From NCBI GenBank assembly GCA_017499595.2, contig CM039004.1, positions 3,162,001 through 3,226,000 on the forward strand: a DNA stretch of 64,000 nt, written 5' to 3'. Of this stretch, positions 1 to 64,000 are shown one piece after another; positions within the stretch are counted from its first letter, which is position 1; each line of letters begins with the position of its first letter. A program made the position numbers and the translations under genes. The notes under the pieces were generated by a model. The model saw only the letters and a list, made by a program, of their open reading frames with translations. It made no database searches and was not told where the DNA came from. The stretch is from Psilocybe cubensis. Its lineage: Eukaryota.

Positions 1-228
1 GAGATAGAGATATGGAGCCAAACCAGTCTAACACCCAAAGCAGAACTGACAGGCAGGGTCTGCAAAGATAAGACAAGCAAAAAAAGGGAAAAAAGGGAAG
101 AGAAAACGTAAAGAACAAAGAGAAAAAGCGCGTCTCGTCCACCACGTGTCGTATAGAGTCCGTCCGTGCCAGTGGCCATTCATCCCAGGGAGGAAAAGGA
201 AGGGAAAGAGAGACAGAAAGCGACTCAC

Positions 229-572
229 CACACGCATTGCAGACGGTGTTTCCTGAGGGATCGCGCCTCCATAGAGGGCTGTCGGTGACACCGCAGTTGG
301 AGCAGCTCGTGCGCGACGGTGTAATGACATTCGCGGAGAAGTTGAACTCTTCTTGGCCACCTGTAAGACCCAGCAGATGAGCGAACACAATCTTCCCTGC
401 AAAAGCACTGCAAGAACTCACTCTGGCCGTTTGGACTGCTGCTACTCTGGCCGGGACCGGCCTCTGACGTAGCACCGCCATTCTGTGTGAACTGCTGCTG
501 TATCCGTGCCATGGTAGACATGTTGGTGTTGTGCAAATTCAATGCTGGAGATTCGAGCACGACGGGGGACAT
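229..572 (-). CDS. GATA-type zinc-finger transcription factor, 5' exons only (gene runs off the window start); possibly SreA/Urbs1/Fep1-like iron regulator
   Basis: ATG at 572 (MSPVVLESPA...). After a GT..AG intron (~422-362), exon 2 encodes CSNCGVTDSPLWRRDPSGNTVCNACG (C-x2-C-x17-C-x2-C), then a GTGAGT donor at 228. The subfamily is inferred only from the N-terminal finger position. Confidence 0.85.
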
Positions 573-3080
573 CCTTTGATTCGCGCGAATGAGAAAGAGG
601 AAAAGGGCCCTATGTGATTTTTTTTATCAGGGAGAGATATAGATTAGGTGAAGACAGCCTAATAGAGATCTGCCACGAGGGCAGGTGTGTCAGCACGGAG
701 TTTGGTTGTGGAAGAAAGCAAGAGAGACGGAGACGACGTACAAAGAAGGCTGGCCACTGTGTCTGACGATGGGGACGAGTCGGAGGGTGGGGAAGAATGG
801 AGGGAGGATATTAAGGGAGGATGCTAGTGGAAAGTGAGCAAGGGGGAGGGGAGGGCGGGAAAGTAGAGCTGGAGATAATGTGAGATAACACGGCCCAGCC
901 AATCACAGCCGGCATGTTTGTCTTAGATAACTCTTTTAATCGCCGCCGAACCGAACTGAGCCGGCTCGGCTTACAAATTTAATCTAATCAGTCACACAAC
1001 AGAGGCCGAGCCGCCAAGCCAGGCAGCCGGTTTGATCTAATCTCCGCTCAGAGCTCTCATGCACGTCCACATTCCAGTAAACTCGCTCGGAGTGATTAGG
1101 TCCTCCGTCCGCTCGGGTCACACTAGCTAGCCCCCAGGAGATAACAACGGACGGCAACCTCCTTTCTATTCCCTGACACCCCTTCTTATCAACATTCTGG
1201 CATTCTAGTCTTGATTTTTAATTCCACCCCTTCTAATCCCTCATTTAATCTCTGCGCTTCAGCAAGGTGCGGCGCGCGGCGGTGGCGGCGAAGTAGTACC
1301 AGGATGCGTTTTGCACGCAATCTCACAGAATATACACGCGTAAGGTACTGGAGTAAATGATCACCACAGCTAACTACGCGCATATTAGCGTTTGTCCGCT
1401 TACACTCGGGTTCCCACATATACCCACCGCGCCTGACTTGTGCGTTTCCAAAGCATGGTAACTGCTCCGAGACCGACAGCCCCGCCCTGCTCGAAACCTT
1501 AGCGGCGGATGTCTGTTGGGTTTTGCACCCCGAAATTAGTGGTACGATAACTTCAAGTTGCATATGTGGACAGTGTTTTGCCCTCCCAACTCCCCGCCAA
1601 CCCACAATGACATTCTAAATGACACACACACCGGACAAACCTCCGCATCGTGCCGCACTTCACAGTTCACCGTTCAAAAAATTCTCTCCAAAAAATTTTC
1701 ATATACATATGTATCATTGCATGTACGTACACATTCGCAACCCACTAGCCGCTAATAGCGTTCCAATACCAATATGGCAGTTACCCACTAAGGCATTTAC
1801 CCCGCCACAGATAAACAAAGTGTACAGGTCCCAACGACCCTGCTACCACCATCACATCAGACATCAGAAATTTTAAAGAAAGCAACTTTTTCCAAGATGA
1901 ACCGTTGATGACTTGGACGAAAAAAGACCAAGCCCCACAACCACAACCTTGATTCATAAAATAAGCTGATCTTCTTCTTCCCAAGAAACGATTTAAACTT
2001 CACGGATGAGAGAATACGTTCATGAGAACCCACGAAAAATGCGCCATCATTACCCCGGCGGCATTGCCGTTGTCATATCGTAAGCACTCAGGACTGATGC
2101 GGTTTGCGAGCCTCAAGGCTCCCGAGTCCCAGAGCTAGACGTAGCTGAAAGTGAGTCTTTTTTGTCCGTTCATTGTAGTACGCTCGTTTCTCTTTCCAGC
2201 CGATACTACTCAGCGCCATACTCTACAAACACCACATCATCCCTCGTACATCCAAAATCATCGCACCCGGGCCAACGCGTACATCCGACCTATCACACTG
2301 ACACACTCACCACCCCCAAAATCCGAGTGTTGACATCAGTTATCAATTACCATGATGATGACTTGATTATGATGCAAAACAAATGATCCAGGATCAATTC
2401 ACTTCAGTGAACAACCCGTATACCGGCATTAGAGGAGATCCTAGATTCCCAGTTCACACATGTAACTGCTGAAGTTACTGATGTACGTTGAACGGAAAGT
2501 CAAAGTCAAGTTTAAACCCGCGTCATATCTATTACAGTAACATTCTATGGCAAACAAACTTCTAAGGTATGTACCTTTAATTTTCCAGATTCTTCACGTC
2601 CGGTCTGGCAATTGACAACAATCTCGCTTTGCAGGTGCCAGGACCGCGATTGTAACCTAGCCAGCCCCAGTAATTTCGCAACGTATACCTGAATCGCCTA
2701 TTAATTCGCGTACAGCTCAACGCGTCTGAATTCAGTCTCCAGAGTCCAAAAGGCCAGACCACATACACACACTCGACCAGTCTCTTAAATCTTCTTCCAT
2801 TGTCTGTTTCCAACCACATGCACATGCACATCTCCCTCTCCATCTCCGCGGAACTCCCCTCCTCTCCGAGCCGTATTCCTCTTCAAAGTTACTCAGATAA
2901 GATGTATTCAGTTCTATGTCGCCATTAACCTCCGCCATCGCCTTGTCCTTCGCATTCGCCATTGCCTTCGTCTTTGCCTTTGCCTTTAGCTTCGCCATTG
3001 TCTTGTCATTGTCATTGTCTCCCCTGGTTCTTTCCTCTGGTTCTCGTGGGGTGTGATACGCAGCACCCAGTACCCAGCAG

Positions 3081-3162
3081 TCTGGCTCTGGCTCTGGCTC
3101 TGGCTCTGATTCTAGTTCTGGTTCTAGTTCTGGCTTTAGTTCTGGCTCTGTCTATCTCTGGC
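3081..3162. repeat. Degenerate hexanucleotide microsatellite (TCTGGC/TCTAGT/TCTGGT)n
   Basis: Directly visible run of TCTRGY units; a similar GCCTTY-type low-complexity run lies at ~2930-3000. Confidence 0.8.
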
Positions 3163-6100
3163 TCCCGTATAATCCCAGACGACTCGTCTAGATGACTTTC
3201 CCGGATCCTTCAGACTCAATCCAGACCTCCAGTGCCTCACCACGCACACAAATATATATAATAACTACTAATCCCATCAACTCAAAGGACATAGTACATG
3301 TATCGATAATATATTAAAATGCGGCAGCGATGATAATCTGGTAGCGTCAACATGCACCGATAGATACGGACGCCTACCACCTATGACATTGAGTATACGT
3401 ATACACTCGCCCACTCGCCACCGTAATCGTATTATAGCAATCAAGTTCAGCGGTCAGTCAAATCAACCCTGTTGGGTTATCAGACAGACTACTCATGACA
3501 AAGTCACACGTACATCCGACGCATAGACAGACTGGATTTCTTGAAACGGTGCGTTGTAGCCCCGGCATTCATAGTCTCGATTCTCGAAGGAACACCAAAA
3601 CGCGATGTTAATGTTAACATCCACGCGGTTTCAACTTCAAGTTACTCACATTTATAATATTAATATCGCTACCCGTTCCCGCTCCGCACATCACAATCGG
3701 AGTCCGATTCCAAGTCCGAGTCCGAGTCAGACTCGACGCACACACAGAGCTCAGACTCATTCACGCTGAGGTGAACCATGATGTTGAATCCCGTGCGCTT
3801 CGAACTCGACATTGTGTTCTATTTTTAGATACACTCTCGAGTCCAACTTCGTCGGACGACAGGCACACTGAGAAACCCAGAAAGAGGCATTCATACCGGC
3901 TCCGCAAGTTCCAGTGCGCAGTCGTCCGAGTTCGAGTATCAACATCCCAAAAAAAGGATATCTCTCACTGCTCCTTTCAAAAAGTCAGAACTTCACACCG
4001 CCTCAGGAGTCAGTCGAAATCGAATTCAAGAACATTACAATGTCGAAGCGAAGGGAGCAGCAAGCAGCAACTTCAAGATAAAAATAACCCCGCGCTGTCA
4101 TTCGCATGCAGGTGCACTGATGCACCGAACTCAATGCGGTGATGATCCCTGGACCCGGCGGATCTTATCAGGACTCGTGGCACCAGGCCCAGTCCCATGA
4201 CTCGCGCCTTGCGAACTTCGCAGGAAGAACATCTTACACTTACACTATTGTCAGTGGTATGGTATGATGATGACCCCCCTCCTGTGTCTTCGGCTCTCAA
4301 AGTCAACATTTGGTTTGTCTTGCTATTTATTATGTGTGTTCTCAACTGTGTGCGTCATCTCGGTTGTGGGTATGGATTTAACTTTTAAGTGACAGGTGTA
4401 ATTGTTTTCAGTTTGGGTTTGAAGGGATATAATGCATTGAATTGAACAGGATACAAAAGTTTATCTTGTTGGCGGTGAACTACATTGTGAGATATATATT
4501 GAGATTATGTCGGTGAGGAATGGAGTAGGACGATGGTTCTAACTTGTATCACAGTATATTCAATTAACCTCAGAGAAAAGAAAAGGGATATTCGATATAG
4601 GGGTTGAGCCAGGACCTCTCATTAGTGCTGAAACTACCTTATTGCATACGGAATAAGTCCGGCTATAGCTGAAAGACAGTGCGTCGTGGTATTCGCATGT
4701 AAAACTGTAAAAACTATCTAGACAAGTTGATCTAATCCAAAGAAGATATCTACACATCAACGATCACCGTCGTTGCTGGACCCGCATCGCGCCTGCTCCC
4801 CGGTATAATACGTCAAATGTGTTTTGAAAATGCTCCGACTGGGCTTTAGGTCCTCGCTATAACAACGTTTTTGCTCAGAGACGTGCGGTTTTCAAGACTC
4901 CTAAGTCAATTGTCATGGTACTATTAGGCTGATATGGATGAACTGTCTGATATCCTGCGATATAATATAGTATTGCGCTCCATTGTTCGCTCGTGTCTGC
5001 GTCATTAATATACTTAAAGCTCCAATCTAATCTAATGGAATTATCAGCACTGTACGATACACGTTTCTACGCAATATCACTCCCCCATTTGCCTCTAAAA
5101 AGTAAAGACCGTACGAGGAAGTGCTCCAAAGCTGCTCCAAGTCGTTGGGACCCCTTGCCATATCAACGTTGCCTTCTTAATTTTTTTTTCGATCAGAAAC
5201 TGTTATGCCACTTTGCTGCGAGATGTTGCCACAGCTGGAAACATTGTATTTGCAATGCCCTTCACAATGATTATGCTAGTAGTACACGCAGTAGCAACTC
5301 AAAGATAAACATAATACCCAAGTCTCGCCTATCTGCAGATGAGGCGCTTCCGATTGCACGGCACTCTCATCCCTCACATATAAATCACAAAGTGATCTAG
5401 GTTTTGGTTGTGCATCCAGCTAATTATACAGAATCAAGCACAGGTAAGGTCGAAGTATCGGACACAAAACGCCGACACCTGCAGTTAAGTATGTGCACTG
5501 ACACGACGCGGACACAAACCCACCAACTCCGAAAATCCCAATGTCCCATCATGGCCATCGTATGTATCATGTATAGCACCACCACAAACGACAATTGGCC
5601 GTGATGTCCACATCCGGTTAATCTCATGTCAATCGGTTCCCATTTGGATAGAGTTTTACGGAGTCAAATTGGAAGCAAAAAGCGAAAAAAGGAACTTGCG
5701 ACTTCTGACAGGCTATTTATAGTCACTGTAAGATCTGCATCGTCATCCCATCAGCCTCCCTTCCAAAACTGCCAGAAGAACTCGAGGCGAAGCCCTCATG
5801 CATGAAGGGGACTCATATGTCGTGACGGGTCCTTCAAATGGGCGGCAACTTGCACTGAGGCTGCGCGATCTTATGTTTCCATTCTCGTTTGGAAAACATA
5901 TCCACCGAGGGTTTAAACTTTCTACGGTTGAGGGGGAGTTGCGCTGCGCACAGTATGTAGTATGCACGTACGTAATTAATAACAGAAAAACAACCAGGAT
6001 GCTGCAATGTGCAGATTGTTAAAGCGCTGGTCGATAAATCTTAAAATTAGCGCACGCTAATTTCCGAAATCGCGGCTCCATTGACATGTCAGAGATCGTG

Positions 6101-6869
6101 GATAATCATGATGATAGCCTCCGTCAGACGCCTTCCGATATCGACGCGGAGGGTTGTTTAACATAGTACTTCTGCTTTTACCTAGATAAATATAGCTGCA
6201 TCGGTGAGAAATATGTCCGGCGTGAAATACCCTACGATGCACACCGCACTGCTTGTGGCATCGAACACGTTTCTGCTCTCCGCCTGGGGAGGATGTCCGG
6301 ACATCTACCACCCACCCCGAGTGAGAAAAGGTGAATTTACGGTCAGAGTAGGTATGTAGATCCGATTGAGGTGGGGCGTCTTGAGTGCAAGTCCTCGAGG
6401 CTGATATTGATTCCCTTCCGGAACGATATAGCGACACTCTGTCAATCAAATCTAAGAATACCAGAAATCTAAGAACAACACATCCCTATGACCACATTGC
6501 ATCAGCCTCATGGTATGTCCTGATCACAACTAAGTACATCGAAGTGCCTGTCTCTGAAGCTTGGACTAAGAGTATCTTTATATTCTTATTCGTTCAATCG
6601 ATTGAATTCGACACAGGTTGGGGTTCATGCTTTCATCGCCTCCGTCGGATAGATATGCCGATACTGATGATTTGGACGTAAAATAAAGCACGGATCGAAA
6701 ACTTGCATGCAACCATGCACTGACCCTTGAGTCTTGACTAAAGCCACCATCTAATCTCTACTGCCTCATCAATGGTCTAAAAGTGCAGTCAAACCGGCTC
6801 GGATTGTAAAGGACAGTAAGCGCGGTAGAACGTGCCAGATACTTCCGCGCTAGCGGATACGGATCCCGT

Positions 6870-6967
6870 CTTATCAGATAAGTCTAATCAAATCGACTGA
6901 AAGGCCGTCGATACAGAACCGTTCTTAGGCCTCCCTAGGCTCATCGAAATTATAAATTATCAGATAA
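6870..6967. promoter_or_regulatory. Two palindromic double-GATA sites (CTTATCAGATAAG 6870-6882; TTATCAGATAA 6957-6967)
   Basis: Both contain ATCAGATAA, matching the ATCWGATAA consensus of SreA-type GATA repressors, in the long intergenic region upstream of the GATA gene. Confidence 0.4.
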
Positions 6968-8880
6968 GAATTCAAACCATTCCATTGATGCATCGCAAGA
7001 TCAGAACCAGTTCAAATGACCAACGTCCGTAGAGCGCAAGCATACGCATGCGCGTCTGCATTCTAAGCAGCGCGCAAAGCCTGCCAGCAATCAAACAAAC
7101 GACCTGATGAATGCATATTGACCCAGTGACCAAACGGGCTGACCATCTCGACGAGCCGAGCCAACGCGCGGGATATTTGGACCACTTCCCCATCGCGGCA
7201 AATAATCCCTTTATCAAATCAGCGGAGGAGATTCTAGGAGATTTCGAGGGTGGTATAACACGCATTGGAAATTGGCTATTGGTTTGGTGGAAATGAGAGT
7301 TTAGCGACATTTAACACAAGGGGCCAAGGATGAGCTAAGAACTGCTAAGAATGGGCAAAGGATCCCTTATTTAGGGTGTGACTTACATGTAGGTACGCGA
7401 AAGCCCCTATTTTTCCGTGGAGAACAAGTTGAAGCATACATAAACCAATTCTTGTGAATTAACATTAATATATCTCATTAACGAGTCCAGTATGCAATTA
7501 ATTAAGATATACAGAGTCAATCATATTGTTTACAGCCCTTGAAGATATGTAGCAGAGGATGGTGGATCCTCCTGCGTTGTTACTGTACGCATTGACGGCA
7601 CGTGGAAAGCGCTATTAAAGCCTGCCTAGCCGGTCCCTGGAAGTGAAATAACAATATATACATTTGAAAGAACACGTCCATATAATGGTAGATAACAGGA
7701 CAATCAAAGCCTGCATATGATCACGAGCAGAATGAGTGTCCTGAAGTACCCCAAAACACTTGACGACGAACATCAGCACCCTTAAAAATTCGCAGCCGAA
7801 GAGATGCGTAACTTAAGGCAGTAAAAATTGTCCTAGTCCACGCCCTACTCACATTGATGTACGTTAGTAAATCCCTGGCCAAAATCAGGATTGATCTCGA
7901 GTCGGCGAAGACACCCATTATCTCAAATCAGTCGTGGTTAGCGAAGTTAAAAACCCACGGTGCACGAGGCGAGAAGAGCTATCAAGGCCTTAGAACTCGC
8001 ATAGTTTCGTAAAAGTCGTTCTCTTTCGATTGTATTCAGAGCTCGCTTCCGGATCTCGCAGGAGCCAAGTAGGTATTCCATACTCAACGGGCGCTGAACT
8101 TGGAAATGCGATTCTCTGCATGTACATATTAGCTCCGGCTGTAATGTAGACTCATACTGACATCATGGGTGGTGATTAGTATCATGTACAGGACAAAGAA
8201 ACTCGACCGCGGATTCACTACACGTCCTTACCTCCTACTTTTATCTTTTGACTCACCGGTTCGGATCCAGATAGTTAGTCCGAGTCGGTTTCAAGTTACT
8301 GGATCCTATAGAACTGATAACCTGTGAATAACAGCGTTTTTCAGGGCTGTCCGCTCAGCCGAAAAGGGTCAACGGCGTCAGTCTTCGGTCAAGGGTCAAT
8401 GTAAGAAAGCCACGGAAAATAGAACTAATACACTGACCGATGGATAACTGACCTGGCAATGTAATGATGTCAGAAGCCCCTGTAGGGTCGAATATCACAA
8501 GGCCGGACCCTCAAGCTCAAGGACGTACTGGAGGTAATCGAATTCACCCACCCATCATTCCCCACATCCGGTGGGGAAATGCCAATTACCCCGGAGTCCC
8601 CAGATCCCATGACCTTTGGACTCTACGTGGAAGCAACTGGATCACGGATGGTTATTCAGGTGCAAGACTCGCGGTTATTAGGAAAGGGTCTGCCTAAACG
8701 TAAAGAAACGTGGAACATTCATGTTTTTAAAACTCTATTTGGTTATCTTATCGACTGCGATAGCCGCGGTAAAACGTAATGAAATGTAAAAACACTGAGC
8801 AATCACACGAGCAAGTAGGAAAAGCAATACGCACCCCAAGACCAACCCAGGACTCCCAAACCGGTCGCAGGGGGCATAAT

Positions 8881-9288
8881 TAGGGGAGGTCAGAGTGGAC
8901 GATTTAGAGGCGATTCTGACACGATTCAGGTCAGGATTCAATATTCAATATTCATGACCGATTGCTGCTGAGACCAATATATTTCCTGTATTCACTTAAT
9001 TTCCGTGTTCTGAAAGCACAAAGAGAAGGGAGGATTCTGATCAATTCAATGTTTTCAACACACATAGTGGAAACATCCTTAAGAGGCTTTGAATTTGCTT
9101 CAGAAACTAGAGATTCTAAGAGGAACAAATCATTTAAGACTGAATTCATAGAGGCAGAATTGCGATTCTGAAGTTTAGAGTCGATTCAGCGATTCCGATT
9201 CTGAGGCGATTCAGCGTCTTCCCACGCTTCTGATGACCAGAATCGCCTCCGAATCGCGTCGCTGAATCGTCCACTCTGACCTGCCCTA
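8881..9288. mobile_element. MITE (~408 bp) with ~24-bp terminal inverted repeats, hAT-like TAGGG ends
   Basis: Left TAGGGGAGGTCAGAGTGGACGATT; right end reverse-complements to TAGGGCAGGTCAGAGTGGACGATT. Many internal GATTC/GAATC motifs. No clear TSD. Confidence 0.75.
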
Positions 9289-9583
9289 TTATGTATAATC
9301 CAGCTAGTGAACCCTTAAACTTACAAATTCCGAGAATCATAATGAATCATATCCTATCTTTCATTGACGACAGCAGCCATACAGAATGAATTTGTGCAAT
9401 GGCAGCCCAAGATTGTCACACCAAACGACTTGCGTAAACCACCAGAGCATAAATCATGGTTTATTTTGGAATGTTGCGAAATGAAGTAGAAAGGGCCTAG
9501 AGTCGCATAATAACAGTGACATGTTCAGGAGGATTGGTAGGTGACATGTTTCTGCGAAGGGGGTGAAAGAGTCGTGTACACGA

Positions 9584-10384
9584 TTATGCGTCAGTCTTAG
9601 CGGTGACCCTCTTCTTGGCTACAGTGTTCTCTCTGTAACAGGCATATATTAGGTTGAAGATAATGGGATAAAATAAATATTGCATACCTGAAGCCATTCT
9701 TGAAGCGTCTTGAGACGTCCTTCAAGTACCTCATCCTTCCGGTACCGGTGGTCTTTCTGCGCTTGGCCTTTTGACCCCACTCATAAGATCTGATCTTAGC
9801 AGAAGGGTATCCGCATGAGGCGCAAGCTGAGAACACCAGAATCAGAAATGTTGTAAAATCGACGAAAATTAACCCATACTTTTGTGTTGCCTGTGGAAGG
9901 CACGGTTGCCGCAACGCCTGCAAAGGGTGTGGGACTTGGTGTGTCTCTTACTATAGAGCGACGAGGGCGAGAAAGGTGCATGCGGTGAGTTCTTCAAACA
10001 TTTTGACGCAGAGTAGAAGTAACATACCCGAAGGACGAGGTACCTAGACAACGCGAATTAAGTTACCAGTACAGTTTAAACACTTCAGATGGAACGCACC
10101 TTTCGTCTAAACGACATAACCACAGAACAAACGAAACAAAGTCAGCAACAATTCAACCATCCATTCCAGCAGAAGAAAGCGAAGTAAAGCATTGTCCCGG
10201 AAGTCTTCAGTCGAGCAGCAGTTCAGTCCCACAATCCCAATCGCCCAAAACTTGTTCATCATCACAACTCCATCCAAACTCATCCAACCGCATCCATCCC
10301 TTCCTGCCCTCCCATCCCGCTGAATCTGCCTTCGTGGATTCCGTGGACGCATGTCTGTCGCCTGGAGGAGCAAGGACTCACCAT
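9584..10384 (-). CDS. RPL37: 60S ribosomal protein L37 (eL37), 6 coding exons including micro-exons
   Basis: Spliced product [94 protein letters not shown]; all introns GT..AG. Confidence 0.97.
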
Positions 10385-11553
10385 CTCGTCGTGTGCTTGA
10401 GGATCTTGGGGTTGAGGGGGTCGATGGTCGCTGGGCGCGGGTCTTTCGTTGGGTATGCACGGATGATTTTGGGCCGTGGGAATATATTTCCGTAATCAGA
10501 TAATTTGGGCCTTTTTTCATAAATAACTATATCTGGAAATTTAAAGGACCAATTGGCACTGGTCTGCAGCCCTAAAGAGGAGGTACGCGGCAGCAAGGAA
10601 CGCCTGGAGCTTCCCTCTGTTCCGCGTATCCCTTACGCAGCACGCAGTTGTGCCACTGTGAAGCTAAGTCCCACATAGGCTCGCTGGTTAGCATGCAAAA
10701 GGGCATAGTTTCCTCGCCAGGCACCCCCATCCTTCCACAGGCCATCACCCACAAACCACTTGCTGACTGACTAGGCACAGATCAATTCGCAGAGGTATTT
10801 TCTACTTACATGGGGACGCTATCATAAATCGCAAGGGTATGAAAAACAAAAGAGCAAACTCAGAAATAATTCTTCATGATGCAAAAACCATCTGATCCTC
10901 TCGTACCTGTTATATGTACTACGCGCGGGCCACTTTTCAACCTCTAACAACACCAGGGGGCTATCCAACAACTTCTTGGTGCGCACACTTAACGGCTTCA
11001 CTGGAACCTAACTCATTATAAACACTTGCAGGACTGTTACAACTAAAGTACTAATCTCATACCATCCCTTGGGCGCATGATGCTGGATCTATGGCTGTAG
11101 CCTTCCTTTCTGCTTCGCATTCTTGATCAGGTGTACCTCAGTCAAAGAATATCGCGTTCTTTGGATATTCTTTCCCTTCAAATCGCATGTATTTTGCGAA
11201 TTCTCCGTGTCCGATTCACAAAATTAGACACAAACAGGACACCAGACCGGCCAGCGCTCAGTGCGAACGTGAAACCATGTGCTGCCTTGGAAACTGCTCC
11301 ATGAATAACCTGGCTGTTCAGGCTGATGACCTCGAACGAGCCATATACTGTGACACCCTTGTTTGGTACCTTTCTAGCGTGTATGTTGGCGTTTCAAAGG
11401 TGACGTATTTCTTTGGCTTATTTATTTGTATTCCTTCTGGGCGGTTCTGTCAACATATAAAAGGGTTTATGTGCTCGATTGGCCTCGCCTCCAACAGTTT
11501 CCTATACGTTTGTAATCGCCTTAGAGTCTGGCAACACCATTTTACAGGAATCT

Positions 11554-13477
11554 ATGTTTGCTGCACTCCTGCCACATGTTATAGTCATTGCCCTTTGCGG
11601 CATGTCTGTCGCACAGGACTTGGGGGTACCTCTTAGCTGGAGGGTACGTTAAAGCTTGGATAATCCTTTCAGGCGCAATAAACATCGTCGTGTGATATAG
11701 AAATTCAACAACTCAAGACCGACATCGGAACGGATTTCCATATCACAGAACGCAATCAACACCATTCTTCCGCAGCTCGATTCCTCTACTGGACAGTTCA
11801 ATGGTACATTCCTGATCACCTTTGGTCATGCAGGTGTGATGATATCAATGTGCAATAATACAGGAATAGGCTACTGGCAGGCCGCCAACGTGTTCTCGGC
11901 CATGGCACTGCAAGACCAAGTTGCAAAGACGACGACTAATAAAAATATTGTTGTCAATAATCTGAAGCTCGTTTTTGGTCTGTTCAAGAATTACGATCAG
12001 TTTGGGTAAGACCTCCGTTTGGCATAGTTCTGTCAAATTGAACTAACACGTTTCATTGCTAGGGTGTGTCTTTATTGCTGTGCCCTTTTGCATCCAATAA
12101 TGATATCTTTATCATCGAATCATTAGTTCAACGACGACGCTCTGTGAGAAAGCCCAATTTTTGTGCTGTACCCGCCGTACTGATAGGCAATTAGGTGGTG
12201 GGCACAAGCGGCGCACTACGCTTTCAAGTCGTACGGAGACACTGAGCTCTTAAATAACTCTATCGCGACTTGGAATTCTGTTTCCAATTAGTCAGTCTTG
12301 CAACCATAAATGTGGCATTATATGCGTTAATTGGATGCTTCCCTAAGCATGATAACCCCAGCCCAAGCACAGGCCGGAAAGACGCCTTTCAAGAGCTTTG
12401 CGCTTGCCGGGACTTGTGATGGAGGTGAGTATACTTTTTTGCCATTTGCCATTTGCCATTAATTAGCATTTAGTTACCATGGCCGGTGGGGTGTTCTGGG
12501 TGCGTAATCAAAGGCATTGGCAATGGTGATTAATTTAATTAACGTTTACGACCTCTTAGCGCCCGACAACGGATGATACGGCTATCAACTCTATAACCAC
12601 TGGGTAAGCGCTTTATTTCACTACATCGTCCGGAATGATCCAACTTAAACAACAATTGTTTGATAGACTTTTCCTAACGTACGTATCGCCACAAATGCGT
12701 AACCAACATAGCGCTAATCATCAGACAGACTTTCGTCTTATTTGTATGAAACCACTCGCGATACTAAATACCTCTCCGCCGCCACCATGGCCGCGAACTG
12801 GATCAAAGCACATAACATCGCCACATCTTCTGCATCGAATCCCGGCATCCTCTTGGACACAGAAGACGGAGACAACTGCTCTCGATCTCCCGCAAGCTGG
12901 CTGTTCACATACAACAGCGGAAAGTTTCTCGAAGGCTTGAGTGTGCTTGCGAATGTTACGGGGGACAGTCAATGGGAGCAACTGTACGTGTCTCACCGTG
13001 TTTTTTCTAACTGCTGCATGTAACGGTCATGCAGAATGCTGACGACCGCTGCGGCTGCTATAAAAAATGCACCGTGGCAGGGCTCCAATGGAATTATCAT
13101 CGAAGGAGCAGATACGGATAGTAACAACGATGGAGTTGGGTTTAAAGGCACGTATAGACTACACCCACCTTAATTTTCTTTACACATGACCTCTTTCCAG
13201 CCATCTTCATTAGAGGACTACTTGAAGTCTTCAGAAGGACCCCGCAGAATTCTGCCCTCAGGATTTTGATCCACAGCTATGTCGACGTGCAGGTACGTGT
13301 CGGTCCCTCGGAAACATAGTAAACTAATCTGTTCATCAGTACAATGCCTTACTGGATCTTGCGAGCTCTGGGAACGACTATTCGGCAAATTGGCTTGGCC
13401 CACAGCCTAGTGGGTTTACGACTTGGGGTCAGCTTGCTGCCCTTGATGTATTGGTCGCCGCTGTAGAGGCTAACTGA
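11554..13477 (+). CDS. Secreted glycoside hydrolase family 76 (alpha-1,6-mannanase-like), multi-exon
   Basis: Signal peptide MFAALLPHVIVIALCGMSVA then QDLGVPLSWR; motifs NDDAL/WW, MAGGVFW, WLFTYNSGKFLEGLSVL, GFK, TWGQLAALDVL; stop TGA at 13475-13477. Confidence 0.85.
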
Positions 13478-14165
13478 GGGTTACTTGGTTCGTGGATAAT
13501 GCATTTCGACACAGAAATAATTGTATTCCTGTACATTCGCCTGTTAGGAAATCACATTGCCCTAAATTCAGACATTTGAGTAAACTGTTGTAACAGATTT
13601 AGTACTCAAGTCTCGAGATCGATTGAACTGTGAGATTGGAGTGGAAACATCAGTTGCTATCAGACTGGAATTTGAAGACAACAGTAGGAATTGAACGTTG
13701 TGATATGGGTCAGTTTGGCAATGGTCGACAGGACGATGATCAGGCGATTGCAGCAGGTTTCAGGGTTGCAAAGCTAGGACTGTATATTCATCGGGAGACA
13801 ATTGGGACAGGGAATGTGGCCAACGCCCATTTCAGATCGCCTGACCAGCACAATTTTCTTGCGATTTCAGCATCTTTAGCAGAAGCAAGGACTGCGCCAG
13901 GGCGGCCTCCGCGAGTCTATTTTCTGGGAACGTCATCAGATGTCGTGAGGCGAGGAGCACATATACTGTTCTTCGCGCCAGCAATATGTCGGAATCGAAC
14001 TCTGGAAAGGTACAGTTGGCAATGACTGTGTGGCGTGATATCAGTGAAAAACATGATTTCTCCAACTTAAAAAATAGGCGTTCATAGAGGCCCACACTTC
14101 CGAGATTAAAAAGTTAGCGTTCAAAACCAGAAAAGACATATTCCATACACATATAATACATAATC

Positions 14166-14719
14166 CTACGCCGTGCCCATCATATCCGTCTCCATCGTCG
14201 TCGAAGATACTGTCTGAGGCCGCCTGTTCTCTCGACCCAGCCCAGCTGCACGTTCCGACTCCTCGATCGTGTATGCAGGTTCACGAAGCTGCTTGAGCCG
14301 TCTTTTGTGCACTTTGCTACGCCAGTGGGATTGAAGAGCAGCATCTGTCTCGAAGTATCTAGGAACAACAAAGTTGAAGAGGCTAATGGAATTGCGCTAC
14401 AGAATGACTCACTTTGCACATTCGACGCAGTAGTGTTGAGCAAGACCAGGTTTTTCGTAATCAATCGCTTGTGCTTCTAGAGCTGCTCTGTTCTAATACA
14501 TAGAAGCATCTTTGAGTACAAAGACCCGAATCGTTTGGGAGCAACTCACTTTTGGATCCAGGTCAATAAGTTGGATCATATCCAAATCGCGAGTCCTGAC
14601 CTTAACCAACATTAAAACATAAGATTGGATAAGAAAGCATATCAGCCTACTCGTGTTCTGGCACCTCTTTGAACATCTCTCCGCGCATGGTGGGCTCGAG
14701 AACGACGTAAACGACCCAT
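14166..14719 (-). CDS. BUD20: Bud20/ZNF593 C2H2 zinc-finger 60S biogenesis factor, 4 exons
   Basis: Spliced [108 protein letters not shown]...; missed by the ORF track because of introns. Confidence 0.92.
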
Positions 14720-15236
14720 TTGAGGATGAGAGTGAGGCAGGAGTGCTCAGTGAGGTACAAAGAAATTAAATTTGATAGAACCCTAATATCGGGTTCTATT
14801 GTGAATGTTATTATTGGCACGCATAACCAAACACTGCGTGGTCTGATTCAAATTGTAATGTTTTAAGTCTCCATCATCCTGGCACCATCCCGACTCCATT
14901 TAAACATATTTTCTAGTTAGACAACGCGTCCACTCTTTCAACAACCGTTGAAGGGATTTATATTCTACAGGAATGCAAAACACCTTCACAATCTATCTCT
15001 AATCCACTTAATTCCCGGCGAAAGTGTTCGAATACCACGCTCTCAGCTGCTACTACACCAAGAACTATTAGGTCGTTGGGTAACCCTGCTCTCACAAATT
15101 TACCAGAAACCAGTAGAAGACCTAGGGCATATACTCGGACTTCACACGTGGAAGATAGCTTTGAGGATTTGAATAGTTAGGACAAAATTCTGGAAGGAGC
15201 AACCTTTGAGTGAGCGCAAAGAGGCATGAATCGAGT

Positions 15237-18036
15237 ATGCGCGTCGTAACATGGAATATCGTACGTTTTCATGCACTTTCTCTCTTTGATATCAACAGGA
15301 ATGACGTCTGCGCGATGTAGAATGGTGTTCGAACGCTTCCACAATATCACCCGTGAGTATTCCGGTCGTACATCTCCTTCGCCCTTAACATGACCATTCC
15401 TCTAGATGGAATTCGTTTAAAACATTTGACGAGATATTGAACCATTTGGAGGCAGACATTATATGTTTTCAAGGTACTTAACACTATTTCGTCCCATTGC
15501 TCTTGTATATCTTACACGGTCCACAGAGATGAAAATTACCCGACAAGCCCTGCAAAAGGCCACCGCTCTCCCGCCCTCTTTCGACTCCTTTTTCTCCTTC
15601 CCGTTGCGCAAAACCGGGTACTCTGGATGTGCCGTATATACACGCCGCACCTGTGCGGTACCACTCAAAGCTGAAGAAGGCCTTACAGGCCTGTTGCAAC
15701 CAAAACCGCCACTTACCTCTGAAGAGAAGGTCTCAGGCGCGGGAATGTATCCTCCAGATGTCACAATTCCCCTTAGCAATGAAGAAGGCGGAGATGAAGA
15801 AAGGAGAAAGGCAACAATAGATTACAAAACGCTTGACAGCGAGGGTCGCGCTGTCGTTCTTGACATGGGACTTTTTGTGCTCATCAATACGTACTGTCCC
15901 AACGATGGCACCGGCACAGAAGAGCGGGACATCTTCAAGATGCAGTACCATCGCATGCTGCAGACACGCATTGATTGTCTTATACGAGAAGGACGGGAGG
16001 TCATGCTAGTGGGCGATATCAATGCATGCGCGGCAATTGAGGACCACTGCGAAGGTCAGCTCATGGTGGAGAAAGGATGGGCGGAGGGGCTTGAGGGGGA
16101 GGAGGGATTTTGGGGCAAGGAAAGCCGCAGGTGGATGAGAGATTTGATATTGCAGGAGGGCGACGAATCCGGGAACAGAAAAGGCAAATTGGTAGACATC
16201 GTTCGCAAGTTTTGGCCAGATAGGAAGGGGATGTACACTTGTGCGTTCACGCTACTTTTTATTCCAATCATGGCCGCCATACTAACTTCCACTTAAAATA
16301 TAGGCTGGAACACGAAGATATCTGCACGCGACAGCAACTATGGCACGCGTATTGACTTTATCCTCATCACCCCTGGCCTTGTCCCATGGATCAAAGCTGC
16401 AGACATTCAGCCAGAAATCAAAGGCAGCGATCACTGTCCGGTGTTTGTCGATTTCCACGACGAAATCATTACCACCTCTAGTCGTTTTAGCGATGGGACA
16501 CCAACAACCATAAAACTTCAAGACGTTTTAGGTGCACCTCCTCTTCCGGAAACAGGCGCTCCAGCCGACCCGCCGCGTATTGCAGCCAAGTACTGGGAAG
16601 AGTACAAGCAGAAGTTACTTTCTAATTTCTTTGGGAAGAAGGTGCCTGGTGTGCCTACAACCACTGCGACACAGAAATCTACGAAAGCTCTTTTTACGCC
16701 GAAGGCTTCAGCCAGTCCCGCATCTGCTTCTCAGGATACTGATGTTGAAATGTCAGCAATGGATTGTGCTTCACCTGCATCGAGATCCAGAAAATCATCA
16801 TTAACGACAACAGTTAAACCAAGACCACCGCCCAAAGCAACGAACAATAAGTCAAACTTAAACACGACTTCGCCTGCCGTATCTCAGTGTCCAAACGATG
16901 TTCATGACCTTACTCAGAAAGATAAAGCAGAAACTGCTACAGATGCACCCATGATTGGGACGTCTCAAGTATCAACAAACAGTGAAACAGATTCTCAAAG
17001 TCGAGAACAGTTACTCTCTCCACCACCGACGCTAGATCACTCAGCCTCTTCCTCATCGGACACAGCAAAATCTGCAGTTGCTCCAGAAGAACCTCAGAAG
17101 ATGTCAAAACGTAGAAGAGACCTCGCCGCCATCATCGCTCCTGTCAAGAAAGCAAAAATCTCCAAGTCGTCTTCCTCCAAATCTTCTTCTTCGTTTCTGT
17201 CAGAAATGAAGCCAGACTCAACAAAGGGGGGGAAGTCGGTGAAAGGAAAAGAGAAAGAGAAGGCCAAACAGCTCAAAGGGAAGGAGAAAGTACCCATAGA
17301 TTCCGAGACCAACTCTCAGGGTGTTTCCTTATCATCCGACGCTGAAGATATGAACCCCCCAGTAGACATCTCCGCCACACCAGACACGGATACGAAAGCG
17401 GCAGCGAGCATGGACGTGGATGAAGATGCCGATTACCGTTTTGCTCTGCAATTGGCGCAGTCCGAAGGCAATATTGCGCCAGATGACCCATCCTCAGAGC
17501 AAAGTCAAGGCGAAGGATCATCCGTCTCTGAGAGGTATAAAAAGGGACGAATGAGATCGCCGATTCGCCTACCTTCACCACCAAGTACCAATGGAAACGG
17601 AAAGGCGAAGAGCGTAAGAAAAGACAAGGAACAAAACTTTAAACAGGCGTGGAATACCCTCCTTGCGCCTATACAGGCTCCTCTTTGCGTTGTCCATCAA
17701 GAACCTACCAAGGAGTACACCGTGAATAAGCCCGGGCCAAACAAAGGGAAGAAGTTTTTCACGTGCTCTCGGTATGTTAGATTATACTTTGCCGCCGATA
17801 TTTTCTTTTGCTAGGTCTCTCAATTGTTGATGCTGAACTGTCATTCCTCTTGCAGCTCTGTCGGACCAGGATATGACAAGGGCTATTCTGAACGACCACG
17901 GGATCAAGTCGATCCACAATACAAGTGCAATTTCTTCAAATGGTCGAGCGAGGTCAGAAAAGAGATGTCGAGAAACGCACAGTCCAACTCGCCTTCGAAA
18001 TCGAATGGAAACGGGTCCTTCGATGCACAATCTTAA
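15237..18036 (+). CDS. APN2: AP endonuclease 2 (ExoIII/EEP family with C-terminal zf-GRF)
   Basis: MRVVTWNI-NGVR, DIICFQE, GYSGCAVY, GDIN, YTCWNTKISARDSNYGTRIDFIL, GSDHCPV; C-terminal CVVHQEP...KPGPNKGKKFFTCS...CNFFKW. Confidence 0.95.
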
Positions 18037-18381
18037 TTCGAGGAATTCAAATTTTGGAAAATATCTGTAATTTATTTATACCAAATGTAAGTGATTCAGC
18101 ATTCTTCTGCGCATTTCAGGCTTCCCTGGTCTCTTTCTTGTGGTGTGCATCGGACTCAGAAACTCACTAAAATAAAATGTTGTATCCCCCCCAGATTTAT
18201 CACGTGATCGCGTATACTACCCTGAGTGTAGCTACGTGTTCGCGTATCGTGTCAGTCCAGGTGTCTCCCAAGATGAGAACGACGGCACGGGTGTTATAAA
18301 CGGCATAGAATCTGGCCTCGCACTGCTTCCCTCTCTCCCCAACCGTTTGAATAATATTTGCCTTTGGAAATCTTTCCAATC

Positions 18382-19199
18382 ATGCCTACTTTGCGCCAGG
18401 TGCGTGCCCCTTTTTAGCGTCTCGTACCCGTTCTAATCATGTGGCTAGATCCTGCTTAAGGGCCTTTCATTTCTTACCTCGTTAATATCCGTTCTGGTAC
18501 TCTATAAAGGAATTGGTGTCTTAGCAAACACGCAATCCCCTCTGGTTGTCGTGCTAAGGTGCATTACATATTTTAATCACACTTTCTTTAAACTTATGAA
18601 TACCTGCTCTTAAACGTCCAGTGGCTCCATGGCACCGGCTTTCCATAGAGGAGATATTTTATTTTTGACTAATCCTCGTACTATCCAGTACAAGACCGGT
18701 GATATTGTGGTGTACAGTGTTCCTGGCGCAGAAATACCCATTGTCCATCGTGTAATGCAGGCTCTTGATATTGAAAGGGAATATGACGACGCTCGATATC
18801 CTCTCGATGGTGATGTGAAGTGGTTTGTTCAGCCACAATACAAGACATGGCAAGCGGAAAGTGAAGGCGATGCGCGGGACCAACTTCTCTTGACCAAGGG
18901 AGACAATAATGATGTTGATGATATTGAGTTGTATAATGGGCTCGATGGACTTCAGCGTAAACATATCATTGGGAAAGTCCGTTGGTAAGCACTTGATTTT
19001 ATTTCTTGCAATGTAAAAATCCCGTAGTCATATTTCCTCGTATACAGGTTCCTCCCGTACGTTGGATATGCCTCCATCATCATGGTCGGTTTGTTTCCGA
19101 GGTCTCTTCGACTATCATCCTTACTTTGATTTTCAGAATGAAATGCCGCTTGTCAAATACGGTTTCTTTGCTATACTTGGACTTGTTTCTATTTTGTAA
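18382..19199 (+). CDS. SEC11: Signal peptidase complex catalytic subunit (S26B)
   Basis: Spliced MPTLRQ...[23 protein letters not shown]...IPIVHRV...[12 protein letters not shown]...IIGKVR...FLPYVGY; catalytic Ser/His/Asp motifs present. Confidence 0.92.
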
Positions 19200-19368
19200 C
19201 ACGTTGTTTGATTTGATGTTCTATAATACATTGTGTTGTAAATATACTGTCCGTCGCTATGCTTTGTGTCTTTGATTTGGACTTTTGGGTTGAGGATTCT
19301 ACAATATACATTCCGTTGTTTTTGAGTTGGTTTAGGGTATTTAAAGGGTGTTCCGCAAGGATAAAGGC

Positions 19369-21159
19369 CTACAACTCTAGATGACTACCTTGACTCATCG
19401 AAGAGCGATACCACAATCCATCTCCTGCTTGCTTATCCGACCTAGCGACATAGTCCCTTGCAGGCGTTGTAATAATCTTTGAAACACCGACGCTGTCGAG
19501 AGGACCGAACGTCGTGACACTTTGGGAGATCTCCTTATTGACGCGGTAAATGTGACCAATGGATGGATTGCTGCCCGAACGACCGCCACGATTGCTTTCC
19601 GAATCGGCAGAGGAAATAGAGAGTTGAGATAGATTAGGTAGATCTTCAGCGACTTCAAGCAACGTCCACTGAAAAAAGAACATAATCAGCAAGCCGTAAA
19701 ACTTGGACAATTTGATTTGGATTCAAAAAACTCACGACAACATCTTGTTTCTTGGCTCGATTTATATCCTCGGAGTTGATGTGAATTTTGAGGTTCGACA
19801 GTTTAGTGCATTGGAGGAGGCTGGAGGAGTTGTGTTTCCCAAAACACCATTTCCCTTCGTAAACGGGGCACACATCAAGACTGACCAAGGTGCCTGCATG
19901 CTTTGGAAGGACATCTCTGTAGAACTTCATGGCAAGGGCATCGGACTTCTTAGCACTGTGGGCGGTCGCGGAGGTCAGGGTGAGCTTTTGAAGCCCGGAA
20001 TAGGAGGAAAGGTAGTCAAGAAGCGCGTCGTTGACTTCGTCTGTTGTTAATTCCTTCAGACAAATCCGTTCCTCTCTTAGGGTATCCCAAATCTCTTCCG
20101 TGGAGGAGCTGAAGGCTGCTGTGCGTCGAAGAAGTTCTTCATGTGCTGAGTCGTCGAGGTCCGATGGCGAAAATGTGCGAGTGTCGAGATTGACATGAAG
20201 AGATAGTGAAACTAGACTGCGAAGATGGGGTAAGGTGATATCGTCGAGGCGTATACACCACCCGCGTAACGTCAGGTGGCTGAGGTTCAGAGGTGAAGCT
20301 GGCGGAACTGCTCCAAGAAGATCGTGAAGAGTCGATATATCACTGTCGTCTGATCGATAGTTGTGGCCGACATCCAAATGCGTAAGGCGAGGAGAGTTGG
20401 AGATAAGAGTGCGAAGGCCTGAGACGACATCTCTTCGATAATGAAGACAAGAGCCAGTGATGGTGATTTTGCGGAGATCGGTCAACTGCTCCAGCTTCAG
20501 GGACGATGCTGTACCACCTCCTAATGATATCCGGAGTTCGGATAGGGCAGGAAGGGAGACTAGGGAATCCATCACGACGATCTGAACCCATTCAGGATCA
20601 TGCATCCCAACGTGCCACCTAGATGATAGATAATATATTAGACACTGGTCCAACATAATATACTTGCACCGGCTCACCAAACTTCTTGGACCTTTCGCAA
20701 TGAGCAAATAGCTTGACCGAGATGTGCGAGTAGCCCCTTGTTGACTGAATGCGCCTCTGCGAGCGGCCCTCGACTACGAGACCGTGAATTACGATTGCGT
20801 TCTACAGACCGCGATCTTGAACGCGCCCCAAGATGTGAATCTGGACTGAAACCTCGAATTTCTAACGATCGAGCATGAATGCGAGCAGTCGTTGTGCGCG
20901 AAGCCAGGGCCTCCAGCTGTTCGCAAATCAAATCGGGTTGGTAGTTGCTGTACTTCAAGACAATGTTGGAGAATAGCTGATGCTCAACGATCTCATTGAG
21001 ATATCTGCACACTCTGCGCACGGTTTTCTTGTGTGTTCCACCGAGCTGCCATGAAGGAGATGTGTCAGTTTGAGAAAATGACGAGACAACACATTAATAT
21101 CTCACGTATTCGGTGATTTTTTCGATGATTTCTGGAGGAAGGGAAAGAAGTTCGAGCAT
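19369..21159 (-). CDS. F-box / LRR-like protein (Agaricomycete expanded family)
   Basis: N-terminal F-box-like MLELLSLPPEIIEKITEY...; LxxLxL repeats (LSELRI, LRKITI, LTHLDV, LQKLTL); GT..AG introns join ORFs 20674-21021, 19655-20707 and 19369-19710. Confidence 0.8.
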
Positions 21160-22065
21160 GAGGGTATGTGGAGTGAGAGGCGAAACATACGTCTTATGAA
21201 TGCATATTTATTAGGACAACGGACCATGGACAGGATTTTGAGCCGCCAAGCCAGGGCTCATCTTGCGACATGATGACTCCGTGCAGAGAAATTTGTGAGC
21301 AAATACTCTCAGGTGGTCATTGGTCCCAATTCAAGTTCCTTCCGCCCAGTTTAATCCAATGCCCCACACCGGGTCAAACGTTCAAACGTGGTTGCCGTTG
21401 CACCTCAAACAAGCGAGTACAACCGACAATTGACACGATTTCGCATAATAAAGGTGGCATTCCGCTTCATTAAGAGTAATGTTCAGGCAAAAAGTCAGCA
21501 GTTGTGTAGAACTTGGGGTCTTTTGGAGTTTGTATAAGGCCTATTTGGGTAAGATGCTCCTAGCCGGCTCTACTTTATTTCTGTCACGGAGATGTTTTGG
21601 AAATCCAAGGCGAAACGTTTCCGAATTGGGGATTCTAGGAAACACGTGAGTTTTTGCATCCGTTGGCATTGGGTACCGCCCCAGGGCCCCAAGCCTTCGA
21701 TATGCCGACGCTCGTTAACTTCCAACGACCTTCTTGCGACTTCTATTATTCAGAACAGGTGTACTTTTGTTAGAACGTTTTAGAACTCCAATGTGTACTT
21801 GATCTAGACTCTAAAACATACTTTTAGGCCGATAGAGCCCGATGCTTTCATCCCCAAATTCACAATCAATATTCTCTCTTATGATGAGGGCACTAGAACG
21901 CATATGATGTAAGTCTTTATCGTCTAGGCCTTTGTTAGGAGTGTTTAGGTCACATGAATCATTCAGCAAAGGACTTACAGCTCTTAGGGTTCCCGCACGA
22001 AGTCCCTCAGACTAATTCAGCCAAAGTTCAGCACGACGAACGTTGAAAAAGTTCATTGTGATTCA

Positions 22066-23503
22066 CTATCCTATTTGAGGTACGAACGAAACGTTCTTCT
22101 TATCCAAAATCTGTAATTTTGGAAGTTGTGCAACAGTTTGGGCAAGTAAATCCTTCAAAGCGATGAGTTAGGGCTTATAGATGAGGGAAAAAGTAAAGTT
22201 AATAAATACCAAAGTGCCTTTGCTATGGTTCTGAACGATATCAACAATCGAGACTGTAAGCTCTTCGAGATGTTTGCATTGCGAAATCGCTCCTGCATTA
22301 TGCCTGCCAAAACACCACGCTCCAAGAGATATCGTCACCAAATTCAAAACTTTCAAGGTACGGGCAACTTTGGGAAGTACTTCATCAAAGAATCTATTGG
22401 CGACGGACTCATCAGAGTGGCTCCACAACCTCGCGCTGTTATCGAATATGATCTGTTCAATCCCATCATATGAAACCAGATAGTCGAGCAACGAATCATC
22501 AACTTCAGTGAGGTTCACGTCTATTTTGGTCAGATAGATGGACTCATTCTTCAAAGTTTCCCAGATCTGAAAAAGGTGAGAGCCATGAGTCGACGTCGTA
22601 AGATTGAAATGAATCGATAGGGATTTCAGTGAGCGCAGGTGATATAGAGTTTCAGCATCCAACAGGGTTCTCATACAACGCAGACGGAGACTTTCAAGGG
22701 GAAGTGGTGGAATAGTTGTATCTTTAGGAAGGATGTCGTGGAGAGACGGCGCTGCCACCGTGGCGGCGTAGTATCCCGAATCGATATCCAAGTAGGTCAT
22801 AGCCGGACTTTGCGACACGACCTTTTCCACCGCAGACGCAACTGCAGCAGCATGGTGACCCGTCAAGAAGATGTTCGTAAGACGTAAAGAGTGTCTTCCT
22901 CCAATCAAACCCAGTTGAGCGGGGAAAAAAGCCGAACACCCGCCACTGCAATCAAAGGAAGCTTCGATACGAGGGTTGAGGCCTATTTGGTCCATAATGG
23001 CCTCGACACTCGACTTGGAATCGCCAGGACAGGTGTACCATCTATGGTCACTGTTAATGTTCCTTTGGCATAGGTGGACAGCGGATGGACTTACGAGAGG
23101 GAACGAACGTTTGACAGCAACGACATAACAGTAGGAAACAAGACAGTAAACCGGTTCTCTTCGTCTAAGCCGGTAGATACGCCATAGTACGAGTTGTAGA
23201 TTATCACGTCTCGTGCATGCTTGACTATTCTTGTCGGCTGTGAAGCAATCGATGAGAGCTGATGATATGTCTTTTCAAAGGACACCGTGTTGATGTCAAT
23301 GAAAAGCTTAGCAAGAACCAATGCTTCAACTGAGCATGAGATGTACTGGGAAACTAGGCTGAGAGATCGATTATCATTTGTATCTAGCTTCAATGCCAGA
23401 TAGATGCATCAGTCGTTGGCATGATAGATTGTAAAAGTATGCGCACCTGCAGACCTATCTCGTATATGGTTTCTGGAGGTAACGACAGAATAGTGGTTGG
23501 CAT
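22066..23503 (-). CDS. F-box / LRR-like protein, divergent tandem paralogue of 19369-21159
   Basis: MPTTILSLPPETIYEIGLQ first exon; shares motifs with the neighbour (IWETLKNESIYL vs IWDTLREERICL; LLDYLVSY vs LLDYLSSY; WCFGRHN vs WCFGKHN); last exon ends ...VPQIG*. Confidence 0.78.
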
Positions 23504-23551
23504 AAGCAGAAGGTGCCCCCTATACCGAACTGTGGTAGTAATTGATAAGTG

Positions 23552-23572
23552 CCTGGACTCTTTAAGTCCAGG
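23552..23572 (-). terminator. Candidate Helitron 3' subterminal hairpin
   Basis: Perfect 8-bp inverted repeat CCTGGACT-CTTTA-AGTCCAGG about 50 bp downstream of the RepHel stop. It is followed on the minus strand by CACTTAT, not a canonical CTRR. Confidence 0.5.
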
Positions 23573-23623
23573 TTTAGGGTGGTAGCATTTTTCTATAAAA
23601 GGAAATAGGTGGTCTCGTTCGGT

Positions 23624-26600
23624 CTAGATTGGTCTAGATTGTTCGACGTCGGACTTCGCTATGTTGTCCAGTCTGTTTAACTCGTTGCGCAGTTCTTCAG
23701 GTAACCGATTGTATATTTTATTCTCAGGGAACCATCGTAGAACTAGTAATCCAGATATGGATTTTACTCTGGAGAGCATTACATATGCACCTTGACCTCT
23801 TGCCGTTAATAAATCAACAATTACCCTATCAAGTGTGCGACCTTGTCCTTTATAGTCTGTGTACGCATACGCTGGTATTAGTGGGACTTGTTTCCGTGTA
23901 AAGCTGTCAAACAATTTGATATGCTTTTGGTATTTAACATCTATTGAAGTCGAAGAAGGGAAAATTGGAACAACATCTTTTTCTAGCCCGTCTACTTGTA
24001 TTCCACAACCTTTGACGTGTACATACACAGCTTTGCAGTATCGACGGTATTTCTCGTCCACTTCATATTTTATGTCTGTGACTATACCCTCAGTGCCATT
24101 GACTATTTTATCATCGAATGCAATGTTTTCTGTTATCATTACTTTCATTCCAATGAAAAGAGGTAGTTTTCCAAGGGCGTCGTTTGTTTTTGTTGAAGGT
24201 AGTCTCCATAATATCTGTTGGAACTCACCTGTAATCCTTTTTTTGTGTCTCTCATCTCGTGAATAGTATATATGTGGTGATATATTTGCTTTTGTTGAAT
24301 GGTACTTGATTAGCTTGGCATTCAGGATGTCTCGTACGGCCTTGTTGCCTACAATGATAGGTGCATCTCTGAACAATGCTAGTGTTTTTGGATTAGAAGC
24401 CTGTTTCTGGATAAGTCTGTTATATATATAATGGTAATCTGACTGTTCATTGTCACTTTTAATATTGTTAATATTACTTCTGCAGAGGCCCAATCTTAGT
24501 CTATCAAGAAAAAGGGCATACTTTATGTCTCTTGCGTGTCTTTCGTTTTTGACTAGTTGTATCACTGTTTTTACTTGTCTCCATAGAAATGCGCCATTTA
24601 GTTGTGATGGTCCTGACACGTTCCGAGCTTCTGCAAAAGACGGGTTCTTCACCAATTCATTTGCATATAATGGCTTTTGTAGAGGGGGTTTTAGTTGTGC
24701 GCAGTCGCCCATAAATATTACATTAATTCCTCCGAATGGTTTATTGCTGTTAACGACGTCATCTCCTTTCCCTTGCCTAATTCTGATAGAGATTTCACTG
24801 AGGAATTTTGCGCTTATCATTGAGGTCTCGTCTATTATTAAAGTTTTTATGTATTTCCAAATTTGAATTAGTTTAAGTTTATTGGGTTTTGCTTGTGACT
24901 GATTTGCATGAGATACTATCAGTGAGTGTAGTGTTTGTCCTCCGATCAGCACTGCCGCTATTCCGGTCGGTGCTCCTAATAATAACTCATTCCTGCGATG
25001 CAAGCGCTCGAATAACATAATCAGACATTTTATCAAATGGGATTTACCTGTACCGCCAACGCCTGCAATATGAATCAGCAACTGTTCCTTGTTGTCGGTT
25101 ATGATATGGTTACCGATGATTCGGAACGCCTTTAGCTGTTCTGGGTTATTTAAAAGTCCCATTTCTTCTGCGATGTTGTTCATGGTGTCAGTGTCTGTTA
25201 TTGAATTGTAATTATGACTTAAATCATACAAATCCTGGAGTATAGCTTGCTTGGCAATAGGTGCATAGTTCCCATTGCGATATCGTTTGGGTGGCGTAGT
25301 TATGTCGTCTGTGTCGGGTTCATGTAGCATTGCACGTTTTCTTTTTGATTTCATGATGGCGCGATGGCTTGCTAACAGATCATCCACTTCATGTGATGTT
25401 AGAGTTTGTTGGTTTACTGGAACTGATTTTTGATATTCCGTGTCCACAGCAGTTTCCGTTGTATCCAGTGGGAGACACATGTCTAGAAATCTTGAAGTTT
25501 CCTCTCCTATGTTATCTATGGAGTCGTGTAAGTTTGTTGTAAAGTCTTCGTTGGGGTTTTCAATGCATTGGAAGGGATCTGGAGAGTATACATCGTTAGG
25601 GTTGAGGGTGTCTGTATTACCTTCCGTGTCTGTTAATATTATATCCTGTACTTCATCGGACACTACATCCTCGGATGTTTTTCCACGTCTGCGCTGCCTG
25701 TGTGCGTCGCGGGCCTCGCTACATTCTGTCAAAGCTTGCATGTTCTGTATGATGCGCGTGTGTTCTAGTTTCATTGATATCTCGTAGTTATGAAATGCGT
25801 CTGTCCATGTTTCTGATGGGGTCTTTAAATCTGATATATCCCTCCACGGTTTGAAGAGGAGTAACATGTCCCTTGCCCAGTCATCTTTTAGTTGATCAGA
25901 CTTCAATGGATTCGGAATAGAAGGGCCTAGTATAATTGGTATACAACTTTTTCTTCTGATTGTCATATAATGGGTGAAATACTCAGGGTGCTCGTCGTTT
26001 AAGAATGATCCTGGACGTACTGCTGTTTCAATGTGTAACATTTCTTTGGTATACCGTTGTTTGATACCCCATGCTACAAAGTCATACAAACACAAATCTA
26101 TGAATTTGTCGTTCGCTGGTCTTAAACAATAGTCCAGTCGTTGGTTGGACGCCGTTATGTCTCTGTCACCCATATTTAACTCAACTGACTCTTCGTTTTC
26201 TTGTTCGTTGGTATTGCTTACGTCGTCTAATGTGCTGTTGTTGGGCGTCTGATTGGATTTAGTGTGATGAGACATGCAAAACCTTCTTATACTGTGCCAT
26301 TTGAGTATAGCAAATTTGTGAGATGTGTAGTGGTCGCCTCCGCCTACTAGATAGCTCATTACTTGTGGTTGTGATATTTCCTGTCTGCCCATCATACTAT
26401 TAACAGCTGTTATGATGGCACCCACTGTTTGATTGTCTGATATTTCTGATTGATTTGCGGACATTTTGCTGTACGCTTTACTTACAGCATACGACAACGC
26501 GGCCATACCTGCATGAACTGGTAGAGATGCCTTTGTTATATAATCAGTAACATAGTACAAGAACGCTTTTGCTGCATCTCCTGACCCTACGAATTTAATG

Positions 26601-29485
26601 TCCATGTTGCACTGCAATAAGAATGATACTATATCAGTGTGTTGCGCTAATCTTGGATGGTGTCTGCGGAGTAGTATCTCTTTTGTTATTTCGTCTAATG
26701 TAGTCTTTTCCAAGGTCTGCCCATTTATACCCATTCTGCAATTATTGTCTGATTTGGATTGACCTCGTTCAAGGTATTTCCAGCACGTTGCTTGGTGCTC
26801 GTGCCATGCGTACTGATGTAAGATTCGCTCCAGGAAGAAGTCGAACTCGAGCCAAAATTGGTTTATATCGGTATAATTTTGTGGGGAAGGTGATTGTATT
26901 ACACCTGGATGAGGATCACCTGTTTCAGTAGATAGTATTCGTCGGGGGTAATCGTTAGTCTGTTGTTCGGATCCTACTGAGTTTGGAAATTCACATTGAA
27001 TTATAGATTCGATCCACATGAACACTCTTGTTTGATAATGTATTGATCGGGTCATTTCATCGCGTAGTTTCTGGGGAGATAAGTGCCCGTGCAACCAAAT
27101 CAGCATGTGGCAATGTAATGTTCCTTTACCTTGTGCCTCGACAGTACCGTAGTACGCTGTACATTTGCCGTATAAACCATTTTCCTCGCGCCCGTATCGT
27201 AATATGACGTTAATGAAGTTGTTTATCATTAGGTCAAAAAAACGTGCACATCCTGAAGGGTTCCGTGCTGCAAAGAGTGATCTTCTCCATTTCGTCCAGT
27301 CCTCTCCTCGTTCGATACTTTCCAATGAAATATCCTCACCCGCTAACAGACGTACGATAGGGTTGTCCACGTCAGACGGGTTGATAGTGATGAATAGTGT
27401 TGGTGTTCCTTTATTATTAATCAATGCCCTGATTTGGTTACGTAGAGTTAGTTTGTAGCCATCGCTCCCGGGTACGTGTTTTGATACCAGTCTGATCGAA
27501 GACAGTAGTCTAAAAGCTTCTTTTTCTTTTGTTTCTGTTGGTTTGTAATACGGATTTTTCTCACATTCTTTGGTTAAGTGACTTAACATGTCTAAATCGA
27601 TATTTAACAGTTCGTTAGCTATTTTCTTGTGTGACGATTGGGATACCGAGAAACGTAGACTCTGGGACACTAGTGCCTTCCGACATATGTTATAGAAAAT
27701 AAACGCGAATTCTGGGTCTTTCGCAAACGGGCTGTCGTCTACTAAAAGAAGATGTTTGAGTTGTTCCTCCATGCTTATTTTAATCTTTCGTCCGGGATGG
27801 TAAAACCCTCCGATACCCCAAGGGTCCAGATGGGGGAATAACCATGTCAAGATCGATGGATTTTGAAAGTCAGGTACCATACTAGATCCTGTACCAGAAG
27901 CCAGGAATGGTTTCCCAGTGAGACATCTCTCCAAAGCAGTTGATTTCATAGTCAGGAATGCCTGTGGTGAGTTGTCTCCAGATGTATATCCTACATTTTC
28001 CATCAGTAATTCATTGTATAATTCGTCCTTTGAATTTTCATCCACATTTCGACATGTATAATCTGCGACGGCTGAGCTGATGGCGTCGTTATCGGTCATA
28101 GCGCCTATATGTACGGCGTGTGGTATACCCTCGTCTTTGTCGTTGTCAAACAAAAGTCTCATATTCTCTTCGCTGTACTCGGTGCTCGCAGAGTATTCTG
28201 GATTTTCGGTTAATAGAAAGTGTATTATTGTCTTTACCCTCGATCTTCGGACTAAGGTAGGTTTATATCTGTGAATGGTCTTACGGTTAGGTAGATCTTT
28301 ACCGATGAATATAGCACACATTGTGTCCCTTATCGTGTCAGACGCAGGTGGTATAACATTGTTCATGCGTATCACGTCTAGCGGTGATACTAGAACGTTT
28401 CCTCTTATACCTTTCCTAGCTCGACTCAACGTATTTTCGTTGTCGTCTTTGTCTTCTGTTTGTGTGGTGTGGTTCAATCTGCACGTGATTACACTGGACC
28501 GTGCTCGCGAACATAACATCCTGTCGAAGATAGTTGAATGTTCTATCGCCGTCTTCACGGTTTCTGGTAAACTTTCAATTCCATAATACATCCAGTTACA
28601 CAAAGCAAATTTAGGCATAGTGAAGGCCGCTAGTGCTTTGTCACATTTTGGACAGAGACATAGCTTGCCAATACGATCACGGTATTCCATGCCTTTATAA
28701 TGCAGTATGGCCTTTCTGTAAATCTTGATATCATAAGTCTTAGGTAAAATTGAATCTGGCAAGTGTGGATTTTGTAGTAGATTCAGCTTGGTATTGTCTG
28801 GGTTTACCCATATACAATCGCGCTTGAAAAACCTCAAAGCGCATGCCGCGCATACTACATTGGACAGTCTGTCCGTAGACATTTCTTGTTTCCATTCCCG
28901 TATAATTTTTAATTTTTCATCTTTCCCGATAGGTTTAAGATGATCTTCGTCGATGGGGACCGCTTTAACTCGATTGGGTTGCTGTGATTCTGTAATCGTA
29001 TCCGCGCAGTCTATACCAGGATTGTCTTGTGGTGGGTTGTTCAAATTTTCTTTGGCAACAGTTCGTCTTTCAAAATCGAAATTGCCACACCGTTCTTCGA
29101 AAATACTGAATATATGTTGACGTGGTCTTGCCATGCATTTGAAAACATATATCAAGTTACTGCATTTGCTACTGCATTGGTGTTCAAATATCTTAGCGAA
29201 TAGTTTGGGTTTAGTTAAACGGGAAAATTGTATGCCATGGGAATCGGCTATGGCTTTCATGTCATTCATAGTAAAATATCTGAACCAGAACATCAGTACA
29301 GAGATACTGACAGTGAATACGAGATTTGTAGTGTCATTTATGTGTTTTATAGCGTCATCATGATAAAGCCATATTGTGGTGAACTTGTAATATTCGTTGA
29401 AACGTAACACTTTAAGCTTTTCTACATATGGACGGCTATATTCGGGTTTGTACCTGTAGATATCGATATCTGAAATTTCGTCCAA
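23624..29485 (-). CDS. Helitron Rep/Helicase (HUH endonuclease + PIF1-family SF1B helicase), uninterrupted ~1950 aa
   Basis: Rep motifs PTLFITINP, YYGTVEAQGKGTLHCHMLIW (HUH), FLYYVTDYITK; helicase motifs GVGGTGKS, IIDETSM, GDCAQLKP, TDYKGQGRTL, AYVMLSR; N-terminal CxxC pairs. The ORF-track start is TTG, so the true start is uncertain. Confidence 0.96.
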   Translation of the reverse strand: MDEISDIDIYRYKPEYSRPYVEKLKVLRFNEYYKFTTIWLYHDDAIKHINDTTNLVFTVSISVLMFWFRYFTMNDMKAIADSHGIQFSRLTKPKLFAKIFEHQCSSKCSNLIYVFKCMARPRQHIFSIFEERCGNFDFERRTVAKENLNNPPQDNPGIDCADTITESQQPNRVKAVPIDEDHLKPIGKDEKLKIIREWKQEMSTDRLSNVVCAACALRFFKRDCIWVNPDNTKLNLLQNPHLPDSILPKTYDIKIYRKAILHYKGMEYRDRIGKLCLCPKCDKALAAFTMPKFALCNWMYYGIESLPETVKTAIEHSTIFDRMLCSRARSSVITCRLNHTTQTEDKDDNENTLSRARKGIRGNVLVSPLDVIRMNNVIPPASDTIRDTMCAIFIGKDLPNRKTIHRYKPTLVRRSRVKTIIHFLLTENPEYSASTEYSEENMRLLFDNDKDEGIPHAVHIGAMTDNDAISSAVADYTCRNVDENSKDELYNELLMENVGYTSGDNSPQAFLTMKSTALERCLTGKPFLASGTGSSMVPDFQNPSILTWLFPHLDPWGIGGFYHPGRKIKISMEEQLKHLLLVDDSPFAKDPEFAFIFYNICRKALVSQSLRFSVSQSSHKKIANELLNIDLDMLSHLTKECEKNPYYKPTETKEKEAFRLLSSIRLVSKHVPGSDGYKLTLRNQIRALINNKGTPTLFITINPSDVDNPIVRLLAGEDISLESIERGEDWTKWRRSLFAARNPSGCARFFDLMINNFINVILRYGREENGLYGKCTAYYGTVEAQGKGTLHCHMLIWLHGHLSPQKLRDEMTRSIHYQTRVFMWIESIIQCEFPNSVGSEQQTNDYPRRILSTETGDPHPGVIQSPSPQNYTDINQFWLEFDFFLERILHQYAWHEHQATCWKYLERGQSKSDNNCRMGINGQTLEKTTLDEITKEILLRRHHPRLAQHTDIVSFLLQCNMDIKFVGSGDAAKAFLYYVTDYITKASLPVHAGMAALSYAVSKAYSKMSANQSEISDNQTVGAIITAVNSMMGRQEISQPQVMSYLVGGGDHYTSHKFAILKWHSIRRFCMSHHTKSNQTPNNSTLDDVSNTNEQENEESVELNMGDRDITASNQRLDYCLRPANDKFIDLCLYDFVAWGIKQRYTKEMLHIETAVRPGSFLNDEHPEYFTHYMTIRRKSCIPIILGPSIPNPLKSDQLKDDWARDMLLLFKPWRDISDLKTPSETWTDAFHNYEISMKLEHTRIIQNMQALTECSEARDAHRQRRRGKTSEDVVSDEVQDIILTDTEGNTDTLNPNDVYSPDPFQCIENPNEDFTTNLHDSIDNIGEETSRFLDMCLPLDTTETAVDTEYQKSVPVNQQTLTSHEVDDLLASHRAIMKSKRKRAMLHEPDTDDITTPPKRYRNGNYAPIAKQAILQDLYDLSHNYNSITDTDTMNNIAEEMGLLNNPEQLKAFRIIGNHIITDNKEQLLIHIAGVGGTGKSHLIKCLIMLFERLHRRNELLLGAPTGIAAVLIGGQTLHSLIVSHANQSQAKPNKLKLIQIWKYIKTLIIDETSMISAKFLSEISIRIRQGKGDDVVNSNKPFGGINVIFMGDCAQLKPPLQKPLYANELVKNPSFAEARNVSGPSQLNGAFLWRQVKTVIQLVKNERHARDIKYALFLDRLRLGLCRSNINNIKSDNEQSDYHYIYNRLIQKQASNPKTLALFRDAPIIVGNKAVRDILNAKLIKYHSTKANISPHIYYSRDERHKKRITGEFQQILWRLPSTKTNDALGKLPLFIGMKVMITENIAFDDKIVNGTEGIVTDIKYEVDEKYRRYCKAVYVHVKGCGIQVDGLEKDVVPIFPSSTSIDVKYQKHIKLFDSFTRKQVPLIPAYAYTDYKGQGRTLDRVIVDLLTARGQGAYVMLSRVKSISGLLVLRWFPENKIYNRLPEELRNELNRLDNIAKSDVEQSRPI

Positions 29486-29901
29486 CGCGTGAAATCGGAA
29501 TTAATCCGTGTCAATTTAAATTCATTTAATATCAAGTTTCAAGTTTAACCAGATTTGAATTGGATACAAGGTGACGAATCGAATTTTTCATCAGCGATAA
29601 TTCCCATAGGTAAAACGATTACTTACCGCGTTGCAGAGTCGACGCTTTCAACGACGATACCGTGTTTTGTGTGTTAATATAAGTGGTCTGCGTTGTGTAA
29701 TTTGACAGATAGTTCTACTATAAGTTTTTGTAAGCGCTCACCATTCTTCAATATATCTGGAAATGGGTCTGTCGGGGCGTTGGTGTTGATTTTATCTGTT
29801 CTGGTCTTTTGTCTTATTTAAATAGGGTGTACTCGTTTATATAGAGTTTTGTCTGTGTATGGTATCTGGTACTGTTACTGAAATTCGTTCAATGATTCTT
29901 T

Positions 29902-30311
29902 AATTGGGTCCAGTCACGAACTGTTCATGTAACACCAAGTAGGCGACACTTTGTCCGCCGTGTGTTGTTATTTTGTTTGGTTGTCAGATCATATGAGTAA
30001 TAGCAACTATCACGCTAACTAGTCAGCACTTTTACCCATCGTGGGAGGAAGTGTACGTGTTTATGTTTACGTGATGACGTATGCAAGTATTACTGTCACT
30101 TAGCTTGTGTTTAATTGGGTCCAGTCACGAACTGCTCACGTAACACCAAGTAAGCAACACTTTGTCCGCCGTGTGTTGTTATTTTGTTTGGTTGTCAGAT
30201 CATATGAGTAATAGCAACTATCACGCTAACTAGCCAGCACTTTTACCCATCGTGGGAGGAAGTGTACGTGCTTATGTTTACGTGATGATGTATGCAAGTC
30301 TTAGCTCGTGT
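29902..30311. repeat. Tandem duplication, ~211-bp period, 2 copies
   Basis: AATTGGGTCCAGTCACGAACTG... starts at 29902 and again at 30113; the copies differ by scattered substitutions and a short indel near the end. Confidence 0.95.
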
Positions 30312-30423
30312 TGTAAGTGACGGTGTATTGCATTCTGAGTCTCTTTATGTGTAAACCGCGACGTAGATTTAAGGTCAGGTCGTCAGACAGAGTCAGTGTG
30401 CGCAAGTTCACAGCTCCATTGTT

Positions 30424-31737
30424 ATGGCGAATCTTGGTGAGCGCCTCAAATGTCGCGGTTTGTTGTGTTTGTAATGTTATGATAGAGATTCATAGGTTCT
30501 CTCCCGCTCGAATTCTTATTCTTGATGCGCAGGAGCGACTACTCGCTAAGGATTCGCGGCGTTTTGTTCTCTTTCCCATTCGGTACATTAAGGTGTTGTT
30601 GTTAATGTAACATTTTTTCCTTCGGGACTAACTTTGTTTGAATTGCCTTGGAACTGCCCTGTTCAGATTTGGAAAGCATACTTGCATGCTGTGACGACGT
30701 TATGGGAAGCACGTTGTGCTGGTTTATCACGTGACTCTAAGGATTGGACTGAGTGTCTGTCATTCCAACAACGATGCGGTGGCATCTTCTTTTTCAAACT
30801 TTCTATTGCTTCTCATGGGATACATAAGCGACTATTGGATATAATCTCCAAAGAAATTACAGTCCCAGAAGCACATTGCTATTTCAGTTTCCAGTCGGTC
30901 AAGTGGGTGTGAATTTTTTATACATGGATTTATCTCAGGATTCGATTAACAACGTTCTAACAGTGAAAACGTCCACCAGGAGGCGATGGCCAAGATTACG
31001 CACGGTCTCACAGGAATTCGAATGGACGATTGCGTCGATGAATGGGAACTCTTGCGTCCAAAGGAAAAATTTATGAATATTTGGACGAGATCTTCCGTGT
31101 ATCCTTTCTCTGAGAGGTTGCTCGTTTTTATATTCATTCAAGGAATATTTGGTATTTCTCTGTCCCGGCTTCTACAATGGTTTTCTGGCAAAGATTACCT
31201 CCCAACTATGGTATCTACTTACACCCGGATCTTCAATGACAGGGAATGTCATGTAGACTTTGTCTCGCTGCTTTTTTATCATTTGAAAAGGCGTCCGTTA
31301 ACCAGTTTTGTCAACGAATTCGTCGGGACCATTGTTAAAATCGAAAAAAAATTCGGCAGTGGTATGATAATGGTTTGTTTTTTAATGGTCCGTGTCTGAT
31401 TAGCATGCTGAATATTATAGATTTGCTGGACCTTTCCGAGATAGACATTCCATTAGACGACCTGAATCGGTACGTGGAATGCAAAGCAGACGCCCTTCTG
31501 GTGTCTCTTGGGTACAAGCAATTGTACGGTACATGTAACAAAGTATGACATTGTTCGTCTGAATTTGGGATTCAGTTGACGAGTTTTTAGGGGATCGATG
31601 ATCTTATCCCTATCGTCCCTGGGGAACTGAAAGCTGGTTTTTTTCTCGAGGAGATGGCGCTGGCGTATATCCCCCCAACTATGGAAGACGCTATTTTAGA
31701 CGGACAGTTCGGTAATCATCTCCTTGACCTTTCTTGA
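30424..31737 (+). CDS. Divergent ribonucleotide reductase small subunit (R2/RNR2)-like protein, probably catalytically inactive; 6 exons, open frame throughout
   Basis: Spliced MANLE...ERLLAKDSRRFVLFPIRYIK|IWKAYLHAVTTLWEA...IASHGIHKRLL...VPEAHCYFSFQSVN|ENVHQEAMAKI...FSERLLVFIFIQGIFG...FNDRECHVDFVSLLFYHLKRRP...IEKKFGS|DLL...YVECKADALLVSLG...|...KAGFFLEEMALAY...LDLS*; collinear with eukaryotic R2 along its length. Confidence 0.88.
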
Positions 31738-32038
31738 ACATGTTATATGGTTTATTCATACTTTTTGTTGATGTAATATCTATGTACCCGCTACTGAAGG
31801 GTAAATCCTAGACACCGTGGAATAATACAACTTCCTGTTGAAATTAAACCCTTGTCATAGAGTTCTGGATGGGAAGGTGAATACTGTTTCATTCCAATTA
31901 TCCGTCTGTGGTGATTTTGCGCTCTTTAGACTGTATGCCCAGTATCAATCTCGGAAAACTCCAAGCGCGTGGCAATCTATCAGTTCATATTACTGTGACT
32001 ATCCACCCAACCAATGTCCACTTATTATGCTGTGACTA

Positions 32039-32195
32039 ATGTACTCCCACCCCGCGCCCGCGCAGGCGCAGGCGGCACAGCCCAAAGCACCTGAAAACGA
32101 GCTCTTCTCGTTCGACTTCCACGCACCGTCTCTGGTGCAGAACACGGCTGTGATGGAGCAGCCGAAGAAAGACGTGAAGCAGAATATTTTGTCGT
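32039..32195 (+). pseudogene. Captured internal fragment of an ArfGAP-like host gene
   Basis: GC-richer patch encoding ENELFSFDFHAP...QPKKDVKQNILS, recalled as resembling the C-terminal region of basidiomycete ArfGAPs; no upstream domain present. Confidence 0.5.
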
Positions 32196-32329
32196 TTACA
32201 TTAATCAGCGTTTGTACGCTGCCTCTGTTTTCTTGTGATTATGATAGACATTAAAATTTCATGTAGACTGTAGGTTGTACAGACTTTCTCATGCTTGGAT
32301 TAGGGTATGTACCTCAATGGGTATCTTGG

Positions 32330-34197
32330 TATCGCTGTGCTTTTCTATACCGCTTCACTGGCGGACTCGTGTTACTCTAGGAGAAGATGGTATGTATGAA
32401 GATGTTCTACGCTTTTGGATGGACAAAGACAAAGAAGGCAACACACCCGACGCGTTGCAGGAGGTTATCGAGCATCTCATGTACCAAGGAAAGGCCTGTC
32501 CTCATCTATACTCGCTTGTTCTGAGGTTCTTGACCTCGACGCCGGAGCTGCTTAACCGACATCAAACTGGTTTGAAGGACATCCTGGAGCATATCGACGA
32601 CGTGCAATTGATTCTCCTTGGGAGTCTTACAAGTTTTGAGTCGAAATGGAGTGGCGAGTGTCGGTTTAATGAAGCAATGGTTGATCAAGACGATCAAGGA
32701 AAGTAGGAGTGAAATTCAGAATGTAAGTTTCCCTTTCTATTTAATCTGTTCGTTGTTTTTCCTTTCGTAGGATCAAGCTCTCACGAAATCGTATCGTCTG
32801 GAGATCGTTGACAGGATAAAGCAATTTGCTGAATTGACAAACACAGAAGAGTCTCGGGTGTTCTATGACAAGGTGCTCCAGTTACATCGACCAGCTCGAT
32901 CTTCCCAGCGTGCACTTCATGTGTAACCGTTCTTATCATCCATGGTATGTATTGTGTGTATATCTTCTTCTGCGTGTCTTCTGTACGTGTATTCCTCTAA
33001 TCGCCATTCGCTTGCTCGTAGGTACATCGCGGACGGGCACTGGAAAATGTCAGTGCAATGTCAGTGCGGTCAGTGCATGTCAGTGCATACCACAGCAATG
33101 TCAGTGTAAACTGCAGTGATGTCAGTGCAGTGTCAGTGCATGTTTCAAATCATCTATAAATTGGTCAGGGTGTGTCAGTGCGTCCTGGGTTATGTTAGTG
33201 CGTTGGTTAGTTCATCGTGTGGTGGCAAAGTTTTTACTTGTTAGATTGAAAGTCGTGGGCCGTGAGAAAGTTAACTTAGGGAGGATTAAAACATACAGTC
33301 TCGGAATTTATGGGCCAGACATGGCTAAATAACAAGATATAGAAGTAGACATATATTTTCTACATTTTCAAGTAATGATCCGGTGTACTAAATCAAGCAT
33401 AGATGTTGGAAAATGAATGAATTATGCTGGAATCATTAGATAGACGCCTCAGAGTATCCCTGTGTATAAATGATCCAATATGCTTGTTTGACAATGATTT
33501 GGGATCATACTTGGCTGCAGGCGCAACAATGCTTTGAAATATTGGCCTTAGCTTGGGTGCGGTTTTTTAGTAGGGAGGACGTCCCTATGACACAGCTAAA
33601 AGGGAAAGGGAACTAGAAAGTCCCATCGGTGCATCCTAGTTGAGCAGGTCTTTGGGACAGTTGATGGACCAGAGGTAATTCATACCAGTCTACCTACCTA
33701 CCATTGTGTTCTTCGTTTGAAATAAAAGATAACATGATTATAAGGTAAAAATAATGTCAGTGCATCGTCAGTGCACCATTACTGAAAGTCAGTTTATGTC
33801 AGTGCATGTGAGTGCACCGTCAGTGCATGTGAGTGCATCGTCAGTGCATGTAAGTGCACCGTCAGTGCATGTCAGTGCACAGTCAGTGCAAATGCTTGGC
33901 GGTCAGTGCATGTGTCAGTGCATCAACTCTTGGCAGTCAGTGTTAAAATAATTCTAGGAGGATACTAGATTTCCAGACACTTAAAATCCGGTCAAAATCC
34001 ATCTAAGTAATCCTGCAATAAACATAGTTTTATTGTATAGAAGTACAGACTTCAATTTTTTCACAAATCCTAAGTGATGTCAGTGCATGTCAGTGCATAG
34101 ACATTATATTGTCAGTGAATGTCAGTGCCGACGTGCACTTACATGCACTGACATGCACTGACATTTCTTGTTGCCCATCGCGGACAACGAAGTCGGT
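32330..34197 (+). pseudogene. VPS11: Captured VPS11/PEP5 3' fragment (with introns), disrupted and interrupted by a MITE
   Basis: GLVLL*EK.GMYEDVLRFWMD...HLYSLVLRFLTSTPELL...LQVLSRNGVASVGLMKQWL...|DQALTKSYRLE...QLDLPSVHFMCNRSYH...|YIAD[MITE]NEV; a TGG>TAG stop and frameshifts are present. Confidence 0.85.
33035..34176. mobile_element. Non-autonomous Mutator/Foldback-like DNA transposon (1142 bp) with 9-bp TSD
   Basis: Perfect TSD ATCGCGGAC at 33026-33034 and 34177-34185; imperfect TIRs GGGCA(N4-5)AAATGTCAGTGCA; arrays of TCAGTGCA(TG) repeats near both ends and at 33755-33940. Confidence 0.92.
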
Positions 34198-35007
34198 AAT
34201 AACATGGAGATTTGTTTGAAGGGCGGTGGTGTTATACCAACGTCTGTCTGTCCGGAATGCGGTGAAGCTAATAGAGGAGTGTTTCACATGTTGCTTGACA
34301 CAAATACTGTAGATTCACGTTTCGAAGGAATCCTCAGGGACATGGGCGTCACTGATCGAGTTTTCTACTGACACAGACAGTGTATCTCATGACAAACGTG
34401 GTCTTATATTTCTGAACCTGGTGAAATGATAGTTTAAATAAATAAATGTCATATGCAATGAAGCTCATGTACTTTGTACTGAATCGCGAACGATCGCAAA
34501 GCAACCTCCATCAACTTAAATAATTCCCGTGATTGAAAGGAAGTGGGTTTTGTGGTTTTTTTTTTAATCGCCAAATTTTGGCGCGTTGGGTCGTGTCTCT
34601 GCAACCATTTACATAAACTCATACGTTTCACGGTCAAATTCGGTCCGCTGATCCTCTTTTTCCTTGTGCAGTTTCCGTGTGGCAATGTTTTGTTTCACGA
34701 ACTCTTTCGTTGTTGACCCATGTATCGTTGCTTATGGTCTGCTTTTATATTGAGATAGCCTCCAGGCCTGTGTCTGTCCCGTTTGACTCTGTAAATACCC
34801 ATTCTTTACTGTTTCGCTTTCCTTTAAATTTCTACGCTTGTTCTTCGTTGTATCGCTGCTATTGACCATTTTTAACAGTGACATCACTCCTAACCTATCT
34901 CTTACGTCTGCTGTGCGATTTGTCGTATTGTCGGAGGAGTTAGATGTCGACTCAGTCATTGGCGATAGTTAGTTGCCTGTTTGTGAAGTGTATAAGGTGC
35001 GTGTCTG

Positions 35008-35057
35008 TTTTTTTTTTTTTTTTTTTAGTTGTATTCTAATCCTCAATACCTGATTAT

Positions 35058-35109
<52 letters not shown>

Positions 35110-35193
35110 CTACAAATTGCTTAATTACATGCCTTACAAAATCCAATTTCATACCTACGAATTGCTTAATCCCATGCCTTACAACAATATTCA
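35008..35193. repeat. Poly(T) tracts (T19 at 35008-35026, T49 at 35059-35107) followed by a 45-bp tandem duplication
   Basis: Directly visible; CCTAC(A/G)AATTGCTTAAT... at 35109 and 35154. Confidence 0.85.
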
Positions 35194-38100
35194 ATAACAT
35201 GCATTTTACCTCTCTGAAAAGTATGATTTGTATACTCTGCCAAACAGTCGTTGGCATTGCCGGTGTCGAACGGTGTCACCGTGAATTATAAAATAGGGGC
35301 ATGTTTACTACTGACGCTAATTCCAAACAAACGGACCGCGTCGGATTTGACTGCGGGCCCCAAGCATGATTTTTTTTCCACCATTTTTTCGAGGTCGATT
35401 GTCGTTCAGTCTCAGCGACATCGATCTCAGTACCACTAATCATCGTTTACGATATTGCACGCCATAGTCACTCCAAAAGCTTCATCATCAACCCTTAGAA
35501 TCCTCAGAAGGGACTTTACTCGAACCGGCAAAAGATGATCGTCACTGTACAGGAAGGCTAGCACTTGTCTACCTAGACCTACCACCTTGCAACATATCAT
35601 ATCATATACACGTACACCGAGGCAACATCTTCGCAGGCCATATACTACAACAGCGACCGGGCAGTACCGTCATCTTCCGACACTTCCCCACCCAACACGA
35701 ATATGAACCAGAACCGGAATCAGAAATAAATCCCATAACATTCGCTGACCCTCGTCGGCCCGACCTGTTCTACTATTACACTCCCGTTCCAATGCCATTC
35801 TCACCCGTGCTCCCGGCCTTCGCACTGTCATATTTTGATACTCTTCCCTGCTAGTGCTGTTGGCGGGGAGGGCTCCGAAGCATTGATTGGGTGGCTTCCT
35901 GTACAGACGACTGTCGAAGGAGGAGTGAAGGGAGGGGCAATACATGGAGAAGGGCAGGGTTCAGCGTTGGATGATTTCATAGGGAACGGTAAGTCTTGTA
36001 TTCAATTTCCTCTCTGCTTGAGCGCGTAGAAAGTGCGGCGGGTGCGGTTTATGCTGCCCTGCACCCCACCCTTTCTGTTTATCTGAAAACAAGAAAATTC
36101 TTAACTGATACTCTGATATCGATACGATGAAGCAACAGACAAATTTCTCTCGTTCCTGCACATCACCATCCAAACTGTACTTGAACAGGGACAAGACGAT
36201 ATTCGGAGAGATGCCGCTATTGCCCATGGGAATGGCTGGATGCATATTGGCGGTAGGTCTCTTTGCTTCCATTCCTTAAACCTATTTCAGTTCTTCGAAC
36301 CGAGACCCCACTTAAATACGGGTCAAAACTCATGTTTATTTCGCCTATGTATGTGCGGTGAATAGATCAGCGGAATATTCAAGTACTGGGACGCGTCGGT
36401 GATCCAGACGAAATCTTAGTGTCTGTGCTCGTGCAGGATGGAAAGGTGAATGATTCAATGATAATCTCTCTTCACGTCGCTCCCTTTAAAGCCACTTCCA
36501 ATCATCCCCATATCCATGACCGTATGCTGACCCAACAATTTTTCCCTCTCCAAACACCCAGATTGTACCAGGCACATACGATGCCATGCCTTCATATCTG
36601 ATATGCACCGTCGATGGTGTGTTGCAGTTCATTCTCGTGCTCGTTGGATGTCTTAGGGAAGTCTTGGTCCAGTCTTGGGCCGCTACTGCTGATGTAGACC
36701 AGGCGTATTCAGTGGGATGAGCACCTTAAACCTGGAGCCAAAAGCTGACGTGATTCGAAAATGTTGGTAACCGGACTTGAATGGCAAAGCGACGAGCGTG
36801 CCGCTGCAAATGGAAATGTCCACTTCACCTTCAACCGTCACCATCACCACCACCCCTCTTCAAGGTTCCAACAAGACACCACCAGTCCCCTTCAAGGCTC
36901 TAAAAACATTTACATGGACTCGAATCGTACGGTAGTATTGTTTCGACGGACAATATAAACGAGCTCTGCGCGGGTTAGTCTATATGGATGTGGGCTACAC
37001 AACAGACACCAGCGGTACGTACCTGGATGTACTACAACCAACCATCGCTAACACATCCTTCAAAACTTCAACGATACACCCGCGTGGACTCGACCCGCGA
37101 CCGTATACTGGACGATAAACGGGTCAGTGTGTATAAATGGACACTGCAGACATATCTGGTATGCACCTGCATTACATACCAAACCACTCTCCCTAATACA
37201 CTCAGAACACCGCCAATCGTCTGTTCAGCGCCGTCCGGTCATGACTGACGGAGGTGTACCTGTATTATGTTAGTGATACTGGACTCGGTCTCTCAGCATG
37301 GCAGGTATACACCTGCATTCCATACCCTCAACACCCACTCAGAACCCTACCCGTTGAGTGTCTGTCGCCGTTTTCCACCACTGCTGATGGACTGTTCAGT
37401 TAGTCCACTTCACTTACTATACTCGATAATGTGTGCTGCGCCGCAGCTTGGAAGTCGCGTCGGGAATGTCAAGGTTCGTGCAGATCAGCTGGTATAATTA
37501 ATCACTATCTAGTCACCCTACCCGTATCTGCTAATCCCACCAAGCACAGCAATTGCAGTGTCCTTCCACCCATCCCTCAACTGGTCAGACTGGGCTTGTT
37601 GGTGATGACGGTAATCAGACGGAGATCCGTGTATAGGCAGTAACGTGTTTATTGACCTACAGGTGTGGATGCAAAGTCAATCATCATGCGAGGAGACAAA
37701 GGACGTATAGGGTACGTATCTTTTCTACTGGTCATTCGGGTTAACGACGCGTCCCATGTTCAATAACACGCAGTTCGACTGTGAGTCGGGCGCGGTAGGC
37801 CACGTCGTATCCCAGTATTGTGCTGGGTGACATGTAAGAGGCTGAGACTCACCTGACCAGCATGCTAGCGTGGCGCGATCCGTCGTCAAGTGCATTCTCC
37901 GTGGGGTGCTCCTTGGACAACAGGTGTCGTGTCAGAGTCAGCAATAGCAGAAAGACGATGACAAACCGTGACTTACTAATCAGCCGCGGCGCACCACGTC
38001 CGGGTGGCACAGAGGACCGAACATTATCAAGGCGCGTCAGTACTGCCTCCGCAACGGGACATCACAGCACAGTACCGCATTGTTAGGAATCGATGATAGA

Positions 38101-38938
38101 CGATGGACGGAATGAGTAGTCAAATCGATAATGTCATCGCAGTTGGGAAGCGGATAGATTGGGAGCCGCGTGCACGACAAACAGGAAGGTAGAAAGGTAG
38201 TAAAGCGATAGCGGCAACTGGTTTATGCTGATTGTTGATGGAAGGGTATCAGCACAGCAGTGATGCTGATCCTTGTCGTCGAAAAGGTATTCCCAGTATG
38301 ACTCTCACAACATCGACAATGCTAAATGGTATAGAGTGTCCAGTTTAACGGTAAAATGATCCATAATGATGTATATCGTCGGGAGTATAATGATATGACT
38401 AACTCCTCTCGGTGCCAAGTACGTAAGGTACAGTACAATAGAATTAGACTGCAATGCGATGTGCTGGGCAAAACCTTTAGCTGTCACGGAAGCTGAGTAC
38501 CGCGCGCGGTGTGTAGACCTTCTACTAGACACGAGACAGAACTGTGACGGCGGTGTGTAGACCTCCTATGGATATCCCATCATGAAAATTTCCTTCAATG
38601 TAATGAGATTAGTCCATCATTGCAGTGAACATTGTACAGGACAGTATCGACACATTACGGAAGTTTACCAACACTTCTCGTCCGAAATGACTGGTCTTCT
38701 CGTCTACTCACTGTCACTTGTATACGCGTAATAAGCGCGCCTTTACATCCTCCGCGTACCGATAGTCTCTTGTTACATAATGGCCAATGTGCTCGGACTA
38801 TCCCTTGTCATCCAATTCAATGCTCGACGTCAACATTTCGGAACTGAAGTCAGACGGTTTCTCACGTCAGACGGTAGTTCATCTTAACTCACACGGCAAC
38901 CACGCGATCGAATGACAAGGGTCAAGGCCAAAGGTCTA

Positions 38939-39915
38939 CAGTTGAGGACAATCAAAGACATCAATTTTTTTGCACGAATTATGTAGTCTATGACACACAT
39001 GTAGGGTGCCTCGAAACTGTTTTAATAGGTAATACTACGTCTAATTAAACGATTTGCACGAGCAGATTTTTCAGATTCAACTTTTTTGGAAAAAATTTCC
39101 CAAAAAATTTGGCGGTGGTCAAAAAAATTCGCTAAATTCTCGAAAAATTCATTTTTAGATAGCTTTTGATATTCTGGGTTCGCGCCTGAAATATCAAAAA
39201 AAATTATCGAGCCGTTCCGCTTAAATAAATTCGGCAAGATGCCACCTAACGGCAGACCACCCAGGCAAATGAGGAACATTTCCGGCCAAAAACAATAACT
39301 TCCTCAATCTTCTTTTCTCTAAAGGCCATGAATGCATTTTGAGCGAAAATTCTGTTGCAAATTGAACCCTGTAGAACTGGCAAGCTATTATACTTTTTAG
39401 CTATGGCTATTCATATTCATAAACTATGTCTATAGTGCTGTGGATGACTGTGCAATACTGCTATTGTGAAGTTGAAAAGAAGACATTTCAAGAAGCAGCT
39501 AGGATATAGAATCTGAGCAAAAAAACACATCTTGAAGCACTTCCAAAGGATGTTCCACCAAAAATATTCGTTGTTTCATCAATTGCTCCTGGCGTTTTAC
39601 GGGTGCTCATCTTGATTTGACGGCGAGTACATCGGCATGGGCAGTGAGAAAGCAAAAGTAGGCCCGCCGATTTTTCAGCGAGTCATTTGTGGTAAATTTT
39701 GGAGTCGCCGAGCTGCCCGGTACCAAGTAACATGACTATATTTTGAAAAATTTTGGCCAAAAAATTTGGCGGTGGTCAAAACCTCGTGGGAATTTTACGA
39801 AAAGTGTGTTTTTAGACGCTATTTGACCGTCCGAGTTTGAATCCGTCGTTAGTTTTTGCCAGAAAATTCGCGTTCCTGAGATACAAAATTTGATGTCTTT
39901 GATTGTCCTCAACTA
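38939..39915. mobile_element. Tc1/mariner-type MITE (977 bp), TA TSD
   Basis: TA|CAGTTGAGGACAATCAAAGACATCAA ... TTGATGTCTTTGATTGTCCTCAACTA|TA (terminal G>A); internal direct repeat AAAAAATTTGGCGGTGGTCAAA at ~39102 and ~39759. Confidence 0.92.
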
Positions 39916-40339
39916 TACGTCCCAGCGGGCTCTAGATGAAGCATCATCACAGAACCATCTAATGAAACGAGTATCATCGATGACGTCATACGCCACCCAT
40001 TGACCAAATTTGATAAACCCTTCTAGAATATTACATTGATAGGCGGCGATAGTGAGACGGCAAACCCACGGACCTTTATACGTCAGCATCTGGAAAGGGA
40101 ATAGTTAAGTAATGAAGAGGCTAGTGGGAAGGGACGAAGTCATAAGGATATAGACAAAGAGGAATACCCTTTGCCCTCACAATCGGTTCTTCAAGAAGTT
40201 AACGCTATACGAGCAAGTTGCCGTCGGACCATGCAATGGATAGCTTCCGATAGGCAGATACCAGTAACGTCATCATGGTATGAATTACCAATTACCGCAA
40301 GGTTTCTGTCAGTCATATCGGTTCATGATCAGTATAGAA

Positions 40340-42250
40340 AATCACCTGAATAAGCCTTGTAATACATCAATGACTTGATAGTAGATAGTATTTACACAAA
40401 TCCTATTCTCAACTATGATTTCTATCTATTTCTGATAGGAAAAGTGGTTGTATAAACAAATATTTTAACTGTAATACAGATATACATAATGACATTTGAA
40501 TTCAAATTAAATCCACAAAATATAAATTCAATAAATTTGTCACCATGCCACTGACATATATCATTATTACTTAAACGCTAATATGAACACACCACATTTA
40601 TTTAAATAATACACTAGAACCAACACACATTCAATATGACTTTCTAAATCTTGCTGTTAAATAGCTTCTAAAGGTCGTGCATGTCTACATATTGTATCAG
40701 ACATATACAATGACATACTTTACTATTTGGTTTAATATCCAATTAAAAGGATACTAACTGCAAATAGTTGCACCAAATCCGTAAAGTACGTACAATGTAT
40801 ATTTCTGGACAATAGATATGCACAATATCAACATCATAGAAATGAATAGGATCTTAGCGTCACAATAAAACACCTATTCTTGATAACTATATAAAAAAAA
40901 ACAAGATCAGATTCTACGTAACTGATAAATATCAATTATATAGAATTATACATACAATGTGAAACAGGGTAATGATACTATAATATAGTTACTTTCTGAT
41001 GACATACAAGTGTGTTTCTAAACTAAAAATAAAATGTGTTAAACAAATTTGTTATAAAAAGAGAAAAGTAAAAACATAACTATAAACACCTTTTTATTCG
41101 ACAAGTATAATTATCATAATAGAGAGTAGAAAAAAATCAAAGGAGGCTGTGAATGTTGGTATAATGTACATTGCATACTGTCTAATATATTTGTTCAAAA
41201 GTAAAGATGACGCCATCATGAGGAATCATTCTAAAAATACAATGTGTTTCATCATATTACGCCACTATGAGCAAAAGATCCTGAGTAATTTTAATTTGAT
41301 TCTAGACTATAGAAAAAGACTCTGTGTCTAATTACGTATAAAACACAATTCAAAAAATGAAGTTATTTGCTATTAAATTAAACTATTTTATGTAAGACTA
41401 TATTAATATGCAGCCCACCAATGAGTGTATATCCGAATAGTCATTGCCGGAATCAAGAAGTTTAATAGTAATAAAGTTGAACCCTGTTTCTAATTCAATG
41501 AAATTAAATCCTATTTAAATTCGGACGTAAATAAAACGTAACAACTATAGAAGTTTCTATTCGAATTCAAAAACAACAGATCTTAGGATTATAATATTTC
41601 AGTATAAAACTGGGTTGTAACAACCTAATAGTCATTGACATTGGTCAAAGCTTTACTACAGCTTTTCTGTCTTTAAACAACATCATGGTCGAAAATACTG
41701 AAATAAACAATGCATCTCTTGGCCAAAACCAGCAACATTCAGACAATATACAATTCCATGTATGTTTAATCCATGCTCAATTCTCTACTTTAACCATTGG
41801 TTATACTCATACATTTTCTAGATTGGAACTAAAGTTTTTTTCTTTAGTCAAGGTGGGAAAGTCATATACGGAACAGTCAAGGACACGACCATTAGAGATG
41901 TATGTTGTTTGTCTAATAAAACATGACCACTGACAAATATCTTTTTTAAAGGGAACGCTCTATGTAATTATAGAACCAGACAACCTTCATCTCTGCCATA
42001 GGCGCATATGTTTACCGTGAGTGTTCATTCCAATATTTAATATTATTATATATACTTATACAACGACCGTTATAAGAGTATTTGGTGTACTTAAAGTATA
42101 ACTGGTGTAAAACTCTGTATAGCCACGTACAAAGTCTTCCTGTAGTCACCGCTTTCAGATAACGACAGAATAAATCTTGATATTAACATGTGCACAAAAA
42201 TATAACGTGACAGTACTAAATAGGAGTACGCGTCGAAAAGTCATTATACT
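40340..42250. other. Strongly AT-rich non-coding tract
   Basis: For example 13 G+C in 60 nt at 40441-40500; no credible ORF. Confidence 0.7.
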
Positions 42251-43648
42251 CATGTGATTTGTTTGGTGTGACTAAGAAAGTGTAAACGGTCCCGGTCAGC
42301 GCTTCAGCGCTTCAGCAACCAAATCCACTTCATTGCAGACGTCGATTTTACTCGTGATCTACTGTCCCACATACCCTTCCCCCGTTCGCGACAAGCAGAA
42401 GCCTACCACTATGCTCATCCAGTACAAGCGACAACTTTCCCGTAGTCTTCCTTCACATCGCCTTCGCTACGAAGTATATTTTATGCTACTTCCGCCAAAC
42501 TTCCGTGTCGACACGACATCGTGGAGCTGTTTGCTACCGTCTACTCCCCTTTCCCTGTCAACGAGTCCGCTCTCACACCCTGTTCTCGTTTACTTGACAG
42601 CAGACAATATCTGGTCACCTCTGGTTTGTTACTATCAAAATCCTCATATGTTCGATGATATTCAGTGACACTCCCCCCTCATATCGAAATTCGTACTACT
42701 GCTTGTCTACTAACCATATATTCCCATTCTCGTTCGCTCGAGTAAAGTAAAGTAGCGGCTTGTTTTTTACTGTTGACATTGTCGCTATATCAGCTACATT
42801 TTTGATATAGATAAAAATACTATCGTGAACAGAACATTATTCAGCGGATAACTCAGATTGATCTGGGACCTTTACTCTACTATACCAGCTAGGGTAATCA
42901 TGGGAGAGAGAACCCTCCCTTGGGTGAAACGGATGCAGATGCAGATGCTAGCAGGATAGTATACGCGAATACGAAAACAGAGGATAAGAAGAGCGAAAAG
43001 CGCATTTTGATACTCTTGGGGTTCTATTTCAACCGCGTCGGCGTTCCGGTGCCTCCCCGTGCAGGCGGCACCCCGCTACTTGTATGTCGTGGAGGATGGA
43101 GGTGCGACGGCGGAGTGTATGTCACGGTGGTGGCGGCTGCAGCGACACGCAGGAGCGGAATGGAGGGCGTGTGCGCCATGCGCTCCATGTAGTTGTGGGC
43201 GGAAAATAATGGCGTCAGAGGAGGGGTGGAGGGCACAACACAGAGCGCTCTGTGTGTTGTGGTAGGCAAGGTGGAGCGTGGCGGCAATGCGAAAGCCATA
43301 ACATACATGGCATTGTCGGAGGTGTATCATCAGTCATCGTTCAACCCAACATGTCCTCCCCACTGGCCATCTCACCCGCTTCCCATCGCTTCATCGCTCC
43401 TCTGCACATTTTGTACGCCTCAACTTTACTAGTCATACGTGATACCACAACCATCTCTCCTGTATGCCATCGGTTCAACCCTCATCGGCCTGAGCTTCGC
43501 ATAGCGAGGTACGCATTCTGCACCAACGGATGGCCTGAATACACACCGATGAGAGTACTCAGTGTTCCACGCTGTGCAAATCAAATTACCACCGATACTA
43601 TGGGGATGGAACTCAACGTGTTGCGGAGCTTCGTATGGTGCATACAGA

Positions 43649-44315
43649 CTGCATCCAGGTGTATTATCAACTCTCTGTACGTCTTACACGCTCCAGCTCA
43701 CCGCTCCGTACCCTGACCGTATACAAAACGTATCAGTATCACCTCAACAGCGCATAGATACAACTCAACATATTGTTGGCACAAACAATGTCGGGGCACT
43801 GTAGAAAGGTTCTATTCAGGTGCGGGATCAGTTCTCTGTTCTTTGTGTACACTCCAACACACCACTCAGTGTACAAGCAAAACCGTCATCCGTTCTATCA
43901 GATACCTGCTCGTCGTCTACGCCCCAACTCACCGCACAGTGATGCCATGTGTCTGCGGTATAAAGGGTATTAACCAGATCAACAGTGTGCGAATACGACT
44001 CACCGTCACGTCGACCCAAACACCACTGGGCATTATAAAGCCATTCTATCCAGATGCGTCGTCAACCTTTTGCTCGTCATGTGCACTGCAACTCACGTTA
44101 GCTCAATAGCGCATAGATATGACTCAAGAAATCCTCGACATAAACACTGTGTGGGCATTGTAGAAGCACTCTATCCAGGTGTATGATCGGCTCTCTGCTC
44201 GTCGTGTACACTCCAGCTCACCGCTCAGCGTGCAAACAAAAACCATGGGCATTCTGGAGGCGTTCTATTCAGGTGCGTCGTTAGCTCTCTGTTCGTTGTG
44301 TACGAGCCAACTCAC
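43649..44315 (-). repeat. Degenerate tandem array whose conserved core is a ~51-nt spliceosomal intron-like unit
   Basis: Minus-strand GTGAG/GTGTG...YAG units at 44315-44265, 44221-44171, 44096-44046 and 43862-43812 (51 nt each), 43701-43649 (53 nt), plus a shorter copy at 43932-43895. Confidence 0.75.
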
Positions 44316-46739
44316 CACTTGCTGTACAAACAACTTAGGGTATCCTCATGACACGCAGCTTCATGCGTGCCACTAACAGCGAGCTCGTGGTGACGTGCTT
44401 GGCTTGGCGGATGCGACCGTCGTGAAGGGTGGCGGAGTCGATGAGATGGTAAAGCTAGGAAATTATGGTTAAGGTTAAAAAATTGAACACAAGTAGAACG
44501 TACCATTAGGGCCTCCCTGGATGGGTCCCTTGCTTTGTCCACCGTCCCTCCGTCTTCGAGCGTACTTTTGAACGAACAGAATGCAGCTGCAGAAAGTTCT
44601 TTTGAAACACATTGAGAGCCACTGCAAGTATTACATATGCGTCGCGGAACTACATGTGACCTAGTACCCGCCCAGTGCCGGGTAAACATAAACGCGAAAA
44701 CAACCGGGCGGTAAATGCCGCGGCGCCTTCCATATTGGGCGATACTGAACACCGTTTTTTGTTCCAGCGGTAAAAACTTGGACTCAAATTGGCGGACGCA
44801 CCTTATAATAGATGAACCCTTTTTTGTAAAAAAGAAATCGTAAAGAGATTGAGATTGAAAAATTTAATGTAAAAAGCACACAACGTACTGGATGGGTCTC
44901 CCTACATAGATATCCTGTTCATTTTTCCTTACCACGCTCATCATTATCCTAGAATCCTTTGAATACTACTCTATCTGTCAGAAATCTTCCCGTCTAACTG
45001 TGTATGGCAAGGTAATAAATCCGCTTTGAAACGACTGATGGAACTGCCACACATTCGTGGGATTCACCAGATACATCCGACCCTGTTTAACGACTAGCAC
45101 TCGACGCTCCACAAACCGATCGATACACACTGACTATTTAACCAACGCGGTGTTGATGAACGATGGATACGCGGTCGGAGAAGTAACTTGCGGGTACAGT
45201 GGGAATCGCACGGACGGTAATATGCGAAAATCTGTTCAAGTCGCTTCCAGAACAAAAGCATCTTCACACGACTGACTTTAAGGGTACGACTTTGCGACTG
45301 CTCATCGCTCTTCCAAAATTATGGATACATGATGAGCAGAGAGCATCAAGTTTTAGAGGCGACACATATTTTTGCTTTCACTATGTCATAGGATGGCTGC
45401 AGAGCACAAAAGTCGTGATTTGTGACGTCCAAAATTTTAAACAGTTCATAATTTTCTTCTAAAATGAATGGAGCTAGGCATATATAAGTGCAGTGCTGAC
45501 ACACGGTATAGATGACAAGCAACTGATAAACGCTGCCAGCTCAGACGTTCACAGTGCTGATTATCATTGCTCGGCGATGAATGATACTGAATGTTCGAGA
45601 TATCTTCTTCAATGGGCACATCGGACCTTAGATTACAATGTCATAATAGAGATCGCTTGCTGAGATCTCCCATGAGTGGCATAAGAATATCACGGGTTAG
45701 CTGTCTATCTGAGTGCATCGCCTATCCGCTAACTGGCGACGACTTTGGATGGATCACGATGTCACCGGACAGATGCCTGACTATGAGTGCACAGTTACAG
45801 TGTAACCGGTAGTCTGTTGACTGTAGTATCTATATGATTGAGTAGCAAGGTAGATACATTAATTGATATTGAATGTGTTGGTAATAAAGCATTGTATATG
45901 ATATTGAGCTCTAAAATCGAGATACACAAACACACTTCAAACACCCCATCACGCCTTGACTGGTACCGTCTCTTTAGGACAGTGCGTCGTAACAATTTCC
46001 AAAAGCCCACTTTCGACTATCTCTGAAAGATATTTGTCCCGACGCAATCCAAACTCCGACGTCTCCAACGTCATGGTACCGTAGGTTCTTATCCGACAAC
46101 CCGGATCTGTACTACGCGTAGCGGGATTTCCCACCAACCACCCGGCGCCCCCCTCCCAACGATATCATACATGAAGTGACTGTTTCTGAAGAAGAAAAAT
46201 GGATATCATAGAAGATAGTGCTACGCCCCACATTCGACCTATCTTACAGTGCCACGGCATAAGAGATATAAATGGAAATCCAGTACCATACCACCGAGCA
46301 CCTGCCCAATATCCTACAAAAAAATTACAACAAAACCGGGATGTCTTGTTCCAATAAAATGACTTTACAAAGCATTATAATTACGAGGATATTGATGACT
46401 ATGGTGAAGCGATATGAAGATATACGGCATTTATATTAACATTTGCAACATTATTAACCTTGTTGACTTGTATATGGACTCAGTGGTTCATTCTAACCGG
46501 CCAAGAAGCACAGGTTATTGGTCAACCAAATTACGTACACGACGAAGACAGAAGGGGTAAATAGGGCAAAAATGATAGTATATTCGACATAACATAAGTT
46601 AATTTATGCGATTACGCATTACACTCAACATCTTATGTGTTAAGTCATATTACGTAAGAACATTTCGCATCTCGACTAACCAGTCAGAATTTAAGTATAA
46701 AAAGGTTGAGGCTGAACCTTTCATCTAATATATCACATC

Positions 46740-47489
46740 ATGAACCAACCTATCACTCAAAATCAGCTACGACTTGCGATTCAAAACGGATTTGTTACCT
46801 TACCAAACACAGTCAGACCTGAAGAATTTCTAAACGAAAGAGTGGTATTATACCGTGGGGACACTTTCGACGACAATATTTCTTACCGGGCTATCAATAT
46901 TGTTGGACAAATTGCCGATGCGACTGACATTACCACTTCGGCAACTAATGGTTCTGTTGTAGGGGACGAAGATGGTGCCGATGTAAGATATATTCAACCA
47001 ACAATCAACGGGTATATTCTGATGAATGTAGCACCTAATTATTCTAGAATGTTTTAACTGTACCGCCACTTTTTGGACGGAACTTTGGTGCGCTCAAATA
47101 AAGGGGATGCGGACATTTTTAAACAAAGCTGAAAAAATATATCCTTGGACCGGCATGGTATGTGCTCACTATCGAGGCAACCATCCATGATTCACCATCT
47201 ATAGGCTGGAGGGGTTGAATCTACTTGTATCAACTTTATGGATGTAAACGAGAGAGAAGCCAAAATATCAGTTTATTGGAAAAAAACGATGACGTCAATT
47301 CTCGACGAAGAGGGGCGAGATATACCGAAAGGAATTTGGGCAAACAGTTTGTGTCCAGGGAAATGGATTCTGATTGAAGCGGTAATCGTGTGCGCAGAGG
47401 ATTTAGTGGACGACTGGAAAATGGGGGTGTATCGGAATTATCGTGCCTGGGGCCGAAGTGCTCAAACGATAAAGATAAATAAAACGTAA
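46740..47489 (+). CDS. Intact 3-exon orphan gene (~220 aa), beta-rich, possible OB-fold-like protein
   Basis: TATAAAAA at ~46697; GT..AG introns give an open frame MNQPITQ...INIVGQI...DGAD|HLIILECF...WTGM|AGGVES...LCPGKWILIEAVIVC...YRNYRAWGRSAQTIKINKT*. The fold is inference. Confidence 0.7.
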
Positions 47490-48920
47490 AATTAAATAGT
47501 ACAGTGTAAAGCCTCTGCTTGTGTATAGTAGCCTTGTAATGTGACCGCAAATGGAAAAGTAGGACAGGTGTGGCCGAAAGTAAGGAAAACGGGAAAAGTA
47601 ATCATGTGTTGAAACTTTACCGTAGAGTGTAATGTAAGCATCAACCAGCTTCCAGCGTCTAATCATAACATTTTAAAAATGGACGAGGAAAACCAGTCCG
47701 ACCATTCAGATTCAAACTTTAAAACGAACATTATCAAAGATTTCATTGACACCCAAATCCTATTTGCCTCCCGTAGCATGTGAATGTATCAATAATGTCA
47801 ATAACACTCCAATATCTTTGTATTACCATTTTATATATATATATCACTCCACGAGAAGAGAAATTACTATATATTACCCCTGAGAAGGTATATCCGTTTT
47901 TTGTTGATTTGAGGCCTAAACCGACACTTTCCGACAGCCATATATCTCTGCACTACACAACTCACACCTACATTGATTACTTTTTATCGCCCAGGGCGCG
48001 TCCTCATTCCAATCCATGAAGTTACCGCACATGTTTGGCATTGACTCATAGACTAGACTCAATTTGACAGACGGTTACTGCCATCGCTACTTGAGTGTCA
48101 GTGTATTACCCGTTAATAAAGCACTATGTGGTAAGAAACTTAGTATATTTGGCAGCATTATGTTTCAAATGAATGTGAAAGACGGATGGACCAATATATT
48201 TCAAGTATGTTGTAACATTTGATTACCTACTTTGTGGAATTTCTATATTCTGAATATCCCGCCGTGAAAAGTCCAAAAAATGGAGACAAAAAGAGACAGG
48301 CTCATAATGCTTTATTTCTGTCAAAATTTTGAAGAGTAATGAGTTGAAACTGCTTCACAATATGTATGGATTGTCACAAACACAAATTTTGTGAAATACC
48401 GTGTGAAACGAGAGGGTTTCCGGAAATTATATGAAATTTACAATAAACGTGCTCGTCGGTCCAGAATGAACCGAGCTTCAGGTGCAAGGGTCCTGTAAAA
48501 CACAGTGGTAGAAATGAAATGGTAACGGTAATAGTGTTTACATGGTCATACGATAACCGATTACAGTTTTGAATAGATTGACATCTGACGGGTTATCCAA
48601 TCTCCCGAGTCCTTAGTACGCCACCCTGGGGCGTATATTGGTGTTTAGATGGTCATACGACATTAGGTTTTTGATTGAACGACTCAGGGCAGTTCTATAA
48701 CCATTCTGAGTAGCGTACACGTTACCGTGGAATATACACTTTTGTCGTACTCCACAACGAGCAATAGTTCATGCGGATTCGTTAGTTTATCTGCTCCAGC
48801 CTCCCACGGGAGATTTCCACCAGAATAGCATACGTAGACATGCATACCAGATAACCTGAATTTCAAAAGCAGTTACCATTCCTAGATGTCCATGATGATT
48901 AAATGTGAGCTTATTCCAAC

Positions 48921-49107
48921 CTATGACACTTCTTCTTGTCTCGCCACATTCAGTACACCTCTCCCGAACGCGGATGCGATAGCCTCGAATCTATTCTCCT
49001 CGACCTCCGCAAGGAATAAATCATGTCTATCAGCAAGCTTATCATCGCTCAGCTTGTTCTCGCGTATGACACCATGTTCGCGTGCATACGCGAGTCTACT
49101 TTGTTGT
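48921..49107 (-). pseudogene. VPS11: Second captured VPS11 fragment: extreme C-terminus
   Basis: Open frame QQSRLAYAREHGVIRENKLSDDKLADRHDLFLAEVEENRFEAIASAFGRGVLNVARQEEVS*, matching the Vps11 C-terminal segment that follows the RING finger. Confidence 0.8.
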
Positions 49108-50233
49108 CTATGGTTCCGGTCAGTAGAACGTTTTTGTGTTTAATAACAAGTCATTCGACAGAGCATACGCTGACTAGGATTAACCTGATTTTTTTAGACG
49201 ACAATGACGATCACCACTAGTGTTATTTTTAATATTGTCGATGCGGCAAGGCAGAACGCCTTGGCTACTCTTTCGTAGAGGTGGGGGCTAAACCGAACAT
49301 GTAAGTCAACAATGGGGTATTTGAGTGACTGTGTAAGATTCGTGTGCAGTGTTCAATCTCAGATACAAGCTGTTATGGATTTCTTTGTTTTGATAGGAAA
49401 TCGGAATTGTATACTTTTCGAGGCTTCTATTCTGGACTACATATGCATTCTGGGTTCATCATGTCACTCGACGACAGAAATGATTCAACTATTAACGACA
49501 AATAACCCAGACTTTACTACACCTGTTACTGTGTGAGATGCCCCTGGACCAGGCACTCAGGGACTGTTCCTCTGGCATTGGGGTCAAAAAAAAAAAAATG
49601 ATGTGGATGTTCATTGTCCCTACAGTTCTAGTCGTTTCTGAGTAAAAGAGTACAACATCATCAACAAACGTGAAAAGCTAGGATTTAATTGACGGCACTA
49701 CTGGGCAGACTTCCCGATGCCATCAAACACATGTCGTCGTGTTATTGACATGCGTACACGTAGGGTCTATACTGTACAGTATCTAGGTAAGCTTTGAGAT
49801 CAAGATGGGAGCTGAAGTCGCTTGGACGGGCAGAGGCGAAGGGTTATGATGAAGCTCATGCATCAAGAAAACCGCCATGTACAGAGGAAAGGTGCGAGGA
49901 TGTTAGAACATTAAATTGGTACGGCGTTCCATAATCGAAGAATAGAGGGCATCGCCACGCATATACTCGACATCAGTAAACTTTTGGACGTAGAGATCTG
50001 CCGTACATCGCGCCTACAAACTTTCCACTCAACCTCTACGCTTCCGGATGGTTTTCGACAACAAGGTTCTACAAACCACTATAATACCCTTTGCTTTTAC
50101 ATGTATAGGCATATACGACTCATAGTTTCAATTTGATACCGAGTCGCACATCATACTTGCTGTGTATGGATGAAACGGTCGCATAAATGCGCGTATGATG
50201 AAGTTTGTGAGTGTCTGCATTTGCAACTAGGGC

Positions 50234-50548
50234 TGTGACATCCCTAGCTTTTCCCATCTTCGTTATCTTCCTTTTGTTATCTTATCTATGTTTCAACTTC
50301 ATTCCTATTCCGTCGATCACCTGAGACTGATTAGATTACTTCCCTTCGGCTAGATTGTATATTATTCATCTTCCTTTTCTCCCTTGGCTTTGTTACTTGA
50401 TTCGGATTCTGATTACCTTGGCTAGCTAGTCCTACAGTATAAATACATTCATGTTTCTACTGTAGACCCCAGCGAACAACGAACACTTACACTTATCTTT
50501 CGAATGTTCCCGCTTCCCTACCTAATCTCCCCGTGTGCCAGAACGACA
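50234..50548 (+). mobile_element. Probable LTR of a truncated LTR retrotransposon (plus short leader to ~50705)
   Basis: TGTGACA...ACGACA ends, pyrimidine-rich body and internal TATAAATA. Flanking 5-mers do not match, so it is not a clean solo LTR. Confidence 0.45.
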
Positions 50549-50730
50549 TTATCGTTACCTCCCAGTCACGATAGTCACTTCTGTCGCATTCGTGGTGTCC
50601 CTCTCTCCCAATCATCGCAACACAAACCCAATACAACACTATCAACACCAACACACCTAGCTCCTGGACCCCCTCATTGCATACCATTTCCAGTACCAAC
50701 GATCACTTTTCCAGGAGGGAATACACAGTT

Positions 50731-51120
50731 TCACTTCAAGACAGTCTCGAACACAAATTCCATACGCTCCGCCGTACGTACGCTCGCCTTGTTCGGCCAA
50801 TTCGCGTGCCGTAGGCCGATTCCGTTCGACGATGGTAGGTCCAGTGTGTAGTACAGTAACATTCGAACGGTGTGTGTGGTGATGTGCGTGCGCTGGAACG
50901 GTAGGAAGATGATCGCATACCCGATCTCGGTCTGTAGGTCTATGACAGATGTATGTGTGAAACCGATGATACGCAGTATGGTCTGGAGTTCGTCGGATAT
51001 GACAAAGGTAACTGATCCAGAGTTGGTATGGATGTTCACGAGGTAGTCATTTGTGAACGCGTCCAAGTCTGCAAAGGGCTTCATGGGTAGCAGGTCGGAT
51101 ACGTGGGGACACACTTGCAT
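50731..51120 (-). CDS. Hypothetical protein (orphan ORF, 129 aa)
   Basis: Open frame with protein-like composition; no family recognised; start uncertain. Confidence 0.35.
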   Translation of the reverse strand: MQVCPHVSDLLPMKPFADLDAFTNDYLVNIHTNSGSVTFVISDELQTILRIIGFTHTSVIDLQTEIGYAIIFLPFQRTHITTHTVRMLLYYTLDLPSSNGIGLRHANWPNKASVRTAERMEFVFETVLK

Positions 51121-52399
51121 TTGTGTAATTACAGGAAGAACGTGTTCCGAAGGCTACAATGCTTGCGTCAAGGTACAGTAGAATGTACAGTGCTAGAAAG
51201 GACGTACAACGAGAGGTACGAGTTTAACGTTGTTAGCTCTCTAGAAATAGAGGTAGAGGGAAGCAAAAGTTGCTATCCTGTGTGGACATTAGAGGAATAT
51301 GTCGGGACCGTTCGGTAGCACCAACCAAGTGTTTGCTTTTACATCGGATAAGAAAATGATTTGACAAGGAAGTAATAATCCTAGCGGTGATATTAGATAA
51401 TGTCAAATGGCTTTACTGTGGCTCAGCAGTTGCGTCGTGCTGTGGACATCGCGCGTGTTGTAGGTCCATATTCTATCGTCACGTCCGTAGCCGAGAAACT
51501 GCATGAAATATCTAGCATGTGATGTCACAAGTTATGATATAATATTAGAAAACAATTAGCGGGGATCTAAGTGTAAAGTGTAGTATGTTTGCGTAGGCGG
51601 ATATGCTTGAAGAGACTGACACTCGGTACTGACTTTTTCCTGATAATTTCATGCCACATTTAGTCCTCGAACAAATCCAAACCAGTTCCAAATACAGCGT
51701 TGCACTTGTTCCGAACAAGTACCTTGCTTGAAGCCGGGCGCAAGACAAGAATTCCAGCGCATGCAACCCCAAGGCATAGCGTTAGAAGCAGTAGAAAATC
51801 TCGTGTTTTTGAGATGTCCATCAGCAAGATGTGTGATAAGATAATTGGCACAATGGAATTTACATATTCCATCCTCTTGTATTACTCGATGTTTTGTACA
51901 TGCGTCGACATCGGCAGAGACCCGTCTATGTCTTTTGTGGTCTTCTTCATGATGCTCTTGAGTTTGACCTGACTGTTGTTGGTCATGTCTGTCATGGGAT
52001 TATTATCTTGGTCGCCTTAGGTTCTTTATCCATTGCTCTTCCCTTTGACTAACGCCTTCCAGATGGAGAAACCTGTGCCAAATATACTGAGCTGGAAGTG
52101 TGTGTATCAATCCTGTGTGTGCTCGGATGATATGGGTTGCATGTTCCAAGTAAATGCGTCCGGTCAGTAGCATGTAATTTGGACGCGGTTGGTTGGGCTA
52201 TTATATACGCAGGCATTTATCGGTTATGGGAACTAGGCATCCTGCCCATGTAATATAACGAAAAGCGTAGGCTTACAGACAATGTTTGATGTCTCGACAT
52301 GTATCTAAATTATATGTCGGAGTACACACCTGTCTATTACACATCTAATTACATATCCGAGTCGTTGTTCGAGTACATCGCGGTCGAGTGGCGATTACA

Positions 52400-53758
52400 T
52401 TAAGAACGATTAGTATTTTTTCCTCCTCTACCCGATCGAAGCCGGTTTTTGGAATTGGTTTCAGGTGCATCAACATGCACGTAGTCGTCATCTAACACGG
52501 GTTCGTCGTTCATATTGATGTCTTCCTCTTTCTCGACATGACCTTTCCTTCGATAGGAGTCTTCTTCTTGGTTGTATGAATCATGCAACCTAATCCGTTT
52601 TACTGGTCTAGGAGAATGATCTGGTTAAAAAAAGATACCTTGCGCATTAGATGAATATCGACCATAATAAAGCTTAGCAACTAACCATCTGTGAACTCGA
52701 CGATGTCCCCGGCGCAAAGTAAATTGAACGACTCGTCAACGGATGGGAAGAGTGAATGATCGGCTTTAGAATGTATTTGCTCCGGTAATTTCCCTACCCT
52801 TACAAATTCTATAGGAATGATTTCCGGCCACCAATAGCCACCAGTAACAACAAACCCTAGCTTGAATGTCATCCAAATAATGTCTCCTTGCTTGAAGGTA
52901 GGTTCGTTAGAGTCCGCAAGACTGCTAATTCGATTTTCCGTAAATTCAAAGTATTTCGGTCTGTCTGGGTTCGGTATTTGATGAGCTTCAGGGAATCGTG
53001 TTATGCCTTCCTTCAGCCAAGGGTGAACTTCATAAGGGACTTTATATTCGCCACCCTCTTTGGTATTGAATGCTGAACGGTTCGCGAAAACTCGAGTGTT
53101 AATGATATATTTATCTCTATTAGTCGAGCTGCGACCGTTCTGCCATGGTCTACGAGGTCTGTTCCCTTTGTTAAATCCAGGTTGACGGCATACATGATCT
53201 TCAAAAATCTTCCCGTCATTGGCGGTCATAGAACGGAATTAATATAGTGTAGGAAGATACCTTGATATTGTCCCATATGCTAGTATCGCGGGATGTGTCG
53301 AAGGCGTAACTAAATTTACATTTAAACGATGGTTCATCTTGACTATTAATTGATATGAAAAGTGGTATTAATATACAATGATACTTTACATGCAAATTCA
53401 CTTACATTTGCCCGTCAGGTACGCCTTCGGGTGCCTCCTCTCCATACGGTACAAAATTTCCGGTTTCGAGGTCAGTAGTCCATTTCCATATACCCGCGTG
53501 TACTAGTACAGCCACTTTCCCTGTGACAGTGTCACAGACCTGTAAGCGCGGACTATGGTCAACCGATATATTTTGTGATTTAGTATGAGCAGTGAGACTG
53601 ACTATCCATTTCGAATTATTTAAACCTGGTCGTGCTACCACCAAAGGGTCGTTCGTATTCAAGGAGATGGCCGCTTTCGTGAAGGTGATGTCCTCCTTTC
53701 TTAATTTCTTTGACTGCCATATAGTCATTATGTCAGATATTTCTTGTGTGTGAGACAT
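52400..53758 (-). CDS. Intact 4-exon orphan gene (~390 aa), possible ssDNA-binding/OB-fold-like protein with acidic and basic tail
   Basis: TATAAAAG upstream (~53840); GT..AG introns join ORFs 53402-53758, 53216-53401, 52681-53229 and 52400-52588 in frame; beta-rich FKQGDIIWMTFKLGFVV...WWPEIIPIEFVRVG; NLS-like PVKRIRL; D/E-rich tail. Confidence 0.72.
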
Positions 53759-54108
53759 AATGGAAGTCGAGTGTAAAATGTGATAAGAAGGGGTCGTTCA
53801 ACTGGTACAATCGAATATAACCTGTTGAAGTATATTCTTTTATAGCTGTATCATGTCGTAAAATGTGTCTACAATGCTAAGGCCAATGTTTTTTCAACTT
53901 TGGAAGGGTATAGTAATCGTGATGATATAATACAATTTGATCCAAATGCGGGATGGTTGTGCTTTTTGCAACGTAATTAAGATTAGTAATATGAGTAATA
54001 CGTCGCACGTAAGTGGGAGGATGCTTACGAGCAATTTTCTGACTGATTCGTCGTATATATCATCGTACAGCGAAGAAGTGTTCTGTTGCTACCGAACAAT
54101 ATATTCGA

Positions 54109-54284
54109 ATGGCCGACCACGACTACGCAAAGGATACTCTTTTCACTTCGATGGCATGTTTACCCCCAAATTTAATCTACCGGATAATGTCGTTCTGTCA
54201 CTTAGAACAGTTGATCGCAATGAGAGGGACTTCACGTCTCACTCGAGAAATTGTTCAGTCGTACGTCAGGTACATCTGGGGTTT
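54109..54284 (+). CDS. F-box domain protein, 5' part only (cut by assembly gap)
   Basis: MADHD...LPPNLIYRIMSFCHLEQLIAMRGTSRLTREIV fits the F-box pattern LP-x-E/N-L-x3-I-x-S-F...L-x-x-V/T-S/C-R. Confidence 0.7.
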
Positions 54285-54384
54285 NNNNNNNNNNNNNNNN
54301 NNNNNNNNNNNNNNNNNNNNNNNNNNNNNNNNNNNNNNNNNNNNNNNNNNNNNNNNNNNNNNNNNNNNNNNNNNNNNNNNNNNN
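54285..54384. other. Assembly gap (100 N)
   Basis: Run of N; base composition changes abruptly across it. Confidence 0.99.
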
Positions 54385-54876
54385 TTCCGGCACGGGCCCA
54401 CACCCCACTTCTGGTGAAGAGCACGAAGACGGCGAAGCAGAGACCACAGACGCAGCCGATGACGAAGACGAAGACGAAGAGGAGGAAGAAAAATGCCACC
54501 TCGAATCCTCTGACATATCGAGGAACGACTTCATATCCTCCTGTACCTCTGTAATATCCCTGCGCGCCCATCCTGACGTCGTCGTCGACGTGGATCTCGA
54601 CGTTGCCGTCGACCGAGATGTGGCTGTGAAGTTTTGAACGAGCGATCGACAGCGAGTCAGATTTCGCCCTCGACCATGCCGACGGCGCCACCGAATGTGC
54701 GCGAGATCCGACTGTGCGAACAGACCGTGCTGACATCGACATCGACATTGGTGCGGACCACGCGGGAGGGTGCTATCGATGGCGTGCGCGATGCAGAGGG
54801 TCCGAGGCGGGTTGCAGACCATGCTGACGGTGATATTGACGGTGTAGGAGGCTGTTTTTCCCGCTGTCGATTGCTG

Positions 54877-56557
54877 CTACTTCCACCAGCTCTCCCGGAG
54901 CGGTGGCGCGAGCGTGAGCGAGAGCGGGTCTTGGGGTCTGGTACTCCGTGTACGTGTTGAGCGGTTCTGCGATCTCACTGTCCCAGTCGACTTGCCGTCA
55001 GATAGGAGGCTCAAGTTACTACTTGACGGATGGCGCCCTCCATCCCGTGGCTGGTTTGCAGTATAGTCAGCTGAAAGATATGCTGGATCTTTGATACCCG
55101 GACCGGTTTGACTATCGCCTACATTTCCATCGCCGTCGTCATCGTCATCGATAACGAGCCACGCAAGCTCTTCTGTGTCGACATCCGTAGGGAGCTGAAG
55201 CCGATGAGGGAAACTCTTCTGGCTGTAGAATGACACAGACGTCGCCACGGAAGGCGAGCGCAGCTTTGACCTTCGCTTCTCCATGTTCAGCTGTTTGAGT
55301 TGCTGATGGTCTCCATGTGGATGAAGGTATTGAGGACCTGTCTGAGGTTGTGGTTGAGGTCGAAGATTTGATGTCGGGCCGCGCAACGCGTCCACGTCGT
55401 TCTCCTGCATTGAAGCAGATGCACATATCGTACGGAACGTCGATTCGTTGGAGTACAGCGATTCAGCAGGACGTGCAGGACGCACAGGAACCACCAGCGG
55501 ACTCGTTGTTTGTGCATGAACCAGGACGTCCGGTGGAGGAAGAAGAGGAGGATTCGGGACCAAAGTAGCCGTCGAAGATGCAGAAGCATGTCGAACACCA
55601 TCTACCTCCTTCTCTACCTTCTCCTTCTCCTTTACTTGTACCAGGGCATCGTTTGTTTTTGCTCGCGGCCTGGTGGGCCGGTTTAGCCACAGCGAGTCGG
55701 TGTTGAGGTTTGGCAAAAGGAGCACACTTGTCGTCGACATATGCATATTCGTGCGCAGGGTTGGCGTATGTAACCGTGTAGGCCCAGCGGCTACAGGTTT
55801 CTGCGTTATCGGAGAACGGCCCTGGCTTTGGCTTCGAACCTTTTCTGATTTTTTCTGAGCCTGCACCTGAGCCTGGGCCTTTGAATTTGCGTTTGACTTG
55901 GTTTGCTTCATGTTCTCTGTCTCTTCGATGTACGTGGATGGCCGTGGTCGCCGCGTACGCTGCTCCTTCGCGTCCTGGAGTTTGATCCTAGTAGTGACAG
56001 TGGGTTTGGTGGTCGTTGAGGAGGACGAGGTGTAGGAGGAGATGCGCCCAATAATACTATGGGCGTCGCCAATAGTACGCCTCCTCTTCAATCGAGCAGC
56101 ACCTGAACAAAAGCCAAATCAAACGTCAGCATAAAACATCACATCGCAAAACACATATATGGGAGGCATTTCGTGCGTAAAAAAAGCACAATAGGGAAGA
56201 AATGGATGACATACGCCGAGATTCAGATTCCTCCAGGGCAGTTATGTCATCGGCGTCGTATCTTTGGGCCCTCACTGTAGGCGCTGTACCAATGGCAGAT
56301 CCCGGTTGCAGGCTTGGCCTTCGCGCAAAATAATACGAATATGGAGTTTTGGCCCCAGTCAGTCTGTACACTTCGTACATAGGGAGGAGCTCGTCTTTCA
56401 CATCGCTATCGCAGTGGTCGGCATGAGGAAACACCACCTTCTTCGTTACAGTAGCCATGGGTGGCAGAGGAGGCTTGGAACGAGGCACTGGTGGTATCGT
56501 CGGAATCCGCTTTCGAGTCGACGGCGATGACGGCGAGAGTGACTGTCTCGTCCGCAT
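54877..56557 (-). CDS. Hypothetical low-complexity (S/T/P/R-rich) protein, at least 2 exons
   Basis: ORF 56126-56557 is joined by a GTATGT..CAG intron in frame to the 404-aa ORF 54877-56091; the 3' end is uncertain. Confidence 0.6.
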
Positions 56558-57462
56558 TGTGTTCGCCTGCCAGTCAGTCGCCCGTCAGTCGGTCGTACGT
56601 AGATGTAGTTTCTATTTGACGAAGCAGGTGAGGTAGTGTCAGGGGAGAAACGGGCATAAGCAGGTCAAGATACTGCTACCCGCCCTGACTCGAGATAGTA
56701 TAGTTAGCTTCACTCTGATTGCTAGAAAGCTTGATCCATGATCCTTGAAATCCCCGACTCTTAACTGACCCAGCCGCATTTAAAGCACGACAAAGCCCGT
56801 TCTCGCAGCACTCTGAACCGCAACTACAATTATAGATTTTGTGCATTTCAAGTTATATTTCGAAAGGGTGCGACCTCTTAATGGAGGATGACCCAGTCTG
56901 AGATGGATTCTGTACCCGGTTTCCATGAAACTCGTCTATGTAGGTCGGGCACATAACCTGCCCTCACCTAATCAGTAGGAGCAGGAGCAGGAGTACTAGG
57001 AATCACTGACTAGCAAGCGCGTCTAGACCCAGGCATTAGGGGACGGGGTAAACGATACACTGAGAAAGTTCGGCCGCGGGCACCTCCTAAAGTCTCATCA
57101 GCTGAGGAGTGTGCGCGTTTAGGATGTCCAGGGGCCTCTTCCTTGACTACGACGCAGCACTCGAGGTAGTCTTCTCTTCTTCATGCTCTGGTAAAAATTT
57201 CATTTATCAACGAGATGGTGCATTTATCAAAACAGCGGTGTTTCTCTTAAAACATTGTTGACACATGTCAGTGAAGGGCGTCCGGGAAAATGCGAGGACG
57301 ACTATCACAATCAATTTGGGAATACGGCCTTCACTAATGAGATGACCTGCTATGTCATCTCAGTCTGTTATAAGTGCAATCGTATATCTCTGGAATGAAA
57401 CTGTTGCCACTTTCGATTGAGATTAAAGCACGGGTAATAATTAAGAAGGTCAAGGATCGCTA

Positions 57463-59302
57463 TTATAGATCAGTGGTGGAAAGAAGACCTTTCCAGATAA
57501 AATCCCTAGCGTTTCCACCTGATTCCGTGTACTTGCTAAGGAAAATCTCATCGTAGAATGAGTTATCTAGAACACAGGTCAGCTCATTGACTACTGATCC
57601 GGATACCAATGTGCTAACCTTTTCCAATAGCCATGCGTTTCTTCCAGATCTCGAAAACGGCTAGTGCTTCCTGCATACTCAGCTTCGCCGGGACTTCAAG
57701 TTTTCTGAGGCCTTCAGTGTACGCCAGCATATCCTTGCTGCGCTTGAGGTATGGAGACACAGGGTATGCATCTAGCTCTTGTAACTGCAGAGCATCGCGG
57801 AGTTCAAGAGGCAGAGGGTAGTTGGATTGAGATAGAGAAAGGGCTCCAAAAACTGCACCACGAGCCTAAAAACGGATCAAACAGCGTCAATACTACCCAT
57901 GACACCAAAACAATTGAAAAGGGGCGCACAAAGTTTCTCCTCCCGGAAGCGTATTCCATGATCATTCTTGGTATTGACAGGTGGTATGACCTAATGGCGT
58001 CGAAATGTGGATCTCGGTAAGCGGTCTTACCGTACAAAGCCTGGAAATCGTCAACCGCCAGAAGTACGGGATATCTGTTGAAGCACATATCAGCTTTTGC
58101 GATGGTTTTTAACGAACACGAAACTGACTGTGTTTGGACCTCCAAAGATTTCATGACAGCTTCCAGGATAGCGGGAGACTGTCCTATTGATCTCTCCTTC
58201 TCCGCGATGGCGATTTCAATAACGGCGGACAGTGGCGTACCGGCGCGCACGGTTTGCCTTTCTAGCACAAGGTCTTCCGACAGCTGGATTTTAGATAACG
58301 CGCCTCCGTTAACTGTTAGCATGCGCTGCAAGATCTGGAAGGAATACGAGGGTTGTTGATAGGTTTGTGTGCGGATGTTATACACGTAGGGGGTGGTTGA
58401 GTTAACGAGGTTGACGGCTTAGTTGTAACACATCAATACACAGGTATGGGGAACTGGTATAATAATGGCACACCTCGAGGGATATAAATGACCACCCATC
58501 CGTCTTGAATAGTACACTCTACAATTTGGAGCAAAAGCACACTCTTCCCTGACCCTGCGCGACCAGCTTAAGCGGAATATTATGAGTCTGCGTCCCCTCG
58601 GATAGAAGACGAGACTCACTCAGCACTACACGAGAGTCAAGACTTGGCGTGCCCTTCGAATGGGATACAAACCTCAGAGCTTCTTGGGTGATCTCTCGTA
58701 CAACATTATATGGTTTGGTGAGAACGGTATACTATGTAAACAGAATTTAGGCTTCAATCATTCTGTAGAATCAGAAAATTTATTTAGATCATACCTCATA
58801 TTTCAGATTTCTGGGAGCACCATAAACGTTCAATGGGTCAGGACGATTCATTTCGAATTTTCTGATCTGGTAGAGTGACGAGGGAGTACGCGCCACATTA
58901 CTCTTCAGTGGCAATGATTCAAGGGACCCGACCGTATTTCCATTGAAGAGCTCGTGAACCATCTGTGAGGCTGGAAGTCTTTGCAACTGTTTGAAGGTCT
59001 AACGGAGTGCAAATCGCTTAGCGTGGAGAAGTTATGATGTTTTGAAAAACATACAGGTATTTTCCTCCTCAGTTTTTCATTTGGGTCCTTCTTTTGAAAG
59101 TATCCGGGTTCTGAAAAACGGTCAATATGCTGGTATTTATGAAAAAGGGCGTCATACGCGAGGGTGTCCCAGGAACTGGACGCGTGGAGGAATGTCTCCG
59201 CGGCACAACAGCTCCAGAGCGTCCTAGGACCACTGCTGCCGCTGCCGTGGTTGCCGTTGACCTGGAAGGTCCTGCTCTAGCTGCAGGAGCCAGAAGCGAC
59301 AT
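57463..59302 (-). CDS. RSM23: Mitochondrial small-subunit ribosomal protein mS29 (Rsm23/DAP3), multi-exon
   Basis: Targeting-peptide-like MSLLAPAARAGPSR; GCGKSVLLLQ P-loop region; YPVLLAVDDFQALY...YRDPHF; C-terminal YTESGGNARDFIWKGLL. Confidence 0.88.
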
Positions 59303-60585
59303 TTTGGAACTGAAAACACGAAAATGTTGGGCATTGAATGACGTTGGCTGAAGATGTTTCTTGGAAAGTACCTTGTTATGAGTTGGTATATGGTAGGATA
59401 TTGGGAGTTCCTACGCCGAAGATGAAGAAACGCGGTCGGCGTGGACGTTGGGGGAGGCCACTGCCAGCGACGATGAGCGAGGAACTGTCGACGGTCGGAA
59501 GAGAAAATAAGTCACGGGACCATGGAAGTTCAGACGCCGCCAAACCCGATTGTTGCCGAGCTTGTGCCGCTTCAAGGTACACTTCCTCCCATTGCGTACC
59601 AATATCATTTTTGAACATTTCTCACTTTTCCTTATACTTGAGTTGCCCCAAATCTATCGTACGGCTTCGAGAGGCTTAAATTGTGTCATTTTCCTATCGC
59701 CACTAAGCGACTAATTTCATCCTATCGTTACAATTGCTCGCATGCGACCTCTTGATCATGCGTTTATGGCGCCTGGACTTGCAATCCGAGGTATGGTCTC
59801 AAGACTTACTAGCAGTGCATGAAATTTTAGGTTTTGTTTTTTCGCTGGAGTGAAATTCATTGTTATAAACTGTGGAGCATTTAACGACCACCCTCTGGAG
59901 CCTTCCCTGAATCAAGTGACCGAATCGATTTCCCTAAATCCTGTTCCAACGCACGCGTAGCAATCATCAGCTAAATCACGACAATGATCGATGGATTAAG
60001 TGTGAACTTTGGCTGGTGTGTTGCTGCGTGATTTGCTTCTGAGGACATTCTTACTGACGGGCCGTTCGCTCTGGATATCTCGGGGACAGAATTTTTGGCT
60101 TGCTAGATCCATTCGATCAGGGCAGGAAATTAACTGGTGATTCCTAGTCCACAGTTATGTTTTTGAACCTGAAAGGTGTAGAAGCGTTAGTCTACCCACT
60201 AATTATAAAGCGAGGTCAAAAAGATGTTAAGTGTCCTGAGCGCTCTTTGAACACGCCCAATTCAAGTGGGAACAACTCCCCGAGTGAACAGCCACGCAGA
60301 CCAAGTACTAGACCTTTCTGTAAACAAATCAGTTTAATTGAACTTCAATTCATCAGAGGGTTAGACCGATAGTCATCAATAATGTGTGTCTTTTGTTTGA
60401 ATAGATATATTGTACAAAAAGATATTGATTGACTAGCACTGTAATGGAATCGTGGATCGGTTGGATGCGCTCGACTTCACCACACCAGGGGGCTAAGAGA
60501 TCTATGACAGTAGAACGTCGGCTTCATCCAGCTTCGACCTTCGATCTTGGGATTCCTGGGAAATTCAGTTAAAGTTGACAAACTC

Positions 60586-60981
60586 CTAATACAAATACGA
60601 AAGCTCGCACACCTCTGTGCCCATCGTGACAAGCGTCAGCACAACCACGAACGCCATGACCGTCAACAACGACGGCAAAAACGCATACACGAATAGCGAA
60701 GAAGTTATCAGTGCAGCTGCAGGTGACACCGCAGTCTGTTCTGCGCTGTTGCGCCGCTGACGATTTCGAGTGGGCGGCGACGAGCTGGTGAGGGCGTACA
60801 TAGACTCTGCACTTCGTTTGGTGCGCTTTGTGATGGCACGCGATGTCCGTGGGGGAAACTCGACACTGGAAGCGGAACTCTGCCGCGGATGAGAACGCGT
60901 CTGCTGCACCCAGTTGGATACGCGGCGCTGGGATGCAAGGTACTCGTAGTACCTCGGGGGGTATGTGTCGCTATCTGCCAT
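60586..60981 (-). CDS. Small hypothetical membrane protein
   Basis: 131-aa ORF with a C-terminal hydrophobic hairpin (AAALITSSLFVYAFLPSLLTVMAFVVVLTLV); a further 3' exon is likely. Confidence 0.5.
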   Translation of the reverse strand: MADSDTYPPRYYEYLASQRRVSNWVQQTRSHPRQSSASSVEFPPRTSRAITKRTKRSAESMYALTSSSPPTRNRQRRNSAEQTAVSPAAALITSSLFVYAFLPSLLTVMAFVVVLTLVTMGTEVCELSYLY

Positions 60982-62390
60982 TTGTTCAGATAAAGAGGTA
61001 CGAAGTCGCGATGGATGTAGTCGTTGTCAAAGGTATAGGTAGGGTATATGAAGTTGCATTATGGGATATATGCAGTCTCTTTCATATAGCAATAAACCAC
61101 AGACCACGAAAAGGTACACGTCTGAAAGATTCGATTCAGTGTCAGTTTCAGGCCAGGGTGGGATCATAGAATATATGAATTTCGCATTGACAGGGTGCGT
61201 TTGCCTTGCGCATTGAGCGCAGTAGAGAGTCATTCACTATGCGTGATTCACAGCATGGGTCAGCTGTGAGGGAGTCTGGAAACATATGAGGAAGGAGGAA
61301 GACTTCACTAGCATGATTCTTTATACAGGTAAGAGGGACATCTTGAAAGTGCATTGACACCTCGTTGTTTCAATGACCTGTAGCAGTGCCGCAGAAGCTT
61401 ATCTTGAAGACAGGTGCAGACAATGGCAAGTGTTAGCTCATGTACCAGGGACGCTTGGTTTCAGGTTGGCAACGCATTGCGCAAACGCGGTACGGTTACT
61501 TATAGCGTCCTTCGTCACGATTAATTTTATAGTCATCATGACTATGTACTTGACGTTTATTACATAATTTTGCTTTCATTTCTACTAACGAAAGATACCT
61601 CGGTAGCAGCTTCCAGAAATAGTAATTACAAGTGACACTTCCGTGAAAAACATAAGAAGACATACCTTGAAAGGTAGCTTTTTAACTGATCTAATAGATA
61701 ATGTTCTAGCGTGTTTTCAGTAAGAATTTGAAGGAAAGGTTGAAAATTGTCTATTTCCGAAGCATGAAATGTATCTTTTTATATACTTACATAGACTTTA
61801 ATATTCATATTCATATTTCAAACGGCGACTAGAAAACTTACTACCAATACCATATTCCGGCGTCGGCTGAAGATTTTTATCACGTAAGATGTATGTAATC
61901 TGCCCGTCACAGTAATTCAGGGGTCCGCTTTCACCCACCGCATCATCTAACTGACTAACTCTGTTAAAAGAAGCGCCCGCCAACAGCTAAGGCAAAACCG
62001 ACTACCGAAGAACAACATAGGGTCATCGAAATCATCCCAAAAATACACCAAAAAACCTACCAACTATTCCTCCTGTTGTTTTTCCGACCGTAATTAAGGA
62101 GAAAATCTTAGCCATGGCGCCAAGACTTTACTAAAAGATGTTCAATAATTCGGGACAAAAACAATGGGCAACGGCCAGAGGCGCTGAACACAGCTGGACC
62201 CTCGCCAAGCGCATCCAAGCGTTGGATACGCCCTGGTACACCGGGGTTCACATCATCCTCCACCTTGACTCGTTTCTTAGTTCTGCACAGCCGTTGTCAT
62301 AGGTCCTCTTTATTCTTCCTGTATTTCAACCATTCGCCTCTCCACCGAAGAACAGGACCTTTCCTTTCAGATATACAACTCCCATTCCTC

Positions 62391-63591
62391 ATGCGTTTCC
62401 TCAGTAATGCCCTTCTGTTCTTAACGACCAGTACCCTTTTCCTCGCAAGCACTCTCGCCATTGAGAGGTACGCTGCTTTCTTAATGACCTTTCGCGCAGC
62501 CTGCTGAAATCATCCTAGGCAGGAATGTGGCTCATACGCATCCGCTGACAAGATAGAAGCCTCAGAGCTGGCAATCAAAGCTCATGCTGCAGAGTTTCGT
62601 CAAGGGCGCCGCGCGGAGATGAAGGACTACGTTTTCGATGTGTATTTTAATGTGATTGCGAAGAACATGTCGTTAGCCGGGGGATGGGTGCCGTGAGTAA
62701 TCATTATCTGGACTGCTACGAGCATTTAGTAATGCATGTGTTTTTGCGGGTTGTCGTCACTTTACAGACAAAAGCAGATCGACGACCAGATGGCGTTGCT
62801 GAACAAGGCGTATGTGGGGACAGGCATTTCGTGGAAACTCGTCAACGTCACCCGCGTCCTGAGTCGTTACTGGCATGAAACTGTGACTCTTGGAGAGTGC
62901 GTCGTCATTCCTCTTTTTGGTTTCATGAAGCTTATTATGTACTCTTTTTATGTGTATAAAGGCCACAAGCTATCCAAATGGCGCGTTCCTTTAGAAAAGG
63001 AAAATCCACCGCATTTAACGTTTATACTGTCGGGTAAGGGCCTACTTTCATACGCCTCATTTCACCTCATTTACACTCCCATCTATACAGTTTCTACACA
63101 GAGGCTTTGAACGGATACTCCGCGTTCCCTATCGACTATCGCACAGACCCATATGAAGACGGTTGTGTGCTGCTCTTCGAGACACTTCCAGGAGGCGTCA
63201 GCAGGGAACGCCAGGGCGGCACGCTCATCCACGAAGCTGGTCACTGGCTCGGGTTGTACCACACGTTCCAGGTACGTTTAATCTCTTTCCTTTCTTTCAT
63301 CGTTCTCACCTGTGTACAGGGTGGTTGCGTAGGTCTAGGAGATCGCGTTGCAGACACCCCGCCCAGTTTGAAAGCATCATCTGGTTGCCCCGACTTTGTC
63401 GACTCGTGTCCTGGAGACGGGCCTGATCCAATCCGTAAGTCCCTCGTTTCTATAATGTATATATTCCCTTACACGATGCAGACAACTACATGGATTACAC
63501 AAATGATACATGCCGCACCGAGTTCACCCCCGGCCAGATCCAACGCATCCAGGACTCGATGGCGACGTATCGCAGTGACCCAACGATCTGA
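62391..63591 (+). CDS. Secreted zinc metalloprotease, peptidase M43B (pappalysin/Mep1-like)
   Basis: Signal peptide MRFLSNALLFL..., propeptide RQECG, HEAGHWLGLYHTFQGGC, DTP, NYMDYT (Met-turn), FTPGQIQR. Confidence 0.93.
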
Positions 63592-63854
63592 GCATCATCA
63601 ATCGTTTTCTCTCATTTTGACGACACCAGCAGAAATTGTACAGATACCCTGATCTGGATTAGGAATTGAAATTGAACCTGACGCGTAAGGCCGAGGAATT
63701 GATCATGGACTTTTATTCTCGCTCTCCATCTTGCTTGTGCTTAATATCCCCTATTATATCTGTTATCATACCGGAGGCCGAGTTTCCACTATGCATCGCA
63801 CGTGGCACGCGGGTGGTGGATGTGGATGTTAGGTTGTATATCTGTTTCTTTTGT

Positions 63855-63883
63855 AAGGTACAAAAGTAGTACTTTTGTACCTT
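63855..63883. repeat. Perfect 14-bp inverted repeat with 1-nt spacer
   Basis: AAGGTACAAAAGTA-G-TACTTTTGTACCTT. Confidence 0.85.
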
Positions 63884-64000
63884 TTGGATACGTGATGAAA
63901 TGAAATTATCTTAATGCTACTACAGAGCCCTTCTAATTAACTAAATGCCTTTTGGTCTGGCGAACTAACTGTACTTGGGGTCAGAGATTCAAAGTAAGTC

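What the first reader, a model, noticed from the sequence alone, without database searches (positions are those of the whole stretch)
23546..54284. Candidate giant cargo-carrying Helitron-like element with its own accessory gene set
Seen: conserved host genes stop at ~23.5 kb and resume only after the gap. In between are an intact RepHel, a pseudo-R2, two intact spliced orphan genes (46740-47489, 52400-53758), an F-box gene, captured fragments and nested MITEs. Two consecutive pieces of VPS11 at 32-34 kb and 49 kb tie distant parts of the block to a shared history. Established: Helitrons capture host genes, including in mushrooms (Pleurotus HELPO elements), and some plant Helitrons encode RPA-like proteins. 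Inference: this may be one element of 21-31 kb or more with a virus-like kit (initiator/helicase, SSB-like, RNR-like, ubiquitin-ligase adaptor).
Basis: partly seen in the sequence, partly recalled or inferred. Interest (0 to 1): 0.8.

Follow-up and report, generated by a model that had tools for sequence, protein, structure and literature searches.

The report
Giant multi-gene Helitron in a mushroom
The block is most likely a very large rolling-circle transposon of the mushroom Psilocybe cubensis. It carries its own virus-like DNA-replication helper genes, and a set of this kind and size has not been described for fungal Helitrons.

Summary
An open 1958-codon RepHel frame (23624-29500, minus) ends 73 nt before a sharp boundary at 23550/23551, just past an 8-bp hairpin.

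In three other strains the left-flank contig runs to 23550 and then continues into unrelated DNA. Those strains still hold the block almost unchanged.

The "pseudo-R2" is an intact six-exon gene for an RNR-small-subunit-like protein that has lost its radical tyrosine and three metal ligands. "Orphan 2" (52400-53758) is not an orphan. It belongs to a family of 238 clusters and folds like the ssDNA-binding proteins of phage T7 (gp2.5) and African swine fever virus (CP312R).

The R2-like, VPS11-fragment and SSB-like proteins each occur as identical copies on 3-4 contigs of one P. cubensis assembly, with neighbouring accession numbers. In metagenome relatives, R2-like, SSB-like and F-box-like genes flank RepHel in the same order and are under purifying selection.

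Not shown: the 5' end (hidden by the gap), RepHel in every copy, and movement of the whole block as one piece. "Orphan 1" has no support. The 32-33 kb VPS11 piece rests on reading alone.

Verdict: a new variant of a Helitron-like element, at least 30.7 kb long. Confidence 0.6.

The parts
23549..23572 (-). 3' terminus of the element. An 8-bp-stem, 5-nt-loop hairpin (23552-23572) is followed by 1-2 nt. The limit is at 23550/23551.
   Evidence: Fold gives -9.1 kcal/mol, z -3.9, and 0 of 200 shuffles fold as well. Flank contigs of X5, X6 and X9 stop aligning at 23550. Two X9 contigs enter at 23550 from other contexts.
23624..29500 (-). RepHel gene (Rep nuclease plus PIF1-type helicase, with an N-terminal DUF6570). 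The frame is open for 1958 codons and the first ATG is at codon 69.
   Evidence: The HxH, YxxxY and Walker A/B columns are invariant in the alignment of 15 relatives. The nearest database relative is 53% identical.
29899..30303 (.). A 211-bp tandem duplication (1.9 copies, 95-96% alike) in the divergent RepHel/R2-like intergenic region.
   Evidence: It explains the contig breaks at 29975 and 30241 in the other strains.
30424..31737 (+). R2-like gene (RNR small-subunit fold). Six exons encode exactly P0273 (340 aa). The radical Tyr and three metal ligands are replaced.
   Evidence: Pfam Ribonuc_red_sm, exact gene model, alignment to yeast Rnr2 1smq_A.
32039..32706 (+). Annotated 204-aa gene (P0274) over a putative VPS11 middle fragment. 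VPS11-like reading continues to about 32960.
   Evidence: Exact model. It always carries the next accession after the R2-like gene in the P. cubensis annotation. The VPS11 identity is by eye only (searches found nothing).
33035..34176 (.). Nested multi-copy repeat (about 6.5x) whose ends are inverted arrays of a 10-11-nt unit. It sits at the break in the VPS11 fragment.
   Evidence: Depth is 332-338 against about 50, and loose ends lie at 33034/33035 and 34176. Tandem arrays were found.
34506..35287 (.). A 782-bp insertion, present or absent between strains, holding a 49-nt T run.
   Evidence: The joint 34505->35288 has 24 other letters in X5 (1 contig) and X11 (13 reads). The T run was found.
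46740..47489 (+). 'Orphan 1': two ORFs in one frame. Not supported as a gene.
   Evidence: Only introns of 177-222 nt join them. No Pfam match. No homologue of 62-198 aa.
48924..49139 (-). VPS11 C-terminal fragment, inverted relative to the 32-33 kb piece. One inversion of about 16 kb would join them.
   Evidence: Pfam VPS11_C, E 6.2e-12, 45.9 bits against a cut-off of 25. The inversion is inference.
52400..53758 (-). SSB-like gene ('orphan 2'). Five exons encode exactly P0272 (371 aa): an OB-fold core at residues 1-270 and a disordered acidic-then-basic tail.
   Evidence: Family of 238 clusters. Fold results.
54110..54284 (+). Start of an F-box-like gene, divergent from the SSB-like gene and cut after 58 codons by the gap.
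   Evidence: E 1.2e-4 to my family profile; tblastx match to L001:1926-2042. The same divergent pairing is seen in 6 related loci.
54285..54384 (.). Assembly gap of 100 N. The rest of the F-box-like gene and the expected 5' end are missing here.
   Evidence: After the gap a different minus-strand coding frame runs straight into the Ns.

Best explanation
The block from 23551 to at least 54284 is one copy of a large, recently active Helitron-like element of the DUF6570-bearing (HLE2-type) group in Psilocybe cubensis.

The core is a divergent gene pair: RepHel, the HUH nuclease plus 5'-3' helicase that nicks, unwinds and re-joins one strand, and an R2-like gene. At the far (5') side sits a second divergent pair: a viral-type ssDNA-binding protein and an F-box-like protein.

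Between the two pairs lie about 19 kb of lineage-specific DNA: a split and inverted VPS11 fragment, small nested repeats, and DNA with no recognisable gene.

Inferred mechanism:
- RepHel starts at a 5' end that lies in or beyond the assembly gap.
- It peels off the strand up to the terminal hairpin at 23552-23572.
- The SSB-like protein coats the displaced strand.
- The F-box-like and R2-like proteins act on host ubiquitin and dNTP pathways.

Shown: gene identities, conserved linkage, multi-copy status of three genes, the sharp 3' limit, and absence of this junction in other strains.

Inferred: one-piece mobility, the roles of the accessory genes, and the position of the 5' end.
For: 1. RepHel is open and its catalytic columns are conserved.

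2. The 3' limit is sharp.
- The flank contigs of X5, X6 and X9 align to 23550 and then run on into sequence that does not match 23551-43000. In X6 this is 1,595 nt.
- Two X9 contigs enter the element at 23550 from other contexts.
- A hairpin ends 2 nt before the limit.

3. The same strains hold 23609-29975, 30241-32542, 34311-34994, 36550-38965 and 39854 to beyond 43000 with 0-12 differences per contig.
- Depth is even along the block: X5 23-27, X6 20-30, X9 102-136.
- The flank contig's depth differs: 41.6, 13.9 and 83.

4. Identical proteins sit on several contigs of one P. cubensis annotation.
- R2-like: KAH9474294, KAH9477364, KAH9479911, and KAH9484785 as a fused model.
- VPS11-fragment gene: KAH9474295, KAH9476973, KAH9477365, KAH9479912.
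- SSB-like: KAH9475412, KAH9476968, KAH9479915, KAH9484788.
- Accession neighbourhoods: ...911/...912/...915, ...785/...788, ...968/...973.

5. The window encodes all three proteins exactly.

6. Linkage in relatives.
- R2-like lies directly upstream of RepHel in 11 of 21 loci (8 of 17 after merging near-identical pairs).
- SSB-like plus F-box-like genes lie upstream in 6 of 13 loci. L013 and L022 have the window's order.
- Gymnopilus dilepis has RepHel CVT26_010999 with the SSB-like CVT26_011003, and CVT26_001258 with CVT26_001256.
- 5 of 22 SSB-family clusters looked up share a contig length with a RepHel hit.

7. All genes of the L008/L012 pair have similar dS (0.33-0.61) and dN/dS of 0.03-0.35. 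R2 of L011/L015 has dN/dS 0.07-0.085.

9. In the RepHel tree the window sits in the clade that holds all the SSB-carrying loci in the tree.
Against: - The 5' end was not found. No inverted or direct partner of the 3' terminal sequence lies in the window.
- No P. cubensis RepHel of 1076-3427 aa is among the 120 listed hits. So RepHel in the other copies is unverified.
- In raw reads of X11 the block is no deeper than the flank (about 50 against 43). It is low-copy in that strain.
- A sister subfamily (L011/L015/L023/L024) shares only R2+RepHel, about 7.7 kb. A 5' end near 32 kb is therefore conceivable.
- The window lacks the Y, X1 and X2 genes of relatives.
- About 19 kb in the middle has no recognisable gene.
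- The 3' end is not CTRR.
- Reading accession order as genome order is my inference.
- Where the flank contigs of other strains continue was not seen. The stretch laid ended at 43000, and 13 joints and 207 loose ends were not shown.
Confidence: 0.6

Rival explanations
1. Composite region. The true Helitron is only RepHel plus the R2-like gene (23551 to about 32 kb, roughly 8 kb), as in the L011/L015 subfamily. The VPS11 fragments, repeats and the SSB/F-box pair are neighbouring DNA, perhaps a second non-autonomous element. The whole was copied by segmental duplication, or the parts were copied by separate transpositions.
For: - The shared unit of L011/L015/L023/L024 is R2+RepHel, about 7.7 kb. 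Its limits lie about 0.3 kb past R2 and about 15 nt past the RepHel stop.
- One SSB-like accession (KAH9475412) is not near any listed R2-like accession.
- The middle of the block has no recognisable gene.
- Extra partial copies share only the 3' 88-480 nt.
Against: - The VPS11-fragment gene follows the R2-like gene in 4 listed copies, and the SSB-like gene lies 3-5 accessions away in 3.
- No joint from 23550 to about 32 kb appears among the 15 joints shown.
- Depth is even from RepHel to 43 kb in 4 of 4 runs.
- The SSB/F-box pair is linked to RepHel in other species, in the same order.
Confidence: 0.25
2. An integrated circular replicon (virus-like episome) that uses RepHel, SSB and R2 for its own replication and integrates at varying points, rather than a classical transposon.
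For: - The kit is viral in type. The best structural matches of the SSB are giant-virus proteins: 99 BFVD matches at E<=1e-3, with mimivirus R506 at 2.5e-8.
- The gene order looks rotated between lineages. The X2/X1 genes lie downstream of RepHel in L001, L003, L008 and L013, but upstream in L006, L015 and L009.
Against: - No capsid or packaging gene turned up in any Pfam scan.
- No RepHel relative was found in the viral contig collection.
- The 3' limit is sharp and constant, as in transposons.
Confidence: 0.08
3. Assembly artefact. A collapsed or chimeric join at 23550 and at the gap makes unrelated pieces look like one block.
For: - There is a 100-N gap at the right edge.
- The flank-to-element junction is not seen in 3 of 3 other strains.
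- Multi-copy DNA is hard to assemble.
Against: - Four runs flagged as possible sources hold all sampled words of 18601-28600, which spans the junction.
- The junction falls exactly at a hairpin-bearing terminus that is also used in other contexts.
Confidence: 0.04
4. An ordinary gene-poor host region with one small Helitron. The 'orphans' are host genes.
For: Orphan 1 and the middle of the block show no mobile-element features.
Against: Three block genes are multi-copy and identical, and they are linked to RepHel across species.
Confidence: 0.03

Closest known systems
HELPO1 Helitrons of Pleurotus ostreatus (PMC4289320; abstract, section 7 and passages read)
   Same: These are basidiomycete autonomous Helitrons that carry whole genes of unknown function (cap genes). 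capB is found next to RepHel in several other basidiomycetes. They show presence/absence between strains.
   Different: - HELPO1 elements are 1.5-13.7 kb with 1-4 cap genes downstream of RepHel. No RNR or F-box term occurs in that paper's text.
- Here the accessory genes lie upstream.
- They include an R2-like and a viral-type SSB gene.
- The block is at least 30.7 kb.
Helitron-like elements with RPA, Ssb-like_OB, OTU, UCH or FBA_3 domains (HELIANO survey, PMC11417382; section 22 and one supplement file searched)
   Same: Accessory ssDNA-binding and ubiquitin-pathway domains recur at fixed positions beside RepHel. DUF6570 marks the HLE2 group.
   Different: - The SSB here matches no Pfam model and has the T7 gp2.5 / ASFV CP312R fold, not the RPA or archaeal Ssb fold.
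- 'Ribonuc' occurs 0 times in the supplement file held, and RNR is not named in section 22.
Large gene-capturing Helitrons of maize (as summarised in PMC6431247, passages read)
   Same: They reach tens of kb. That review gives up to 39 kb, and 6-7 kb up to 14 kb for fungi.
   Different: Maize elements are mostly non-autonomous carriers of host gene fragments. Here the element has an open RepHel frame plus whole accessory genes. Only the VPS11 pieces look like captured fragments.
Starship elements of Pezizomycotina (PMC9156397; search listing only)
   Same: They are giant cargo-carrying mobile elements of fungi, variable between strains.
   Different: Starships use a tyrosine-recombinase 'captain' (recalled). 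No such domain appeared in any Pfam scan here. The enzyme here is a RepHel, and the host is a basidiomycete.
T7 gp2.5-type SSBs of phages and giant viruses (PDB 1je5, 5odj, 8hw5/7yeq)
   Different: Sequence identity is 5-10%. The protein is encoded by a fungal nuclear mobile element, has introns, and ends in a basic stretch. DNA binding is untested.

Membership tests
Autonomous Helitron-like element | One ORF with a Rep (HUH, two Tyr) domain and a PIF1-type helicase domain | tested here: met
   Helitron_like_N E 3e-36 and PIF1 E 1.2e-22. The H796/H798, Y983/Y987, GxGKS and DE columns are invariant in 15 relatives.
Autonomous Helitron-like element | Subterminal hairpin at the 3' end | tested here: met
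   An 8-bp stem at 23552-23572, z -3.9, 1-2 nt from the limit set by contigs.
Autonomous Helitron-like element | Same ends at different genomic sites, with empty sites in other individuals | tested here: inconclusive
   For the 3' end, two other contexts were seen in X9 and the junction is absent in X5, X6 and X9. The 5' end and a precise empty site were not seen.
Canonical Helitron (HLE1) | 5'-TC ... CTRR-3' termini, inserted between A and T | tested here: not met
   On its own strand the 3' end reads ...GAGTCCAGGCA followed by CTTATC. There is no CTRR. The 5' end is unknown.
HLE2 (Helentron / Helitron2 group) | DUF6570 in the RepHel frame. The HELIANO survey finds it almost only in HLE2. | tested here: met
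   DUF6570 E 1e-24. The family rule comes from PMC11417382, section 22.
HLE2 (Helentron / Helitron2 group) | Insertion between T and T, and short terminal inverted repeats (the second is recalled) | tested here: inconclusive
   The limit is ambiguous by 1-2 nt. A ...GGCAC|TTATC reading would fit T-T. No inverted partner lies in the window, which is expected if the 5' end is in the gap.
RNR small subunit (class I R2) | Pfam Ribonuc_red_sm fold over the full length | tested here: met
   P0273 residues 4-291 align to yeast Rnr2 residues 59-352, E 2.8e-38.
RNR small subunit (class I R2) | Radical tyrosine and the Asp/Glu/His metal ligands | tested here: not met
   In the window copy: D->H, Y->M, E->Q, E->R. 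These residues are kept in L006, L011, L015 and L023.
T7 gp2.5-type SSB | OB-fold core of the gp2.5 / CP312R type | tested here: met
   Model pLDDT is 83 and above 90 for residues 1-270. The top 11 Foldseek hits and the top 8 VIA hits are all of this family. This is a predicted model, not a solved structure.
T7 gp2.5-type SSB | Binds single-stranded DNA | not testable with these tools
   Needs a binding assay.
F-box protein | Pfam F-box or F-box-like domain above threshold | tested here: inconclusive
   The window fragment (58 codons) has no Pfam hit. Relatives give sub-threshold hits. One (L008:16728-17162) scores 21.9 bits against a cut-off of 20.5.
VPS11 | VPS11_C domain, plus the preceding RING and solenoid | tested here: inconclusive
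   VPS11_C is met at 48924-49139. The 32.0-33.0 kb piece has no Pfam or PDB sequence match.
Starship | Tyrosine-recombinase captain gene at one end (recalled) | tested here: not met
   No such domain in ORFs of 80 aa or more across the block and flanks, nor in 115 shorter ORFs.

The most novel reading that the evidence does not exclude
Agaricomycete fungi harbour a lineage of Helitron-like elements that are semi-autonomous replicons. These would be 17-31+ kb units with a conserved, selected replication module: Rep-helicase, a giant-virus/T7-type SSB, an RNR small subunit that is catalytic in some lineages and dead in others, and several F-box adaptors. The gene order is rotated between lineages, as expected for a circular intermediate or a viral ancestor. 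The P. cubensis copy would be active today.
Probability: 0.2. Interest if true: 0.9.

Novelty: new variant of a known kind. Interest (0 to 1): 0.72.

Why it matters
Helitrons are usually seen as one-gene transposons that pick up host fragments by accident.

Here a RepHel travels with whole helper genes kept under purifying selection across species: a viral-type ssDNA-binding protein, an RNR small-subunit copy and F-box-like proteins. That points to a rolling-circle element supplying its own replication helpers. It narrows the gap between Helitrons and Rep-encoding ssDNA viruses.

At 30.7 kb or more the block is about twice the largest fungal Helitron quoted in the review I read (14 kb, PMC6431247). 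It also sits in a basidiomycete, where no giant cargo-carrying element of the Starship kind came up in my searches.

The strain-to-strain differences suggest current activity in a cultivated mushroom. If so, transposition could be tested directly.

Tried and rejected
- No whole genome is held for the window. The protein Atlas could not read new sequence.
- PDB sequence searches with the two 32-33 kb ORFs and the 49-kb ORF gave no VPS11 match. The oligo-1,6-glucosidase hit at E 0.011 is taken as chance.
- Orphan 1: no homologue of 62-198 aa. Other lengths were not searched.
- A partner of the 3' end was sought with exact 11-mers and with a 13-mer allowing 2 mismatches. Only the site itself was found.
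- Self-comparison of the window at DNA level gave no long terminal repeats. At protein level it showed no likeness between the left-flank paralogues and the right F-box-like fragment.
- My profiles of the relatives' Y, X1 and X2 families had no match in the window at E<=1.
- A profile of the SSB family against PDB sequences gave only a chance-level hit, E 0.31.
- The Y-family fold had pLDDT 59.5. That is too poor to search with, so it was left.
- The viral contig collection gave no RepHel relative. The SSB alignment was too variable to scan with.
- A possible deletion junction 24028|39006, suggested by read starts and ends, was dropped. No such joint is among those listed.

Full report
**What is in the window.**
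The window has one 100-N gap at 54285-54384. Left of 23.5 kb and right of the gap, ORFs carry ordinary host-type domains. On the left these are GATA, L37e, GH76, a GRF finger and an S24/S26 peptidase. On the right they are DAP3 and M43.

Between them lies a block of lower G+C. [quoted passage not shown] In an alignment with 14 relatives, the HUH histidines, the paired tyrosines and the Walker motifs are invariant. The first ATG is at codon 69, although the 68 codons before it still align with relatives. The true start is therefore open.

**The 3' limit, and other strains.**
I laid Logan contigs of three other runs (X5, X6, X9) and raw reads of a fourth (X11) on 23001-43000.

- In all three contig runs, the only contig covering the left flank aligns up to 23550 and then continues into sequence that matches nothing in 23551-43000. 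In X6 that continuation is 1,595 nt.
- Two X9 contigs enter the element at 23550 from other contexts.
- One X9 contig carries a 245-nt internal deletion (23638->23884).
- An 8-bp-stem hairpin (23552-23572, z -3.9) ends 1-2 nt before this limit.
- The end is not CTRR.

All three runs nevertheless hold the block as contigs 23609-29975, 30241-32542, 34311-34994, 36550-38965 and 39854 to beyond 43000, with 0-12 differences each. Within a run these contigs have alike depth, which differs from the flank contig's:

| Run | Block contig depth | Flank contig depth |
|---|---|---|
| X5 | 23-27 | 41.6 |
| X6 | 20-30 | 13.9 |
| X9 | 102-136 | 83 |

In X11 the depth is flat at about 45-60 from the flank through 43 kb, with three exceptions. 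The repeat at 33.0-34.3 kb reaches about 335. A smaller repeat at 39.0-40.3 kb reaches 72-95. The first bin inside the element reaches 72.

So the block behaves as one unit, with its own low and variable copy number. Its junction with this flank is specific to the window's strain.

Caveats: 13 joints and 207 loose ends were not shown, and the stretch ended at 43000. I did not see where the flank contigs go.

**The genes of the block.**

*R2-like gene.* Six GT-AG exons (30424-31737, plus strand) reproduce the database protein P0273 exactly. It is 340 aa and named ribonucleoside-diphosphate reductase small chain of Psilocybe cubensis. It aligns over its whole length to yeast Rnr2 (E 2.8e-38). 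The radical tyrosine is replaced by Met, and three metal ligands are replaced by His, Gln and Arg. The gene is intact but the protein is catalytically dead. It is not a pseudogene by structure.

*VPS11 pieces.* Two exons (32039-32706) give P0274 exactly, a 204-aa hypothetical protein. I read this and the next ORF as a VPS11 middle piece with half a RING. No Pfam or PDB sequence search supports that. The VPS11_C domain at 48924-49139 on the other strand is solid (E 6e-12). A single inversion of about 16 kb, with one breakpoint at the nested repeat 33035-34176, would join the two pieces. That is inference.

*SSB-like gene ("orphan 2").* Five exons (53758-52400, minus strand) give P0272 (371 aa) exactly.

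*F-box-like gene.* Divergent from the SSB-like gene, a reading frame starts at 54110 with an LPPxxIYxI-type motif. It is cut by the gap after 58 codons. It matches my profile of the relatives' F family at E 1.2e-4.

*Orphan 1.* It needs an intron of 177-222 nt and has no homologue in the length range searched. I do not count it as a gene.

*The rest.* Between 34.3 and 52.4 kb no ORF has a credible Pfam match.

**Orphan 2 is an SSB-like protein.**
Its largest exon finds 238 representative clusters at E<=1e-3, of which 154 are at E<=1e-10. None of the 20 hits scanned has a Pfam domain.

With 49 relatives the AlphaFold model has pLDDT 83 (above 90 for residues 1-270) and a disordered tail. The fold matches are:

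- Foldseek against PDB: the 11 best chains are all T7 gp2.5-type ssDNA-binding proteins, namely DUF2815, Enc34 SSB, gp2.5 and ASFV CP312R.
- Predicted viral structures: 99 matches at E<=1e-3, led by giant-virus proteins.

A shared fold does not prove the function. DNA binding is untested.

**Copy number in P. cubensis.**
Exact look-ups show each protein under several accessions of one annotation series, on several contigs.

| Protein | Accessions listed | Contigs / UniRef count |
|---|---|---|
| P0272 (SSB-like) | KAH9475412, KAH9476968, KAH9479915, KAH9484788 | 4 contigs, n=6 |
| P0273 (R2-like) | KAH9474294, KAH9477364, KAH9479911 | 3 contigs, n=5 |
| P0275 (fused R2-like model) | KAH9484785 | 1 contig |
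| P0274 (VPS11 fragment) | KAH9474295, KAH9476973, KAH9477365, KAH9479912 | 4 contigs, n=5 |

At most four accessions are printed per protein.

P0274 carries the next accession after the R2-like gene in three listed copies. The SSB-like gene is 3-5 accessions away in three copies. If accession order follows genome order (my inference), the unit from the R2-like gene to the SSB-like gene, 23 kb in the window, is repeated at least three times with identical proteins.

No P. cubensis RepHel appears among the 120 listed RepHel hits of 1076-3427 aa. The best hit there is 53% identical. So RepHel in the other copies is unverified. The even depth is the only evidence that RepHel and the rest share one copy number.

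**Relatives.**
A scan of metagenome contigs with the RepHel alignment gave 43 loci. I used tblastn/tblastx, ORF clustering, Pfam and profiles of my own.

- *R2-like gene.* It lies directly upstream of RepHel, and divergent from it, in 11 of 21 loci that have at least 1.6 kb upstream. After merging near-identical pairs this is 8 of 17.
- *SSB-like gene.* It lies with a divergent F-box-like neighbour upstream in 6 of 13 loci that have 10 kb upstream (L001, L008, L012, L013, L017, L022).
- *Shared layout.* Those six loci run SSB/F pair, Y, F, (R2), RepHel, then mostly an F-box gene (X2) and X1. In L001 this spans about 18.8 kb.
- *The window.* Read in RepHel orientation, it has F, SSB..., R2, RepHel. 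This is the order of L013 and L022, but with about 19 kb more in between and without Y, X1 or X2.

The catalytic motifs of R2 are intact in L006, L011, L015 and L023. They are degenerate in L001/L007, L002, L004/L017, L009, L031 and the window.

| Comparison | dN/dS | dS |
|---|---|---|
| R2, L011 vs L015 | 0.07-0.085 | 0.6-0.76 |
| RepHel, same pair | 0.15 | 0.556 |
| All seven gene pieces, L008 vs L012 | 0.03-0.35 | 0.33-0.61 |

They fit co-inheritance under selection.

In named genomes, Gymnopilus dilepis has RepHel CVT26_010999 with the SSB-like CVT26_011003, and CVT26_001258 with CVT26_001256. Of 22 non-self SSB-family clusters looked up, 5 share a contig length with a RepHel hit.

A FastTree of 22 RepHel frames puts the window, on a long branch, in the clade holding all the SSB-carrying loci in the tree. 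L022 was not in the tree, and rows under 1000 aa were left out.

**Evidence against one big element.**
- The subfamily L011/L015/L023/L024 shares only R2+RepHel, about 7.7 kb. Similarity ends about 0.3 kb past R2 and about 15 nt past the RepHel stop.
- The L008/L012 similarity has a clear left limit, but it runs to the contig end on the right. That pair could be syntenic rather than two insertions.
- The window's 5' end was not found.
- In X11 the block is low-copy.

**What is known.**
- The review PMC6431247 (passages read) gives 6-7 kb as typical for fungal Helitrons, up to 14 kb, and up to 39 kb in maize.
- PMC4289320 (abstract, section 7 and passages read) describes HELPO1 elements of 1.5-13.7 kb with cap genes downstream of RepHel. 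'Ribonucleotide' and 'F-box' occur 0 times in its text.
- PMC11417382 (section 22 read, one supplement file searched) lists 20 accessory domains, including RPA, Ssb-like_OB, FBA_3, UCH and DUF6570. 'Ribonuc' occurs 0 times.
- Searches for Helitron with ribonucleotide reductase (12 papers, listings only), with Psilocybe cubensis (1 unrelated paper), with gp2.5 (no listed paper holds both), and with fungi, cargo and giant (23 papers, 20 listed, listings only) showed no description of this set.

**Verdict.**
The kit and its linkage to RepHel are well supported. The multi-copy status and the strain-specific junction make a mobile unit much larger than 8 kb likely. One-piece transposition of at least 30.7 kb is the best reading but is not shown (confidence 0.6).

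Noticed in passing
window 19658-20773 (-) and 22171-23503 (-): Two tandem paralogous genes in the left flank, 34-41% identical by tblastx. The second starts 47 nt from the element's end. Neither matches the element's F-box-like families at E<=1.
   Followed up: partly
window 35720-36234: X9 holds two versions of this stretch, one with 1 difference and one with 45. X6 holds only the divergent one. About 40% of X11 reads show the divergent letters. This is either a second allele or a paralogous copy inside the block.
   Followed up: no
window 23551-24028: There is extra read depth in X11 (72 against about 50), and many reads end at 24028. In X5, X6 and X9 the RepHel contig starts only at 23609. 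Other, shorter copies seem to share the 3' terminal 88-480 nt, possibly non-autonomous relatives.
   Followed up: partly
window 38936-39883 (approx.): A repeat of about 0.9 kb at 1.5-2x depth, with 41-nt direct repeats at 39084 and 39741. Contigs of all three strains break at both of its sides.
   Followed up: no
L015:14481-15968 against L023: Two 99.4%-identical loci from two samples differ by a 1.5-kb insertion that splits the RepHel frame in L015.
   Followed up: no
L006, L009, L015, L023, L031 against L001, L003, L008, L012, L013, L022: The F-box gene X2 and the small gene X1 lie downstream of RepHel in one set of loci and upstream in the other. This looks like a rotated gene order or tandem elements.
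   Followed up: no
L008:7185-7841, L013:7010-7474 and 4 more: A conserved domain of about 120 aa (Y family, 21 invariant columns, dN/dS 0.025) has no Pfam match. Its fold model is poor, pLDDT 59.5.
   Followed up: partly
window 29297-29500 (-): The 68 codons before the first ATG of RepHel are open and align with relatives' N-termini, yet hold no ATG. Either an upstream exon or a lost start is possible.
   Followed up: no

Follow-up and report, generated by a model that had tools for sequence, protein, structure and literature searches.

How does a gene for the small subunit (R2) of ribonucleotide reductase (RNR) that lacks metal ligands and the radical tyrosine come to lie beside the transposase of a Helitron, and why is its reading frame still open? 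This question is raised by a locus of Psilocybe cubensis, situated in a stretch of 64,000 nucleotides (assembly GCA_017499595.2, contig CM039004.1, positions 3,162,001 to 3,226,000 of the forward strand), which is called the window throughout the paper. The answer that we consider probable is that the R2-like gene is old Helitron cargo and that the P. cubensis copy is a selected pseudo-enzyme, probably acting via R2 contacts.

The R2-like gene (30424..31737, plus strand), a ligand-deficient homologue of the RNR small subunit, was defined by its translation, the profile PF00268, AlphaFold2, and Foldseek. It consists of six exons (30424-30436, 30486-30592, 30667-30902, 30964-31361, 31421-31542, and 31591-31737, stop codon included), separated by five introns of 48-74 nt, each with GT..AG borders. 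The spliced exons comprise 341 codons, and their translation matches letter for letter the annotated protein P0001 of 340 amino acids, listed by NCBI as ‘Ribonucleoside-diphosphate reductase small chain [Psilocybe cubensis]’. The single open frame formed by six exons, as proposed in a preliminary description of this DNA, was hereby confirmed. P0001 covered profile positions 1-276 of the 281 positions of PF00268 with 146.7 bits (cut-off 33.6), compared to 407.5 bits for the canonical R2 of Agaricus. Its top match in the PDB was yeast Rnr2 (E = 2.8e-38). The AlphaFold2 model (pLDDT 85.3, pTM 0.83) shows the helical-bundle fold of R2, with human RRM2 (3olj) as top Foldseek match (E = 1.8e-13, target-normalised TM 0.91, rmsd 1.8).

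According to the preliminary description, the protein is collinear with R2 and intact in frame but has lost its diiron-tyrosyl site; both the coverage of PF00268 and the motif alignments agree with this. All four motif substitutions that it listed were recovered with HMMER and with MAFFT: ASDG is changed to ASHG, ENIHSExY to ENVHQEAM, VEGIFF to IQGIFG, and RDEGxH to NDRECH. In the larger MAFFT alignment the first motif of P0001 is shifted by one column (Ser under Asp); the Asp is absent in both registers. Three of the six metal ligands are lost (Asp>His, Glu>Gln, Glu>Arg), while Glu120, His123, and His215 are kept. The column of the radical Tyr, occupied by Tyr in 110 of the 120 other rows of alignment A2, holds Met127. 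Majority-consensus positions were kept at 11 of 70 sites in the site-forming helices versus 57 of 104 elsewhere (p = 1.3e-7), with helix windows that were chosen post hoc. The free C-terminal Phe of R2 has a role in R1 binding. P0001 lacks the R1-binding heptapeptide ending in Phe at the extreme C-terminus; its AILDGQF can be aligned to the canonical tail, F-x-[LI]-D-x-D-F, but 8 additional residues come after it. The earlier claim of a replaced R1-binding tail was not supported as far as a complete replacement is meant. Judged by these residues, P0001 is an R2-fold protein whose catalysis is predicted to be disabled.

Next to this gene, a RepHel transposase frame (23624..29500, minus strand) extends over 1958 codons from stop to stop, with the first Met at 29293 and no internal stop. 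A Rep domain (Helitron_like_N, 3e-36) and a PIF1-type helicase (PIF1, 1.2e-22) are found within this one frame, together with DUF6570 (1e-24, residues 294-448). A DUF6570 within the transposase was proposed as marker of HLE2 (PMC11417382), and by its domain content the window element is classified as a Helitron of the Helitron2/HLE2 type. An exact look-up of the RepHel protein with five candidate start codons gave no entry in the protein collection. RepHel and the R2-like start codon are 924 bp apart in divergent, head-to-head orientation, and the pairing of an R2 homologue with a RepHel, which had been noticed from the letters before, was found as described. The intergenic region (29501..30423, no strand) contains a tandem duplication of 194 nt (29899-30092 and 30110-30303, 96% identical) and may serve as a promoter shared by RepHel and R2.

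One end of the element (23551..23623, minus strand) adjoins the RepHel stop codon and was recognised by contig breaks and a hairpin (23552-23572) with a perfect 8-bp stem and a 5-nt loop. In DNA contigs of runs X8 and X9 the match to the left flank ends at 23550, beyond which the contigs continue with unlike sequence; the contigs covering RepHel begin at 23609. By these breaks the element end was placed between 23550 and 23551. In two related loci (L011, L005) the similarity likewise stops 13-14 nt past the RepHel stop. The hairpin 8-mer occurs 4 times in the window versus 1.8 expected. For the terminal 80 nt no inverted-repeat partner beyond 10-mers was seen in the window, inspection of the region 36500-36960 revealed no second Helitron end, and none was found in the window. 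With no second terminus found, it is the conserved linkage and the co-repetition, rather than two mapped ends, that assign the R2 gene to the mobile unit. In run X11 the raw reads reached a depth of about 50 across the Helitron as well as across 35.8-38.5 kb, and about 35 in the left flank. The contig depths of X8 and X9 are no copy numbers and were not used as such. Run X13, presumed to be RNA, gave spliced contigs over the neighbouring host gene at 20500-23550 (minus strand). Its depth is 0 over 23835-32505, which is uninformative on expression, as the strain may lack the element.

On the other side of the R2-like gene, the decayed VPS11 and ArfGAP fragments mentioned in the preliminary description were not found with Pfam or in the PDB. 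A zinc-finger pattern search for them returned a single match, which was unrelated. Pfam gave nothing significant for 104 six-frame ORFs of 31750-42000 and for two further ORFs at 42276-44863. The downstream gene P0002 (32039..32706, plus strand; 204 amino acids, two exons) belongs to no recognisable family: neither Pfam nor the ESM Atlas gave a match, and the best PDB hit (E = 0.032) was no match either. P0002 is repeated together with the R2-like gene, since four of its accessions adjoin R2-like accessions and a further copy is part of the fused model P0003. The R2-like gene itself is present at no fewer than five annotated loci on five contig records of one P. cubensis assembly. Three of the products are identical, one carries A19V, and one is a truncated model. 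From these near-identical copies it is evident that the unit was amplified recently. The gene models of two among the five annotated copies deviate (P0003 fused, P0004 truncated), which could reflect damage in those copies.

Does the pairing of R2 and RepHel extend beyond P. cubensis? A search with the window RepHel yielded 21 metagenome loci. In L001, L004, L009, and L011, tblastn and Pfam detected an R2 gene that lies upstream of RepHel and is encoded by the other strand; the RepHels of these R2-bearing relatives are 43-48% identical to that of the window. R2 is thus present in all 4 clade loci with upstream flank, in addition to the window; these represent three distinct elements, as L009 and L011 are 99.4% identical and were counted as one, and they stem from two related metagenome records that may be one host genome. 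The head-to-head co-occurrence elsewhere, suggested as a check in the preliminary description, was positive in every related locus with enough upstream flank. In L007, L012, and L014, three loci of greater distance whose upstream flank measures 3 kb or more, no upstream R2 was present. Apart from R2, the window and the related loci had no cargo in common. Stable capture has been described as the presence of a domain at a conserved position in most copies of a family (PMC11417382), and here the R2 domain keeps one position and one orientation with respect to RepHel throughout the related elements. From this arrangement the R2-like gene appears genuinely linked to the Helitron and not a chance neighbour.

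The related cargo genes differ in their catalytic residues. All seven key residues are kept in the R2s of L001 and L011. In L001 and L009/L011 the cargo has its full set of six metal ligands, the radical Tyr, and also the residues for electron transfer. The R2 of L004, a clade member beside L001 and L011, is ligand-deficient like P0001, with losses of its own (Asp>Glu, Glu>Lys, Tyr>Leu, Glu>Leu). Two in-frame stops in its RepHel mark the L004 copy as dead, and decay may have begun in its R2 too; as the last R2 exon was not assignable, L004 was analysed up to the conserved ...ANP. Sequence comparison places the P. cubensis R2-like gene as a degenerate branch of a cargo family with other members that carry all catalytic residues, and not as a one-off capture.

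Several characters point to common descent of these genes. Four introns lie at identical alignment columns and in identical phases in P0001, L001, and L011, three of which were verified in L004. A short N-terminus is common to all four Helitron R2s (P0001, L001, L004, L011), and at two columns where four host-type R2s show no variation, all four Helitron proteins have the same alternative residue. L001 and L011 share a derived ...FEL C-terminus and are 71% identical to each other, compared to 64-66% of each with Agaricomycete R2 (Agaricus versus Scleroderma: 79%). In free R2 trees P0001 and L004 form very long branches outside all R2s, which are long-branch joins. The best R2 tree, obtained under constraint, unites the four Helitron R2s with a lnL 57.5 above that of the free quick search (p-AU 0.934). 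Because the free trees do not place either protein, the grouping of P0001 and L004 with L001 and L011 rests on constrained likelihood, introns, and synteny. The RepHel phylogeny unites the R2-bearing elements with a support of 100/100 and divides them into (window, L004) with 82/83 and (L001, (L011, L005)) with 100/99. L004 is the sister of the window element with moderate support, and this split matches the one between dead and intact R2; RepHel and R2 co-diverge across the clade. Outside P. cubensis no relative of P0001 above 32% identity was found in the representative library or in the ‘longer’ and ‘near’ word-index protein searches, and P0001 as query matched neither metagenome contigs nor viral contigs. 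Viral R2s were its top Foldseek matches among viral models, all at most 27% identical; as no viral model came closer, a viral origin is not indicated.

The preliminary description had also noted that the frame of P0001 was kept open, and simulation bears on this. Substitution-only simulations to 31% identity (n = 300) gave a mean of 11.8 stop codons and a minimum of 4, with a Poisson P(0) of 8e-6, whereas P0001 has none. The open frame cannot be the product of neutral decay. Along the P0001 branch, 2-6 substitutions per site accumulated, yet no stop or frameshift arose and all 10 splice dinucleotides persisted. Between L001 and L011, dN was 0.26 for R2 and 0.32 for RepHel; synonymous sites were saturated, as in every pair compared. 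Overall, the R2 looks like an old, stably kept cargo gene of Helitrons, and the P. cubensis copy like a fast-evolving pseudo-enzyme with open frame.

We also predicted a heterodimer of P0001 with Agaricus R2. It reached an ipSAE of 0.89, compared to 0.00 for the best of three controls, a result that may only show family likeness, because R2 dimers including Rnr2-Rnr4 (1jk0) are already among the solved structures. Of 78 solved complexes 51 attain the ipSAE mark, as do 2 among 108 mismatched pairs. Three runs agreed in at least 94% of contacts, and the pLDDT of the partner was at least 84. Residues of the predicted dimer interface are no better conserved than the remaining core (11 of 28 versus 76 of 242, p = 0.40).

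Taking these results together, the following history is proposed. An ancestor of the clade would have taken up a complete, intron-containing fungal R2, the radical-generating small subunit of class Ia RNR, as the shared gene structure and the co-phylogeny suggest, and the gene would since have been kept directly upstream of RepHel on the opposite strand. On the branch of L001 and L009/L011, R2 appears to have evolved at least as slowly as the transposase. It would probably be a functional beta subunit, joining host R1 and supplying dNTPs for rolling-circle replication. On the branch of P. cubensis and L004 the catalytic site would have been lost, in P0001 by the exchanges Asp>His, Tyr>Met, Glu>Gln, and Glu>Arg. 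P0001 would then have evolved very fast, yet with frame, introns, and R2 fold retained. This retention despite fast change suggests a pseudo-enzyme selected for a role other than radical chemistry. Most likely it would dimerise with host R2, as yeast Rnr4 does with Rnr2, and/or dock on R1 via its partly kept tail, and through these R2 and R1 contacts it would tune host RNR in favour of the transposon. The modulator, decoy, or anti-defence factor considered in the preliminary description is likewise hypothetical. A wider version of this proposal compares the clade with a small DNA virus: a working beta subunit without the long N-terminus of the host would raise dNTPs independently of the cell cycle, and the non-catalytic beta-prime of P. 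cubensis and L004 would capture or re-tune host RNR. We regard this version as tentative and rather doubtful.

Other explanations have to be weighed against the selected pseudo-enzyme. P0001 might be a recently dead passenger, a non-catalytic or weakly catalytic R2 of long service which is now functionless and too young for stop codons. The P. cubensis copies are almost identical, so that their intactness is no independent evidence; two of the five annotated models deviate, the sister L004 is a dead copy with its two RepHel stops, and diverged relatives for a dN/dS analysis are absent from the protein collections searched. All this fits a dead passenger. It is countered by the adjoining RepHel, which is intact over 1958 codons in a recently amplified unit, and by the many substitutions per site that left frame and all 10 splice dinucleotides untouched. 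Moreover, L004 shows the same kind of ligand loss although the two RepHels are 48% identical, which indicates that the dead form long persisted as an open frame. We consider a dead passenger unlikely. A new enzyme would be conceivable as well, with His90, Glu120, and His123 forming a 2-His-1-carboxylate at site 1 and site 2 abolished, leaving one metal for another reaction or for R2lox-like ligand binding. The ligand positions indeed read H-E-H / Q-R-H, and the strong change of the surrounding helices agrees with remodelling no less than with loss. However, L004 lost another set of residues, so that no new site is common to both dead forms, and the NCBIfam R2lox models gave no match to P0001 at E <= 0.001. 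This makes a new enzyme improbable.

Two further explanations concern the origin of the gene rather than its function. Independent captures, in which each Helitron took up the RNR2 of its own host and the P. cubensis gene has no cargo history, would agree with the repeated gene capture described for Helitrons (PMC11417382) and with free trees that are unable to place P0001 or L004. They would have to produce the same position, orientation, and intron set in all elements, a short N-terminus and derived residues common to all, and the ...FEL end of L001 and L011. In addition, the tree constrained to a single clade surpasses the free tree, and the R2s of L001 and L011 are closer to each other than either is to Agaricomycete R2. 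Independent captures are in our view very improbable. Hardly credible at all is a diverged host paralogue in a segmental duplication, beside which the Helitron inserted by chance. The far element end was not found in the window, and the equal X11 depth over the Helitron and 35.8-38.5 kb means that the repeated or hemizygous unit may exceed the Helitron. Nevertheless, the same head-to-head pairing exists in three further distinct elements at a RepHel identity of 43-48%, RepHel and R2 co-diverge, and an orthologue of such a paralogue was seen in no other annotated fungus.

As cargo, the R2 gene resembles known cases in part. According to the HELIANO survey, Helitron-like elements stably capture RPA-like, OTU, and endonuclease domains and about 17 further ones (PMC11417382). 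As with the captured genes described there, a host-derived gene lies at a conserved position relative to RepHel across a family, namely upstream, the place that RPA and OTU take within the HLE2 group, and like RPA it has a host function related to DNA replication. It differs from the cargo described there in its domain, the RNR small subunit, and in its two states, catalytic-type and dead. In the main text of that survey ‘ribonucleot’ occurs 0 times and RNR is absent from the 19 captured domains named; the full list forms its Supplementary Table S11. The HELPO1 Helitrons of Pleurotus ostreatus are described as carrying full-length ‘cap’ genes (PMC4289320). There, too, complete genes without close host parent were amplified with RepHel in an Agaricomycete Helitron; however, according to that description the cap genes lie downstream of RepHel with origin and function unknown, whereas the cargo of the window lies upstream and is clearly derived from R2. 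HELPO elements are reported with CTRR-type ends (PMC4289320), compared to the HLE2 marker DUF6570 in the window RepHel.

Among ligand-deficient R2s, yeast Rnr4 is described as active in an Rnr2-Rnr4 heterodimer (PDB 1jk0, 1sms; PMC9431586). P0001 resembles Rnr4 in its predicted R2 fold without several iron ligands, in which no tyrosyl radical should be possible, and in its predicted pairing with canonical R2. Rnr4 is a host gene of Saccharomycetes, while P0001 is Helitron cargo. Rnr4-like rows (a Kazachstania protein and relatives) form a separate clade with 99 SH-aLRT apart from P0001, their lost residues differ, and their radical position holds Tyr instead of Met. P0001 as an orthologue of Rnr4 was rejected on the basis of this separate clade.

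Genes for RNR are typical of phages and of large DNA viruses, of which they form a hallmark. The R2-bearing Helitrons share with such viruses (baculo-, herpes-, nima-, asfar-like, and giant viruses) and phages the property of a replicating mobile element with its own R2, the carrier being a transposon here and a virus there. Betaherpesviruses keep catalytically dead homologues of the RNR large subunit that serve another purpose. In both cases a mobile genetic element keeps an RNR subunit after loss of catalysis; the subunit kept by these animal viruses is the large one, for which a role outside RNR is documented, whereas the fungal transposon keeps the small one. In the sources retrieved by our literature search, no report of a eukaryotic DNA transposon lineage stably carrying an RNR subunit was found. 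Given related Helitrons with fully equipped R2, a transposon lineage seems to keep its own gene for DNA precursors, as large DNA viruses do. If this is true, manipulation of the dNTP supply extends from viruses to transposons. As the same cargo gene exists in a catalytic-type and a dead but conserved state, nature provides a paired experiment in which the function of a pseudo-R2 is directly testable. A practical point concerns the annotation of P. cubensis: the ‘ribonucleoside-diphosphate reductase small chain’ entries matching P0001, P0003, and P0004 are transposon genes and should not be read as the host enzyme.

The presence of an intact but catalytically dead homologue of the ribonucleotide reductase small subunit (R2) beside a Helitron RepHel transposase was confirmed. 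The R2-like gene at 30424-31737(+) consists of six exons (30424-30436, 30486-30592, 30667-30902, 30964-31361, 31421-31542, 31591-31737) and five GT..AG introns of 48-74 nt, and its spliced product equals, in every letter, P0001, a 340-aa protein named 'Ribonucleoside-diphosphate reductase small chain [Psilocybe cubensis]' at NCBI. Pfam family PF00268 matched P0001 over almost the entire profile with 146.7 bits (cut-off 33.6), compared to 407.5 bits for the canonical R2 of Agaricus bisporus (P0155). This match and the protein identity bear out the single open, R2-collinear frame of six exons proposed in the preliminary description. The closest solved structure was yeast Rnr2 (E = 2.8e-38). An AlphaFold2 model from a 121-row alignment showed the R2 bundle with a disordered tail (pLDDT 85.3, pTM 0.83), and Foldseek returned human RRM2, p53R2, mouse R2 and yeast Rnr2/Rnr4 as top matches (target-normalised TM of at most 0.91).

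The alignments reproduced the motif changes previously listed. In P0001 the ligand Asp is replaced by His (Ser at that column in the larger alignment A2, a register shift), the radical Tyr by Met, the second-site Glu by Gln and the bridging Glu by Arg; the first Glu and His ligands and the last His are retained. Besides P0001, alignment A2 holds 117 of the 149 best library matches (excluding P0004, a truncated model of the same protein) and three other proteins, and 110 of these 120 rows carry Tyr at the radical position. P0001 matched 21 of the 40 columns conserved to at least 90% among 94 canonical rows. Majority-consensus positions were kept at 11/70 in the metal/radical-site helices versus 57/104 elsewhere (p = 1.3e-7), the helix windows having been picked after the per-window counts were seen. 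The R1-binding tail had been described as replaced, which does not hold for the whole of it: AILDGQF matches the canonical tail motif, the tail Tyr is retained, and eight residues follow the Phe. Ligand deficiency was also observed in 26 of the 120 other A2 rows (P0051, P0152, P0070, P0144 and others), and two A2 proteins forming their own clade share the Glu>Gln and Glu>Arg pair, yet retain the Tyr.

The RepHel frame at 23624-29500(-) comprises 1958 open codons with the domains DUF6570, Helitron_like_N and PIF1; DUF6570 has been proposed as a marker of the HLE2 (Helitron2/Helentron) group (PMC11417382). It is divergent from the R2-like gene at a distance of 924 bp, in agreement with the pairing originally noticed. 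A tandem duplication of a 194-nt unit (29899-30303, 96% identical) lies in this intergenic region, and contigs of two sequencing runs break across it.

Querying metagenome contigs with RepHel yielded 21 loci. Four of them (L001, L004, L009, L011), whose RepHel is 43-48% identical to that of the window, were examined with 10 kb of upstream flank, and in each an R2 gene was located by tblastn and Pfam on the strand opposite to RepHel, 0.6-2 kb upstream of it, as in the window. The head-to-head arrangement therefore recurs elsewhere, with L009 and L011 counted once (99.4% identical throughout). No R2 gene was found within the 3-6 kb of upstream flank in each of the more distant L007, L012 and L014; the upstream flanks of L002 and L003 were too short for inclusion in this count. 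As R2 stands beside RepHel across related loci, the interpretation was upgraded in this respect: judged from these sequences, the window gene is a genuine, conserved Helitron cargo. L009 additionally carries a 1.5-kb insertion (14310-15797) that splits RepHel relative to L011.

The R2 proteins of L001 and L011 retain all seven key residues, end in ...FEL in place of the host tail, and are 71% identical to each other and 64-66% to Agaricomycete R2. Between these loci dN was 0.26 for R2 and 0.32 for RepHel, with synonymous sites saturated. Purifying selection has therefore acted on this cargo during its travel with the transposase. The L004 R2 is degenerate, carrying the changes Asp>Glu, Glu>Lys, Tyr>Leu and Glu>Leu, and is 37% identical to any R2. 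Its four core exons are all open, and the neighbouring RepHel contains two in-frame stops. Past the R2 gene's 3' end, L001 (3451-4607(+)) and L011 (1876-2912(-)) also share a ~270-aa open frame (37% identity, E = 7e-50), whose relative orientation is opposite in the two loci. It matches no Pfam family, and neither the window nor L004 contains it.

Several features connect the Helitron R2 genes. Four introns occupy identical alignment columns with phases 0, 2, 1, 0 in P0001, L001 and L011, three of which were verified in L004; P0001 has one additional intron after codon 4. All four proteins (P0001, L001, L004, L011) start ~20-30 residues ahead of the conserved RFV.FP strand, host R2s having 80-160 more N-terminal residues. 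At two columns invariant in four host-type R2s, the four Helitron proteins share another residue, and five further changes, among them Val>Lys, are common to P0001 and L004. A tree holding the four together scored 57.5 log-likelihood units above the free quick tree (p-AU 0.934), which is no proof of a clade; long branches are involved. In the RepHel tree the R2-bearing elements form a 100/100 clade, split into (window, L004) at 82/83 and (L001, (L011, L005)) at 100/99, parallel to dead versus intact R2. The simplest reading of these sequence comparisons would be a single R2 capture, followed by a single loss of catalysis in the common ancestor of the window element and L004; the dead form would then have persisted while RepHel diverged to 48% identity.

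Among 1.84 billion cluster representatives no protein outside its own cluster was more than 32% identical to P0001, and word-index searches agreed on the lack of closer relatives. Top matches were ordinary eukaryotic R2s of a Kwoniella yeast, mammals and fish, together with a Kazachstania protein annotated RNR2-like with an Rnr4-type ligand pattern; viral R2 models reached at most 27% identity. Free trees cannot place P0001, whose branch is very long, at 2.15 to 6 changes per column (0.06-0.18 for Agaricomycete R2).

Simulating decay from the present P0001 coding sequence, 31% identity was reached at 0.62 changes per site with 11.8 stops on average over 300 runs (never fewer than 4; Poisson P(0) ~8e-6), counting substitutions alone, without indels and the ten splice dinucleotides. 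Taken together, these stops, the uneven loss pattern and the confident fold show that selection maintained the frame along most of this branch. The selection as a pseudo-enzyme suggested earlier from the open frame was supported to this extent; the present-day P. cubensis copies are too alike to reveal any ongoing selection.

With respect to function, the catalytic-type cargo would probably supply a beta subunit to host R1, and the dead form would most likely act via inherited contacts. ESMFold2 predicted that P0001 and Agaricus R2 form a heterodimer of the canonical R2 type, at an ipSAE of 0.89 (best of three controls 0.00; the mark used was attained by 51 of 78 solved complexes, as against 2 of 108 mismatched pairs), with contact agreement between runs of at least 94% and partner pLDDT of at least 84. 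Because R2 dimers are already solved, this prediction may reflect family likeness alone. The predicted interface residues were conserved no better than the rest (11/28 versus 76/242).

Full-text literature searches, judged mostly by title, gave no report combining Helitron and ribonucleotide reductase, nothing relevant for Helitron and Psilocybe, no match for P. cubensis with the enzyme name, and virus literature only for the Pfam family name with 'transpos'; a broader pseudoenzyme search gave no description of a Helitron-borne dead R2. The HELIANO survey of 404 genomes reports 20 captured domains, and none of the 19 named in its text is RNR (PMC11417382). The Pleurotus HELPO1 'cap' genes and Fusarium Helitron2 elements are the nearest fungal precedents.

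Within P. cubensis, P0001 is represented by three KAH accessions on 3 contig records, P0004 lies on one more contig, and P0003, a fused model that bears a single A19V substitution, on another. The downstream gene (32039-32706(+), no family found) encodes P0002, whose four accessions are each number-adjacent to an R2-like accession, so the two-gene unit is present, nearly identical, at five or more loci. Left-flank contigs in two independent DNA runs match up to 23550 and then continue into unlike sequence, and the stretches 23609-29975 and 30241-32542 are spanned by contigs of their own, each showing 3-10 differences. At this boundary, 52 nt past the RepHel stop codon, lies a perfect hairpin (23552-23572); the other Helitron end was not found in the window. 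Raw-read depth in run X11 was ~35 in the left flank and ~50 over 23.8-32.5 kb and likewise over 35.8-38.5 kb, for which reason the repeated or hemizygous unit may extend further right, nesting the repeats at 33035-34176 and 38937-39917.

The former is a foldback or MITE-like element present in high copy number. Its terminal inverted repeats are imperfect, a GTCAGTGCAT-type motif recurs many times in its subterminal parts, its depth is 4-10x that of its flanks, and hundreds of loose-ended reads lie at 33034/33035 and 34176. The latter, smaller one has 33-nt inverted repeats at its borders (94% complementary), elevated depth, and contig breaks at 38965 in two runs. A presence/absence polymorphism was observed at 34505-35288, where 13 X11 raw reads and one X9 contig lack 782 nt and have 24 different letters in their place. 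The segments 34223-34458 and 35568-35797, for which searches gave no family, look like fragments of genes elsewhere in the genome, as they are ~91-94% identical to contigs (one of 7.1 kb) from a run guessed to be RNA. Searches of the window did not confirm any of the decayed VPS11/ArfGAP fragments mentioned in the preliminary description. Adjoining the Helitron end, a host gene at 20500-23550(-) has large ORFs without a Pfam family and seven introns (CT..AC on the + strand) spliced in contigs of X13. A 505-codon open frame at 16297-17814(+) scored 25.8 bits for a GRF zinc finger, just under the Pfam threshold of 25.9, and 100 N at 54285-54384 mark an assembly gap.
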